This document shows, in pieces, positions 1 to 64,000 of a stretch of 64,000 nucleotides of DNA. Position 1 is the first letter of the stretch; each line of letters starts with the position of its first letter. A model generated the notes under the pieces. That model worked only from the letters and a program-made list of their open reading frames with translations, had not been told where the DNA came from and did no database searches. The translations under genes were made by a program, and so were the position numbers. The stretch spans positions 4,142,961-4,206,960 of the forward strand of contig NC_057751.1 in the NCBI RefSeq assembly GCF_004010195.1, read 5' to 3'. The DNA comes from Chiloscyllium plagiosum. Its lineage: Eukaryota.

Positions 1-259
1 TCAGCGTGGAATAAAACAATGAAGGACATGCCTGGAGCTGAAATCCAACTTGCCAAGATCCTTGTGTCATTTATTCAAAGCCATTAATGTCCAAATGTCT
101 TTAGAATGTATCAGAACCTAACAGGAAGACAGCTCAAAAACTCTGTTTAGACAGTTTACAAATGATAAGATGAAACACAAAAGCTGAAAGCAAGGATTTG
201 GACCATTGTGTGTTGAAACAAATTGAAGTGATCAGTGCTGCATTAGATTGAGGACAAAT

Positions 260-495
260 TAGGTTAGATTAGATTAGATTCCCTACAGCGTGGAAAGAGG
301 CCCTTCGGCCCAACCAGTCCACACCGACCCTCTGAAGAGTAACCAACCCAGACCCATTTCCCTCTGACCAATGCACCTAGCACTATGGGCAACTTAGCAA
401 GGCCAATTCATCTGACCTGCACATCTTTGGACTGTGGGAGGAAACCGTACGACCCAGAGGAGAGCCACGCAGACACAGGGAGAATGTGCAAACCG
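260..495 (-). mobile_element. HE1-type SINE, 5'-truncated
   Basis: (GATTA)n tail and V-domain on the minus strand. Confidence 0.8.
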
Positions 496-2055
496 AATAG
501 ATTAAGACATTCAGCCCATTAAGTCTGCTCCACTATTCAATTCGATGATTGCAGATCTGATCATCCGCAGCTCCACTTCGCTGCCTTTACCCCCATGACC
601 CTTACAGATTAACAATCTGTCTATCTCAACAAGAAAAATTATAGCTCATTAACAGTGAGGTCATCGTCAACAATGATACTGTGAGTGTTAAGTATCCAAG
701 TGTTACTTTTAGGTTAGGGAGGCCATCCCGGTTACTTTTCCCTCTTCTTCTCTTCCCATCATGTTAAGTAGCTGGTGAGATGTGAACCTGGACACAGATT
801 ATTTACTTGATGGAAAGTTTATTCCCACAGACCTCTGCTCCCTGGCTAGCAACCCACTCACTGTCGGACAGTGCTTTTTGATAGGACTTTCAGTGAACAT
901 TCACAAATGAATATCAAATTCTTTTCAAGGGGTGTTTTCAGATTATTGTAACAAAAGCACAGTTGTTAAAAGGAAGGTTAACAAATTTAAAAGCATTATG
1001 GAGGAGATAATACACTCAAGTCTATTTCTCCCTCCGAAACTCTTTAATATTTACATTAATTCATGAATTGTATAGTAATTTAAAGGGACCACTTTTTTTT
1101 CTCATTTGAGGAACAAAATAAGCAATAAACCAAATTACGAACTCCTTAAAGGGTACTGTCAGGTTATTAAAATGAAACGGAAATGACAGAGGAGGCAATC
1201 CCTCTTTATAAATCATCAGACGTAATAAATAGATTAATTCATGCTCAAGGGCAGGACTCAGACAAACCTCGATAGAAATGTATCAACTTTAATTAACATG
1301 TCATTTGAAAGCATGTAGCTGCTTTTCAGGCCCTGACATGCCAATCGGTCATAGATGCCCTCAAGGGTACCAGGTATTTCTCCTCCAGGGAGCCATGGAT
1401 AACTGGCAGCAGTCGACACACTCAAGCCCCCTCCCCCTCAACCACACTCAGCCTCAACTCCATGGGCCAATGTCTGGAACAAACAACTACCACCTTTAGC
1501 AAGGTTCAGAAGCAGACTAACAAGGACCGACTCCGTCCACCTTCTCACTGGTTGGCCAAAGATCAGGAAGAAGGGGCTGGAATCCAACTATACATTGAAG
1601 AGCAGCCCCTTCCAATAGTGAAGATGGGTCTGTAATATTGCACAACCAACATTAAATGAAGAATTTGGCCTCCTTGGGCCCCAGAGATAACTAACAGTTT
1701 AGACTCCATTAACTCCTTGTTCACTGAATGTGCGAGACTGCTGTGTGTAACTTGCTCCCTGCCAAATACATGATGGAGAAAGGGAGGTCACCCTGTTAGT
1801 GCGTATCCCACTGGGGGCCTGTACTTCCTCTGGCAGGTCGGAAGGCCATGCAGTGCCTGAACAGGGACAAGTGTGACAAAGTGAACGCTGTGGAGCAGGA
1901 AAGCCCTATGTGCAGAAAGGAATGGTGCAACAGATATTGCTAACAGACAGCTTAAGATGTGAGACTGAGATTACTGAGAGTGGTTATACAGCCCAGGCCC
2001 AGTGTGAAATTATGTCCAGTCAGGGGTCAGTTCAAACTGAGGGATGATCAATATA

Positions 2056-2188
2056 GGAGGAGAAAGTGAGGTCTGCAGATGCTAGAGATCAGAGCTGAAA
2101 ATGTGTTGCTGGAAAAGCGCAGCAGGTCAGGCAGCATCCAGGGAACAGGAGAATCGACGTTTCGGGCACAAGCCCTTCCCCAGGAATC
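2056..2188 (-). mobile_element. PLE family A terminal-repeat fragment with mutated hammerhead core
   Basis: Same sequence as the 57775-57868 tail; core reads CTGGGGA instead of CTGANGA. Confidence 0.7.
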
Positions 2189-2399
2189 AATATATCTGAG
2201 TTGTATTGACCACTATGAGTGCAGGTTGAGCACGATAGTTTTTGAATGGTTTTGGCATTGAGCTGGACACACAAAATCCAAATTCCCATTGTTTCCATTG
2301 GCTCACTCCTCCACCATCCAGCAAGTCCTCCCAACTCTTGTCTCTTCAGCAGTCAAGCCCTCTCATTCGTCCAGCAGCATGGTGAATCCATGTTGATTT

Positions 2400-2830
2400 G
2401 AGTTGCAAAATACTCGGCAGGAGCTTTCCAACATGACCATTACTCTGAAGGGAGGGAGCTCAGGTCAGAGCCAGATTGTGTTCCAGAATTTGATCAACAT
2501 CTGGTAAAAGGCAGGCAACTCTCGCAAGATACCACAAGACTTTTTCAATTTGTAAACATATCTACATGGCTCCCCATGTAAAGGTATCGCTGGTGGGTCT
2601 TGAAGCCAGAAGGTTGCCGTCTGGGTGTGAAAGCACACCAGGACCTGTTTGCCCTCCTTAAGCAGGGGGCATAGAACTGAGGCAGAGACCCAATACTGCT
2701 TTCTGTCCCAGAAGTCAATGAGCTTCTTTTGTGTCTTAGTGACAAAATCTGGGGGGAGGGATCAAAATGACCAACTGGAACCACTTCATGGTGGACACCA
2801 ATTCGTTTATAACCAGGGCTCAACACGTGT
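2400..2830 (-). mobile_element. Tx1/L1-clade LINE ORF2 fragment (frameshifted)
   Basis: Minus strand ALVINELVSTMKWFQLVILIPPP/DFVTKTQKKLIDFWDRKQYWVSASVLCPLLKEGKQVLVC resembles the post-RT region of Tx1 elements. Confidence 0.65.
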
Positions 2831-3616
2831 ACACAAGCATGCAGGAGTCCCTTTCTTTGTAGTAAAGATTTCATCAGGAAAGACCTGTTTGTCCTGAATG
2901 TTAACAAGACAATGTATAGAACATTAAAACAGGTCCCACCCAACTTGGCCGTGCAGCTAATGCAGGCCCTGGTACTTATACTGAAAGAAAGGTGAGATAC
3001 CTGAGCATTCAATCTTACATTTTTCTGGTACTCTGAGAACTGCATCACGTATTCACCACGACCAGTTTGCAATTAACAACCAATTTTAATTATTCTCCTG
3101 ACTCTGATGCAGGAGTTATTTGGCATGTTACAGTCACAGAGTCATAGAGATGTGCAGCACGGAAACAGACCCTTCAGTCCAACTTGTCCATGCTGACCAG
3201 ATATCCCAACCCAATCTAGTCCCTCCTGCCAGCACCCGGCCTATATCCCTCCAAACCCTTCCTATTCATGTACCCATCCAAATGCCTTTTAAATGTTGCA
3301 ATTGTACCAGCCTCCACCACATCCTCTGGTAGCTCCCTCTCCCTATAGCTCAAATCCTCCAACCCTGGCAACATCCCTGTAAATCTTTTCTGAATCCTTT
3401 CAGGTTTCACAACATTGGCACAGATCAGAATGCCATCTGTTCCCAAATTCCTATTGCCATGCAGTGATCAGCCTGGTGTCTGGGCAAGTGTTGACTGGGA
3501 CTCTGGGAGCTTCTGTCTAAATGAGGCTTGTGATTGACTAAAAGGTTAATTGAGCAGTGGAGTTAATGAAGAGCAACAATAAGCTTATATGTATCTCTCT
3601 CTTGCTTTCTGAGCAG

Positions 3617-3722
3617 TTCCACTGTGCCCATCAACTAGCTGAATGGTGCCTGCATCACATCTGTACAAACTACAACAACGTATGTCGCAAGTTTCCCAGG
3701 GAAATGAAGGCAAAGTCTCCTG
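3617..3722 (+). CDS. RHOBTB2: Rho-related BTB domain protein 2, penultimate coding exon (gene starts upstream of window)
   Basis: Pyrimidine tract + cag|TTC acceptor and G|gtagga donor. Translates [35 protein letters not shown], matching the recalled RHOBTB2 ([11 protein letters not shown]) better than RHOBTB1 (NYNSVCSKFRK). The phase-1 end joins the next exon in frame. Confidence 0.93.
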
Positions 3723-4891
3723 GTAGGATTCCGATACCCTTTCTCATTCAACAGCACCATGTGGTCTGCCGTACAATTTCACTTTCATCATTGTAACACC
3801 CGACAGTGTTCACTCGGCACCTCACTTTGTTAATGATCCTTGATAATTCACAAGAGGCTCAGGTTTCTTTATTTTATTTGTGCTTTGACTTTTAGGCAGT
3901 TAGAGCCCTTTTAATTTTTTTTTTGAATTAGATTAGAGGTGGAGTATGATGTGAGCTAAGTCTATTGTGAGAATTCAAAGAAATAACACAACTTCCAACA
4001 ATCCTGGATGTCATTCTCTCTATAAGTTAATTCACAGGGGACCTTTTTATCAACAGCAGGCTCTGGAACCAGAGTACACAGATTGAAACCAATAAAGCTG
4101 GAGGGGGCAATGTGAATTAATGCAGTGAGGTTTTATGATCCAGAATGCATTACCTGAAAGAATGGCAGAAGCACATTGAACAGTAACTCTCAGGAGAGAA
4201 TTGGATTGCTCTTTTAAAAATAAATGATTTGGGACAAGTGCAGGAAAGCGGCATAAACTGGAGCTCATTCAGAAAGCCAGCAGGGGGTGCAATGGGCCCA
4301 GTGGTGGACTGCTGTGCTGTATGACTCTCTGATTTGGTAACTGGTATATTTTTGTTTCGGTTTGTCGCCCTTTTCTGGATAAAATTGCCACAAGTCCCAT
4401 TCTTGTTCCAACTTGTCACGGTAATAGTTGTCAATTGCTTGAGAGGAGACAATAGGATTTTGTAAGCACTGGCCAAGGTTCACTTGTTTGACTCAGTCCA
4501 GCCTTGTTTCAAAATGTTGGAGCTGACCACAATGGTTCTTTAACATGAAACTCAAAAGACAAGCTTGTTTCACTGATTTGTTAAGAGATTGTTTGTTTGT
4601 TTGTTTATTTCAATCCTAGCTAACAGTCTCTTTCAGTTCAGAAAGATGAAAAAGCAGATTTTCTTTTTGAGATTGTGCTATTGTGACATTGGGATATCAC
4701 ATACTGTTTCACTGCCTCTGAAGTGCTTTTAAAGTGTTGTCAGTGCCTTAAAGTCAGAAACACAGCAGCCAATTTACACACAACCAGATCCTACAAAACT
4801 GTTGCGTGATCCTCCTGTTTTCAATTATTTTGGTTGGGGGATAAATATTGACAAGAACACCAGATATTAGAAGTCTGCTCTTCCTTAGATA

Positions 4892-5049
4892 GTGTGGCAC
4901 TGGAGAAGCACAGCAGGTCAGGCAGCATTTGAGAAGCAGGAGAGTCAACATTTCGGGCAGAAGCCCTTCAGGAAGGGCTTGTACTCGAAATGACAACTCT
5001 CCTGCTCCTCGGATGCTGCCTGACCTGCTGTGCTTCTCCAGTGTCACAC
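4892..5049. repeat. Inverted pair of PLE family A tails (78-bp arms, 2-nt centre) inserted in a Deu-SINE
   Basis: Arms 4892-4969 and 4972-5049 are imperfect reverse complements centred on aagcccttc-ag-gaagggctt. Confidence 0.8.
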
Positions 5050-6269
5050 CTGTTAATTCTGATCTGCAGCCCTTCTTTTCTCCTCTTCTTTATATAGAAT
5101 ATGCAATGTTTCATGTCCATTTGAGAGGGCTGATAAGGACTTTTTCTGAAACCTGACCTGAAAGATTATCTGCATTCCTTAGTCCTACACCAGAGTATCA
5201 GTCTGGATTTTGTGGATTTCTGCACCGATCCGTCTGGTGGGCTCAAGGTTAAAATGCCCCCAGATTGACATATCGACCTTCTTTTGGGAGCTTCACTCAC
5301 TTTGAAGGCCATTATTGGAGCTATTGTACATTTCTGTCCAGGTAGGAATCCCACAGGCTATCAGCCAGCCTTCAGCTGTAAATTTTGAAGTGTTGAAGTA
5401 TTTAGCTTTGAGGATGGGGTCTGCAAGCATTGCTGCTGACTTCCCAGCACTAAATAAAATTACATTGAATATTACAAAATGAGACTGGCTATTGAGCACC
5501 ACAGATCGGTGATCCATCTGAGCTACCACTTCCCAGCTTACTCATCTCACCCGATCAAATTCTTGCCTCATTTGCTTTTCTTGCTTTCCTTTAAATGCAC
5601 TGATATCATTTACCAAAAACACTGCCTATAATAGAGAGCAAGTTCTACTTTTTTTCTCCACTCTTGGAGGTAAGTCCCCTGAATTCCCTCATCCATTTAT
5701 TAATGACAATCCTATTTTTAGCCCTGAGGTTTATATTTGCTGAGATCCTCAGTCCATCTCGCTTTTTAAAGTCCTTCATCATCCCACCCAGACAGATGTG
5801 TTGTCTGGTCAGTTGTGGAATCTCAATAAAAGGAGTGAAAAGCCTCCTTTTACACACTTTCCTCCTCCCTGTTTAAGGCTGTAACACAAGTAGCTAAAAG
5901 TTTTTGGGATCTCATGAGTCCGTGCTTTGAACAAATTGCCTGTCGTTATGATGTAGTCTGGTACTATTGATGGGAATTGCACACTTATCCAGAAGGAAAT
6001 TCCAATATACCGCAGGATTCATAAAAGGGAATGTAGTTCACCATTCAGCCTGCTCTACTATTTGATTATGACTGATCTGCACCTGAGCTATGACTAGCTG
6101 CTTGAGCTCCGTATCCCTTGATAGATTTACCTCACAAAAATCACAATCTATTTCAGTGTTGAAAGGTGCAGTTGTCTTCCAACATCCGCAGCCTTTGAGC
6201 AGAAAGGTTAGGAAAACTCTGGAGCGTTTATGTTTGAGAAATGGACCCGGATCAGAGCTAACCATGAAA

Positions 6270-6655
6270 TGAAAACTGAGTTCAAATATCACTCCGGAGG
6301 GTTGACCACATAATCTCGGCTGAGAATCCTAGGCAGTCCTGGGAGATCCCTGCATTGTCTGGAGATGCTGTTCTTTGGATGAGATGTTAGCTAAACCATG
6401 TCTGCCCTCTTTGGATGTAGAAGATCCCTGGTGACCGCTCAGAAAAAAAAACAGCGGAGTCTTGTCCAATTATCCTCAACCATCATGATTAACATACAAT
6501 CGCATTACCTCATTTCTGTGGGATCTTCCTATGCGCTGATTGTCCACAGTGTTCCCTCTGTGGATGGCAACACTTGAAAAGTACTTAATGGGTCATGAGA
6601 CATTTTCTGTTGTCTCAGGTTGTCAAAGACACAAATAAAATCCAAGTTGTTTCTC
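6270..6655 (+). mobile_element. Deu-domain (SacSINE1/AmnSINE-like) SINE, diverged; further copies near 4700-5220(-), 23790-23960(-), 54300-54530(+)
   Basis: gctgttctttggatgagatgtt...gtctgccctct..ggatgtagaagatccc..g resembles the recalled Deu-domain; L2-like tail. Confidence 0.6.
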
Positions 6656-6819
6656 AAACTTGGAATAGCGGGGGGATTGTGTGTGTGTGGAGCTACAAAG
6701 ATTGAGTTGGGCAATGAAGGCTTGCAGGTTCCACTCAGGAAGGGAAGACCTTATAAGGTGGTGTGAAATCAGTGTGAAGCAAACATTCCATTCATGATTT
6801 TGTTGACATGTCCTTTCAG

Positions 6820-7013
6820 AAAACCAGGACTACTTTGAAAAGCACCGCTGGCCTCCTGTCTGGTTCCTAAAAGAGGATGATCACTACCAGCGAGCCAGGA
6901 AAGAACGTGACAAAGAGGATTACTTGTGCCAGAAACGTCAACTGAAGCGCAAGTGGTTTTTCTGGAATTCAAGTTCACCTTCCACAGCCTCGTCCTCTTC
7001 CACTGTTGTCTGA
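6820..7013 (+). CDS. RHOBTB2: RHOBTB2 last coding exon (absent from ORF track)
   Basis: tcctttcag|AA acceptor completes GAA. Translates (E)[66 protein letters not shown] at 7011-7013. HRWPPVW motif and Ser-rich ...VV tail are typical of RHOBTB2. Confidence 0.95.
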
Positions 7014-7204
7014 AACCATGGCTTGGATTAATTGACCCTTTCTATTTTAGAAAAAAAACTGTCGGTTCACCCAGTTTGAAGGCCTTAGTTTCCAATTGGC
7101 CAAGCCTTCAGTGGATTTTAATAACGACGGGGCCAAAATGGTGAAAGACAGCTAAACCATGGCAGCCAAAGTGAGTTTTTATTTTCTGATGGCTGGTGCC
7201 AACT

Positions 7205-7312
7205 TTCTTCCTCTCTCTCTCTCCTCCTTTCTCTCTCTCTCCCTCTCTCATTCATATATACACAAACACACTAACACACACGTAAACACATGTATACATA
7301 CCAACACACAAA
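7205..7312. repeat. (CT)n/(CA)n low-complexity tract in RHOBTB2 3' UTR
   Basis: Direct inspection. Confidence 0.85.
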
Positions 7313-10300
7313 CGAGGCATTAATAAAACTGAACTGTTGGCTCAACCCCATAACTATTGCCAGACTTGTAAGGGTTTGGTGAAACTGAATCCTCTGCCAC
7401 ATTGATCAGATCAGATAAACTACAGTAAAGCAGTGGGAGAATTTTGATTGTGATTTTATAATTGGCAACTTCTGTTAAACCTGGTTGCTGACAGGGAGCC
7501 ATCTCGTACAGTAGTACATTTCAGGGAAGCATGATATTTCCTTTGCATGGATCCTACTGTGGCTGAGCCAGCTCTGGTAAAACTGGTATATCCTAGGGTT
7601 CTTTATTTGGGTACGAATGGAATGGTTCTTATCACCTATATATACTGCTCATAGCTTCTGTTTAAAGATTGAGAAATCAGGGTTAATTTCATGGAATTTT
7701 TATCACAGAATACTTATCTTCCTCCTGAATGTCGGAATGTCACCTAAGAATTTTTTTTTTTGTTGACTTAAAAAGTAATCCCTGCATTTGGAATTTATCC
7801 TTTACACGCTGGATCTATGAACAAAATGTACATGTTTTGTATTTGAAAAGCTGAAGTAAAGTGAACTGGAAGTTTCAGTGAATAAATCTCAGTCAGGAGC
7901 AAGGTGATTCCTTCTCCACGTGACATGTAAGATTCAGTATTGTAAAATGATACCTGCGCAAACCGAACTCTGACACACTATGAGGAGACAATGTGAGGTG
8001 AGAGATGAGTGAGTTGAATTATTTTCTTCACAGCTCCGAGGAGGTTTACACAGCAATTTTTTCAGATTTATTTTTTTTCCCCCAATTGTGATACATCATT
8101 TAAAAATGCAGCCGTTTTCCTAATGTTGCATTTTGACTGAACTCTTAAATCTTTAGTCCAGGACAGCCCTGGGGAGAGACTGAATCTAAGGTCAGACAAG
8201 ATATTGCAGGTATATTTCATGCAGCTTTTACATATTGAAATTTTCTTCATGACATGCATCGAGAATGTTCTCCAGGTCTGGGCCATTGGAAATTGGAATG
8301 GAATCAAGGAAAAGTCAGTTTCCTTTTCACCCATTTCCATTTCCATTTCCTTCGGCTTGTGCTGGAAAAATAGTGATCGAACTGTGATTCTCAGGTTGGA
8401 CAGTTTTCAACTTGAAACTTAGTTACAGCAGATATACAGACAGCCCAGCCCCGATGCTGTTTGACTGTACCCTACGCACATCCTGAGACTGTACTTGTAC
8501 ATACTTTGGGTGATACATTGGTGCTGGAAGCACATGGGGAACGCCAGACTGTTCCAAAGCTCTCGTGCAACAATGGATGGATTGATCCAAAACAAGACAA
8601 GTGTAAATTAGCACAGTTTGAGTCATGAAGAAAGAACAAGACACCCCTCCTTGTGGCGGTTCTTTAATAAGCAGGCACTGATGGACATCACTTGTCTGTC
8701 GTGAAAGCAAAGTCCAAGTGCCTCCGCCATCTTATAAAACCATTATGTGAAACCAGAACACACAACAAATCTGTTGGTGGTTTGTAGTAATTCTACCAAT
8801 TGCTGAGCTTTGTGTACTTTGGCATTTAGAAAGCACCTATTGGATGAGTTTTTGAGTTGTGAATCCTTTTTAGATTGAACATTGAGTCCCTTTATCTACT
8901 TATTTATTGTATGGATCTAAAGTAGTCTTTTTATTGGAATCAAACATTCACCTTCGTTTGTTACCTTGTGAATCAACATGAACAATTCGTTTTTAAGGAA
9001 ATCAGAGATTTTTCTTGGGTAGTTGTTTTGCAGAAAGTGATCAAGTTGAAGAATAAACTGGATGTGAAAATATTTTTAAATGTTGTCAGTTGGTAAGTTT
9101 TTGTCTCTTGAGTGTAGGGATCCTTGTGTAAATACACGAAAATGTCTTTGTAAATGTGGTCTGAAACTACTCTCTACCTTTGAGATACAAGCTTGTAAAA
9201 ACGTGCAACATGTCAATCTCTGCTTTCCAAGTTGCTGGGATTCTCTGCTGTTTGAGGTGCAGGGCATTTGTAGTTGATGCTTTTGTCAGAATTGGGAGCT
9301 CCTTCCCCACACACACACACATGCAGTACCCTGGGAAGCAATGTGCAAGTTACACCTCTAAACTGTCTCTGTGTTGTAGAGGTGCTCCTCATCTGCAATC
9401 CAAACTCAGAAGTTGCAGTTAGATTCCAGAAATGCCTCACTGATCAGGTCGTTTGCCTTACAGACAGCTCCCCTGGCTGGTACTGTTCTTGGGGTGGAGC
9501 GTATCTGAGCCTGAGAAAGTATGAGAAGCAATAAAGAAACAAACCTCTGCGACAAAGAATGGTAAGAAAAGTGGTCTGGCTTTGCATGTGGACCCTTTAG
9601 TTAGAAGCAGGAATTGATTAATCACCAGAAGACAATGATCTAAGGGATTGCTTAACAATCAGACAGACTGAAAGAGACAAAAGAACAATTGTGCTGAACT
9701 GGGGAAAGCAGTGAAGGAAACAGGAACTGGTTATCACGTAAAACTGCAGCTTTCAGCTGCCCAGCATTTGTCAGCTTGTTCAATCTGAAGAAGTCCTTCA
9801 GCATTGTCAGTGGTTCAAGGCTGTTAGGCTGTTGTGCGTGCTCTCCAGAGAATGGGTTTGTTTTTTTAGCAGCTCGTCAGGATCCTCCCTGAACCTTTTT
9901 CATGTCTGGCTTAGCCGCATTTATTCAAGGCATAAATCTTAACTTGCATCCTTGTTTTAACAATGCAAGTGCAGAACACTTTGCTCAGGGTAGTTGCTGT
10001 GAAGTTAAAACTATGGCAGTCTCGGGGCTGTGACAGTGCGCAAGCTTTTCTGAAATCTTTTCCAGATTTGAATACTTCAAACAGATTTCAAAACCTGCAC
10101 TGCAGTTCTTTAATATATCCCACAAGTTTTAACACCTCAGCCTAATACGCTGATCCGTATGACCGCATTGTGATGGGTTGAGTGGGGGAGCAATTCTGAG
10201 TAATTCTGTCGACAAAGCTACACCAACATAACTGGAGAAACACCAGCAGCATCTGCAGAGGGAAGGGGAAAAAAATCAGAGGAAACATTTCCAGTCCTGG

Positions 10301-13300
10301 AACACACTGCTTCAGAACTTGAAGCTGTTGCGTTTCTCCAGCGATTGTCTGTGCAAGCGTGCGCAGTATTTTGCTTTTCCATGGGGTTTCGCTGCTGTTT
10401 ACTTGTATACCAGTCTGCACATCGGAAGTGAGGGGATGGGGTTTTCCACAAGATCCCTGTGGAGTGAGGTGCAAATTCCCACTCACTGCTGTCATAACTG
10501 GAAAAGGTGTTTTATCTGGGACACAATCCGCTGTCAATATTCCTCACCACAGCAGAGAAGGGATATTTTCGGAACGAAGCACATGGAGAAGCCTCTCCAA
10601 TGATTTGCTTTGCCTTTAGGTTTGTTTCTGGTGGAGTTGCATCTGAGCTGCTTCCACTTCGCCTCCAGCACCCTCCCCAGGCCCATATCCTTGGCTCACA
10701 GGAGCCAAGTCCATCTCTATATGCTGCTGAGAAAGGGGCAGGACCCCTATCCCTCCTGAATCAGGGCACACAGAGCTGGGCTCTCTGCTCTTGTACACTG
10801 TCACTCCAGCTGGGCTTTCCACAAGGTACACCATTTCCCCCTCCACTGTCTTCTTCAAGGGCTCTATTGGTCTGGGGGAAATCTGCACAGACACATGATC
10901 TGTTTTTCTGTGCGGTCTTTTCCTTGGAGATAGCAGAAGGCTTGGAGGAACCAGCAACACCAACTCCTCAACACCCAAGGCTTGGGACAGCAGAGGCCAG
11001 GCACAGAGTGTACACTAAGTGATGGGTGAGGCTCCCAGCAAGGTGCACTTAGAATGACACGGACAGGGTGGACAGTAGACAGACAGGACTTTATTGCAGC
11101 CTCCGAGCAACATGAAAAAGGACCAGCAGATAACAGGAGAAAGCAAAGAGGGTGACTTTTATCTGGAAAGTACTGCCTGAATGGACAGCTTGTGGAGGCA
11201 TATTTAATCATAACTCTTCAAGTAGCAGTTGCTGTTGAGAGCATAAAACATGCCAGATAGTGGGGGGTGGACACGCTAGTGAAATTCAGGGCATTATTCA
11301 TTCAAAGGGCAAACACAGGCCCAACGGGGCAGAATGGCCCTATATTGTGCAGTTCAATTGTTATCTTTGTAACATTTCTTTTCTGACTGAGAGAGGATAT
11401 TATCCGGGTCGGGGCTTCTGGGCCTGAGGAAGCACTGTACTTGGAAGAAACGTTTAAAATAAAACAGCTGAATCTTATTGACCTGCTCCATGCCAGAATG
11501 TCAGGGGGTGTATTTGTGTGTGTGCGTGTGTGTGTTACTTAAGTCAACTGGCTCATAAAGGCGCTTAAGAACCTATGGATTATATTTCTTAAAGTGACTG
11601 GGAGCTGCTGTTTCCTGATAGGAAATCGGGTGGGGGTGAACAGAAAGCTAAGTGGTAAACCAGCCAGCCAGTTCATTTTATGTTCCTCGACCCTGCACCT
11701 CATCACTAAATAACAGGCCAGAGGGCTGACTGAGAAATCCAGTTCTTCTGTTTTTTTGTGCAAGTCAGAATGCCATGCTCTGCACGAATTGCAACCAGTA
11801 TTCCTGCAGTGGTGGACTCCTGCAGCTGCTGTCACCTAGCATTTGCTTGCTGCAGGGAGAGAAACAGAAGACTGGATGCCTTGAAGGGGTTGTGTCCAAT
11901 CACAGAACCTTCTGAATGTCTCACTGTGGCACGACTGAACAGAGCATTGAGGCACTGTTGAAAGATCAGCCACGCAGACATGAATTCTATGAGTTTAGCG
12001 AGTTGACCTTGCATGAACGTTTTGGATCAACTCATTGAACAGACCAGGCAAGCATATTGGTCTGGCAGCCATGAAAATATCTGGCCCTGGTGTGCCGCTT
12101 TGAGAAAGGCCTCAGTGTTTCACAGTATGACATGATTCACATTCGCCCCCAAACAGGAATGCAAGGCTATTCTTGCCTGCACTTGCAACAGTGATGAGGG
12201 AAACTAAACTGAAGCAGAAATAGACCATTCAACCTGAAGAAGAAAGGTCACTGGACTCCAGGCTTTCACTTTTTGTCATTTCTTCACCACTTGCCTGCAG
12301 AGCACTCCACCAGAGCACTTGGTACTGGTGCTTGGTCTACACATAAGCCTCCTCCAAACTCTTTGTATTTCAGCACATCCCCTGGTCAACATTTCCTTTG
12401 AGGTTATTAAGTAATTAGCTGTAGTCAGTAAAATACCAAGGGCATCTCCCTCTGTTGGAGAGGGACACATTGGTTATAGGGTGGAGGGCAACCACTCCAC
12501 AAGGCAAGGAGACAAGTCTGCATGCATCCACACAGCCATTAGGTACATGGATTGAACCCATGCTGTTGACATCATTCTACAACACACCCAATTTAACTGA
12601 GCTCACTAATCCCCACAGACTAATATTTTAATATTCTCTTGCCAGTCTGAAGGATGTGCTTGGTCAGTCAGTGCGAATGTTTGTGTTAGAAACAGAAACA
12701 AATTAGCTCAACAAGCAGAAGGAGGCCCTATGACCCCCTCTGTCATTCTGTAAAATAGTGATTGATCTGATCTAAGCCTCAAATCCATTTTTGGTGTGTT
12801 ACATCACAGCATAGTGTGATACTGAAGCAGGTCAACTTCAATTTCAATTCCCTGTGCTAGTTGACAATTTAGAGTTGGTCCTGCAGTTGTTGGGGGTCAT
12901 AATTAGCCTCCGGTGATTCGACCCATCACACAAAGTGGATACTTAGTGCATTTCGTGAGAGAGGGGTGATGTGATGAGGAAAGACTTGGGTACAGCAGTG
13001 ATGTCTCCACAATCAAATAGTCCACACTTGCAGTCAAAGCTCTCAATGGCGAAAACCAGGAGCTGTTGAGCTGTAACTCCACCATCAGCAAGTGCCTTGA
13101 GAGAATATTTTTAATTTTATATTCTTGGAACCTGCCGCCCACACTGCCCCCACCCCTCTCCCTACTTCCCGGGTCATTTGTGCTGCCATTAATGGGAGTC
13201 ATGAAGATGGAGTAACAAATTCTATACAGATATTTGGTTGCAGGTTGAGAGATTTCACAAGAGCAAACATCTTGTTGAGAGTCTGATCCTGAACTGAGGG

Positions 13301-14447
13301 GGGTAATTTGAACAATTTGAACATAACTCTGCATGGGGGAGTGTTCTGGGATCATGTGGATTGCTGGTTTTACAAAACAGCCAATATTACTCTCCACTGA
13401 AATCAAGGGAGAGCATAATTCAGGCAAAAGCAACAACTGGAATCTATACAGTGCCTACAACTTAGAAAAAGGTGCCTCACAGGAAACCTGGTCAAAGAGA
13501 ATTTAACGTTGCATCCACATGAGGCAGAAGGATTGGTGACTGAAAGCTTGGTTCATGAGGTATGTCTTCAGACGATCAAAGGACAGAGGATCAAGGGGTT
13601 TTGAGATTGGGTTCTGAAACCTTGGTGCCTCACCTGAGCAGCTGAAGGCACTGCTGCCAAGTACAAGTGATAGAAAATGGGGAACGTGGAAGAGCTAGAA
13701 TTGGAAGGCAGCAGGCAGTGTGTCAAACCAGTATAGGTTTCCTAATGGGCAGGTGATCTTGAAAATGCCCCTCTTACATTTATGTTGATTCTTCATCCAC
13801 TTTCAGGTCTTTAAAAAATTATGAAGTGCTGGATATTTGTATTCCATGAGTGCTGCTCAGCTCTGGCTGTGCAATACATCAATTTATACGTTATTACTGT
13901 ATATTTTAATGTTAGATAAGTGCTCGATGTAGTATTGAGATGAATTCATGTATTGTCCTTTCTTATCTTAAATTGACAATTGCTGTTAGATATTTTCAAT
14001 GCGAAGAAAATATTTTTGTACCTGTTTGTTGGTGTTGATGTGTTACTGAAGAGAGAATTAAGAATTGAAATATGTGGCACGTGCAATGTTCATGTATTAA
14101 AAATTGAATTAAAATTAATCCTTGCTTCTTATTAATTTTTAAAGCAATTAAATAATGTTTCAGTTTTTATGGCAGTGCACTGCGGACTCATTAACATAAT
14201 GAGTGTCAGCGCTGGGATCCCTTCCCAAAGGATGTAACACCTTCCAAGGCCTCAGTGCATCTCCAAGCCCTTCACAGCTAATGAAATGCTTTTGAAATGT
14301 AGCCACTATTGTAATGCATCCAAATCATCACAGCTTGGTCACACAGTCATTGCATAAAACAATCTGACCCTGAAATCCAGACAAGTTTCAGTATGCTCAT
14401 TTTTGGGAGCAAGAGCTTATGAAATAAGGTTGGACAGATTGAGCCTA

Positions 14448-14637
14448 AGTTGAAAAATGTGGTGCTGGAAAAACACAGCAGGCCAGGCAGCATCCGAGGA
14501 GCAGGGGAATCGATGTTTCGGGCATAAGCCCGAAACGTCAATTCTCCTGCTCCTCGGATGCTGCCTGGCCTGCTGTGTTTTTCCAGCACCACATTTTTCA
14601 ACTCTGGTCTCCAGCATCTGCAGTCCTCACTTTCTCC
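14448..14637. repeat. Near-perfect palindrome of PLE family A tails
   Basis: 76-bp arms (14448-14523, 14528-14603) with 3 mismatches around loop ATAA; the right copy continues to 14637. Confidence 0.9.
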
Positions 14638-14901
14638 CAGATTGCACCTGACTGTAGGCTGTACAAAATCTCTTTGTAAGATAACCCCACAAACCCAGGT
14701 ATCAGTTGCACGAACCTTCTCTGAACTGTTTCTAATATAATATGTCCTTACATAAGGAAGCTAAAACTATACTTCAGACTGTTCTTACAGCCACACTATA
14801 CAGCTGTAGCATAATGGGCACTCTTTTAAATTTTGTTCACCTTGCATTAAACAACAACATTCTATTTATCTTCCTCATCACCTTATGTACCATCAGCCAC
14901 A

Positions 14902-16330
14902 TTTTTGTCATTTACATAAATGATTTTGTTGTGAACATAGAGGTATAGTTAGTTCGCAGATGACGTCAAAATTGGAAGTGTAGTGGACAGCGAAGAGGGT
15001 TACCTCAGACTACAATGGGATCTTGATCAGATGGGCTTATGGGCTGAGAAGTGGCAGATGGAGTTGAATTCAGATAAATGTGAGGTGCTGCATTTTTGGA
15101 AAGGCAGATCCAGGCAGGACTTATACACTTAATGTTAAGGTCCTGGAAGTGTTGCTGAACAAGGAGACCTTGGACTGCAGATTCATAGTTCCTTGAAAGT
15201 GGAGTTGCAGGTAGATAGGATGGTGAAGAAGGTGGTTGGTATGCTTTTCTTTATTGGTAAGAGGATTGCATGTCAGAGTTGGGAGGTCATGTTGCGGCTG
15301 CACAGGATATTGGTTTGGCCACTTGTGGAATATGGTGTGATTCTGATCTCCCTCCTGTTGGATGGATGTTATGGAACTTGAAAGGATTCAGAAAAGATTT
15401 GCAAAGATGTTGCTCGAGTTGTAGGATTTGAGCAATAGGGAGAGGCCGAATAGGCTGGACCTGTTTTCCCTGAAGCTTCTGAGGCTGCTGGGTGACCTTA
15501 TAGAGGTTTATAAAATCATGTGGGGCATGGATAGGGTAAATAGACAACTTATTTTCCCTGGGGTGAAGGAGTCCAGAATTAGAGGGCATCGGTTTAGGGG
15601 GAGAGGGGGAAAGGGTCCTAAAGGGCAACTTTTCCGTGCTGTGGGCGATGGGTCTATGGAATGAGCTACAAGGGGAAATGGTGGAGGCTAGTCCAATTGC
15701 AACATTTAAAAGGGGTTTGGATGGGTATATGAATAGGAAGGGTTTCGAGGGATATGGGCTAAGTTCTGGCAAATGGGCTAGATTGGGTGAGGATATATGG
15801 TTGGCAAAGATGAGGTACTCAAAGTTTGGGAGAAGATTTGTAGCTCGGGTGCTCATTGTTGTGGTTCTGTTCGCCGAGCTGGGAATTTGTGTTACAGACG
15901 TTTTGTCCCCTGTCTAGGTGACATCCTCAGTGCTTGGGAGCCTCCTGTGAAGCGCTTCTGTGATGTTTCCTCCGGCATTTGTAGTGGTTTGAATCTGCCG
16001 CTTCTGGTTGTTAGTTCCAGCTGTCCGCTGCAGTGGTCGGTATATAGAATCGACAGATTCAATCAATAAGCACATTGACCTGGACCCTATATACCGACCA
16101 CTGAAGTGGACAGCTGTAACTGACAACCGGAAGCGGCAGATTCAAACCACTACAAATGCTGGAGGAAAGATCACAGAAATGCTTCACACGAGGCTCCCAA
16201 GCACTGAGGATGCCACCTAGACAGGGGACAAAACGTCTGCAACACAAATTCCCAGCTCAGCGAACAGAACCACAACAAAGATGAGATAGACTGAAGGGTC
16301 TGTTTCTATGTTGTATATCTCTGAGTCTAT
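14902..16330 (+). mobile_element. CR1-clade LINE 3' portion, interrupted by a PLE at 15815-16278
   Basis: FVIYIND...FADD at ~14953, WQMELNSDKCEVLHFG, DLIEVYKIM, and a CR1 3' tail. Confidence 0.88.
15815..16278. mobile_element. PLE family C insertion with 192-bp inverted arms, nested in a CR1 3' end
   Basis: Arms 15856-16047 and 16087-16278. The spacer region encodes STDSINKHIDLDPIYRPL (PLE ORF-end-like). CAAAGATGAG is repeated at 15805-15814 and 16276-16285. Confidence 0.75.
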
Positions 16331-17289
16331 GACTGTATGACCTGACGAAGGAGCAGTGCTCCAAAAGCTCATGATTTCAAATAAACCTGTTGGACTGTAA
16401 CCTGTTGTTGTGTGACTTCTGACCTGGGTTTCTGGTAGATATAGCGATTGTGGCCAAAATAATCAACTAATGTGAGGGGAGGGGAGGATTCGGGTATTGA
16501 GCTCAATGATCAGCTACGATCATAACGAATGGTGGAGCAGGCTGACTCCTTTCTATAATGTTTCTAAGATTCCATGATCCCTAGTCCAATGACAGTATGC
16601 CAATTTTGACAAGTTCTGTGACCCCAAGCAGAAATAGAACCCAGTGAATCTTTGCAGGTGAAAAGGTTCAAGTTTGAAAACTGATGAAAATGCACATGGT
16701 GAACAAAATTTGTGTCTGTATTCATGCATCAAAAATAGAGAGAATAAGAGCATGGGTTTCATTTATTAACAAGTTAAGGAGCAAGATGTTTAGAGAGGAT
16801 CTGAGAAAAACTACTTTTCACCCAGAGAGCGGTGGATATTTGGAAGTCTCCCTCTCAAGGGGCTCAAGTCAGTAACCCTGAAGTCATTTTTTAAATTTGT
16901 TCATGGGATGTGGGCATTTCTTGCTAGGCCAGCATTTATTGCCCATCCCTAATTGCTCAGAGGGTAGTTGAGAGTCAACCATTTTACTATGGATCTGGAG
17001 TCACATGCAGATCAGACCAAATAAGGATGGCAGTCTCATTCCCTAAAGGACATTAATGAACCAGGTGGGTTTTTCTGACAGCCAACACTGGTTTCATTGA
17101 AACCTTGAGATTCTTAATTCCAGATTTTCATTGAATTCAAATTCCTGCATCTGCCTGGCCGGATTCAAGCCCAGCTCCCAGAACATTTTTGGGATCTCTA
17201 ACTAACAGATTAGCAATAATATTTAAGAAGTATTAAGATCATCTCCCTGCCCCGACACTCATCCCTGAAATGTCTGCATAACAAGGATA

Positions 17290-18475
17290 TCCATGTTAGA
17301 CTCCTACTTATTGACCTTAGTCCTGCCGTCATAATTCCAACAAAACTCATCTCCAAACTCCGAACCCTAGGGCTCTGCTACCCATCTCTGCAAATGTATC
17401 CTAACATCCTGACCCGCAGACAGCAAATAGCAAGAATTGGCAATAACACCTCCTCCACGATAATCCTTAATAGCAGTGCCCTGCAAGTGTGCCTACTTAG
17501 CCCCTTACAATACTCCTTATCCACTCACAACTGTGTGGCCAAATTCAGCTCCAGCTCCATTTACAAATTTGCTTATGACACCACTGTAGTGGGTTGGACC
17601 TCAAATAGCACTGAGACAGAGTGCAGGAAAGAGATGAACAGCTTACTGGCATGCTGTAAAGACAACAATCTCTCCCTTAATATCAGCGCAATGATATTAG
17701 CAACTTCAGGAACCAGAATGCAGCATATGGTCCTGTTTGTGTCAGTAGTGCTGTGGTGGAGTTGGTCAAGAGCTTCAAGTTCTAAAGAGTAAACATCATC
17801 AACAACCTCTCCTGCACCATTGACATCGGTGCCACAGTCAAAAAACCATCTACTTCCTCAGAAGGCTCAGGAAAGTTCATATTTCCACAATGACTCTGAC
17901 CAATTTTTGGTATACCGTAGAAAGCTTCCTGTCTGGACACATCAGAGTTTTGGTACAGCAACTGCCCCTGCCCAAGACTGCAAGAAATTACAGAGAATTG
18001 TGAATGCAGCACAGTCCACGGGCGGCACGGTGGCACAGTGGTTAGCACTGCTGCCTCACAGTGCCAGAGACCCAAGTTCAATTCCCGCCTCAGGCGACTG
18101 ACTGTGTGGAGTTTGCACGTTCTCCCTGTGTCTGCGTGGGTTTGTTCCGGTTTCCTCCCAGAGTCAAAAGATGTGCAGGTCAGGTGAATTGGCCATGCTA
18201 AATTGCCCGTAGTGTTAGGTAAGGGGTAAATGTAGGGGTATGGGTGGGTTACGCTTCGGCGGGGCGGTGTGGACTTGTTGGGCCGAAGGGCCTGTTTCCA
18301 CACTGTAATGTAATCTAATCTAATCTAATCCATTAGGAAAATCAGCCCTCCTCCCCACTGCCTCAGGAAAGCAGCCGACATAATTGGATACCCCTCCCAC
18401 CCCAGACACACTCTCTTCCACCGTGCAGAAGGTACAAGTGTTTGAAAACACTTACCAACAAATTTAAGAACAGCT
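17290..18475 (+). mobile_element. Rex1/Babar-like LINE RT fragment (split by the HE1 SINE)
   Basis: RLLLID....IIPTKLISKL..LGL and LSPLQYSLSTHNC...IYKFAYDTTVVG (degenerate KFADD). Confidence 0.72.
18020..18330 (+). mobile_element. Full-length HE1-type (V-domain, tRNA-derived) SINE nested in a Rex1-like LINE
   Basis: A-box TGGCACAGTGG, B-box-like AGTTCAATTCCC, V-domain (gtttgcacgttctccc...gtctgcgtgggttt), CR1-like tail gggccgaagggcctgtttcc and (TAATC)n end. Confidence 0.9.
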
Positions 18476-18914
18476 TCGTTGGAGGCACAGTCTCTGGACC
18501 TGAAACATTAACTCTAATTTCTCTCTGCAGGTGTTGCCAGACTTGCTGAGAGTTTCCAGCAATTTGTTTTTGCCCCTCATCTTTGAGTTGGTCTGTCTCT
18601 GCACCCCCTGGACAGCTGCAGCCGCGTTATGTTCCATTACCCTGATGCACTCATGTAAGGGATGAATTCTCTGGTTTGTCTGCAAAACAAGACTGTTCAC
18701 TGTTTTGGGGTACTGTGACAATAATAGATGAAATCAAAACAAAATGAGCACGTGATACGATGCACCCCACACACACACACAGGTCGGAACCCAGTGCTGG
18801 GCAGAACCAGACCTGAGCCTGGTTGACAGAGTCGATCGCACTTGTGCGAGTCTCCAACAAAGACCAAATGTCCTTCTGACAACAGCCACTGGGGGAGCTC
18901 CTGAGCTGCCTGCC

Positions 18915-19634
18915 TTCGTCATGCAGGAACGCAGCGTGCTCGGCCCTTTTCGGAGACCATTCGGAAGACGACGCAGGGCTCGCCCGAGCGCTGCGACCCG
19001 AAGGAGCTTCGGTCCCAGCGGCGAGGTTTCGCGAGAAGACACTCGATCATTTCCGGAGGGTGGGCGACGCAGGCGCGGGGTGGGCGGGGCGAAGCGGTTT
19101 CCGCCGAGGATGACGCAAGGCGCGTTCGCCTCGCCCACCCGGGCGCTCGGTTTTTTCCGGAAGGTTCCAGTTGGTGTCCAACCGGGCTCGGCGTGGGGCT
19201 GGGAGATGACGCAAGGATGGGCCGCGGCGTGTCCAAGGCTCGGCAATTTCCGGAGTGTTTCGGAAGGAGCCGCTGGTTGTTGTTGTTGGTGGTGGCGGGC
19301 GGACGGACGGACGGAGGGAGGGCCGGCTGCGTGTGTCCCGCCGGTGGTGGGGACAGGGAGAGTGACCGGGCCCCTCTCCCCCACAGGGGGACGCCATGTC
19401 GGGTCCAGGTCAGAAAACCGAGAGCCGCGCCATCCCCACTCCCACCCGCCGGGTGATGGTCACCGACTCGGGCCAGTTACCACCCGATTACAGCACCACC
19501 CCCGGGGGCACCCTGTTCAGCACCACCCCAGGAGGTAAGGCCCGGGAGGTGGGGGGGGGCGGCGGAGGGGGAGGGGGGCGGAGTCTACCACACCCCCCAC
19601 ACCACCCCCCACACAACCCCCCCCGCCACACCCC
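18915..19634 (+). promoter_or_regulatory. CpG-island promoter/5' region of EIF4EBP1
   Basis: Abrupt rise in GC and CpG density in an otherwise CpG-poor window. GC box GGGCGGGG at ~19082, repeated TTCCGG(A) ETS-like motifs, two GATGACGCAAGG motifs. Surrounds coding exon 1. Confidence 0.85.
19396..19534 (+). CDS. EIF4EBP1: eIF4E-binding protein 1, coding exon 1
   Basis: gccATG context; [46 protein letters not shown] with RAIP motif and both TTPGG phosphosites; G|gtaagg donor (phase 1). Confidence 0.95.
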
Positions 19635-20252
19635 NNNNNNNNNNNNNNNNNNNNNNNNNNNNNNNNNNNNNNNNNNNNNNNNNNNNNNNNNNNNNNNNNN
19701 NNNNNNNNNNNNNNNNNNNNNNNNNNNNNNNNNNNNNNNNNNNNNNNNNNNNNNNNNNNNNNNNNNNNNNNNNNNNNNNNNNNNNNNNNNNNNNNNNNNN
19801 NNNNNNNNNNNNNNNNNNNNNNNNNNNNNNNNNNNNNNNNNNNNNNNNNNNNNNNNNNNNNNNNNNNNNNNNNNNNNNNNNNNNNNNNNNNNNNNNNNNN
19901 NNNNNNNNNNNNNNNNNNNNNNNNNNNNNNNNNNNNNNNNNNNNNNNNNNNNNNNNNNNNNNNNNNNNNNNNNNNNNNNNNNNNNNNNNNNNNNNNNNNN
20001 NNNNNNNNNNNNNNNNNNNNNNNNNNNNNNNNNNNNNNNNNNNNNNNNNNNNNNNNNNNNNNNNNNNNNNNNNNNNNNNNNNNNNNNNNNNNNNNNNNNN
20101 NNNNNNNNNNNNNNNNNNNNNNNNNNNNNNNNNNNNNNNNNNNNNNNNNNNNNNNNNNNNNNNNNNNNNNNNNNNNNNNNNNNNNNNNNNNNNNNNNNNN
20201 NNNNNNNNNNNNNNNNNNNNNNNNNNNNNNNNNNNNNNNNNNNNNNNNNNNN
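19635..20252. other. Assembly gap (618 N) after a G/C-run tract in EIF4EBP1 intron 1
   Basis: Run of N. Confidence 1.
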
Positions 20253-21225
20253 CTCATTGCCCCCCCTCCCCCAATCTCTGACTTTGCATGTTGTATTGTT
20301 GAGCTGGCTGGTATTTGACTCCACCAAAGCTGCTTTCATAACCCACTTTGGAACTCATGAGTTTTTTAGTTTGTCTGCTCTCTCTGCACTCAGTGAAAAT
20401 GATCCTTCAGGCAAGCCTGTCATCAATCTGAGGCCAGTTGTTTGTCATGTTAGGTTTGTGAATTGAAACATTAACCTTTTCAACAATGACCATTTTATTT
20501 TCATTTTCATGCTTTGAAGTGAATTGGGGAAACTGTTGACCATAAGGAGCAGATTATGCCATTTGGCCCATCGGGTCTGCTCCACCAATTAATCATGACT
20601 AATATGTTTCTCAACCCCATTCTCCGGTCTTCTCCCTGTAACCCTTGCCCAATTAAGAATCTCTGCTAATAGAAACATCTTCTCCATGTCCACTCTAACC
20701 AGATCTTCTGTTTTTGGTAAGTTTCTTGCCTCACTCCTGCCTTTTATGTGTCTTAAAAAAACTTTTGCAATCTTCTTTTATATTATGAGCTAGTTTACAC
20801 ACGTTTCATCTGCTGCTGTCTTGTTGCTTGTTTAGTTGCTCTCTGCTGGTTTTTAAAGGCTTCCCAATCCTCTGGCTCCCCACCAGTCTTCACTGTATTA
20901 TATGCTTTTGCTTGATGTTTTCCTTGATTCCCCTTGTCAGCCATGTTTGCTTCTTTGTGAGTTTCTTCTTCCTTGGGATGAATTTGTCTCCAATTACCCA
21001 CAGGAAGTCCTGCTCCACTGTCTGCACTGCTAGGCTCCTCAACAAACTTCCAAACTCCAAAAACCCTCGTTCTTTGGGAGCTTGACCCCACATGTTTTTT
21101 TCGCCTGCTTTTAATAAAAACCAAAGCGAGCTACATTGCTGGGCACAGAGCAGACAGCTCATCTCCAAGTTTATCACACTTCAAAAAAAATTGCCAGAAC
21201 AGGTCCCTAAGCTACCTAATCAAGT

Positions 21226-21366
21226 GGGCGGCACGGTGGCACAGTGGTTAGCACTGTTGCCTCACAGCGCCAGAGACCCGGGTTCATTTCCTGCCTCAGA
21301 CTTGTTGTGCTGAAGGGCCTGTTTCCATACTGTAATGTAATCTAAAAAAAATGTAATCTAATCTAA
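21226..21366 (+). mobile_element. HE1-type SINE with internal deletion
   Basis: tRNA-like head joined directly to the gaagggcctgtttcc/(TAATC)n tail; V-domain missing. Confidence 0.75.
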
Positions 21367-21369
21367 AAG

Positions 21370-22470
21370 TCTGCCTCTTCAAACCTCACCAAATCAAGAA
21401 TTGCTTGTTCCACTCGTGGGCTCTATCACAAGCTCTCCAAAACTCCATCTCATAGACATTCTACAAATTCCTTTTCTTAAGAGCTGCTACCATCCTGATT
21501 TTCCCAGTCTACCTGTATATTTAAGTCCCCCATGATTATTGTGATAATGCCTTAAAGTTGCTTATTCTATCTCCTGATTTATTTTCATCACCACGTTTTG
21601 ACTACACAACTGCCTGTATACACCACCTATCAGGGTTGTTTTACCTTAGCAGTTCCTGACCTATACCCACACAGATTCTACACCTTCCGACTCTGTATTA
21701 CTTCTTGCTATTGATTTAATTCCATTGCTTCCGAACATGGCAGTCCCACCCCATCTGCCTGTCCTTTTGCTGGGATGTGTATCCTTCGATAGTTCGTTCC
21801 CAGGTCTGATCCCCTTGCAGCGACATCTCTGATACCAACAACATTGTACCCACCAATTTCAATTCGCACCATAAGCTCATTTCCCTTGGTTTGTGTGCTG
21901 CGTGCTTTCAAGTACAACACCCTCAGTCCTGCATTGACTGCCCCCCTTCTCAGATGTGTCCCCTCATCTGCTGTGCCTGAGGTTAGATTCCTGACCGTCC
22001 CATACTCTGTCGTATTACTTGTTCTGGATACTTTTAATAACTTCTCCCTCCTTTTGAGTATTTTTCATAATTTTACATGTAAATGAAGCCCTATGCGCAG
22101 CCCGCGTTAGGCAATTCCCCAGGACTCTGATCCCAGTCATTCAGATTGAGCCCATCCCATCAGAACAGCTCCCTCCTTCCCTAGTACTGGTGTCAATATC
22201 TAGTCAATTTGAGCCTGTTTCTCCCCTCTGAATCTGAGCTGCGCATATCCCTCTTGAATTTGTTGACCCCGTGCTGGTTGCCCATGGCTCAGATAGTAAT
22301 CTAGAGATTATTGCCTTTTTGGTTCTGTTTTTTATTCAGATTTAGCTGCTCATAGTCCCTTCGCAGTACTGCTTTGCTCTTTCTACTTGTATCATTGGTG
22401 CCACAATAACTGAATCTTTCCCCTCCCACTCCAAGTTCCTCTGTGGCCCAGATGAGAAATTCCCACTCTA
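21370..22470 (-). mobile_element. CR1-clade LINE internal fragment including the APE endonuclease start
   Basis: LYLKARSTQTKGNELMVRIEIGGYNVVGI resembles the CR1 ORF2 N-terminus (LYxNARS...DEL...YDVVxITE). Confidence 0.7.
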
Positions 22471-22878
22471 CCTGCACGTTGAAGTCCTCCCATGATTATT
22501 GTAGCATGTACATCTTACTTGGAAGTGCATCGTAAAATAGGTCTGAGTCAGCAGTTTCAGCAAGGAGAGGGCAAATCTGTTAGAATTCTTTGAGGAGGTA
22601 ATGAGCAAGTCAGACAAAGGAGAGCCAGTGATCTCTGAAATACTTGAACCGAAGCACCAGACAGTCTTCAGGATTCTCAATCCTGGCCACAGAGAACCGT
22701 GTCTATTCCCTTGACTAAACTGTCTTTGATCACAATTACACCTCTCTTCCCTCACCACCATCACCACCGGACCCCAATCCAAAAGGCTCCCTGAAGTAGT
22801 GCACTATGATCAATTGCTTGTCCTCTCTCCAAAGCCCCCAATCTCATCCACCTCTGGAGCAAGAGCCTCAAACCTGCT

Positions 22879-23170
22879 GGGAGAAAGTGAGGACTGCAGA
22901 TGTTGGAGATCAGAGTGGAGAGTGTGGTGCTGGAAAAGCACGGCAGGTCAGGCAGAATCCAAGGATCAGGAAAATCAACGTTTCAGGCAAAAGCCCGTCA
23001 TCAGGTATAGGGGCAGGAAGCCTCCAGAGTGGAGAGATAAATGGGTGGGGCTGGGGAGAATGTAGCAAGGAGTACCACAAATGTTGATTTTCCTGATCCT
23101 CGGATGCTGTCTGACCTGCTGTGCTTTTCCAGCACCACTCTGATCTTAACTCAGGACTGCAGATGCTGGA
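22879..23170. mobile_element. PLE family A fragment with partial inverted copy
   Basis: Minus-strand tail 22879-23078 plus inverted copy starting at 23079 (aaatgttgattttcctgatcc). Confidence 0.75.
22977..23004 (-). ncRNA. Minimal hammerhead core, slightly degenerate (PLE family A)
   Basis: Minus strand reads CTGATGA-C-GGGC-TTTT-GCCT-GAAA-CGTT. Confidence 0.5.
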
Positions 23171-25179
23171 AACCACACTTTTGCCTACAGTGTTGAAGGA
23201 GGCTACTTGACCCAGTGTGTTTGCACTGGCTCTCTCCAAATGAACATTGTCACTTGGTACCATTGTCCCAACTTGATATCCTGTACGTTATTTCTGTTAA
23301 AATCATCATTTCATGCCCTCTTGAATGCTTCATTTGAGATTGGCTCCACCACTGCTTCTCAGCAGTGCATTCCAGACCCAAACCATGACTGCACACCATC
23401 CTCCAACTGAGGTTGATCTGACATCATGTACAGGTTCAGCATAACCTCTCTGCTCTATGCCCCAGTTCATGAATCCAACAATGCTGTGTGCTTTATTAAC
23501 CACACTTCATCAGCCCTGCCATGTTTAATGGCTAATGCACATAATTAATTAGACCTCTCTGCTCCTACACGTCTTTTAGAAACTTACTTTTATTGCATGT
23601 GGTCTTTCTTTGTTCTTTGTATTGATTAAGCCCAATCAGTGCTGAGGTTTCTGCTAGTATGTGAAAACTTCACTTTTCTTTACTTGTAGTTTAGTCACTG
23701 TAGTCATGTTGGAATCGTGTCACCTGATACGTGCACATGTCAGGGACTGGGTTACCTGCTTTGATTATGCTCAGTGAGTGACACATATTAATCAGGTCAC
23801 TGAGGAGAACTTCCCCAGCTCCAATGAAATATTTTCCAGCCATTTAACAGGACAGATGGGGCAGCAGTTTAATATCTCATCCGAAAAGTGACACCTCTGA
23901 CAGTGCAGCACTCCTTACAACAGGCACGAGTCCCTGAAACCCTCGACTTTCTGACTCTTGAGATGACAGCACAGCCAGGCACCCTCTTGCTCAACCAATC
24001 CATACGCTTGGCTCGTTCAACATGTGGTGTCTGTGTATTGAAAATAAATGGCAAAGATGTGGGCCAGTGTTGCTGTTGGATATTTGTGCTTTGAGTCTGT
24101 TCCCCTCAGTTACTTTAAAAGAAGATTCTCAGGAATTCTGAAGAACACGAGGTCAAGATCAGAGGTGGTGCTTCTAATTTTGGAATCAAACGTGTGTTGC
24201 ATTGAGATTGATGTTCTCTTCTTGCTGCTGTCGTCTTTTCCTTCCTCTCTGTTTAGTGAACAGTACCTGAGCATGATAAGATCTGTATTCGGTGGTAGCA
24301 TAAGAATGTTGCAAGACAAGGCATGGCTGCAGCTCTTCCACTCAGTTGCACAATAACTTGAAGAAACGTTTTCCTGTATCATTTTTCTCCAGAGTTTGTC
24401 AGTCAGAAGAATGTTGCCTCACATTGAAATGGGCTGTGACTTGGTTTGGACATCACTGCAGTGAGATTTTCCTTGGATTGGAGAGCTGGGCCTGGCGTGG
24501 AATGTGGAGATACTGGGAATTTGAAGCACTGGAAGCAGATTTTTGGTATTTGGTTTCAAAAGGGAATTGGGTGTATATCCCAAGCAAACATTTGCAGGGT
24601 CTGGGAAATAACAGGAGAGTGTGACACACTAGATATGCGATGCTGGTTCTTTCAAAGTGCTTTGTGTCATGTGACTTCCTCTTCTGTGTCCTTACACGGA
24701 TGTGGGTGTCACTACTTAAGTCTGCATTTATTGCTGATCCTTATTTGCACTTGGCAACTTGGTGGTGAAAGGCCATCTTGAGCTGTGGCAGTCTATACCA
24801 GTAGGACACAATGTTTTGGGGAAGGAGTTTCAATTTTGATCGACGGCAAGTGAGGAGCTACTGCATGTGTTGGTTAAGGGTCAATCATACTGCTTTGTAT
24901 CTGGAGTCACATGTAGCTAGACCTTGTGAAGATGGTAGAGTTCCTTCCTTAAAAGATATCAGTGAACTACATGGGTTTATGACCATTAACAGTGGTCGCC
25001 TAATCGGCGTTTGGTTTGCAATTTGTTCCAGAGTTTTGGTTTTGATTTCAAGTTTCGCCATCTGCCATGGTAGGATATGAACGCATGCTGCTACAGCATT
25101 ATCCTGTGATTCTGGGTTACTAGTCATAACACAACCATAAACCACTACATGACCCCCACAAACACCACCTCCCCTCATT

Positions 25180-25450
25180 TAAAAGGACAGGCCTGTCAAT
25201 CCATCATAGAACTGCAATTCAATCTTGACAAGTGTTTTGCATATACACTGTTCCAACATTGTTTCGAGGGTTCTGTTATTGATGGTGTCCAATGCCTTTG
25301 TGACGTCCATGAAAATGAAGTAACAGAAGTCCATGTTCTATATGAGTCATTTTTCCTGGATTTGTGTCATCACGACCACAATGCTGCAACCTGGGTGAAG
25401 ACTGCACTGGGCCTTGGTTAGATTGATCTCCAACTCAAAAATGTCCCATC
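25180..25450 (-). mobile_element. Degenerate RTE-like reverse transcriptase fragment
   Basis: Minus strand QCSLHPG...FIFMDVTKALDTIN...FYDG resembles RT subdomains (F.D..KAFD). Confidence 0.45.
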
Positions 25451-25787
25451 AGAATGCTTCAAGCTCAGCTATGAACATAGGGGAGAGCTCCATCATTGCC
25501 ACTCTGCTACCTATGCTTTTGTAGGGAGCATCAATCACGTTATGAAAGTTGTTCATCATCATTTCTGCATTCCACCTTCGGGAAGTGACTATCAAGGAAA
25601 ACCTGTATCTTATCAGGGCGCACCACTTTAAATATTTCTGCAGGGTTTGATTCCACTGTCTCCTCAGCCTTGCCTGAATTCATCTGCTTAATAACTTTGT
25701 TGATTTAATCAACAGATGCATGCAAAGCACCCTTTCTGATCATGGTCACTGAGAAATCTGGTTGAGGGCTATCAGGTTGATAGTATG

Positions 25788-26115
25788 AGCGGTATGGTGG
25801 CTCAGTGGTCAGCACTGCTGCCTCACAGCTCCAGCGACCCAGCTTTGATTCCAGCCACGGGTGACTGTCTACGTGGAGTTTGCACATTCTCTCTGTCTCT
25901 GCATGGATTTCCTACAGGTGCTCTGGTTTCCTGCTACAATCCAGAGATGTGTAGGTGAGGTGAATTGGTCGTGTTAAATTGTCCACAGTGTTCAGGGATG
26001 TGTAGGTTGGGTGCATTAGGAGGGGAATGGGTCTGGGTGGGTTACTCTTCGGTGTGGACTTGGGCTGAAGGGTCTGTTTCCACACTCTATGGAATCTGTG
26101 ATCTTCTATGATCTA
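25788..26115 (+). mobile_element. HE1-type SINE (diverged)
   Basis: Head, V-domain and tail recognisable by similarity to the 18020 copy. Confidence 0.8.
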
Positions 26116-26280
26116 TAAAGTATGAACTTTGTTCTTCAGGCTGCTGGAGTGTTTTGCCTTGAGTCTGTCATATCTGCCCCAGTTTGGATTCAGGACAACC
26201 TATCACTCGAGGAATGTTCTGGAAATTAAGAAATTTGAGTTGTAGATTTCTACATGTTGCTCTAACTCTGTCGCTTTCTT

Positions 26281-26525
26281 TTAGATTAGATACCCTACAG
26301 TATGGAAACAGGCCCTTCGACCCAAAATGTCCACACCAACCTTCAGAAGAGCAACCCACCCAGGCCCATTCCCCTACCTTATATTTACCCCTGACTAATG
26401 CACCTAACACTATGGGCAACTTAGCATAGCCACTTCACCTGGCTTGCACATCTTTGGATTGTGGCAGGAACCAGAGCACCCAGAGGAAACCCACGCAAAC
26501 ACAGGAGAATGTGCAAATGCCACAG
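26281..26525 (-). mobile_element. HE1-type SINE, 5'-truncated
   Basis: Reverse complement of the V-domain and tail. Confidence 0.8.
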
Positions 26526-28351
26526 GTCTGTCAACTGTCAACATTTAGATTTGTGCCAATAACTGCTCATGGTCATCTCCATTTTTCGTTTCTCATTTCG
26601 GCAAGCACATATCAGCACAGGACTTGAAGTGCTTCTAAAGTAGTGAAACCATTGTGCAGAAGTACACGCTTGGCTGCAGAAGCTTGGATTTAAAGGCATG
26701 ACATTGGCATCTTTTCTGGCTTTGCCATGTTCTGGATTGCTGCACAAGCTAGTGAGTCAAACGTTTCGCCTCTTCTATGCAGTCTGCTGGAACAGTCTAC
26801 CCATCATGGTGGTGGGTAAGTGCCTAACTCAGTGAGTACCCCTCACCTGGTTAAATGTCATCAGTCAAAGCTGTTGCACATGGTGTGGCAGTTCCTGCAT
26901 CCAGGTGCCTCCTTGTCAGCACGTGAAGCAGTCAGGATGAGGTGGGGACAGAAGTGAGTAAGTTATTCAAATTACAAGAAGTCTCCTTGTTACAGAAACC
27001 ACCCCCCTAAAAAACCGAAATCACTTGGAGGAAAATGCGACCATCCAAGCCGATTGCAGCATTGAAAGGATGGGAAAAGTATGGGCAGAAATTGGGCATT
27101 CCATTCCATTTCCTTTAGTGTTTTTCCCATTTCTCTGAGCAGGAGCGACTGGAGATTGGGGTGAGGGTGAGGAACAAACCGCAGTCTGTATTGGAACTGA
27201 TGACTCAGGTTTCTGAATTCGTCACCTGAGCACGGTGATATTAGTGCACTGTGTGGGCAAGTTAGTGAGAAAATAGGAAACCTGACCGAATGTTCACACA
27301 GTTCCTCACCGTTTGTTCCATATTGAGGTTTGACTGCTTCGCCATTGGACAATTATCTGTCTTCCATTAGGCTGACTCTGATGACAGGGCAAGCTGACAG
27401 GTGAAGAAGAAGGTCTAATCTCCTCATATCTTTCATCACCTTTCAGAGCCTTTTACAGTCTGTTAAGGAAGTGTCATAGTGATCCAGTGAAATTTTACAA
27501 CCATTCTTCTGCTGCTTACTCTCTTATGTTATCTCCTTTGCCTTTAACTGTGTCTGTTATTGCCTTGCACCACTCCCTGTGGAGTCAGTTGTACATTCTC
27601 ATCCCTTTCTGATCATAAAAGGGAAGCAGGGAAATATCTGCTGAGTGCAGCGCTCACTGAGGGACAGAGGCGAAGGAGCTCCTGGTAAGCCCGGTGTGGT
27701 TTGCTTTGTCAAGTCTCTTTCCCTCCCACCACAGGGTGTAGGGGCAGAATGAAGCCATTCAGCCCATCAAGTCTGCTCCATCATTCAGTGAGATCATGCC
27801 TGATCTGATTATCCTCTACTCCACTATCTTGCCTTTTCCTCATAACCCTTGTTCCTTTCCTGATGAAAAATCTGTCTGCTTAATGACTCAGCTTCAACAT
27901 CCCTCTTTGGTAAAGAAATTCATCTCTCTTTTAAATATGTGACTTATTATGCTGGGATGATTCATTCTGGTCTGAAACTCTCCCACAAGTGGCAACAACT
28001 TTGCTGCATCTATCCTGCCTGTTCTCCAAAGAATTTGGTATATTTCAGTAAAGTCACCTCTCATTCTTCTGAATTCAAAAGAACACAGGCCCAATCTGCC
28101 CACCTTTCATCATGTCTCCACTCTCAAGATCTGTCTCATAACCCTGTTAACCACCAGTGATCAGAAATCTCTCAATCTCTACTCTGAACATCGTGTGTCG
28201 GATGAGTTGAAGAGTGACAATTGCAGAGAGAGCGAGCACAAACAAGTCAAGCCGAATGGTCTCCGCTGTGCTGTAGCTGTTTTTCTTTGGAATCCATTCT
28301 GTCTTGAGGAAAACATTTATAACCCTCATAAGGTAATTTCCTTTCCTGATG

Positions 28352-28829
28352 ATTTGGAGATGCTGATGATGGACTGGGGTGTACAAAGTTAAAAATCACA
28401 CAACACCAGGTTATAGTCCAACAGGTTTAATTGGAAGCACACTAGCTTTCGGAGCGACGTTCCTTCATCAGGTGATTGTGGAGGGCTCGATCGTAACACA
28501 GAATTTATAGCAAAAATTTGCAGTGTGATGTAACTGAAATTATACATTGAAAAATTGATTGTCTGTTAAGCCTTTCATCTGTTAGAATACAGTGATAGTT
28601 TCACTTCTTTCATGTGTAAATCACAAAACCCTTTTTTTAAAAAGTTGCATTCTCTGGTTAGCTGTTAACAATGGTGATAGCTAGACAATATGTTGAAGGT
28701 GTTGGCCCCCTGTGTTCTCTGTGTATGCCATGATGTTTAGATTGATTCTAATGTAAAAAGTGAGATAATGGAGTTTTACATGAATTCATGCAGTTTTTGA
28801 GCTCAGAGTTCTACATGAATGCATGCAGT
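28352..28829 (-). mobile_element. PLE family B insertion flanked by a 15-bp direct repeat
   Basis: TTTCCTTTCCTGATG at 28337-28351 and 28830-28844; internal hammerhead core; tail shared with copies at 16342, 37323 and 48315. Confidence 0.75.
28443..28471 (-). ncRNA. Minimal hammerhead core (PLE family B)
   Basis: Minus strand CAC-CTGATGA-A-GGAAC-GTC-GCTCC-GAAA-GCTA-GTG; palindromic AGCT; 3-bp stem I CAC/GTG. Confidence 0.58.
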
Positions 28830-30560
28830 TTTCCTTTCCTGATGTTTGCTTCTCCATGAGGTCAGTGAGCAAGTGAACCATGCGGATTGGCAGTGGTGTT
28901 TCTCAGCTTCAGACTGGAGAGCTTGCATTGGTCTCAGGAAAGGGAGGATTGGGACTGAGTTTTCTTCCGTTTGTAATCTGGCATCTGGAGTTTTGCAAGA
29001 CTCCTGGCCCTTAGCCCTGAGACTCTGGTCACCAGCAGCTGTTCATATCACATTGGCATACATTTTGCATGTTGACTTCAGTCCAGCTGGTTGTAATGTA
29101 ACTATGAAACATGTAGCCAATGAACTGCCCTTCAGTAAAGTCCAGAATCTGTTCTTTCATGATTGAGAGTTGGTACTTGGACGAATACTCAGTTACTGCC
29201 TGATTTATGCAGTGAGGTCATATTCCAGGAAGCAGTGAATAATGAAGGAGAAACAGACCAGAAAGTTAGGGGGAAGGTGATGGTTAATTTTCCTTGTTCA
29301 TCTTCCCTGGATTGTCATAATCCAAGATGATTTTTGAATGGTCTCTAGCCAGGATCACCATGTGTCACTCTCGGAATTGGAGGAGCGAAGACCCATCCTT
29401 TTGATTCAGCTTTTGGACTTGTTCAGAAATGCCCTATTTCTCTGCTCAAAAAATGATAACAAAGGTATAACCTGAAGAATAATTGAGACGGTGATCTTGT
29501 GTCCTGAGCTGACTGCAATAAATAATGTCACCCAAAATCGCCAAATGGTGAAGCAGAAAATCAATCATTGTCTCACTATTTTGAACACATTCACCAAGAA
29601 TGCAGTTGTTAAGGTGCTGATCAAGATGTACTTCACTGAATAAAGTCATCAGCTGTGACAACTCACTCCATTCATATGCTCTGTCAAATAGTTGATCAGC
29701 TTAGCCTTTGTGTTGGGCGGGTTCAGTCTTGTTACCATTTGAGACATTCCTCCGCCTCAAACAGCTAAATCCACACAACAGCTTTGAACAGGAATTATCC
29801 AGCGTAGCAGTGATGGTGTCTCAAGGTTTGGACCAGGAGGCCCAGGTTCAAGTCCCACTTGTTCTATAGGTGCGTGATAACAACAAACCAACAGGTTGAT
29901 TGTAGAATATGTGCGTCCAGAACGTCTGCCACGTGTCGCTTATGAATAGCAGTGTTCACACTGATGCTTGACGTTCAGACTTGACCTTGCAACAGCGGGT
30001 CAAAAATGCCAGCATCATCCTGATAACATAAGAACTTTATTTGAGACAAGGCTGTAATTTACTGGTTACTGTACGAATCCACACAAAGCTGAAAAGATGT
30101 CTCCTCCAAAGGAAATAGATGTTGGTTCACTGAACGCGTGATACAGACATTAGGTTAATAAAACATAGAAATGCCATATTCTAATGCGATATCTTCGTAG
30201 GAGAATAAATTGCAAGGCTCAATAATAAGAGAAGATAGCTAACACTTATTTCTCCTAAAGAGTCACAAACTTCATCCTCTACTTTGTGCACATATAAACT
30301 TTGAAAGGAAAACAGGACTGTCCATCAAACATTAAAGAAACGTAACCTTGGTTCCTGAAAGTGAAACGTCATTAGGTTAAGAATGAATCTGAAGTGGAGA
30401 TGATAGAATCCAATCATTTATGTTAAGACATTTAGAATGAATTTCTAGTGTTGCATAATTAGAATGTGGCATGAAAGATAGTAATTGGGTCAAGAACAAG
30501 CCATCTATAATCTTTATCACATACTTAGCGAAATTTCTTTCTTCTTATAATTAGAATAAC

Positions 30561-31682
30561 CCTTCCATTTCCAAGAAACAATTTATCATTGAAACCCTAG
30601 CATTGAGCTGCAGTCAAGTTTGTCAATATGTTTGTTTAAAATACTTTATTCAGTAAGATTATTAGACTTGGAATGTAGCATTCCATTATCAGTCTATGGT
30701 TGTACCTGGCTGAATTACTATTATACTGGATAGTGAGTTGTCATCACAAGGATTCCAGAACAGAAGTTTTTAGATGTGTCCGATCTTTGGCAGGAATTTA
30801 ACATTGCGAAAGGAGTTGAAAATGTCATGCTACCTCATCTCGTCTTTAGAAAAATGCAGCTTGCTGTTTTGGTTTACGAGAAATGTCACTGAAGTTAATT
30901 TCTCATATCCATCCCAAATATTTTAGCCCTTGTTCCTTCACAGTCGGTAAAGGCAGGACTCAAAGACTGCCATTGGCACTTGTTGTGCTCCTTAAATCCT
31001 CCAACCTCTGAGAGTTGGCCTCGAGTTTATATTCAGCTGCATGTGGGCAAACCAGGTAACCATTCCATCCCCCATGAGTCACCAGTGAAAGGGTGTCAAC
31101 AAACACCCACCAGCCACTGGCACAGAATTACCCCAACGCCTTATTCCTAACCCCATAAAGGCAAAAATCCTGACCCTCCTCTCAAGGCATGTTTTAAAAC
31201 AAAAAGTAAATGCTAGTCACTTTTCTTTATTAGAGATGTATTTAAAATCAGTCAGCTGTTAGCTGAGGTGGATTGTGAATGTCTTAGAACTGAGTACCAG
31301 TGAAGAAGCTAAATTTGTTTCATAAAGTTTATTTTGACAAATAAACATATCAGGCAAAAGATCTTATTGTCATGCAAACATTCCTTCCATTTCCAGGAAA
31401 CAATTCATTGTTGAAAAGCTAGGGTTATGCCACAGTCAGGTTTGTCAATATATTTGGTTAAAATACTATATTCAGTAAGACTGTCAGACTTGGAATGAAG
31501 CATTCCATTATCAGTCAATGGTTTTACTTAGCTGACTTACTGTTGTACTGCATTGTGAGTTGTCATCATACGGATCCCCACAACAGAGGTTTTTAGATGT
31601 GTATGATCTTTGTCAGCAATTTCACATTGTTGCAAAAGGAGTAGACAATGTAATGCTTCCTCATCTTGTCTTTAGAAGAATT
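30561..31682 (+). repeat. Diverged ~295-bp direct duplication (30561-30855 and 31383-31682)
   Basis: Colinear alignment by eye from ccttccatttcca to gtctttaga, with scattered substitutions and small indels. Confidence 0.9.
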
Positions 31683-34600
31683 CGACAAATATTGTTGCTT
31701 AACCCTTTGCCTCTTTGGTTACCACTGCACCCAGCACTGTTTTCAACTGGGTATATCTTCTCCCAGCCTTTGCTTCCCTGTGAAATTTCAGAGTTGTCTT
31801 CAGATAAAGTGCAGTCTTGGATGGAGGCTGAGCAGCTGAAGGTCAGGTGAAAGTTCATTCTTCACCGGTGGATGCGTGACCCGAAGGACGTCCAACAAAC
31901 TGTTCTGATTTCAAATTTCCTGCATCCGCACTACTTTCCTTTGCCAACGAGCAATTGACATCACCCTGTTATTTAGTCCAATCATGTTGCAAGGCAAATG
32001 CCACAGGGAGTGGCAGAAGAAATTGTACCTTGACGCAAACAATCCTTGACTTTGCCCATCCGTTTTTAAAAATCCTTTCAAGGGGATGTGTGGATCACTG
32101 GCTAGACCAGCATTTATTGCTAATTTCTAATTGGTCTGTTTTACACAAATTAAAAACAATCTGTTTTCTGTGCAATTTTGTGAAGCTCTGCATGTTAGGA
32201 GACAATGCATAATTACCAAAAAACACAATGTCATGCCAAATGCGTTGTGCTAAAGATGGGACACAGCGTTGTCTGCACAGAAGTTTGATCAATAATTGGC
32301 ACATGATTCTTGCATAACCCATTCTCTGCAAATTATATGTCCTCTTTCATCAGGCTTCTTCCAAATGCTGTTGGTCTCACAATCATCCCTTTGCAACCCC
32401 ATTGTGTTCTGTCTTCAAGTGGACACGAATGTTTGAATTATGACAGATGAGGGATAACTATGACCAAAACCTTCACCTGTACAGTCCTGGTAACAGAAGA
32501 AAAGGAGATAACTGCTAACTTGACAGTGAAGCCTTTTGAGATTCTCACAATCAGAGGATGCTACATTCCTTGTTGGGAGAAATAGTTCTGTTTTGCCAGA
32601 TGTGATCATGTTTTGTCTTGGAATATTATCTAGAAATGGATAATATTTCTGGTAACCTTGAGTTCATGCTTGTTTGTTCAAGATTAGTTTGAATGAGTGC
32701 CCAGTTTTCCACTAACTCTTGGCTCACATAGCAAACATTCAATGAGCTTTATTGTTAACAAGGACAGAGATCATTGGGCAGAGGGCACAAATATACCACA
32801 GATGACTTTAGTCAATCAAAGTTCGATCCAGGCCATTGATGTTTGTTTTCATTTGGAAACACTCAGTCAATGCTCTGTAATGTCATCGGCTTCAGAATCT
32901 TGGAAGAGAGGTTTGGTTATTTTCTGATGTTTGCATTGGTTTTCATGATTCCCCATCCCCTCCTGTCATCTATGCCCCATCACAATGAAGTAGTCTTTCT
33001 CCATGGCCACCATATGGAATAACAGAGCAGGAACACGATCAAAACATTCAGGCGAAAGATAAAGTCGAACCCCTGATCAGTACTGTGCTGATGCTGTTCA
33101 TGCACAGACACTCACTATTCACCTTCCTGATGAAAAGACTCTGTGTTCACAAGAAGATCCTTGCACACTTTGCAGAACATACCTTTTGGTAGTATGATTA
33201 TGCTCAGTCCTACAGCCTAAAATATTGGTCAATCACACTAATTATGGGCTGTCTTTGAGTCCAGTTTTCACACTGTATCACTGGCCTCCATGATGCAACA
33301 TAAAATTGTCATGCTGCAAAAAGATGCTTGCAATTGGCAGTATTTTACTTTCCACAGAGCACAGCCAAAAGCTGATAACCTTGATTAAGGCTTGGAATTG
33401 AAGCAGCTAAATTATGAGAGAGAGAGATTGTGCGCTTGTCTGTGTAAAACTTCTGAAGTAACTTAGCTGGAGGCAGTGAGAGCTGGACTGCACTCAGGCC
33501 TGAGCTGCTCAGTGGCAAGTGTCATTTGCACCACATTGCCAGATAATTATGAACAGGAGAGAGCCTGACCATTCTTTTATTCCTTTCAAATCCCGCGCCA
33601 TTAGCATTCAGGGGTCACTATTTACAGGAAACTTAACTTAATTGACCAAATAGATTCTGTGGCTGCAAGATCAGGTCGAAAACAGGACAGTCTTGAGGTA
33701 TTTAGCTATCCTTTTGACTCTTCAAAGCCTGCCCACCATTTACAAGGTACAAGTCAGGAGGAGTGCCCAAAGGAGTGCAGCTCTGGAAGTACTCCAGAAG
33801 ATTGGCAGGATAAAGCAGCCTGTTTGGTGCTCCATACCCCACTGTAAAGTTTCAGTCCCTCCACCACTGACACTCAGCAGTGGTGAATGCCATGCACAAG
33901 GTAGACTGCAGACATTCACCAAGGTCTCAGCTGGCACCTTCCAAACCCATGACCCTTGCCATCTGGAAGGACAATGGCAGCAGGTGCGTGGGTGTGCACC
34001 GTCGCTTGCAAATTTCCTTTCTGACCTGCAACTGTATCACTGTTCCTTCAGCGTCATTCGGTCAAAACTCTGGGGATTAGTCCCTAATTGTATCAAGGAT
34101 GCCTACATAATATGGACTGCAGCAGTTCAATAGGTCATGTTACCATCTTTTTAATCCCGGACGAGAAATAAATGCTGGTCTTGCCAGCGATTTCCACATC
34201 CCATGAGTGAATTTTGTAGTTTCTGCTCCTGAAAACATTGGTTAAGGCTGAGAGGCCTGATGTATCTGTCACACCTGTCTTGGTGAAACCCTTGTAATTC
34301 AGACTTCATGCCAGTGGGTTAGTTGCAATCAGGATGCCTAAGTCAGTTTTGTAAGTCTGAGTTGTGCAATCATTGTCATCGAGTCGTACAGCATGGAAAC
34401 AAACCCTTCATTCCAAATCATCCATGCTGACCCGACAATCTGACCCATATCCCTCTCAACCTTTTCTGTTCATGTACCCATCCAGACATCTTTTAAATGT
34501 AATAGTCCTCTTCCTATGACATCTGATTCCAAACACGCAACACCCTCCGTGTGAAAAGGTTTGCGCTCGCATCCTTTTTAAATCTTTCCCCTCTCACCTT

Positions 34601-35013
34601 CAACCTACGCCCTCTGGTTGTAGAGTCCACAACCCTCGGAAAAAGATCTTGGCTGCTCCCCCTCTCCATGCCCCTGATGATTTTATAAACCTCAATAAGA
34701 TTGCTGCTCCGCGTCCCTGGGGCTCCAGGGAAAAAAGCCCCAGCCTCTACTTGTACTGTTGGCCAGGCTTGCCTCACTGATTGCTGACAAAAGGTTGGTT
34801 TCATCTAATTTCCCTCATCTGTTTGTGTGCTTTTGCTGAAACTGGCAGGAAAATGAACATAAGCGTTCAAGGCAGGAGAAGTCCATTTGATTCCATGCCT
34901 ACTCTACCATTCAATAAAATGACGGCTGGTCTGATTTGTTGTCTCAACTTCGCAGTTTCACCTACCTATTAGGCATCCCCCCCACCACCCCCCCAAGAAA
35001 AGTCAGGCGAGAA

Positions 35014-35226
35014 TCTTCTCTCCGTGTCTGCGTGGGTTTCCTCCGGGTGCTCCGGTTTCCTCCCACATTCCAAAGATGTGCAGGTCAGGTGATTTGGCCA
35101 TGGTAAGTTGCCCATAGTGTTAGGTGCATTCGTCGGAGGGAAACGGGTCTGGGTGGTTACTCTTCAGAGGGTTGGTGTGGACTAGTTGGGCCTGTTTCTG
35201 CACTGTAGGGAATCTAATCTAATCTA
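35014..35226 (+). mobile_element. HE1-type SINE, 5'-truncated
   Basis: V-domain and aatctaatctaatct tail. Confidence 0.8.
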
Positions 35227-35956
35227 AAAAAAATCTACCTCCATTTTAAAAATATTTAGGAACCCGACCTTCACTGAATTCTGGGCAAGTGTTCCAAAGA
35301 TTGCAACAGTCTGGGAAAAATTAAATATCCTCCTCCCCCTGATTTTTATATTGATTCCCCCAGTTCTTATCTTTCCCATGACATGTGTCAGGCTCTCACC
35401 ATCTTCCTTGTCCAAGCCCTCTCAGGGTCTTGTATGTACCATAAAGATTTTGATTTGATTTAGATTTATTGTCACCTGTAAATAAAAAAAATACAGTGAA
35501 AAGTGTATTTTCACATGTTGTCCGCAAGAATATCTTTTGTTCTGGTGTAGGGGAGGGTTAATTGAGAAAGAATCCAGAAACGAAACCAAGCCAGAGTAGA
35601 CAGAATTGAGCCCAAAACAAGAAAGACCTTGAAGTGCTAATGAGAAGTAGCATTTGAAGTAACGGGCCTTGGATTGTTACAAAGATTTTTTTTTAATATG
35701 CATGGTTTCAAATGACCTGATAAATATTCAGTCTTGTCAGAAATTTATAGTTGGAAATCACTTCACTCTCCAATCCCAGTGATGATGACAGTTCAGGCCA
35801 GAATCCTGCCTGGATTATTCTGCTTTCTTGCAAACAAAAGAAAACTTGAGCAGTTGTGTCATCCCTTGGTGCAGCACAACCTGACGAGTCTGTAATGCCT
35901 GCACAATTGGGACAAATATTATTTGTTCTGACAGCTGCGTTGCTGTTCTGTTGCAG

Positions 35957-36130
35957 GTACCCGCATTATTTATGACCGTAAATTCCTTATGGAATGCCGC
36001 AACTCTCCAGTTGCCAAGACTCCTCCACGTGATCTTCCAAACATTCCGGGTGTCACAAGTCCAAATGCAACAGAGAAGGTGAAACCAGCGACAAACCATG
36101 TGAACAGTCACGAGGAGAAGGCAGCTGGTG
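35957..36130 (+). CDS. EIF4EBP1: eIF4E-binding protein 1, coding exon 2
   Basis: ttgcag|GT acceptor; (G)[57 protein letters not shown]. Contains the YDRKFLM eIF4E-binding motif; [18 protein letters not shown] is 4E-BP1-type. G|gtaagt donor. Confidence 0.96.
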
Positions 36131-37322
36131 GTAAGTTACAGGAGCCAGCGTGTTGGGGAGAATTTCAGTGGAGGTCACATTGCAGAGTCCAAATGTGTTA
36201 GTGTAATCCACTTAACACCAGCGCTGTTATTGTGGGTTCAGGCCATCCAAACTTAAGGTGTCACTTTGTGCTGTCTTGTTGGTGGTTGACTGTCTCTTTA
36301 TTCATGGACAAGTCTGATTAGGGTCTAGACATTTTCTGTTACGGGCAGGTTCTTGATTCATCAGATCTTTGGGCATGTGAAGGTGTGGTGTCCCATAAAG
36401 TAATGGCATCCAGAATGTCGAGGTTGCTTCCTTCACTTGGCTACTATTACATTGCTCTCCCAGGTCATTAAGACGTTGTGATACACTTGGTGTCACCATT
36501 ATAAAATCTTTGGTAGCTCGCTCCTCATTGCCCTGAAAGTCAGTGGTGCCACACATGAAGGGAAGTTTCACCATGTCTTTGTGGTGATGGTTTTGTCCTT
36601 GTCCTTGTTTGGAATCCTGGTCATGTAAAATTCAGGCAAACAGAACCTGGTGGCCAAGACTCTACTTTTCCCCTCAGTACACAGAGGATTCCAACAGCTG
36701 AGTGCCAGCAGCTTCCAAAACAGAAGTCATTGATTCGGCATGCCAGTCAATCTGGGTGAAACCTCAGCGGGACTTTGGAGCAGCTGCACAATTTAAAAGG
36801 AACTTAGCTGGAAAGGGGAGACGCTTTGCATCCCTTCCGTACCAGTCTGCTGTCCATTGTACCTGATTTGACAGGAGTGTTGTCTGAATGTTTCATGATC
36901 TGGCTTCAGTAAGGACATTCAGCTTTAGATGATGTTCCTCCTGTTGAATGCTGTGAATTGCTGGTGCAATTTCTTCAGTACTCAGGTGTCACTGCCACAC
37001 AGTCCAGGTTTCTCTGCAGTGCAGAAGTGTTGGGGCACCACATGGACCTCTCATGTTAATGGGCTAACAAAGGAGGAAAGTCAGTGTGGCTTATAATCCC
37101 AATGCCCGTATGGTCAAGCAACTGTGTTTCCTTATTTTTAAATAAATGCTCTGCCTGTTTGGTCAAAGTTAAAAATCACACAACTCCAGGATACTGATTG
37201 AGGATGATCAGCCATGATCATAATGAATGGTGGTGCTGGATCGAAGGGCAGAATGGCCTACTCCTGCGTCTGTTGTCTATAGTCCAACAAGTTTATTTGG
37301 AAGTACAGGCTTTCACAGCTAC

Positions 37323-37351
37323 CTGATGAAGGAGCAATGTTCCGAAAGCTT
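37323..37351 (+). ncRNA. Minimal hammerhead core (PLE family B), in EIF4EBP1 intron 2, sense orientation
   Basis: TAC-CTGATGA-A-GGAGC-AAT-GTTCC-GAAA-GCTT-GTA; stem I TAC/GTA. Confidence 0.55.
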
Positions 37352-37623
37352 GTATTTCCGAACATAACCTGGCGTTGTGGGATTTTTAATTTTGTCCACC
37401 CCAGCCCAACACTGGTTCCTCCACATTAAGTTTTGTCGAGGCAAGTTTAAAGTGAGGAACGAGTTGTTGGAAGTGATTCCCTCTCAAAAGTGAATCTTGC
37501 CTGAATGATTGGGTTGGGAGGTGGGGACAAATGCAGGGCCAGGCAACAACCACCACCAAATTGTTGCTTGAACCTTTTGCGTCATTAGAAGTTCTAAACA
37601 GTTTTTGTATTCTGCCTTATCAG

Positions 37624-37655
37624 GAGATGATGCCCAGTTTGAGATGGACATTTAA
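37624..37655 (+). CDS. EIF4EBP1: eIF4E-binding protein 1, coding exon 3 (TOS motif)
   Basis: ccttatcag|GA acceptor; (G)DDAQFEMDI*, TAA at 37653-37655. The three exons sum to 345 nt = 114 aa + stop. Confidence 0.95.
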
Positions 37656-38050
37656 GGCGCACCACATGCTTTCCTTCAGAATGAGGAAGTTTGACCCTGG
37701 ATCCTCTTCAGTTGAGCTTATTGGTCAGCCCAGGTATTTCTCCAAGTCACCAGCTCTACTTCAAAATAAAAAAAAAATGCAAGGTTCTCCTGCCACCGAT
37801 GGATCTGGCTACAGACAATAACCTGTTCTGCAAATACTGTGAAAAGTATTGAGTGCCATGTGAGATACATGGGAGAATATCCACTGATCTCACTGGCGAC
37901 AGCCATTGTAAAGCTGGGGCACCTCTCAGGTTCTTGATCTCTTTAACCTGCCTTGAAAAATTGTACGCCTTTAATAAATCAAGGTGAAAGGTAATCCCTT
38001 TCAAGATGTAATTTTTGGAGGGAAGACAGAGCAAAAGAGAGAACCAACAA

Positions 38051-38056
38051 AATAAA
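38051..38056 (+). terminator. Probable EIF4EBP1 polyadenylation signal
   Basis: AATAAA followed ~15-30 nt later by a T/GT-rich tract (ttttacgttgttgtgtcttg). Other AATAAA hexamers occur at 37765 and 37973. Confidence 0.55.
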
Positions 38057-39204
38057 GTGAAATTCAATCATTTTACGTTGTTGTGTCTTGCCTCAAACAA
38101 GTTACAACTTTGTTAGAATGTTTATCAAGTCTACCAATGTAGTTTATTGCAACATATGTCTACAAAGTGTTTCACAGCAATGTTTGAATGTACAGCATGC
38201 TCGTGTATTTGGTCCCATGATCAATTCCTGTTCCATTGAATTGACTGTGACAGCCATAATGCAAAGCCCAAGGGACATTTCCATGCTGTAAAAACACAAA
38301 GGCCTATTATATAGCCACAAAAGATGCTTATGAAACTTTGAATGTAAATCCACAGTCCAGTATAAATACTTAATCGGGTGAGGCATGTTTGTCTTAATCT
38401 GTCAGAGGAAGTCCCAATGGGAAGGACCTTATCTCTCAGCAGTCAACCACATCATGGTATTCTGGTCTGCATGGGTTATTTTTCTCATTTCCTTTCATTT
38501 GTTTTTCCTTCAGAAGCTTGTACTTGCAGCTCACCAAAACAGGGTGTTACTGGTCTTTGTTAAATCTGATGGAAGAAAAAAATTCTTGATGAATTGTAAG
38601 AACTCACTTTTTGAGGACGTCCAATTTTGAGTCAACAACCTCACCATGGAAAGGTTCTTCAGGCTATTCCACACATTGTCCTATCTGCAAGATTAACTGA
38701 GAGCTTGCTCCTGACAAACATTCAAATTCTCACACTGCTGAGACTCTGTTTGGAGTGTGCAGTTCAGTTGTTGAACGCATTTGATGACTTTACTGACACT
38801 TAAAGTTTTGATGTTTTTGGAGTGACTTGATAAGACCAGATTAAAACTGTGCCAGCTGATTAGAATAATCCTACTGGGGCGTTGCAAGCTAAGAATTAAA
38901 ACCGACTTTCCAATTGTGAGGTTTGCCAACAGTCCACAAATTATGGGTAAAGTTTGGAACTTTTCTGCAAACACCAATTGATATTCTCCACTCGTTCATT
39001 TCATGTCTGAGATGAATGCAGTGTTGTTTGTAAGACAATTAGTGGCCATAATGACTGAGAGAACAGTGGGGGAATTAGAGAAGAAATTTGACAATTTTAA
39101 TGTGCAGTTTAAAATGAAGACACATTAGGAAGATGGAAGGGTCCTGAAAGGAACTGTGTGGTATAGAGCTTAGGTATGAATAGAGTCTTCAGTTGATATC
39201 ATTT

Positions 39205-39510
39205 TGGCGTGGCATGGTGGCTCAGTGCTTAATACTGCTGCCTCACAGCATCAGGGACCCAGGTTTGATTACAACCTTGGGCGACTGTCTGTGTGGAGTT
39301 TGCACATTCTCCCCGTGTCTGCGTGGGTTTCCTCCAGGTGTTCCGGCTTCCTCCCACGGTCCAAAGATGTGCAGGTCAAGTGAATTGGTCATGCCAAATT
39401 TCCCATTGTGTTGGGTGCATTAGTCAGAGGAAAATGGGTCTGGGTGAGTTATATTTTGGAGGGTCTTATGGGCTGAAGGGCCAGTTTCTGCACTGTAGGG
39501 AATATGAATA
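39205..39510 (+). mobile_element. HE1-type SINE
   Basis: Head, V-domain and tail present. Confidence 0.8.
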
Positions 39511-40448
39511 AATCTGATGACAGGAGAAGCAATTGTTGGACTTGCTCCAAGATGTGCAGTCTGACATGGTAACTAACGTTGTTTGTTGTCTCCAATTCCT
39601 GACACCAATGTAAGCTCATAACTCGAGAGTCTCATTTTGAAACTCCATGAACAGTACAATGCAGCCCATTCCATACACGTACCACATTCTGCGTGAAAAA
39701 GTTGCCCCTTCGGTCTCTCTTACATCTTTCCCCACTCATCCTAAATCTATTCCCTCTACTTCTGGACTCCCTCACCTCAGGGAAAAAGACTATTTGTCAT
39801 GCTCTACATTTGTCATGCAATAATGTGGGCATTGTCTCCAGCAAAATTCCTTTATTAGAGGCTGCAATGCTGAGGCTATCCTTCATGACGTAGGACGCTT
39901 CATGTGCATATCATGGCGTTCATGATTCTGATAGGTATTATCATCTTGTACATTCTGAAGGGATGCCTGAAATGTGCCGGAACAGGACAACAGTGATGGA
40001 CACATGAATTTAAGGGGTAGTGGGGTGAGAATTAGTTTATAAATATGGGAAGCTCGTAATCATTGGGGATGGGTTTTATGGAGTGTGGCTAACTGAAATA
40101 AAGTTTCCAATGAGTATATGGCCTTGGATTTTTTTGAAGAACTTTTGAGTGGAGAACAGACAAGTGTCACAGAAAAACACCATAGGACTGTGGATGTTGA
40201 AAATCGGAAACAAAAGCAGAACTCGCTGGAGAAACTTAACAGATTTTGCATAATCTGTGGAGAGGAAGCAGAGTTCAGGTTTCAAGTCCAGTAACCCTTC
40301 ATCAGAACTGTCTCTGTTTCAGACAATTAGTACAGTTAGTACAGTTAGAGCACAGGAGCAGGCCATTCAGCTCCTCAAACCTATTTCTCCCATTCAATGA
40401 GATCATAGCTGATCTGTGGCCTAACTCCATATATTCATGCACACTGTC

Positions 40449-40768
40449 ATAGAATCTCTACAGTGTGGAAACAGGCCATTCGCCCCAACAAGTCCACACT
40501 GACCCTCCGAATAGTAACCCACCCAGACCCATTCCTCTACCCTATTATCCTATTTTTACGCCTGACTAACGCATCTAACCTACACGTCCCTGAACGCTAT
40601 GGGCAATTTAGCATGGCCAGTTCACCAGATTTGCACATCTTTGGATTGTGCGAGGAAACCAACACAGGCACAGGGAGAATGTGCAAACGTCACAAATTGT
40701 CTCCAGAGGTGAGAACTGAACCTGGGTTGCTGGTGCTGTGAGGAGGTAGTGCTAACCACTGAGCCATC
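40449..40768 (-). mobile_element. HE1-type SINE
   Basis: Reverse complement of head and tail; V-domain partly deleted. Confidence 0.78.
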
Positions 40769-43080
40769 CCAAAGGGTATTGGTTTCTGTTCTGCTATGGT
40801 GAGCACTTGTCCCCTCCTCTGCTTGCTTGTTTTCATTCTTCCTGCACCAGCCTCCCCTCCCCTTGCTTAGAACATGAACCAACACACCTCTGCACTCACA
40901 CACAAGCAGGGCTCCTCCGCCTCACACTACCCTACCTTTCTCTCTGCTGCCGACACTAGCCCCCCTTCAATTCTAACCCCCTGACTACTCCCACTAGCCC
41001 TGAGCCCACCTTTCTCTAACCAGCCTCTTCCTCCCTGGCTCTGCCTTGAGTTGAACCTGTCACTGAGTGGGGTGGATTGCTGGTAGGTGGGAGTGTATCC
41101 TTTCACTCTCTCAGCCTTCCATAAGGCCTTTTGTCCATATCTTTAATACTTTTGCTGAACAAAAGTGCCGATATCATTGATTTTCAAAGTAACTGATCCT
41201 GGTTTTCACTGCCGTTTGTGGAAGAGAGTTCCAAACCTCTACCAACCTTCACGTGCAGAAGTGCTTCCTAACATCTCTCTCAAATGGTCTATCCCTAGTT
41301 CTCAGATTATACTTCCTTGTTGTAGAATTTCCAACCAGTGGAAATAGCTTATCTCCCTGTCTCCTCCTGTTAATATCTTGAAAACATTGATCAGATCAAC
41401 TTTAATCTTCTAAATTTGAGAGAAAACTGGCCTAATTTGTGTAACCTCTCCTCAAACGTAACCCCTGAGGCTCCCACCGAATGTATGGACTTGGGACACT
41501 GTTTGAAAATAGTTATCTTCCAGTGTAGAACAGATTACAGTTTATTGGAGTTGGCTTTTATGGAGTGGCACAGTGGTTAGCACCACTGCCTCAAAACACC
41601 AGTGTCCTGGGTTTGATTCTAGCCTCCAGTAGACTGTCTGTTATGGTTTCCTCCCACAGTCCAAAGATGTGCAGGTTAGATGGGTTGCCTCTGCTGAATT
41701 GCTCATAGTGTCCAGGGATGTGCAGGCGCGGTGGATAAGCCATGGAAATGCAAAGTTTATAGCGGGGTGGATCTCGGGTGATGCTTTTTGGAGGGTCAGT
41801 ATGGACTCAATAGGCCAAATGGCCTGCTCTGACACTGCATGGATTCTGTCGCTTCAAGTGATCCTGCGGTAATATGGAGACTGAGACCTGTATCCCTTCA
41901 GCTCACGTGAACATATGTCTAAAAGGTTTACTGACCATAAGACAGAGCACAGGCTGATTGCTTTTGGCACCACAAGTGATTGGCGCATCTTGAAGCATGT
42001 GGTTGTACGGCATATTTGAACGTTTTCACCACATGACAGGCTTCACTTTCTGTTAAGCTGTCGATGCAAAATCTTGTTTTTTTAAAAAAAAAGCTTTTGA
42101 TCTGCAGCCAGAGTTCCCAAAATAGTTGATAATTTGTCAGTGAATTAAACTCAGGAAGACCATACCTCATGTTTTCTGAGCAGTGGGACATGGTGTCCTG
42201 AGAGTGCCATGCAGATCCACCTGACTGAGATCAGTAAAGGGCTGCTGGTACTACTGTTATCATACTCCAGTTTACAAAGTATTTCTTATATCAAGTTCCT
42301 TTGAAAGCAAGGATGAATAATGCCATGGTAGAGCAGCTCGCGTGCATACTCGAAGCAACAGGGGAATCAATCACCCACCCTGAGAACTGCAGGCAATGTT
42401 TGGTTTATTTTTTGTTCTAATTCCCTTTTCTGGCATTTCCTTCCAAGTGTGTCAGAATGAGACACGCTGTCAGCTCACTGCAACGCTTCCTGTTATGTTT
42501 TTGGAAGATTATACACTGCATTAATCAGATTGAAGCAGTTTGATGAGATTGTTGTCGCACAGTGTGACTGAACAATTCTGACGCTGTGCTGCCTCTGGCA
42601 CTGATTGCTATCACTGGCTTGGGACTTCACACAAAGGCAGCCGTGTTGAATTAATTTGCTTCAAGTGTGTGTTCGAGGAACTGCATACGAACAAGGCACA
42701 AGTTTTGAGGACGTGCAAATGTACAGTCAAGGTACAAGTGAAGACCACTCAGCCCTTCAAGCCCATTCTGCCCATTCAATAATGTCGGAGCTGATGTGTT
42801 CTAAATTCAGCTCCATGTTCCTGCATGCCCATTACAATTTCATCCTCTTGGGAATCACAAACCTATCTCCCTCTGCCTTGAAGTTATCTAAAGATTCAAG
42901 GACGGGAATGCCAAAGGCAGTCAATTCTCGGAGACAAAATATGTTTCATCATCTAATTTATTTTTAACTCATGAGTGGGATGTGGATGTCTCTGGCTAGG
43001 CCCAGCCAAGAGTAAAGAGTGCTGTGGGTGTGGAGAGACATGTTGGCCAGACCAGGTGAAGTTGGCAGATTTCCTCCAGA

Positions 43081-43506
43081 CATATCATCTATTGCATCCT
43101 TTGCACCCGATGTGGCCTCCTCTATATTGGGGAGACAGGCCGCCTACTTGCGGAGCGTTTCAGAGAACACCTCTGGGACACCCGGACCAACCAACCCAAC
43201 CACCCCATGGCTCAACACTTCAACTCCCCCTCCCACTCCACCAAGATATGCAGGTCTTTGGACTCCTCCATCGTCAGACCACAGCGAAACGACGGTTGGA
43301 GGAAGAACACCTCATCTTCCGGCTAGGAACCCTCCAACCACAAGGGATGAACTCAGATTTCACCAGTTTCCTCATTTCCCCCCTCCCCCCACCCTGTCTC
43401 AGTCAAATCCACCGAATTCAGCACCGCCTTCCTAACCTGAGATCTTCTTTTTCCAGCAACACATTTCCATCTCTGATCTCCAGCATCTGCAGACCTCACT
43501 TTCTCC
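43081..43506 (+). mobile_element. Penelope-like element fragment, GIY-YIG endonuclease domain (one frameshift)
   Basis: From 43081: HIIYCILCTRCGLLYIGETGRLLAERFREHLWDTRTNQPNHPMAQHFNSPSHSTK, then after a frameshift DMQVFGLLHRQTTAKRRLEEEHLIFRLGTLQPQGMN. IIY..CxxC..YIGET.R...RF.EH is the PLE GIY-YIG signature. Confidence 0.88.
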
Positions 43507-45821
43507 TCAGTTCTGAAGGATACAGACCAAGCCTGTCCTTGGATGGTTATCTGCTCCCTCCAGGTTTTAGGTAGCAAACCCCACAGATTTGCTGGCACAG
43601 CACAGAGAGTTACCCTGGTCTTCTTTTCATTAACTAACTAAAAACATCACATAACTGCAGCCTGAAGTACAGAAGCCAGCCACAGGACTGGGATACAAAC
43701 TATGGGTGCATAGGAAACTGCTTGTACTTCTTGAGCATGGCACACAGCATGAGGACTTTTGGATGCTCTTGAATGGCATTTCTGTTCCCCAAAGTACAGA
43801 GTATATGCACAGAATACTGTTGTCAATGACGTTGTCAGAATGAGTGAGCCGAGTGTGTTCAGCTTTCAATCCAGTGAGACCATTTCTGCTTGTTCAGCTC
43901 GATTTTCAGATTTTTTTAAAGCAAGGGCAGTGGATTGACCTTCTCTGTTCCTCAGCCAGCTCGCCCACGAAGACTCTGACCATTTGTTACTGTACATTGC
44001 TGCTGTTTACAGAACCCTGCTGTCTACAAGTTGGCTTTGATTCCTTAACAGTTTCACTGGGGCTGCCAGGTGCTTTGGGAACATGAGATTCAGAAGCAGA
44101 ATTAGACCATTCGGCCCATCGAATCTGCTCCAGCATTCCATCATGGCTCATATGTCTCTCAAATCCATCCTTCACCTTCTCCCCATTACCCTTTATCCCC
44201 TTACCAATCACAAACCTATCTCTGTCTGCTCAAAATACACTCAGTTACTTGGCCTCTACATCCCTCTGCAGCAATCAGTTCCTCAGAATAACCTCCCTCT
44301 GGCTGAAGAAACTCCACCTAATTTCACTCAGAAGCTGTGCCCTCAGCTCCTAATCTCTCCCACTGGTAAAAACATTTTCTGTACATTCACCATTCATAAT
44401 TTCTGTTAGTTTCAGTGAAATCACCCCTCATTCTTCTAAACTCCTTTGGGTACAGACCCAGAATCCTTAACCATTCCAGATATCCCGCGGAAGATCCCAC
44501 AAACAATTGAGAAGGACACCGATTCCACTCACCCTCCTCCGGTTGTGCTCACCCCCATTGTCACAACACAGTAAAACAGGCTGACTTACCTCCCAATCCT
44601 GCCTCTGGTCGGTGGTCCTTGAGGGGATGTGGGTGTCACAAACTGGGGCCAGTATCTTTTGCCCATCACTAATTGCCCCTGGAGAAGGCAGTGGTGAGCT
44701 GCCTCATTGACCCACTGCAGTGCATGTGCTGAACTGACAGTGCCATCAGGAAAGGCCACCTTGTCATTCCCACCCACTTGGCTCATGCAGGTGGGCGGTC
44801 TGGTTTCTCAGACTTTCGACTGACTTCGATACAACCGTAATGGCATGTTCAGCACTTTCAGAGGGCATTGAGGAGTCACCAAGTCGCTATCATGTTGATT
44901 CCACACAAATGTCGAGGGTGCTCCTGTCTGTTAAGGAGCAGTTATCGAAGCCTGGAGGCATTTCCAAATAACTCTTCATTTCTGTCGCAACCTGAACTGC
45001 ACCCATTGTGGTTGAATACAAAGTCTAAGGCTCTCCCCATCAGCACAGGGTCAGGACATGATCAGGCAATAACTTCCCAATGGACCAGAGGTAACCCTTC
45101 ACTCAATGCACATGGAGGAGGTGGTGTTGTGGGAATGTCACTGGACGAGTAATGCTGAATGTCAGGCGAATGCCCTCATCTAGGAGTTCAACTCTCAGCA
45201 TGGTGGATGGTGCAGTTTGAATTCAATGAAAAGCTCTTCTAATGACGACAATAGATGTGTGACTCCATCCTTCCATAGTCTGCCCTACATGTGACACCAA
45301 GCCCACATCATGTGGCTGACTATTAAAGTGTCCTCTGGGCATTGGGAATGGAAGAGACATGCTGGTATAGACAGCAGTGTCCACACATCCCATGAACAGC
45401 AGTATGTCTGCAGTGATCTCTGCTCTGATGTGTGTGGTTGAGCTGCCCTCTTCTGGTGGCTGCTTTCCTCCTTCGATCCTGCCTTTCTTGAAAGGGTCTT
45501 GGATTGGAATCACATTGCCCAAGGCTGTGTGCCTGTGAAAGCAAAGACCTGGGAGTCATTCCTTTTGTCAGTGCCAATCCATGTCAGTCTGCTCTGCAGC
45601 CCTTTGATGGACCAGCACCCTCAGGTTAGAGTAAACTAAACTGACTTGTCCATTCTGAGGAACAGTGATGCAGGACAGGAAAAGTTAGCTCTGTTTGTCG
45701 AACCACAGATGTTGCCAGAGCTGTCGAGTCTCACCAGCGTATTCAATTCTGACATCAGATCTCCACCATCCCCGGTAATTTACTTCTATTTATCCTATGA
45801 CTTTTAAACTTTCCAGTTTTT

Positions 45822-46500
45822 TTTTTAGTGAGACATTAGTGTCACTGGCTGGACCCAGCATTTATTGCCCGTCCCTAGTTGCCCCTTGTGAAGGTGGGAG
45901 TGAACTGCCTTCTCGAACCGCTGCAGTGAAAATGCTGTAGGTTGACCCACAATGCCCTTAGGGAGGGAATTCCAGGATTCTGACCCAGTGACAGTGAAGG
46001 AATGGCAATATATTTCCAAGTCAGGATGGTGACGTGCTCAGAGGGGAACTTGCAGGGGGCGGTGTTCCCATGTATCTGCTGCCCCTTGTCCTTTGAGATG
46101 GAAGTGGGCGTAGGTTTGGAAGGTGCTGCCTGAGGATCTTTGGGGAGTTGTCGATGCTGGATTTTTGTGGATGTGGTGCCAATCAGTTGGGTTGCTTGTC
46201 CTGGATGGTGTCAAGCTTCTCGCGGTATTTCTAACCTCTGATCTGCTCTTGTGGCCACTGTGTTTATGTGGCGAGTCCAGTTGAGTTTCTGGTCAATGGA
46301 AACCGACCCCCCCTGGGATGTTGACAGTGGAGGATTGCCGGACGGTAACACCTTTGCCTGTCAAGGGCTAGTGGTTATACTGTCTCTTATTGGAGATGGT
46401 CATTGCCTAGTATTTATGTGGCACGAATATTATATGCAAATTATCAGCCCAAGCTTAGATATTAACCAAATCTTGTTGCATTTAAACATGGACTGTTGAA
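45822..46500 (-). mobile_element. LINE 3' fragment of a second family (copies also near 33480-34215, 53380-53665, 62205-62365)
   Basis: Shared tail gactgcagcggttcaagaaggcagctcaccac...gggcaataaatgctgg ending in an A-rich tract; clade not determined. Confidence 0.65.
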
Positions 46501-46929
46501 TTCTACAATTAACATGACAGAGATTCTCCCAATCTGTCTCCCTTCCAACCCCATTGATCCATCAATGTTCCCAACTCACAGACTGCAAGAAACAGTTGGA
46601 ATTAAACTTTTTGATTGCAGAATTCAAACGTTCCGTGTTGAATGTTGTCATTGACTCCTGTTGGTGCGTGAACAGTGAAATCTGAGTGTGGTGGTTCAGA
46701 AAGAGAAACTAAAGTGTCGTCATGGAGTGTGAAGCAGAACAGCAGATATTTCAAAGCATGAATTAAAGCTCCTGTGCAGAGGTACCACCTGAAGCCTGTC
46801 ATCTCTGCACATCTCTGAGATGCAAAACGCACACCACTGTTCACATTCACACTCCAACAGACTTACAATTCAGAACTATCCAGAGAGGATACAGTTCCCT
46901 GATAACACTACACGATGGAAGAAGCGGAC

Positions 46930-47365
46930 GTAGGTCATTCAGCCCATCAATTCCATTCTGTCAGTCAATGAGATTGCAGCCGATCTGATCATCCTTAACT
47001 CCAGTTTCCTGCCTTTTCCCGATACAGTTTGATTCCCCCAACTGATTAAAAACGTCTGTCTCAGCCTTACATGTACTTAGTGACCAAGTAAAGAATCTCA
47101 CAGCTTCACTCCCCTCTGAGAGAAGAAATTCCTCCTCATTTCCGTCTTCAGTGGGCAACACCTTATTCTGAGATGATTCCCTCTAGTCCTGGACTCTCCC
47201 TGAAGGGGAAACGATCTTTCAACATCTCCCCTGTCAGGTCCCCTCAGAATCTGGTATGTTTGAATCAGGTCACTTTTCAATCTCTGCAAGTCCAAGGAGG
47301 AGAGGCTCAGTCTCTCCTGAGAAAACAGTCCCTCTGTTCCCAGGATTAATCTCGTGAACCTTCTG
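46930..47365 (-). mobile_element. CR1 LINE 3' fragment
   Basis: RLKSDLIQTYQILRG...SRTRGNHLRI...RRNFFSQR. Confidence 0.8.
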
Positions 47366-48314
47366 TGGTGTTTTGACCAGTCTTGCAGTAATTGGTGGAT
47401 TAATGACAATGCAGTTGATTAAATATCAATGATCCCATAATGACTGCAAATCATCAATGAAAGAGAGGACGTGATTGCTTATCACACTTGAAAGAGATTG
47501 TTTGGAGATTGTGTGCTGGGCACAGATACTGTCTTGAATGAGCCAGCAGTTCCTGTGCTTGCCTGCTACCTGGTTATCTGATCAAAGCTGAGCACTGTAG
47601 ACTGTTTTTGCTTTGCCTAAATTGGATGTGACCAGTTTCCTTTCTTGCTGCTGTGATGAGCTGCCAGACATTTGTTGATTGGATGTGGATTGGAGGTGAT
47701 CAAGCTGAACCAATCTTCCTTCAGTCCAGCTTGGGGACAGGCTCACAGTGAGATCCTGAACAGCTGCTGCCTGCCTAGTTACCAGGGCTTTGTACTGGTC
47801 CAGATAAATTGCCCATTGTGTTTCCCTCTCCCCCTCTCTGGGATTCAACCTTCTCTTTTACAGCCCTGGTTACTTACGCACTGATGCTGTTCTGTTACAT
47901 CCATCCTGCACTTTGCTCAGAATCTGGACTGACTGTGTGTTGTGACAAACAGGAAGAGACTGCACTCCGCACCCTCCACCCTCAAACAGCTCCTTGCACG
48001 TCACTGCATGCAGCTGCAGTGTGCAAAGCAAACCACCCACAATGTTCAGTCTTCTTTTTAAAATTCCCCTTTGTGGAATTCTCTGCTGCACAGGCCAAAG
48101 TGTTGAAAGATTTCAAGGTGGAGTTTAAGATGGTTCTTGGTGCGAAAGGGATCGGTGGTTGTGAGGAGAAAGCGGGAAGTGGATGGTCAGACATGATCAT
48201 ATTGAGTGGTAGAGCAGGCCCGAAGGGCTGAATGGCCTGCTTGAGTTACTCTTACACTTGAGTTAAAAATCAAACAATACCAGGTTATAGTCCAACAGGT
48301 GTATTTGGAGGCAC

Positions 48315-48343
48315 GAGCTTTCAAAGCACTGCTTCATCATCAG
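48315..48343 (-). ncRNA. Minimal hammerhead core, degenerate (PLE family B)
   Basis: Minus strand CTGATGA-T-GAAGC-AGT-GCTTT-GAAA-GCTC, with the same downstream tail as the 28443 and 37323 copies. Confidence 0.45.
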
Positions 48344-49014
48344 GGGGTTCTGGAGCACAATTGTTTAGTTTTGAGGTTTTCTGCCTTATGTGTTGAGGAA
48401 AGGGTTTCCAAGTGGGCAGTGTCCCTGCTTGGCAGAATGAGAAAGAAAATCTCACCGTGCTGTAGCTTTTATCGGAGCGTCAAAAGCACTGAACAGCCAA
48501 TGAGTGCTTTTACAGTTGGAACTCAGTGGACACGACTCTCACCTTGATCAAAAGGTGATCGATTGATGTCCCACTCCAGGATGCTGACATCAGACATTAT
48601 TCTGTGGTAGATGGGCACTGTGGTAACCTCAACTGTAACTCAGGCTATTCCAGGTCTCTCCCACCTGGTCTCTCACATTTACCTCTCTGAAGCTCATCCA
48701 AAGCTGCCCATGTCCAAATGCACAGCAAGTCCTGTTCCCTCTATCAGCCCCCGTGCTCTCTGGGTAAACAATGGCATGGTTTGAAATTTCTCATGTTTGT
48801 CTTCATGTCCCTCCATGGCCTTGCCCTTCCTGACCTCCATCAATTCGCCCAGCTCCAAAATCATCCCACTACACCTGGCCCTCAGGACACTTTGCCTCTG
48901 GTGGCCGTGCCTTTAGCTGCTTGGGCCCCAAGCTCTGGAATTGCCTCCCTTCAGCATCCCCACCTCTTGACCTCACTTTCTGCAGATGCTCTTTGAAAGC
49001 TGCCATAATAAGGC

Positions 49015-49570
49015 ATAGGAACCGAGGTAGGCCATTCAGCCCATCGAGTCTGCCCCGCCATTCAAAGAGATCGTGGCTGATCTGATCACCCTCACTCCAC
49101 TTTCCTGCCCTTTCCCCTATAACTCTCAAATCCCTTCCTGTTTTGAAACCTGTCTATCCCAGCCTTAGATATACTGAACAACTCAACCTTGACAGCCCTC
49201 TGTGGTAAAGAAGTCCTGAGATTCTCTCCCCTCTGAGAGAAGGAATTTCTCCTCACCTGTATCTTAAATGTGCAACTCCTTACTCGAACATTATGCCCTC
49301 TGATCCTAATCTCTCCCATAAGGGGAAACAACTTCTCCCCAAGCACCCTGTCAAATTCCCTCATAATCTTATATTTTTCAATAAGATCACCTCTCATTCT
49401 TCTGAATCTAATGAATACAGGCCAAATCTCCTCATAAGACAGTCCCTCCATCCCTGGGATCAGCTGAGTGACACTTCTCTGAAATGCCTCTAATGACAGT
49501 CTATCTTTCCTTTGAAAAGGGGCCCAAAACTGTTCACAATATTGCAACTGGGGTCTGACTAGTGTCTTAT
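49015..49570 (-). mobile_element. CR1 LINE 3' fragment
   Basis: QYCEQFWAP...RRMRGDLIEKYKIM...RRNSFSQR. Confidence 0.85.
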
Positions 49571-49834
49571 GACCATTTGCCTAGATACCTTCTGCGGTAC
49601 CAAAGTGCAATCTTTCAGTTTAAGACACTCTTGAACAGTATTCTGTTTAAGTTGTGCCCCCAGTTCTTGTAAAGCCACCAATCTCAAACCAGCAGCTGAC
49701 ATAAAGTGGTGTGTTTTTGTGATGAAACACAGAAACTAGAAGCAGGACAAGGCCATTTGGCCCTTCAGTTTTTAGATCAGAGTGGTGCTGGAAAATCACA
49801 GCAGGTCAGGTAGCGTCCGAGGAGCAGGAAAATC

Positions 49835-49862
49835 GACGTTTCGGGCAAAAGCCCTTCATCAG
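49835..49862 (-). ncRNA. Minimal hammerhead ribozyme core (PLE family A)
   Basis: Minus strand reads CTGATGA-A-GGGC-TTTT-GCCC-GAAA-CGTC. Confidence 0.62.
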
Positions 49863-49896
49863 GAATGATTTGGCCCTTTAAGCTTGCCACCACAGT

Positions 49897-50149
49897 CCTT
49901 CGGCCCAACAAGTCCACACCGACCCGCCGAAGCGCAACCCACCCATACCCCTACATTTACCTCTTACCTAACACTACGGGCATGGCCAATTCACCTGACC
50001 TGCACATCTTTTGGACTGTGGGAGAAAACCCACGCAGATACGGGGAGAACGTGCAAACTCCACACAGTCAGTCGCCTGAGGCAGGAATTGAACCTGGGTC
50101 TCTGGCGCTGTGAGGCAGCAGTGCTAACCACTGTGCCACCGTGCCGCCC
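49897..50149 (-). mobile_element. HE1-type SINE
   Basis: Highly similar reverse complement of 18020-18290. Confidence 0.88.
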
Positions 50150-52511
50150 ACAAGTCACTTTAAAATTGTAACATTGACTTGACCTAATACTGTGCCCCTG
50201 TTTACTGAAAGTCCTTCCTGTGTGTTGGCACCTGTTCATTCACAACAAAAGGGCCTTCACACAGGAAGAAGGTGGGAGCCTCTGATCCTTCCCTTCAATG
50301 TGGTTTTCCGCGACAGAAGCCTGTTTCGGACTGCCTTGTCGTCTCTCACAGAGAGTCTGGGAGAAGTGCAGCACGGAAACAGACCCTTCATTGCAACTCC
50401 TCCATTCTGATCAGATACCAAATGGATCTGGCAGTCCATTTCAGATCGCCGACTCCGATCAACATTCTCCTCAGCTGAGAACAACTCATGCTGGAGATCA
50501 CAGCAGGTTAGGCAGAATCCGTGGAGAGAGAGCAAGCGCACGTTTCAAGTCTGGATGACTCTGCATCAGAACCCCGTCTCAAACATCTCAAACCTGTCGC
50601 TTCTGCTGACTGGCTGTGATCAGGATGGGGGAGTGGGAACCTTTTATTCAGAATTGATTCCAGTGTCCCTGCCAAAGGTTTGGAGCTTTGAATCCCAGTC
50701 AGGGGAGAGGAATAGGGGTGATTGCATTGATTTAGTCTGAGAGGTCAGTACAGTACTGTCAGGGGGAATGCTGTTCTGTCTGAGGTGCCTATTGTGTGAA
50801 GATTGGAGCATTGAGCAGGGGGCCGTAGATCCCACACCAGTAATTTCAGAGACGGTCATGCCACAATCAGCATTGCTGAAAGACAGACAAGGTTCACCAA
50901 GGCACAGCATGGTAGCTGGTGGGATCGAGCTGAACATCACCTGCTGCTGCTTCTGAACTCACTGTGTCAGCTGCCAAGTTCTCCATGGGAGAGTCCGAGG
51001 CTGTGAAAAACAACGGGGAGACACTGAACTTTATCAATCTCTCTCTCTTCCTCAAATGTGGGTTTTAAAGTGGAGAGTTGGGGGAGGGGGGAATAGGGAT
51101 GGTGTTGGGGAGGTGGGGGATTGGTGGGGTGGGATGGGATGAGATGGGGTGGATGGATTTTAATTTAGATAAATGCAAGGTGCTGCAAATCGAAGCAGGA
51201 CTTATAGACTTAATGGTGCTGTGAGTTTAGGTTAGACCAGACATTTGTGACAGAGAGCTGCAGCAGCTGAGGGTCTGAGGGTGAACACCTTCGGAGAGCA
51301 CAGGAGACAAAATCCCCAAACCAGTGCTTTCCAAATGGAGCTGCTGGTCTCGTGACAAAGACAGATGGCGGGGGTGGGGAGGAGGGAGGGGGTGGGTTTG
51401 GGGTCAGTCCACAAGACAAGTGTCAGCTCCTCTCCTGGCCAGGCTGATGTGGATTGAACTAATCCCACACCCCGCTCTGTTTGTGTCTGAACAAACAAAT
51501 AGGTGTCTGGCTTCAGCAGGGAGGCATGTTTATCCTCAGCCTGGCTTGGCTGAACTAGCTTTTGTAGTTGTGGTTGAGAAATGGGCCTGGCATACGCAGC
51601 AGAGTTTAAGACAATATTCCAAACAGAACTGCACTGCAGAGGGAAAGATTGCCCTCCAGCCTGGAATGTAAGGGATTGTGGGAGAATGGGAGCAGCCCGA
51701 GGGATACTGTACAGACCCTGGGGCACGTCTGAGACAGAGAGGGAAGGTGTAACATGTGAAAAGACAGGAGGAAATTCTCTCAGTGTCGCAAGGGCTCATT
51801 GTTCACAAACCGGCGACGGTGGAAAGGTTAGTTACAGACCAGCAGGTTCTGGGAACTAGGTACTGAGGGTCATGTTTGAGCGTGAGGCAGTGGTCACAAA
51901 GACACACAATGGGAAAAGACCACTGCCTGAAGCCGCTCAGTCCTAAAGTGTAGAGAAACGTCAAAACTAGGAGCTGGAGAAGGCCATTCAGCCCTTCAAG
52001 CCTTCTCTGACATTCAATTTGATCATGGCTGATCATCCAACTCAGGGCATTGTGGGTCTGTCTACAGCACAGGCACTGTAGCAGTTCATGAGGCCAGCTC
52101 ACCATGACCTTCACAAGGGCTAACTTGGGACAGGACAGTAAATACTGGGCCCAGCCAGCGATTCCCACATTCCCCGAGTGAATAAAAATATCCTGTACTG
52201 CTGCAGTAATAACTTGTTGCTCCTATATTCAAACTGTCTTTTAATGAAGGTCAAGACATGATTGCCTTCCCAACTGCTTGTTGCTTATATCCCTGGAAAG
52301 GCTGGTAGGTGTAGGGAATGCTGGATGACTTAAGATGTTGAGGGTTTGGTTAAGAAAAACAAGGAAGCACATGTCAGGTATAGACAGAATAGATCAAGTG
52401 AATCCTTAGAAGAGTATAAAGGCAGTAGGAGTATACTTAAGAGGGAAATCAGGAGGGCAAAAAGGGGACATGAGATAGCTTTGGCAAATAGAGTTGGGGA
52501 GAATCCAAAGG

Positions 52512-52854
52512 GGGATTATTTGGGGATTGATGCAGGGCCCTGGGGAAAGAGTGCGTCAGTGAGATTATTCAGGGATTGATACAGAGCAATGGGGAAAGAG
52601 TGGGTCAGTGAGATTATTCAGGGATTGATACAGGGCTATGGGGTGAGGGTGGGTCAATGAGATTATTTGGGGATTGATACAGGGCTCTAGGGTGAGAGGG
52701 GAGCAGTGAGCTTATTCAGGGATTGATACAGGGCAATGGGGAAAGAGTGGGGCAGTGAGCTTATTCAGGGATTGATACAGGGCTATTGGGTGAGAGTGGG
52801 GCTGTGAGATTATTCAGGGATTGATACAGGGTTATGGAATGAGAGTGGGCCTGT
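52512..52854 (+). repeat. 49-bp minisatellite, 7 units
   Basis: Units start at 52512, 52561, 52610, 52659, 52708, 52757, 52806; consensus ~GAGATTATTCAGGGATTGATACAGGGCTATGGGGWRAGAGTGGGGCAGT. Confidence 0.92.
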
Positions 52855-54532
52855 GGTCTTAGTTTGAGACGGATACAGGGCTATGGGAGAGTTGGGTTGT
52901 GAAGTCAGTGATGATGTGAGGCAGAAGGGGACAAGGAAGGGAGTGAAATAGGGAACTGAAAAGGCAATGGGACGGAGAGCAGTGCATGAGGAGAGAAGGT
53001 AGGCCAAATGCAGGGAACTGTTTTCAAGATCTCACATCAGAAAAGCAGTAATTTTCACAATGAAGTTTAGTGGGAGGAACATTTCTGAAGAATAAAAATA
53101 ATTTGCCTGTTGAAAACACCTTTAGTGCAGTGAAACATTCCAAGTCGAATTTCAAGCAAGCAGAATCTCCAGCGAAGAGCTCTTATGTCTCTCTTTCACC
53201 CTCTGCCCAGACTCTTCCCAAGTGCAATATACTTTCACTCAAATTCCCTGTTTCACTCGAATTAAGACCTGTCTGGCAAACAACACTGTCTGCAATTGTT
53301 ACACAGCAGTATGAAGCACCTGTCTCAGTGTAGTCCCTCACCTTGAGCCCTGGCCAAGCCAACAGGTCCTCTACAATTCCATTGAGAAGGACAAGGGCAG
53401 CAGATACACAGGAACACCACCCCCTGCAAGTTCCCCTCCGAGCCCCTCACCATCCTGACTTGGAAATACATCGGTGTTCCTTCAGTGTCACTGGGTCAGA
53501 ATCCTGAAACTCCCTCCCTGAGGGCATTGTGGGTCAACCCACAGCAGATGGACTGCAGCGGTTCAAGAAGGCAGCTCACCACTGCCTTTTCAAGGGCATC
53601 TCAGGACGGGAAGTAAATGCTGGGCTCAGTCAGTGATGCCCGTATCCCAGAAATGAATAAAAAAATGCCCTGAGGGACACGCACACGTCTTTGCAACACC
53701 TACATGTGTATTTCACAATGGAGCAAGTGCAGTGAAAGTTGCAGGACCGCGTGTGATGCTTCTGAGCAGCTTCAGGAAGTGAAATTTCACACCGGGTCAT
53801 ATCAATGAGGAGGCTTTTCAGTTCAGTGCAGTCAAGTTGCAGAGTGCAGCTTCATTTAATTCCCATCTCAACCTCCCCCCACCTTCGTCAACGTCAGGAA
53901 CAGGCTCTGAGGACTTTGTGCCCTTGATAGTGGCTCACATCCCAGTTGTACCTGGGGCACAAACGTGTACTCCTGAGATTCCCAGCTGGGTGGGAGCCTA
54001 TATTGCTGCTAATTGGCCAGTGCACCTAAGCATTCTGGATTAGTGGTGCTGGAAGAGCACAGCAGTTCAGGCAGCATCCAAGATGCTTCCCCTCAGCACG
54101 CATGCATGGGCAGAGACATAGCTGGGAAATGGGAGCATTGTCTCTCTGCAGGATACACTGAATGACTGAGAACAAGGAACATTGATCCCTTCTTAGTGGT
54201 CCTTTACTTGACAGCAGTTCATTATCTCCCATGCTCTGAGGTGTCTGATGCAAGTTAACTGATGTGTTAGACCCCAGGACAGTGTTGTAATTTGATGATG
54301 GGGAAGGGACTTCTCCCCTCAGTCTCCTGGGCAATAGTTACCTTTCAAGCTGAAGAATGAGAACACGTGATTATGTAATTATCACTTTGCTGATTGAGGG
54401 AACTTGCAGTGCACAAATTGAGCTGCACTGTCCGAACTTTACAACAGTGGCCACATTTCAATCACTCTTTCATTGATTGGGAATGCTTTGGGCCCACTGA
54501 GGCTGTGGAAGGTCCTGGTCTGCATTTCTCCT

Positions 54533-54858
54533 GCACACACTCACACACAATAAACACATTCTCTCTCACAGACACACATACAATCTCTCCCTCACACACA
54601 CACACACACACATGCACACACTCAAAGAAACACACACAAGCAAAACACACACACTCTCATAGACACACACTAACATACTCTCCCACACACACACACATGC
54701 ATAATCTCTCTCTCTCTCACAGATACATATTCATACTCTCACCCCATAAACACATACACACGCACAGTCTTTCTCACACACACATCGTCAAACTCTCTCA
54801 CACAGACACATACACAGACAGAGTTTGTCTCTCAGATACACACACCTACACATACAGT
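54533..54858. repeat. Degenerate (CA)n/(CT)n tract
   Basis: Direct inspection. Confidence 0.9.
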
Positions 54859-57377
54859 GAGACTGAATATATTGCTCTCTGCTGTCCCACTGGAAGACTG
54901 GCCTTGACATATTCATGGGAATAGCTGCCTTGCTGTTTTTTTTGAGGGGTGGAGGGTGGGGGTGGTATTCGATTTGGTCACGTTTGTGGGATTCCCGATA
55001 GATATCCTGGTGTGCCCAGCTAAGTAAACGTTCTGTCAGAGAGAACCAGACAGACAGAGGGAGGGAAAGAGCCTGTGACCTCTCACACGTCCCCCTTTAC
55101 ACTGACCCTTGGGCCAAGTGGCTGGAGCAGTATTTGACCTGACCATCAGGAATATATCACCAGCTACTTCAGCTCAGCAGGGTGTGGGGACAGAGTGTAA
55201 GCTCACTCCTACTCAGGGGGTCCCCTGTTAAACTACACAAGATGCAATGTTCCTCTCAGACAGAGGAACACTGCTCCTGAAAATCTTTTTGGTGTTTCCT
55301 GTAACGCTGGGGGAAAGGGTGCCAGGCTGTGTCTCAGAGGAACAGAATGAGAAGCCTCGAGACAGTTGGGACAGAATCCTTGAAATCCGTGCTGGAGTGG
55401 TGTTTTCAAATGTTTGTTTAAAAGGACAGGCAAAGTGGTTTTGGGAATGACTCCCAGACTGTGAGACCTTGCTGATTAAAGACACAGACTTTCTCAATTA
55501 ATTAATTCATTCAAGGGATGGGGCCAGCGCTGGCTGAGCCAACATTTATTGTCCATCTCTATTCAGTTGGAGGGAATGGAGGTGATGATGTCTCTGTTCA
55601 ACTGTGGCCCTCGTCCTCCTGGCCAGGGGAGGTGGCAGGTTTTGGAAGATGCTTTCACAGTTGGTGTATTGTGCACAGTTCTGAGGGCCATGCTGCAGGA
55701 GGGGAGTGAACACATTGGAGAGAGTGCAGTACAGATTCACAAGGACAATTCCAGGGATGAGATGCTTCAGTCAGGAGGAAAGATTGCTGAAGGAAGGACT
55801 GCTTTCCCCACACGGAGAAGGCTGAGAGTAGATTTAAGAGGAATTTTTGAAATCATGCGGGCTTCGAACAAACTGGACAGGGAGAAACTGTTGCTGCTGA
55901 TTAACTGAGAACCAGAGGGAAACATGTTTCACGTTCTTTGCAAAAAAAGCAAATGCAAAATGGGAAAAAACATTTTCACTTCGTCAGGATCTGGAATGCA
56001 CTGTCTGGATATAGGTTCAGTTGGGGCATTTGAGTTGGAAATAATCGGCAGGGTAACAGAGGAAACGTAGGAGATTGGCACACAGTTACAATGCCCATTG
56101 GTCAGGCAATGGGCTGAATGGCCTCCTTCTGCACCAGAACCATTCCCTGGATCTGACACAGAAAGTCAGCAAGTGACGGACAAGAGGCTGGATTCAGAGA
56201 TGGAAAGTGGGCAAAGCAAACAGGGAAGGTCATGTGTTTTAATACTTGCACATTTCTCATTACATATCAAACCAATGAAATATTTTTTCTTGTCACTGAT
56301 GCAATGTAAATCTGCAAGTTAAGGCACTGGATGAGGGAGCATGTCAGAGGTGAATGTGAGTCATTGAACTGTCTGCTCCCAGTGCCTGGGATTGGCTGTG
56401 AACAACTGAGATTTGAATGAGCTGAAATTTACAGGGTGGGAGGTGGGAGATCCACCAACAGCCATCGACTACTTGGACCCTGGAGGTGACAAACACACAG
56501 AGCAGGGTATCAAGAGCAAGAAAAACCTGCTGTGCATCTTAATTTCCGAAAGTCGCTTGAATCCCACTGCAGCTCAGAGCTCTGGATGTGCCTTGGTGTT
56601 GTGGGGCTCATGGGTTTAATTGCCACGATGGCAGCTGATGGAATGTAAAGCGAGTCTCGGTGATGAAGAAAAAACACCTTTGACCACAAGTCCATCAGGA
56701 AGTGGTCAGCACGTAGTGTCCTTGAGACCCTTCGGGAAAAGGAGAGGGTGGATCCTATCGAGCGGTTCCCTGAGCAGACTGTCAAAGCCATTTGGCAGAA
56801 TGCCTCATCGCCAGAACTTCCCAACAAGCACCAAGACATGGCTTGGCTGGTGGTGAGAAGGGCACTGCCTGTGAGATCCTTCAGTCTGGGCCACCTCGAA
56901 GTGGCTGCAGTGGGGCGGGTTCAGACTGTAACACATCTCCTTCTGGAATGTTCCTTTGTAAAGGAAGTCTGGAGGAAGATGCAGTCGGGGTTCATCCTGA
57001 GCAGCTCCATGACACGGGGCTCTGTGCTTGACTCTGGGCAGAACCCAACTGCTTTTGTGACTGTGTACATTGAAAGATATTTTTATAAATACACTATATT
57101 TTTTAAAGTTAAAACATAAATCAACCAATTGCAGCTCAGCTGAACTGACGACCCTCCCACAATCACAATCCAGGATGATCTCAAGATCCTCTGATGATGC
57201 AGCGTCTCAGCTCAGTCCCGTCCTGGGAGACCCACCTTCTGGATCAGGGAATCACCCTGTGCCAGGCGATTTTCTTTCTCCACTGCACCTTGGCAGCAGC
57301 TGCCCTGAGCTGTAGTGCGTCCCTCAGCACGTAGTCCTGGACCTTGGAATGTGCCAGTCTGCAACACTCAGTCAGGG

Positions 57378-57403
57378 NNNNNNNNNNNNNNNNNNNNNNN
57401 NNN
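57378..57403. other. Assembly gap (26 N)
   Basis: Run of N. Confidence 1.
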
Positions 57404-57868
57404 TTCAACTCCCCCTCCCACTCCACAAAGGATATGCAGATCTTTGGATTCCTCCATCGCCAGACCACAACAAAATGATGGTTGGAGGAAGAGCGCCTCA
57501 TCTTCTGCCTAGGAACCCTCCAACCACAAGGCAGGAACGCGGGTTTCACCAGTTTCCTCATTTCCCCTCCCCCCACCTTGTCTCAGTCAAATCCATCGAA
57601 TTCAGCACCGCCTTCCTAACCTGCAATCTTCTTCCTGACCTCTCCGACCCCACCCCAGTCTGACCTATCACCCTCACCTTGACCTCTTTCCACCTATCAC
57701 ATTTCCGACGCCCCTTCCCCAAGTCCCTCCTCCCTACCTTTTATCTTAGCCTGCTGGACCAACTTTCCTCATTCCTGAAGAAGGGCTCATGCCCGAAACG
57801 TCGACTCTCCTGTACCCTGGATGCTGCCTGACCTGCTGCGCTTTTCCAGCCACACAGTTTCAGCTCTG
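57404..57868 (+). mobile_element. Penelope-like element 3' end: GIY-YIG C-terminus, UTR and hammerhead motif
   Basis: Degenerate FNSPSHSTKDMQ...LEEERLIFCLGTLQPQG, near-identical to the copy at 43081, followed by CTGAAGA-A-GGGC-TCAT-GCCC-GAAA-CGTC at 57775-57802. Confidence 0.82.
57775..57802 (+). ncRNA. Minimal hammerhead ribozyme core (PLE family A)
   Basis: CTGAAGA, extra A, stem II GGGC/GCCC, GAAA, palindromic ACGT, putative GUC cleavage triplet. Stem I is very short. Confidence 0.62.
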
Positions 57869-58574
57869 TGTAACGTCTGCCTGCCTAACGAAGAACAGGG
57901 GGCCCGCGCAGTCATTTGGGCTCTGCTGACGCCTCAGCTAAAAATGTAATCGTTCAGACCTGTAAATAGGAATGATTACTCTGTGTTCGGTATGAAAACA
58001 AATGGAATGTTTACATATGTATGGCATGTCCAGTTGTATAGATCATCAAAGTATTTTATGAATAAAGTATATTTTGAAATAAAATAAAAAGAGTCTCAGT
58101 GATGGTTCCTTTGTAACCGCTGTCAATTGCTGTAAAAACCCAGGAGGAAGGAAAGCTGCCACCTCTATTGTGCCTGTAACTCCACACCAATAGCAATGTG
58201 GTTGACTCTTCCCTTCCCTCAGCATTCAGTTCAAGGTGATTAGGGATATACATATCTATATTCCCCTGAAAGAATGTTGAATATCTTCACCTCCATCCAT
58301 GTTCTCACCCGGTGGGAAGTGTGGCTCGATTCCGAGCTCCTCACTAACCTATTGGTACCCTGACTGCTGCCAGCCTTGCACAAGAGATGCACCCACCTAC
58401 GAACTCCCTCGGTCTGGCTCTACTCATTGTCACTATTGAAACCTCGGGTACAATGAAGCTGCCAGTTATGCATCGGCTGATGCCAATTTATTGGGCACTT
58501 TAGCTGAGAGAGAGATGAGAGAGCTGTCATTCACCTGTGGCATCTGAACATAATATTCCTGAATCACACACTTG

Positions 58575-58835
58575 ATGTGTGCGAATGAGTGTACGCACAG
58601 TGTGTTTGTGTATGTTTGTGAGAGTGTGTCAGTGAAGGAGTTTGTGATTCAGAGTGTGTTTGTGAATGAAAGTGTGTCTATGCCAGAGAGAGTGTGAGAG
58701 AAAGAGAGAGAGTGTGAGTGCGTGTGTGTACACGAGTGTATGGTTGATAAGTGTCTGTTGGTGAGTGTTGTGGGTGAGGAGTCTGTATGTGTGTGAATGA
58801 GTGCAGTTCAGCATGTTTATGAGTGCCTGTGTATT
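58575..58835. repeat. Degenerate (TG)n/(GA)n tract
   Basis: Direct inspection. Confidence 0.85.
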
Positions 58836-59546
58836 TGAGGAGGAAATATTCAGTTAGAATGGCTTTGCAATTCAATCATTGCAGATGTCCATGCACTTGT
58901 GATAACAGGAGCAAACGCACAGAGATAGCAGGAATCTCCTGCATTTCTAAGAGAAGGTGAGTCACATAAATGTTCCTCCTATTACAGAGACAAACACTGG
59001 GTGGGAGTGAGAGCTCCAGTTGCTTTCTTTTTAGCATTGATCTCTATGCCATGGTGAAGTGAGAATGCAGGCAGAGGTTGTGTCAGATCATTTCCACCAG
59101 TGTTAAAATCCAGCCCAAACACAACAGCACTTCAACGGAGCTGTGTACAAACTAACAGGTGACACCCCCATCACACAAGGGGTGGAAGTAATCAAGGAAC
59201 TCAAAAGTAATTTGATGTGCTCAGAATGATGCAGTGCGGGAAGAGGCCACTCTGTCCATCGTGCCTGTTCAAGCTCCCTCATCAAGCTATCCAATTCAAT
59301 CCCACCATAGCCCTGCAAACCTTCCCCAGGCCCACGTGAGCCGAGCCACCTGCCTCTCTGGGATGTCTACACTGATACAGAACAAAGGTAGAGGGGCATT
59401 GGGACAAAGGTGCAGTCTACAAACTCAACACTGGAATGGGTTTGAGGGGCTGAAGTACAATTCGCCACTTCAAGATCTACACCATCTTCTGTTTCATTGT
59501 GGGGCAGCAGTCTATTCACCGCAGTCAAAAATAGTTTAAAGTCACA

Positions 59547-59552
59547 TTTATT
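59547..59552 (-). terminator. Probable Nodal polyadenylation signal
   Basis: AATAAA on the minus strand ~100 nt after the stop, in AT-rich context, followed by T-rich sequence. Confidence 0.55.
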
Positions 59553-59651
59553 TTGCATTCATAGAAAAATATATCACTTTATATTCTGTATATGGAATTT
59601 ACACTTTTTTACATGGGAAAACATCGGAGGGTTTGTATCGTGAGGCTCAGG

Positions 59652-59804
59652 TCAGTGACACCCACACTCCTCCACAATCATGTCCATGTGATGACTCAAA
59701 ACCACATCCCAATTCTTGTAGTATAACATGGAGAGAGGGCTCATCTTAACTGGCACACAGGACGTGCAGGGAACACGTTCTGGGTGGAAGGATTTCAGCA
59801 AACT
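59652..59804 (-). CDS. NODAL: Nodal, last coding exon
   Basis: ttttgcag|AGT acceptor (phase 0); [50 protein letters not shown]; completes a seven-cysteine TGF-beta domain. Confidence 0.96.
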
Positions 59805-60221
59805 CTGCAAAAACAGATAGAGAGAGAGGTCAGGACAAGTTAACTTCTGCAGCGAGGGCAGTGAGAACATGACTTGTATGAATAAATAGAGGCAATAAAT
59901 GTCCTTCCGATGGAGAGATTTAGGATTTATGATAATTGGCAAGAACATCAGAAAGATGTTGAAAAGGTGTCTGGAGGACAATGAGGAGTTGGCACTGCGT
60001 CTTCCGGAGAGGCTGGTGGGATTTGATGGAATGCAACTTTCCAAAAAGGACCAGACAAAAATTTGAGATGGGTGAAGGCTTCGGTGAAAGATCAGGCTTA
60101 ACTGAATAGCTCTTGGAAAGAGACAACACTGGTGGGATGGGCCAAATGGCCTCCCATCATTTTCCATAATGGACAGATGGTGAGGAATTAGACTTCAAAC
60201 AGCAGAATGGGATGTGTCAGT

Positions 60222-62890
60222 TAGCAGATAGGAAGGCAAATGCAATGTTGGCATTCATTTCACGAGGGCTCGAATACAAGAGTAGGAATGTACTGCTGAG
60301 TCTGTGCAAAGCTCTGGTCAGACCATATTTGGAATATTGTGATCAATCTACAACCCTATATCTAAAGGAGGATGTGCTGGCGTTGGATGGAGATCCAGAG
60401 GAGCTTTAGAACAATGCTCCTGGGGGTGAAGGGCTCGTCATTCGAGGTTATAGATTCTGGGTCTGCACTCAATGGAACTTTGAAAGATGAGGGGGCTCTT
60501 ACTGAAAGGATGGAGAGAGGCCTGGATAGAGTGGACGTGGTGGAGAGGTTTCCATCAGTAGCCGAGTGGAGGGCCTGAGGGCATAGCCTCAGAGCAAACA
60601 GGTGAGCCTTTAGAACAGAGATGAGGGGGAATTTCTTCAGCCACAGGGTGGTCAATCTGTGGAACTCACTGCCTCAGAGGGTTGTGGAGGCCAGGTCACT
60701 GAGTGTATCTAGGACAGAGATAGACAGGTTCCTGGTGAGTAAGGGGATCAAGTGTTACAGGGAGAAGGCAGGAGAATGAAGTTGGAAAAACATGTCAGCT
60801 GTGATAGAATGGTGGAGCAGACCCGATGGGCAGAAGAGCCTCACTCTGCTCCTGTATCTTACAGTCTATATGACTAGATGGTCCAGGAGCTTGTTGGACA
60901 AGATGTTTTGAGATTTCCCGAAGGAAGGGTGAAGGGGTATGGATGGTGGGGCTGGGGGGGTGATTCAAGAATGGAAGCACTCAGACTGGCCAACCCTGTG
61001 AGGTGGTCCAAACAGTCCCAGGGTCAGTGTAAGGTCCAAGGTTTGCAAGAAAACCCCGAGGCAGGCAGTGTGAGGATCAGAGCATGAGGAAGGATTAGAG
61101 GGCCACAGGGGATGGTTGAAAAGGATTGTGTCGAGCCATGAAGGAATTTCCAATGTCCCAGGGGACAAAAGGGCCAGTGGTCAACCAACAAGCAGCACTT
61201 TGTGTGGGGCAAGGTTCAAGATGGGCCTTTTGAGAACTGATGGAGGACGCAGGTTTGGAGAGTAGACATGAGTGTTGGAGCAGCCTCATCTTGTGGCAAG
61301 TAGAGCTTTAAGCAAGGAGGATTGATGATGACAGGTGCTGACACTGTCGGGAGTGAAGGCGGCAGGTGTTTCTGTGGAGGTTAGAATTTGACTTGGAATT
61401 AAAGGCATCAAGGGATACAGGAAGAAAAACAGGAATATAGCTTTGAGATAGAGGATCAGCTGTGGTCAAAATATGTTCTTTATTATCCTTGTCCTTCATT
61501 GTGAGAGGGATGGAGTTTAAAAACAGGGAGTTTATGCTGCAGCTCAGAAAGGTGCTGGTGTGGCCACACCTGGAGTACAGTGTACAGTTTTGGTCTCCTT
61601 CCTTGAGAAAGAATGTACTGGCACTGGAGGGTCTGTCAGGGAAGTTCACTAGATTGATTCCAGAGTTGTGAGGGTTATCTTATGAGGAGAGACTGAGGAG
61701 ACCAGGACTATGCTTACTGAAATTTAGAGGAATGAGAGGGGAACTCACAGAAATGTATAAAATGGTGAAGGGGATAGAGGAGACAGAAGCAGGGAGGTTG
61801 TTTCCACTGGGGGGTGTAACTGGAACGAGGGGCAGAGCCTCAAACTAAGGGGGAGCAGATTTAGGACTGAGTTGAGGCGAAACTTCTTCATCCAAAGGGT
61901 TGTGAATCTGTGGAATTCCCTGACCAGAGAAGCAGCTGAGGCTACCCCGTTGAATGTTTTTAAGGTAAAAATAGACAGATTTTTGAACAGTCATGGAATT
62001 AAGGGTCATGGTGAGCGGGTGGGTAAGTGGAGCTGAGTCCATGAAAAGGCCAGCCATGATCTTATTGAATGGCAGAGCAGGCTGGATAGGCCAGGTGGAC
62101 TACTCCTGCTCCTAGTTCTTGTATTCTTCTATTAAATGGTGTTGCAGGCTCACACAGCTGAATTGCCCTCCTCCTGCTGTGTTTCTCTAATGCCATTCAT
62201 TCATTGTCATTGGGTTAACATACAGGATCTCCCTCCTGTGGGTTTGTGGATGGTCCTGCATGCCAATGGACTGCAGTGGTTCAGGAAGGCAGCTCAACAC
62301 CACCTTCTCAAGGGCAGTTAGGGATGGGCAATAAATACTGCCCAGCCAGCAGCACCCACATCTTGTGTCAGAACAGCAAAGAACACTGGGAACGTGATCT
62401 GAAATTGCAGCCAGTTCGACACAGAGAGAGAGAGAGAGACACAGACAGACAGACAGACAGAGACACACACAGACAGAGACAGAGAGAGAAGAGAAGGGTT
62501 TCAAGAGAGCAATGGATCACATTTGTCCAGAGCACGAGAGAATGGAGACATTGTCCTTTAAGGCAAGGTCTTTTCCCTGGGGTGGGGGGAGTCCATAACT
62601 GGAGGGCATAGGTTTAGAGTGAGAGGGGAAAGACATAAAAGAGACCTAAGGGGCAACTTTTTCCACACAGAGGGTGGTATGTGTATGGAATAAGCTGCCA
62701 GAGGAAGTGGTGGAGGCTGGTGCAATGACAACATTTAAAAGGCATCTGGATGGGGACATGAGTAGGAAGGGTTTCGAGGGATCTGGGCCAAGGGCTGGCA
62801 AATGGGACTAGATTAATTTAGGATTTCTGGTCAGGATGGATGGAGTTAAACCGAAGGTTCTGTTTCCGTGCGGTACATCTCTATGATTTT
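60222..62890 (+). mobile_element. Cluster of CR1 LINE 3' fragments in the last Nodal intron (about 60222-60870, 61490-62130, 62560-62890)
   Basis: KANAMLAFISRGLEYKS...LVRPYLEYC and LVWPHLEYSVQFWSP, with CR1 tails; all antisense to Nodal. Confidence 0.85.
62419..62495. repeat. (GA)n/(GACA)n microsatellite
   Basis: Direct inspection. Confidence 0.9.
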
Positions 62891-63266
62891 AAGTACAGTA
62901 GATAGATTATTTGGGGCATATTCACTGTGAACACAGTAAACGTACTGCATCAAACTATTGAGAGATGGAGAGCAGGGGAAGTACGATACAGGAAGAGAGG
63001 CTTTACTTCACAAAGTTTCTGAGTGATAATTATTCCTGACATTTGGGAAGTGTTAACCCCGTGATAACCATTCCTGTTGTATCATTGATGAGATAAATGG
63101 ATAAAAGCATTCATTTTAACTCTGGCTGTCCCAGCGATGAGAGCCTGACACTGTCCATTTCACATTGTTAACTCAAAGTCACAAATCCCCCTGTAAACAC
63201 ACTCTCTGTTGGGTTATTCTGGCTGAGATGCTCTCTCAGGGCAAGGTGGCGTTTCATCATTCTCAC

Positions 63267-64000
63267 CTGCATGTAAGCGTGGTTGGTTGGCATGAAGGTC
63301 TCATCCAGAGGTGAGGGGCACTCTCCCCCACACCTATAGGCGTTGAAGGATTTGGGGTGTATGACCCAGCCCCCCCAGCCAATCCGGTCAAAGTTCACCT
63401 CCATGTCCATCCGTCGACACAGCGATTGGTCTCTCAGTGATGTGCTGTTTCCCATGTTCAGCCTCTCCTTCCGGTTCCTCTTCTGCCTCTTGGCGTTACC
63501 CAGCTCACCAGCCCGTTGGAACTTGGAGCGCTCCACAGTCCTGAGGAGTGTGGACGGGATTCCACCCACCTCTGCCCTGCTCCTCTTGAAGAACACGACC
63601 ATCATGATCTGCTCGGATCTCCGATGGGGGGGCTTGGCACGGCTGCCCGCCCTTGCCAGTTTGGCCAACTTGCCCGGCAGGCACTGCTCAGGGCCCTGGC
63701 TTTGCCGGTGCTCTCCGGGAGGAAATCGGTGAACGTCCTGGATCCCGGGCTCCTCAGACCGGACTGGAGTGCCTTGGCTCAGCCATCTGTTCAGTAAACC
63801 AGTGAGGTCGAAGACCTGCCAACTGGAACTGGCGGTGGGAGGGTTTCCAGTGAAGGAGCCAAGGGGTGAGTAACTGTGGCAGGTCCTGTTGCCCTGGCAT
63901 TTGTAGCTGTGGATGTGGTTGATGAGGATGGTGGTGTTTGGACAGGCAGAGATAGGGTGCATTCGGATCCTGAGCTCTGCAAAATGCACAAAGTCATACT
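63267..64000 (-). CDS. NODAL: Nodal family TGF-beta ligand (Nodal2/nodal-related type), large coding exon, truncated by window edge
   Basis: Frame open to the window end. Prodomain motifs AELRI and [14 protein letters not shown], furin site RQKR (63477-63488), mature domain [52 protein letters not shown], then CAG|gtgaga donor at the intron position conserved in Nodal genes. Confidence 0.95.

Follow-up and report, generated by a model that had tools for sequence, protein, structure and literature searches.

Minimal type I hammerheads of probable Penelope-like element ends in a 64-kb window of a shark-type genome

The window, by which we mean the whole 64,000-nucleotide stretch of DNA that was analysed, carries fragments of repeats, some of them within the eif4ebp gene, in which minimal hammerhead-ribozyme motifs recur. 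The features, sorted into families A to D, are as follows:

2057..2190, minus strand: family A end fragment with a 3' tail, beginning 2–4 nt before C3, flanking duplication 9 bp; core 2156–2183, CUGANGA changed to CUGGGGA
4888..5085, no single strand: palindrome of family A, its arms meeting head to head at the CUGA box/stem II, without a complete core
14448..14637, no single strand: fold-back palindrome of family A with the stem II loop at its centre; one arm alone has a tail, CUGA box missing
15815..16281, no single strand: single family C (Poseidon-type) insertion, its arms (195 nt, 93%) inverted; only the minus arm has a tail; flanking duplication 10 bp
15897..15930, minus strand: family C hammerhead core with G12A, an A.G mismatch in stem II and a stem I of 3 bp
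16050..16220, plus strand: C-terminal end of the RT/GIY-YIG ORF in family C, final codons and stop within the hammerhead
16204..16237, plus strand: family C hammerhead core with G12A, stem II having a second mismatch; A9-U9.1-G10.1 is ATG, the start of a short frame
16337..16423, plus strand: family B fragment; core 16342–16370, G12A, stem I broken
16380..16400, plus strand: family B AATAAA (16380–16385) and the point at which family-B-type RNA reads turn into poly(A) (16396–16400)
22880..23186, minus strand: family A fragment with tail and inverted partial arm (23072–23186, plus), antisense within eif4ebp intron 1; core 22977–23004, boxes intact, H=U, stem I 1 bp
28355..28518, minus strand: family B fragment, its upstream limit approximate (79 aligned columns with the marine relative L002); intact-box core 28443–28471, stem I 3 bp, ATTAAA
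37164..37426, plus strand: family B fragment with an interrupted inverted arm, sense within eif4ebp intron 2; intact-box core 37323–37351, H=U, AATAAA deleted
40200..40320, minus strand: family D fragment; core 40276–40305, boxes intact and stem I of 4 bp, but stem III/UH decayed
43075..43510, plus strand: family A GIY-YIG remnant with one frameshift; tail retained, hammerhead taken out by an internal deletion
45653..45744, plus strand: heavily decayed family D-like fragment
48261..48355, minus strand: family B fragment; intact-box core 48315–48343, stems weakened, hexamer mutated
49782..49868, minus strand: family A fragment beginning ~5 nt before C3, flanking duplication ~10 bp; intact core 49835–49862
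50478..50572, minus strand: family D fragment; core 50539–50569 with two core changes
57404..57870, plus strand: C-terminal end of the GIY-YIG of family A, with one premature stop and the ORF stop near 57619, then the 3' UTR and an intact core 57775–57802; no tail, 5' end behind an N gap

We ran a minimal-hammerhead descriptor over the window, strict matches having all boxes intact and relaxed matches no more than a single mismatch in the core and a single one in the stems, with 40 dinucleotide shuffles of the window as the control. The ten motifs of the original prediction were all found where it had placed them, its minus-strand numbers being those of the H17 end (C3 of the minus-strand cores lies at 2183, 23004, 49862, 28471, 48343 and 15930). 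Six of the ten have fully intact boxes (57775+, 49862−, 23004−, 28471−, 37323+ and 48343−), relaxed matching raises the count to nine by adding 2183−, 16342+ and 15930−, and the core at 16204+, with one core and two stem mismatches, is missed even by the relaxed descriptor. There is next to no chance that these matches are accidental or low-complexity artefacts: the stems are short and a search of the window with the Rfam covariance models (E ≤ 5) gave nine matches with no hammerhead family among them, but the six strict matches stand against none in the 40 shuffles (relaxed: mean 0.3, maximum 2), which refutes the artefact reading, and the cores agree with the published consensus. The relaxed matches at 53762+ and 55180− are members of no family and were set aside as chance, and the family A pattern, searched in viral contigs, gave no match. 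The ten motifs represent nine insertions, the two family C cores lying on opposite arms of a single inverted insertion. Besides families A, B and C, a fourth, family D (40305−, 50569−, 45655+), with a 3' body weakly similar to that of family A, had been overlooked, and box-less family A fragments at 4888–5085, 14448–14637, 43449–43510 and 54043–54080 had likewise gone unlisted. A candidate family D copy at 12234 was rejected, the GAAA box being absent after alignment.

The cores have the predicted type I minimal hammerhead architecture and fit the published minimal hammerhead of Penelope-like elements (PLEs). All nine relaxed matches use an extra base separating position 9 from 10.1 and open stem II with G, paired with C in seven and U in two (G10.1-C11.1); the stems II differ among families around shared catalytic boxes, and the palindromic stem III (15.2/16.2) is ACGU in A and C and AGCU in B, with no monomer helix III. 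The covariation of helix I that the prediction had proposed as a check is present among families (CAC/GUG at 28471, UAC/GUA at 37323, UUCAC/GUGAA in L002, GCA/UGC in C, UC/GA in A), the helix being broken in copies 16342, 48343 and 23004. Two details needed correction: contiguous stem I is 0–3 bp across the ten cores (A 2, 2, 1, 2; B 3, 3, 1, 0; C 3, 3), not 2–4 bp, and the GGAGC/GCTCC stem II of family B exists but is perfect only in the G12-mutated copy at 16342. The paper describing the PLE motif and its massive solo occurrence (Cervera and De la Pena, 2014; PMC4209133) gives the same CUGANGA plus extra nucleotide, G10.1-C11.1, GAAA, palindromic 15.2/16.2 and UH, a stem I of 2–5 bp, multiple families per genome, mainly solo copies and opposite-strand pairs. 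Its supplement has turtle and Xenopus(2) motifs with AAUAAA immediately 3', as in family B here, and the region downstream of the motif is called just 'AU-rich'; no shark was found in the main-text sections and the supplement that were searched. The local density here (six intact cores per 64 kb) far exceeds the ~4,000–9,000 per genome given there for coelacanth and Xenopus. Among the literature matches listed, mostly open-access, no title pointed to a study of shark ribozymes. The cores represent an already described class of PLE hammerhead, now found densely packed in a shark-type genome, an extension of little weight otherwise.

The PLE origin holds for families A (Neptune-type) and C (Poseidon-type) through protein homology, while family B is tied to PLEs only indirectly, through a distant marine relative. 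As predicted, the end of a GIY-YIG ORF lies upstream of the family A core at 57775; Pfam GIY-YIG was detected at 43060–43323 (25.6 bits against a cut-off of 22.6), a region 90% identical to 57404–57633 over 232 columns, and the family A GIY-YIG has five longer homologues, RT+GIY-YIG proteins among them. Three of these (P0003, P0005, P0006) carry, by eye, the CX2-5CxxC linker ahead of GIY-YIG that defines Neptune-type EN+ PLEs (PMC8557442), which family A also resembles in truncation, inverted copy and tail, though the linker is known here from the homologues and not from the window, and the type may be Neptune or Nematis. The family C core itself holds the end of the RT/GIY-YIG ORF; this fragment is a 77–88% match to three Chiloscyllium proteins, one with an RT and the same terminal residues, and the linker motif is absent, by eye, from its homologues P0009 and P0010. 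Family C recalls PAc, a Poseidon element from Anolis carolinensis (Frangieh et al., 2024; PMC11167929), in its RT/GIY-YIG homologue without a linker zinc finger, the ATG opening stem II, the optional tail, an uncleaved RNA as template and RNA-seq without ends at the cut site, but here it is no more than a truncated, decayed end. The GAAA>AAAA change reported for family C is present in both window cores but reflects decay of this copy, as G12 is kept in 183 of 210 RNA reads of the family and in 92–93% of DNA depth.

The fragments show the traits of EN+ PLEs, namely 5' truncation, an adjacent inverted copy (inverted arms occur in five insertions) and an optional tail of ~30–40 bp. They cross the cut site, and those of A and C finish at one of two 3' ends, ~30–35 nt apart; because they run across the cut site to these downstream ends, their template was uncleaved RNA. 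A tblastn search of the window with eight PLE proteins found no RT, only GIY-YIG remnants whose near homologues have RT and GIY-YIG, and no ORF remnant upstream of any family B or D copy. The window likewise has no full-length element and no tandem or partial-tandem (pLTR) form, the latter absence being expected of truncated relics. CpG positions are changed in 12 of 64 cases against 33 of 472 positions elsewhere (p=0.006), and the core is not better preserved than the flanks (2 of 56 positions changed against 31 of 416, p=0.41; a small test of eight copies, the point estimate leaning towards a better-kept core). The insertions are dead, as shown by their truncation and inverted arms, their optional tails and the decay at CpG. 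Together with the supporting literature (PMC4209133, PMC11167929, PMC8557442), this makes it very probable that the motifs are the minimal type I hammerheads found in PLE terminal repeats (pLTRs) and that at least four families left them here in dead-on-arrival end fragments, truncated at the 5' side and in many cases inverted.

For family B, 890 of 2420 aligned reads from one RNA run have a poly(A) end, 11–15 nt past AATAAA and 26–30 nt past the cut site; on this one run, the poly(A) site is probably used in cells, and the literature consulted (mostly open-access, including a term search of PMC2377424) was not found to report it. G12 is present in 884 of 1357 RNA reads, and inversion joints cluster at 16340 with 16372–16375, in the register of stem I. 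Both metagenome matches to the B core (L001, L002), on distant contigs, adjoin PLE-like coding DNA; the GIY-YIG-like frame of L002, without a Pfam match, resembles the GIY-YIG of the window at E=5e-6, and L002 has the linker motif.

The polyadenylated B-type RNA, the gathering of 5' ends near C3 and the flanking duplications of ~10 bp in some copies would also suit autonomous-like SINE or retrozyme families with a short or circular RNA of their own. We consider this very unlikely, however, since identical sequences extend upstream into GIY-YIG in other copies, the units form no tandem arrays in the window, and genomic B copies pass the poly(A) site by 15–50 nt without A tails, so that they cannot have been copied from the polyadenylated RNA. 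Non-LTR retrozymes (PMC7229834; bioRxiv 10.64898/2026.07.22.740005), reported in the single chondrichthyan sampled, share a type I hammerhead and PLE relatedness, but they form tandem arrays, whereas here none of 18 tandem-repeat rows overlaps a core. Retrozyme, canonical intronic hammerhead and microRNA identities were each rejected.

The expectation of dense self-cleaving RNAs was not borne out: each copy is a relic, either solo or head-to-head, that shows CpG decay and lacks a nearby partner of its family on its own strand, the cores span the cut site, and family-level RNA reads show no ends at the B and C sites. Many solo copies might nonetheless work in host transcripts, as trans-dimers or via a stem I lengthened by fold-back; six intact-box cores per 64 kb, intact family consensus boxes, transcription with sense bias, the abundance of copies and inversion joints that would extend stem I all speak for this. 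It is nevertheless improbable, as read ends do not pile up at the family B and C cut sites and depth is flat across that of C (family-level reads from one RNA run, a second giving no aligned reads), a weak test for cleavage because the B 3' product is 26–30 nt plus tail and 5'-OH ends may be under-captured. In a fold model that ignores core tertiary contacts, the active dimer is predicted to lie 13–38 kcal/mol above the dimer minimum for 12 of 12 cores, with stem I pairing no higher than 0.13 among the copies of the window. Published PLE hammerheads are inactive as monomers and weak as dimers (PMC4209133), and that of the anole requires its protein (PMC11167929).

On the preferred reading of truncated PLE ends, cores stand at or after RT/GIY-YIG ORF ends (A and C, with B through its relative), the PLE protein would nick DNA, and reverse transcription would begin within the RNA 3' of the hammerhead, as PAc biochemistry suggests. 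The polymerase may often halt or fold back at stems I/II, giving fragments from the motif's front edge and palindromes. In an intact tandem element, to judge by the literature, two cores would dimerise via the ACGU/AGCU palindrome, and their cleavage would be slow and probably aided by protein; solo copies would be mostly inert and decay neutrally, and family B fragments carry a poly(A) site that, on one RNA run, is probably used. As a long shot, these could act as a mobile cassette that unites a hammerhead with a poly(A) site, in which a cut triggered by dimerisation with another copy or by the PLE protein strips transcripts of their tail. Many insertions would then serve as shark transcript 3' ends with a conditional ribozyme 26–30 nt before the tail, a feedback switch on the element mRNA and host mRNAs that would give the PLE hammerhead a function apart from retrotransposition. 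In the split hammerhead of the Clec2 3' UTR, as described in a review (PMC6765202), a cut separating the coding part from the poly(A) signal would remove the tail, as one in family B would; but it is domesticated, active and discontinuous, whereas family B is a repeat with a predicted ribozyme. The role of the PLE hammerhead is still open (PMC8557442, PMC11167929), and the inversion joints in stem I register and the poly(A) site behind the B cut provide handles on it. Repeat annotation would also benefit, as fold-back copies resemble microRNA hairpins and remnants enter gene models (P0008). The best Rfam matches in the window were microRNA models on fold-back palindromes, every one under its gathering score.

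All ten of the hammerhead motifs listed in the original prediction occur in the window. A descriptor that requires a CUGANGA box, allows one further base, and continues with stem II, GAAA, a palindrome of two bases and UH detected six cores with intact boxes and nine that fit with at most one core and at most one stem mismatch, the 16204+ core (named, like the others, for the position and strand of C3) needing a second stem mismatch. Dinucleotide shuffles (n=40) gave 0 intact-box cores and a mean of 0.3 relaxed ones. The count of ten stands, with the qualification that both family C cores belong to a single inverted insertion, one in each arm (195 nt, 93%). Stem I, claimed to be 2–4 bp, measured 0–3 bp when contiguous pairs were counted. 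The proposal of at least three families of Penelope-like element (PLE) ends also holds; it had overlooked several family A pieces lacking the CUGA box and a fourth family, D, tentatively assigned on the sole basis of a weak similarity of its 3′ body to that of family A (Neptune-type). The family D copies are:

40305, minus strand, family D copy
50569, minus strand, family D copy
45655, plus strand, family D copy

The motifs are real and PLE-derived, and their kind is already known: per the available text of Cervera and De la Pena (PMC4209133), who defined this minimal hammerhead consensus, genomes carry thousands of motifs, mostly solo, with monomers inactive and dimers weak. At six intact cores per 64 kb the density is high, though this is one window and not a genome census; an Rfam search of the window returned nine matches at E≤5, with no hammerhead among them. 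The window copies are mostly inert. Folding of 12 cores with 20-nt flanks placed the active dimer 13–38 kcal/mol above the dimer MFE, with stem I pairing predicted at ≤0.13 in window copies versus 0.37 in the marine metagenome contig L002, which is weak evidence, since nearest-neighbor models leave out core contacts. For the Anolis carolinensis Poseidon element (PAc), the part of the source available describes cleavage that requires its protein and insertion in vitro that proceeds without need for cleavage (PMC11167929). Retrozymes in a recent preprint, which in its available part samples one chondrichthyan (bioRxiv 10.64898/2026.07.22.740005), are in tandem, unlike the window, where tandem retrozymes are absent.

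The predicted GIY-YIG ORF end ahead of the 57775 core was borne out: the sequence 57404–57633 continues to the core, ~155 nt past the ORF stop, and shares 90% identity across 232 columns with 43060–43323, which passes the Pfam GIY-YIG cut-off. A zf-RVT remnant of a non-LTR retrotransposon (56670–57116) lies immediately upstream of this fragment. Five of the 31 candidates were returned as longer proteins for family A. Two homologues (816 and 902 aa; 46–49%) combine RT with GIY-YIG, two further ones are Chiloscyllium proteins with RT motifs (76–85%), and three homologues have the CX2-5CxxC linker, a mark of Neptune/Nematis in the available text of PMC8557442. Chiloscyllium punctatum is the source of the best protein matches for the window repeats, which marks this vertebrate DNA as shark-like. 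In the family A copy at 43075–43510, an internal deletion removed the hammerhead and the tail was retained.

For family C (Poseidon-type), 16050–16217 matches three of five protein candidates (77–88%). One, P0009, combines RT with a GIY-YIG-like region, lacks the linker finger, and ends in the same residues as family C. The 5′ half of the hammerhead encodes these residues, and the last ORF codons and the stop lie within the hammerhead (16204–16237). The extra nucleotide of this core creates an ATG where stem II begins, in another frame than the ORF, and PAc likewise has an ATG there (PMC11167929, available part). A public Chiloscyllium 5′-nucleotidase isoform (P0008) terminates in the family C endonuclease tail, by exonization or as an annotation artefact.

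For family B, none of the window copies showed an ORF remnant upstream. The exact core pattern recurs in two marine metagenome contigs representing one distant element. In L002, which aligns at 75% with 28440–28518, a GIY-YIG-like frame carrying the linker finger lies ~750 nt upstream; this frame gave no Pfam hit and matches the window GIY-YIG at E=5e-6. L001 contains an RT piece in inverted orientation (E=1.5e-5, below cut-off). The putative tie of family B to PLE coding sequence is thus indirect, running via these contigs. With its family B core, 5-bp stem I and downstream AATAAA, the marine element is a better cleavage-assay candidate than the window copies.

Four of 24 runs were aligned to 16040–16450 at 80% likeness, pooling copies genome-wide; the RNA data are those of run X21 (2420 aligned reads), X22 having given 0. 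Family C has G12, the GAAA-box position, in 183 of 210 RNA reads and, in two organisms, in 93% and 92% of the DNA depth, which makes the AAAA in the window copy decay; its stem II A.G mismatch is not restored in any of the 40 variants listed (of 69). Family B has G12 in 884 of 1357 RNA reads and 27% and 42% of DNA depth, the low DNA values probably reflecting bias from a mutated reference; GAAA is present in the loose-end consensus of 238 and 236 contigs. Its cut-site residue H17 is split among A, U and C. Among reads on 16040–16450, no pile-up of starts or ends was reported at any position, and across the family C cut site the sense depth stays level (192, 186, 182).

In X21, reads depart from the reference into an A run at 16396 (496) and 16400 (394; agreement 0.81–0.82), probably one site on two alleles; these 890 of 2420 aligned reads come from a single sample with pooled source loci, with genomic A tails possible at a few. 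The position is 11–15 nt past AATAAA (16380–16385), ahead of a GU-rich tract and 26–30 nt past the cut site, in family B sequence that is not A-rich. RNA depth falls there (1436, 965, 251) and DNA depth shows no drop; among the loose ends listed, those of DNA lie at 16415–16425 and lack an A run. AATAAA follows the core in L002 too, as in published turtle and Xenopus motifs (PMC4209133, available part). Genomic family B copies run beyond the site, so their template is read-through RNA. Literature searches on PLE polyadenylation turned up no mention of this site. Among the four window copies AATAAA is kept only in 16342 (28471 has ATTAAA); the only sense intronic one, 37323 (37323–37365, eif4ebp intron 2), lost it by a short deletion, a single anecdote. 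The genes of the window are:

19396–37655, plus strand, eIF4E-binding-protein gene (exons near 19396–19533, 35955–36129 and 37624–37655)
59655–63732, minus strand, TGF-beta-family gene (two exons in the window), presumably 'Nodal-like'

The two genes are in facing orientation.

Five insertions (4970, 14525, family C, 23004, 37323) carry inverted arms, a tail of ~30–35 nt is optional at the ends of families A and C, several copies begin 2–12 nt ahead of C3, and three have 9–10 bp flanking duplications; truncation, inverted copies and a tail are PLE traits on record (PMC8557442, available part). Every core crosses the cut site without a break, so the template was uncleaved or religated RNA. The best-supported opposite-strand joints among those listed, at the family B position, connect 16340 with 16372–16375 (at least 23 DNA contigs in X1, at least 26 in X14), in the register of stem I, the 16340 side being partly set by the start of the reference copy; the family A palindrome 14525 (14520–14531) centers on the stem II loop. 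From these two features we infer that cDNA may fold back and prime at hammerhead stems, which would yield the inversion joints. Slight additional interest comes from these joints and from the poly(A) site in use.

Across eight family A copies (76 columns), changes fall in 12/64 CpG cells versus 33/472 elsewhere (p=0.006); better retention of the non-CpG core than of the flanks was not significant in a small test whose flanks include subfamily differences (2/56 vs 31/416 changed, p=0.41). The family A palindromes at 14462–14589 and 4913–5028 match Rfam models of microRNA precursors with less than the gathering score, and such palindromes are a source of false miRNA calls. A minisatellite (49-bp unit, ~7 copies) at 52514–52891 bears no relation to the hammerheads.
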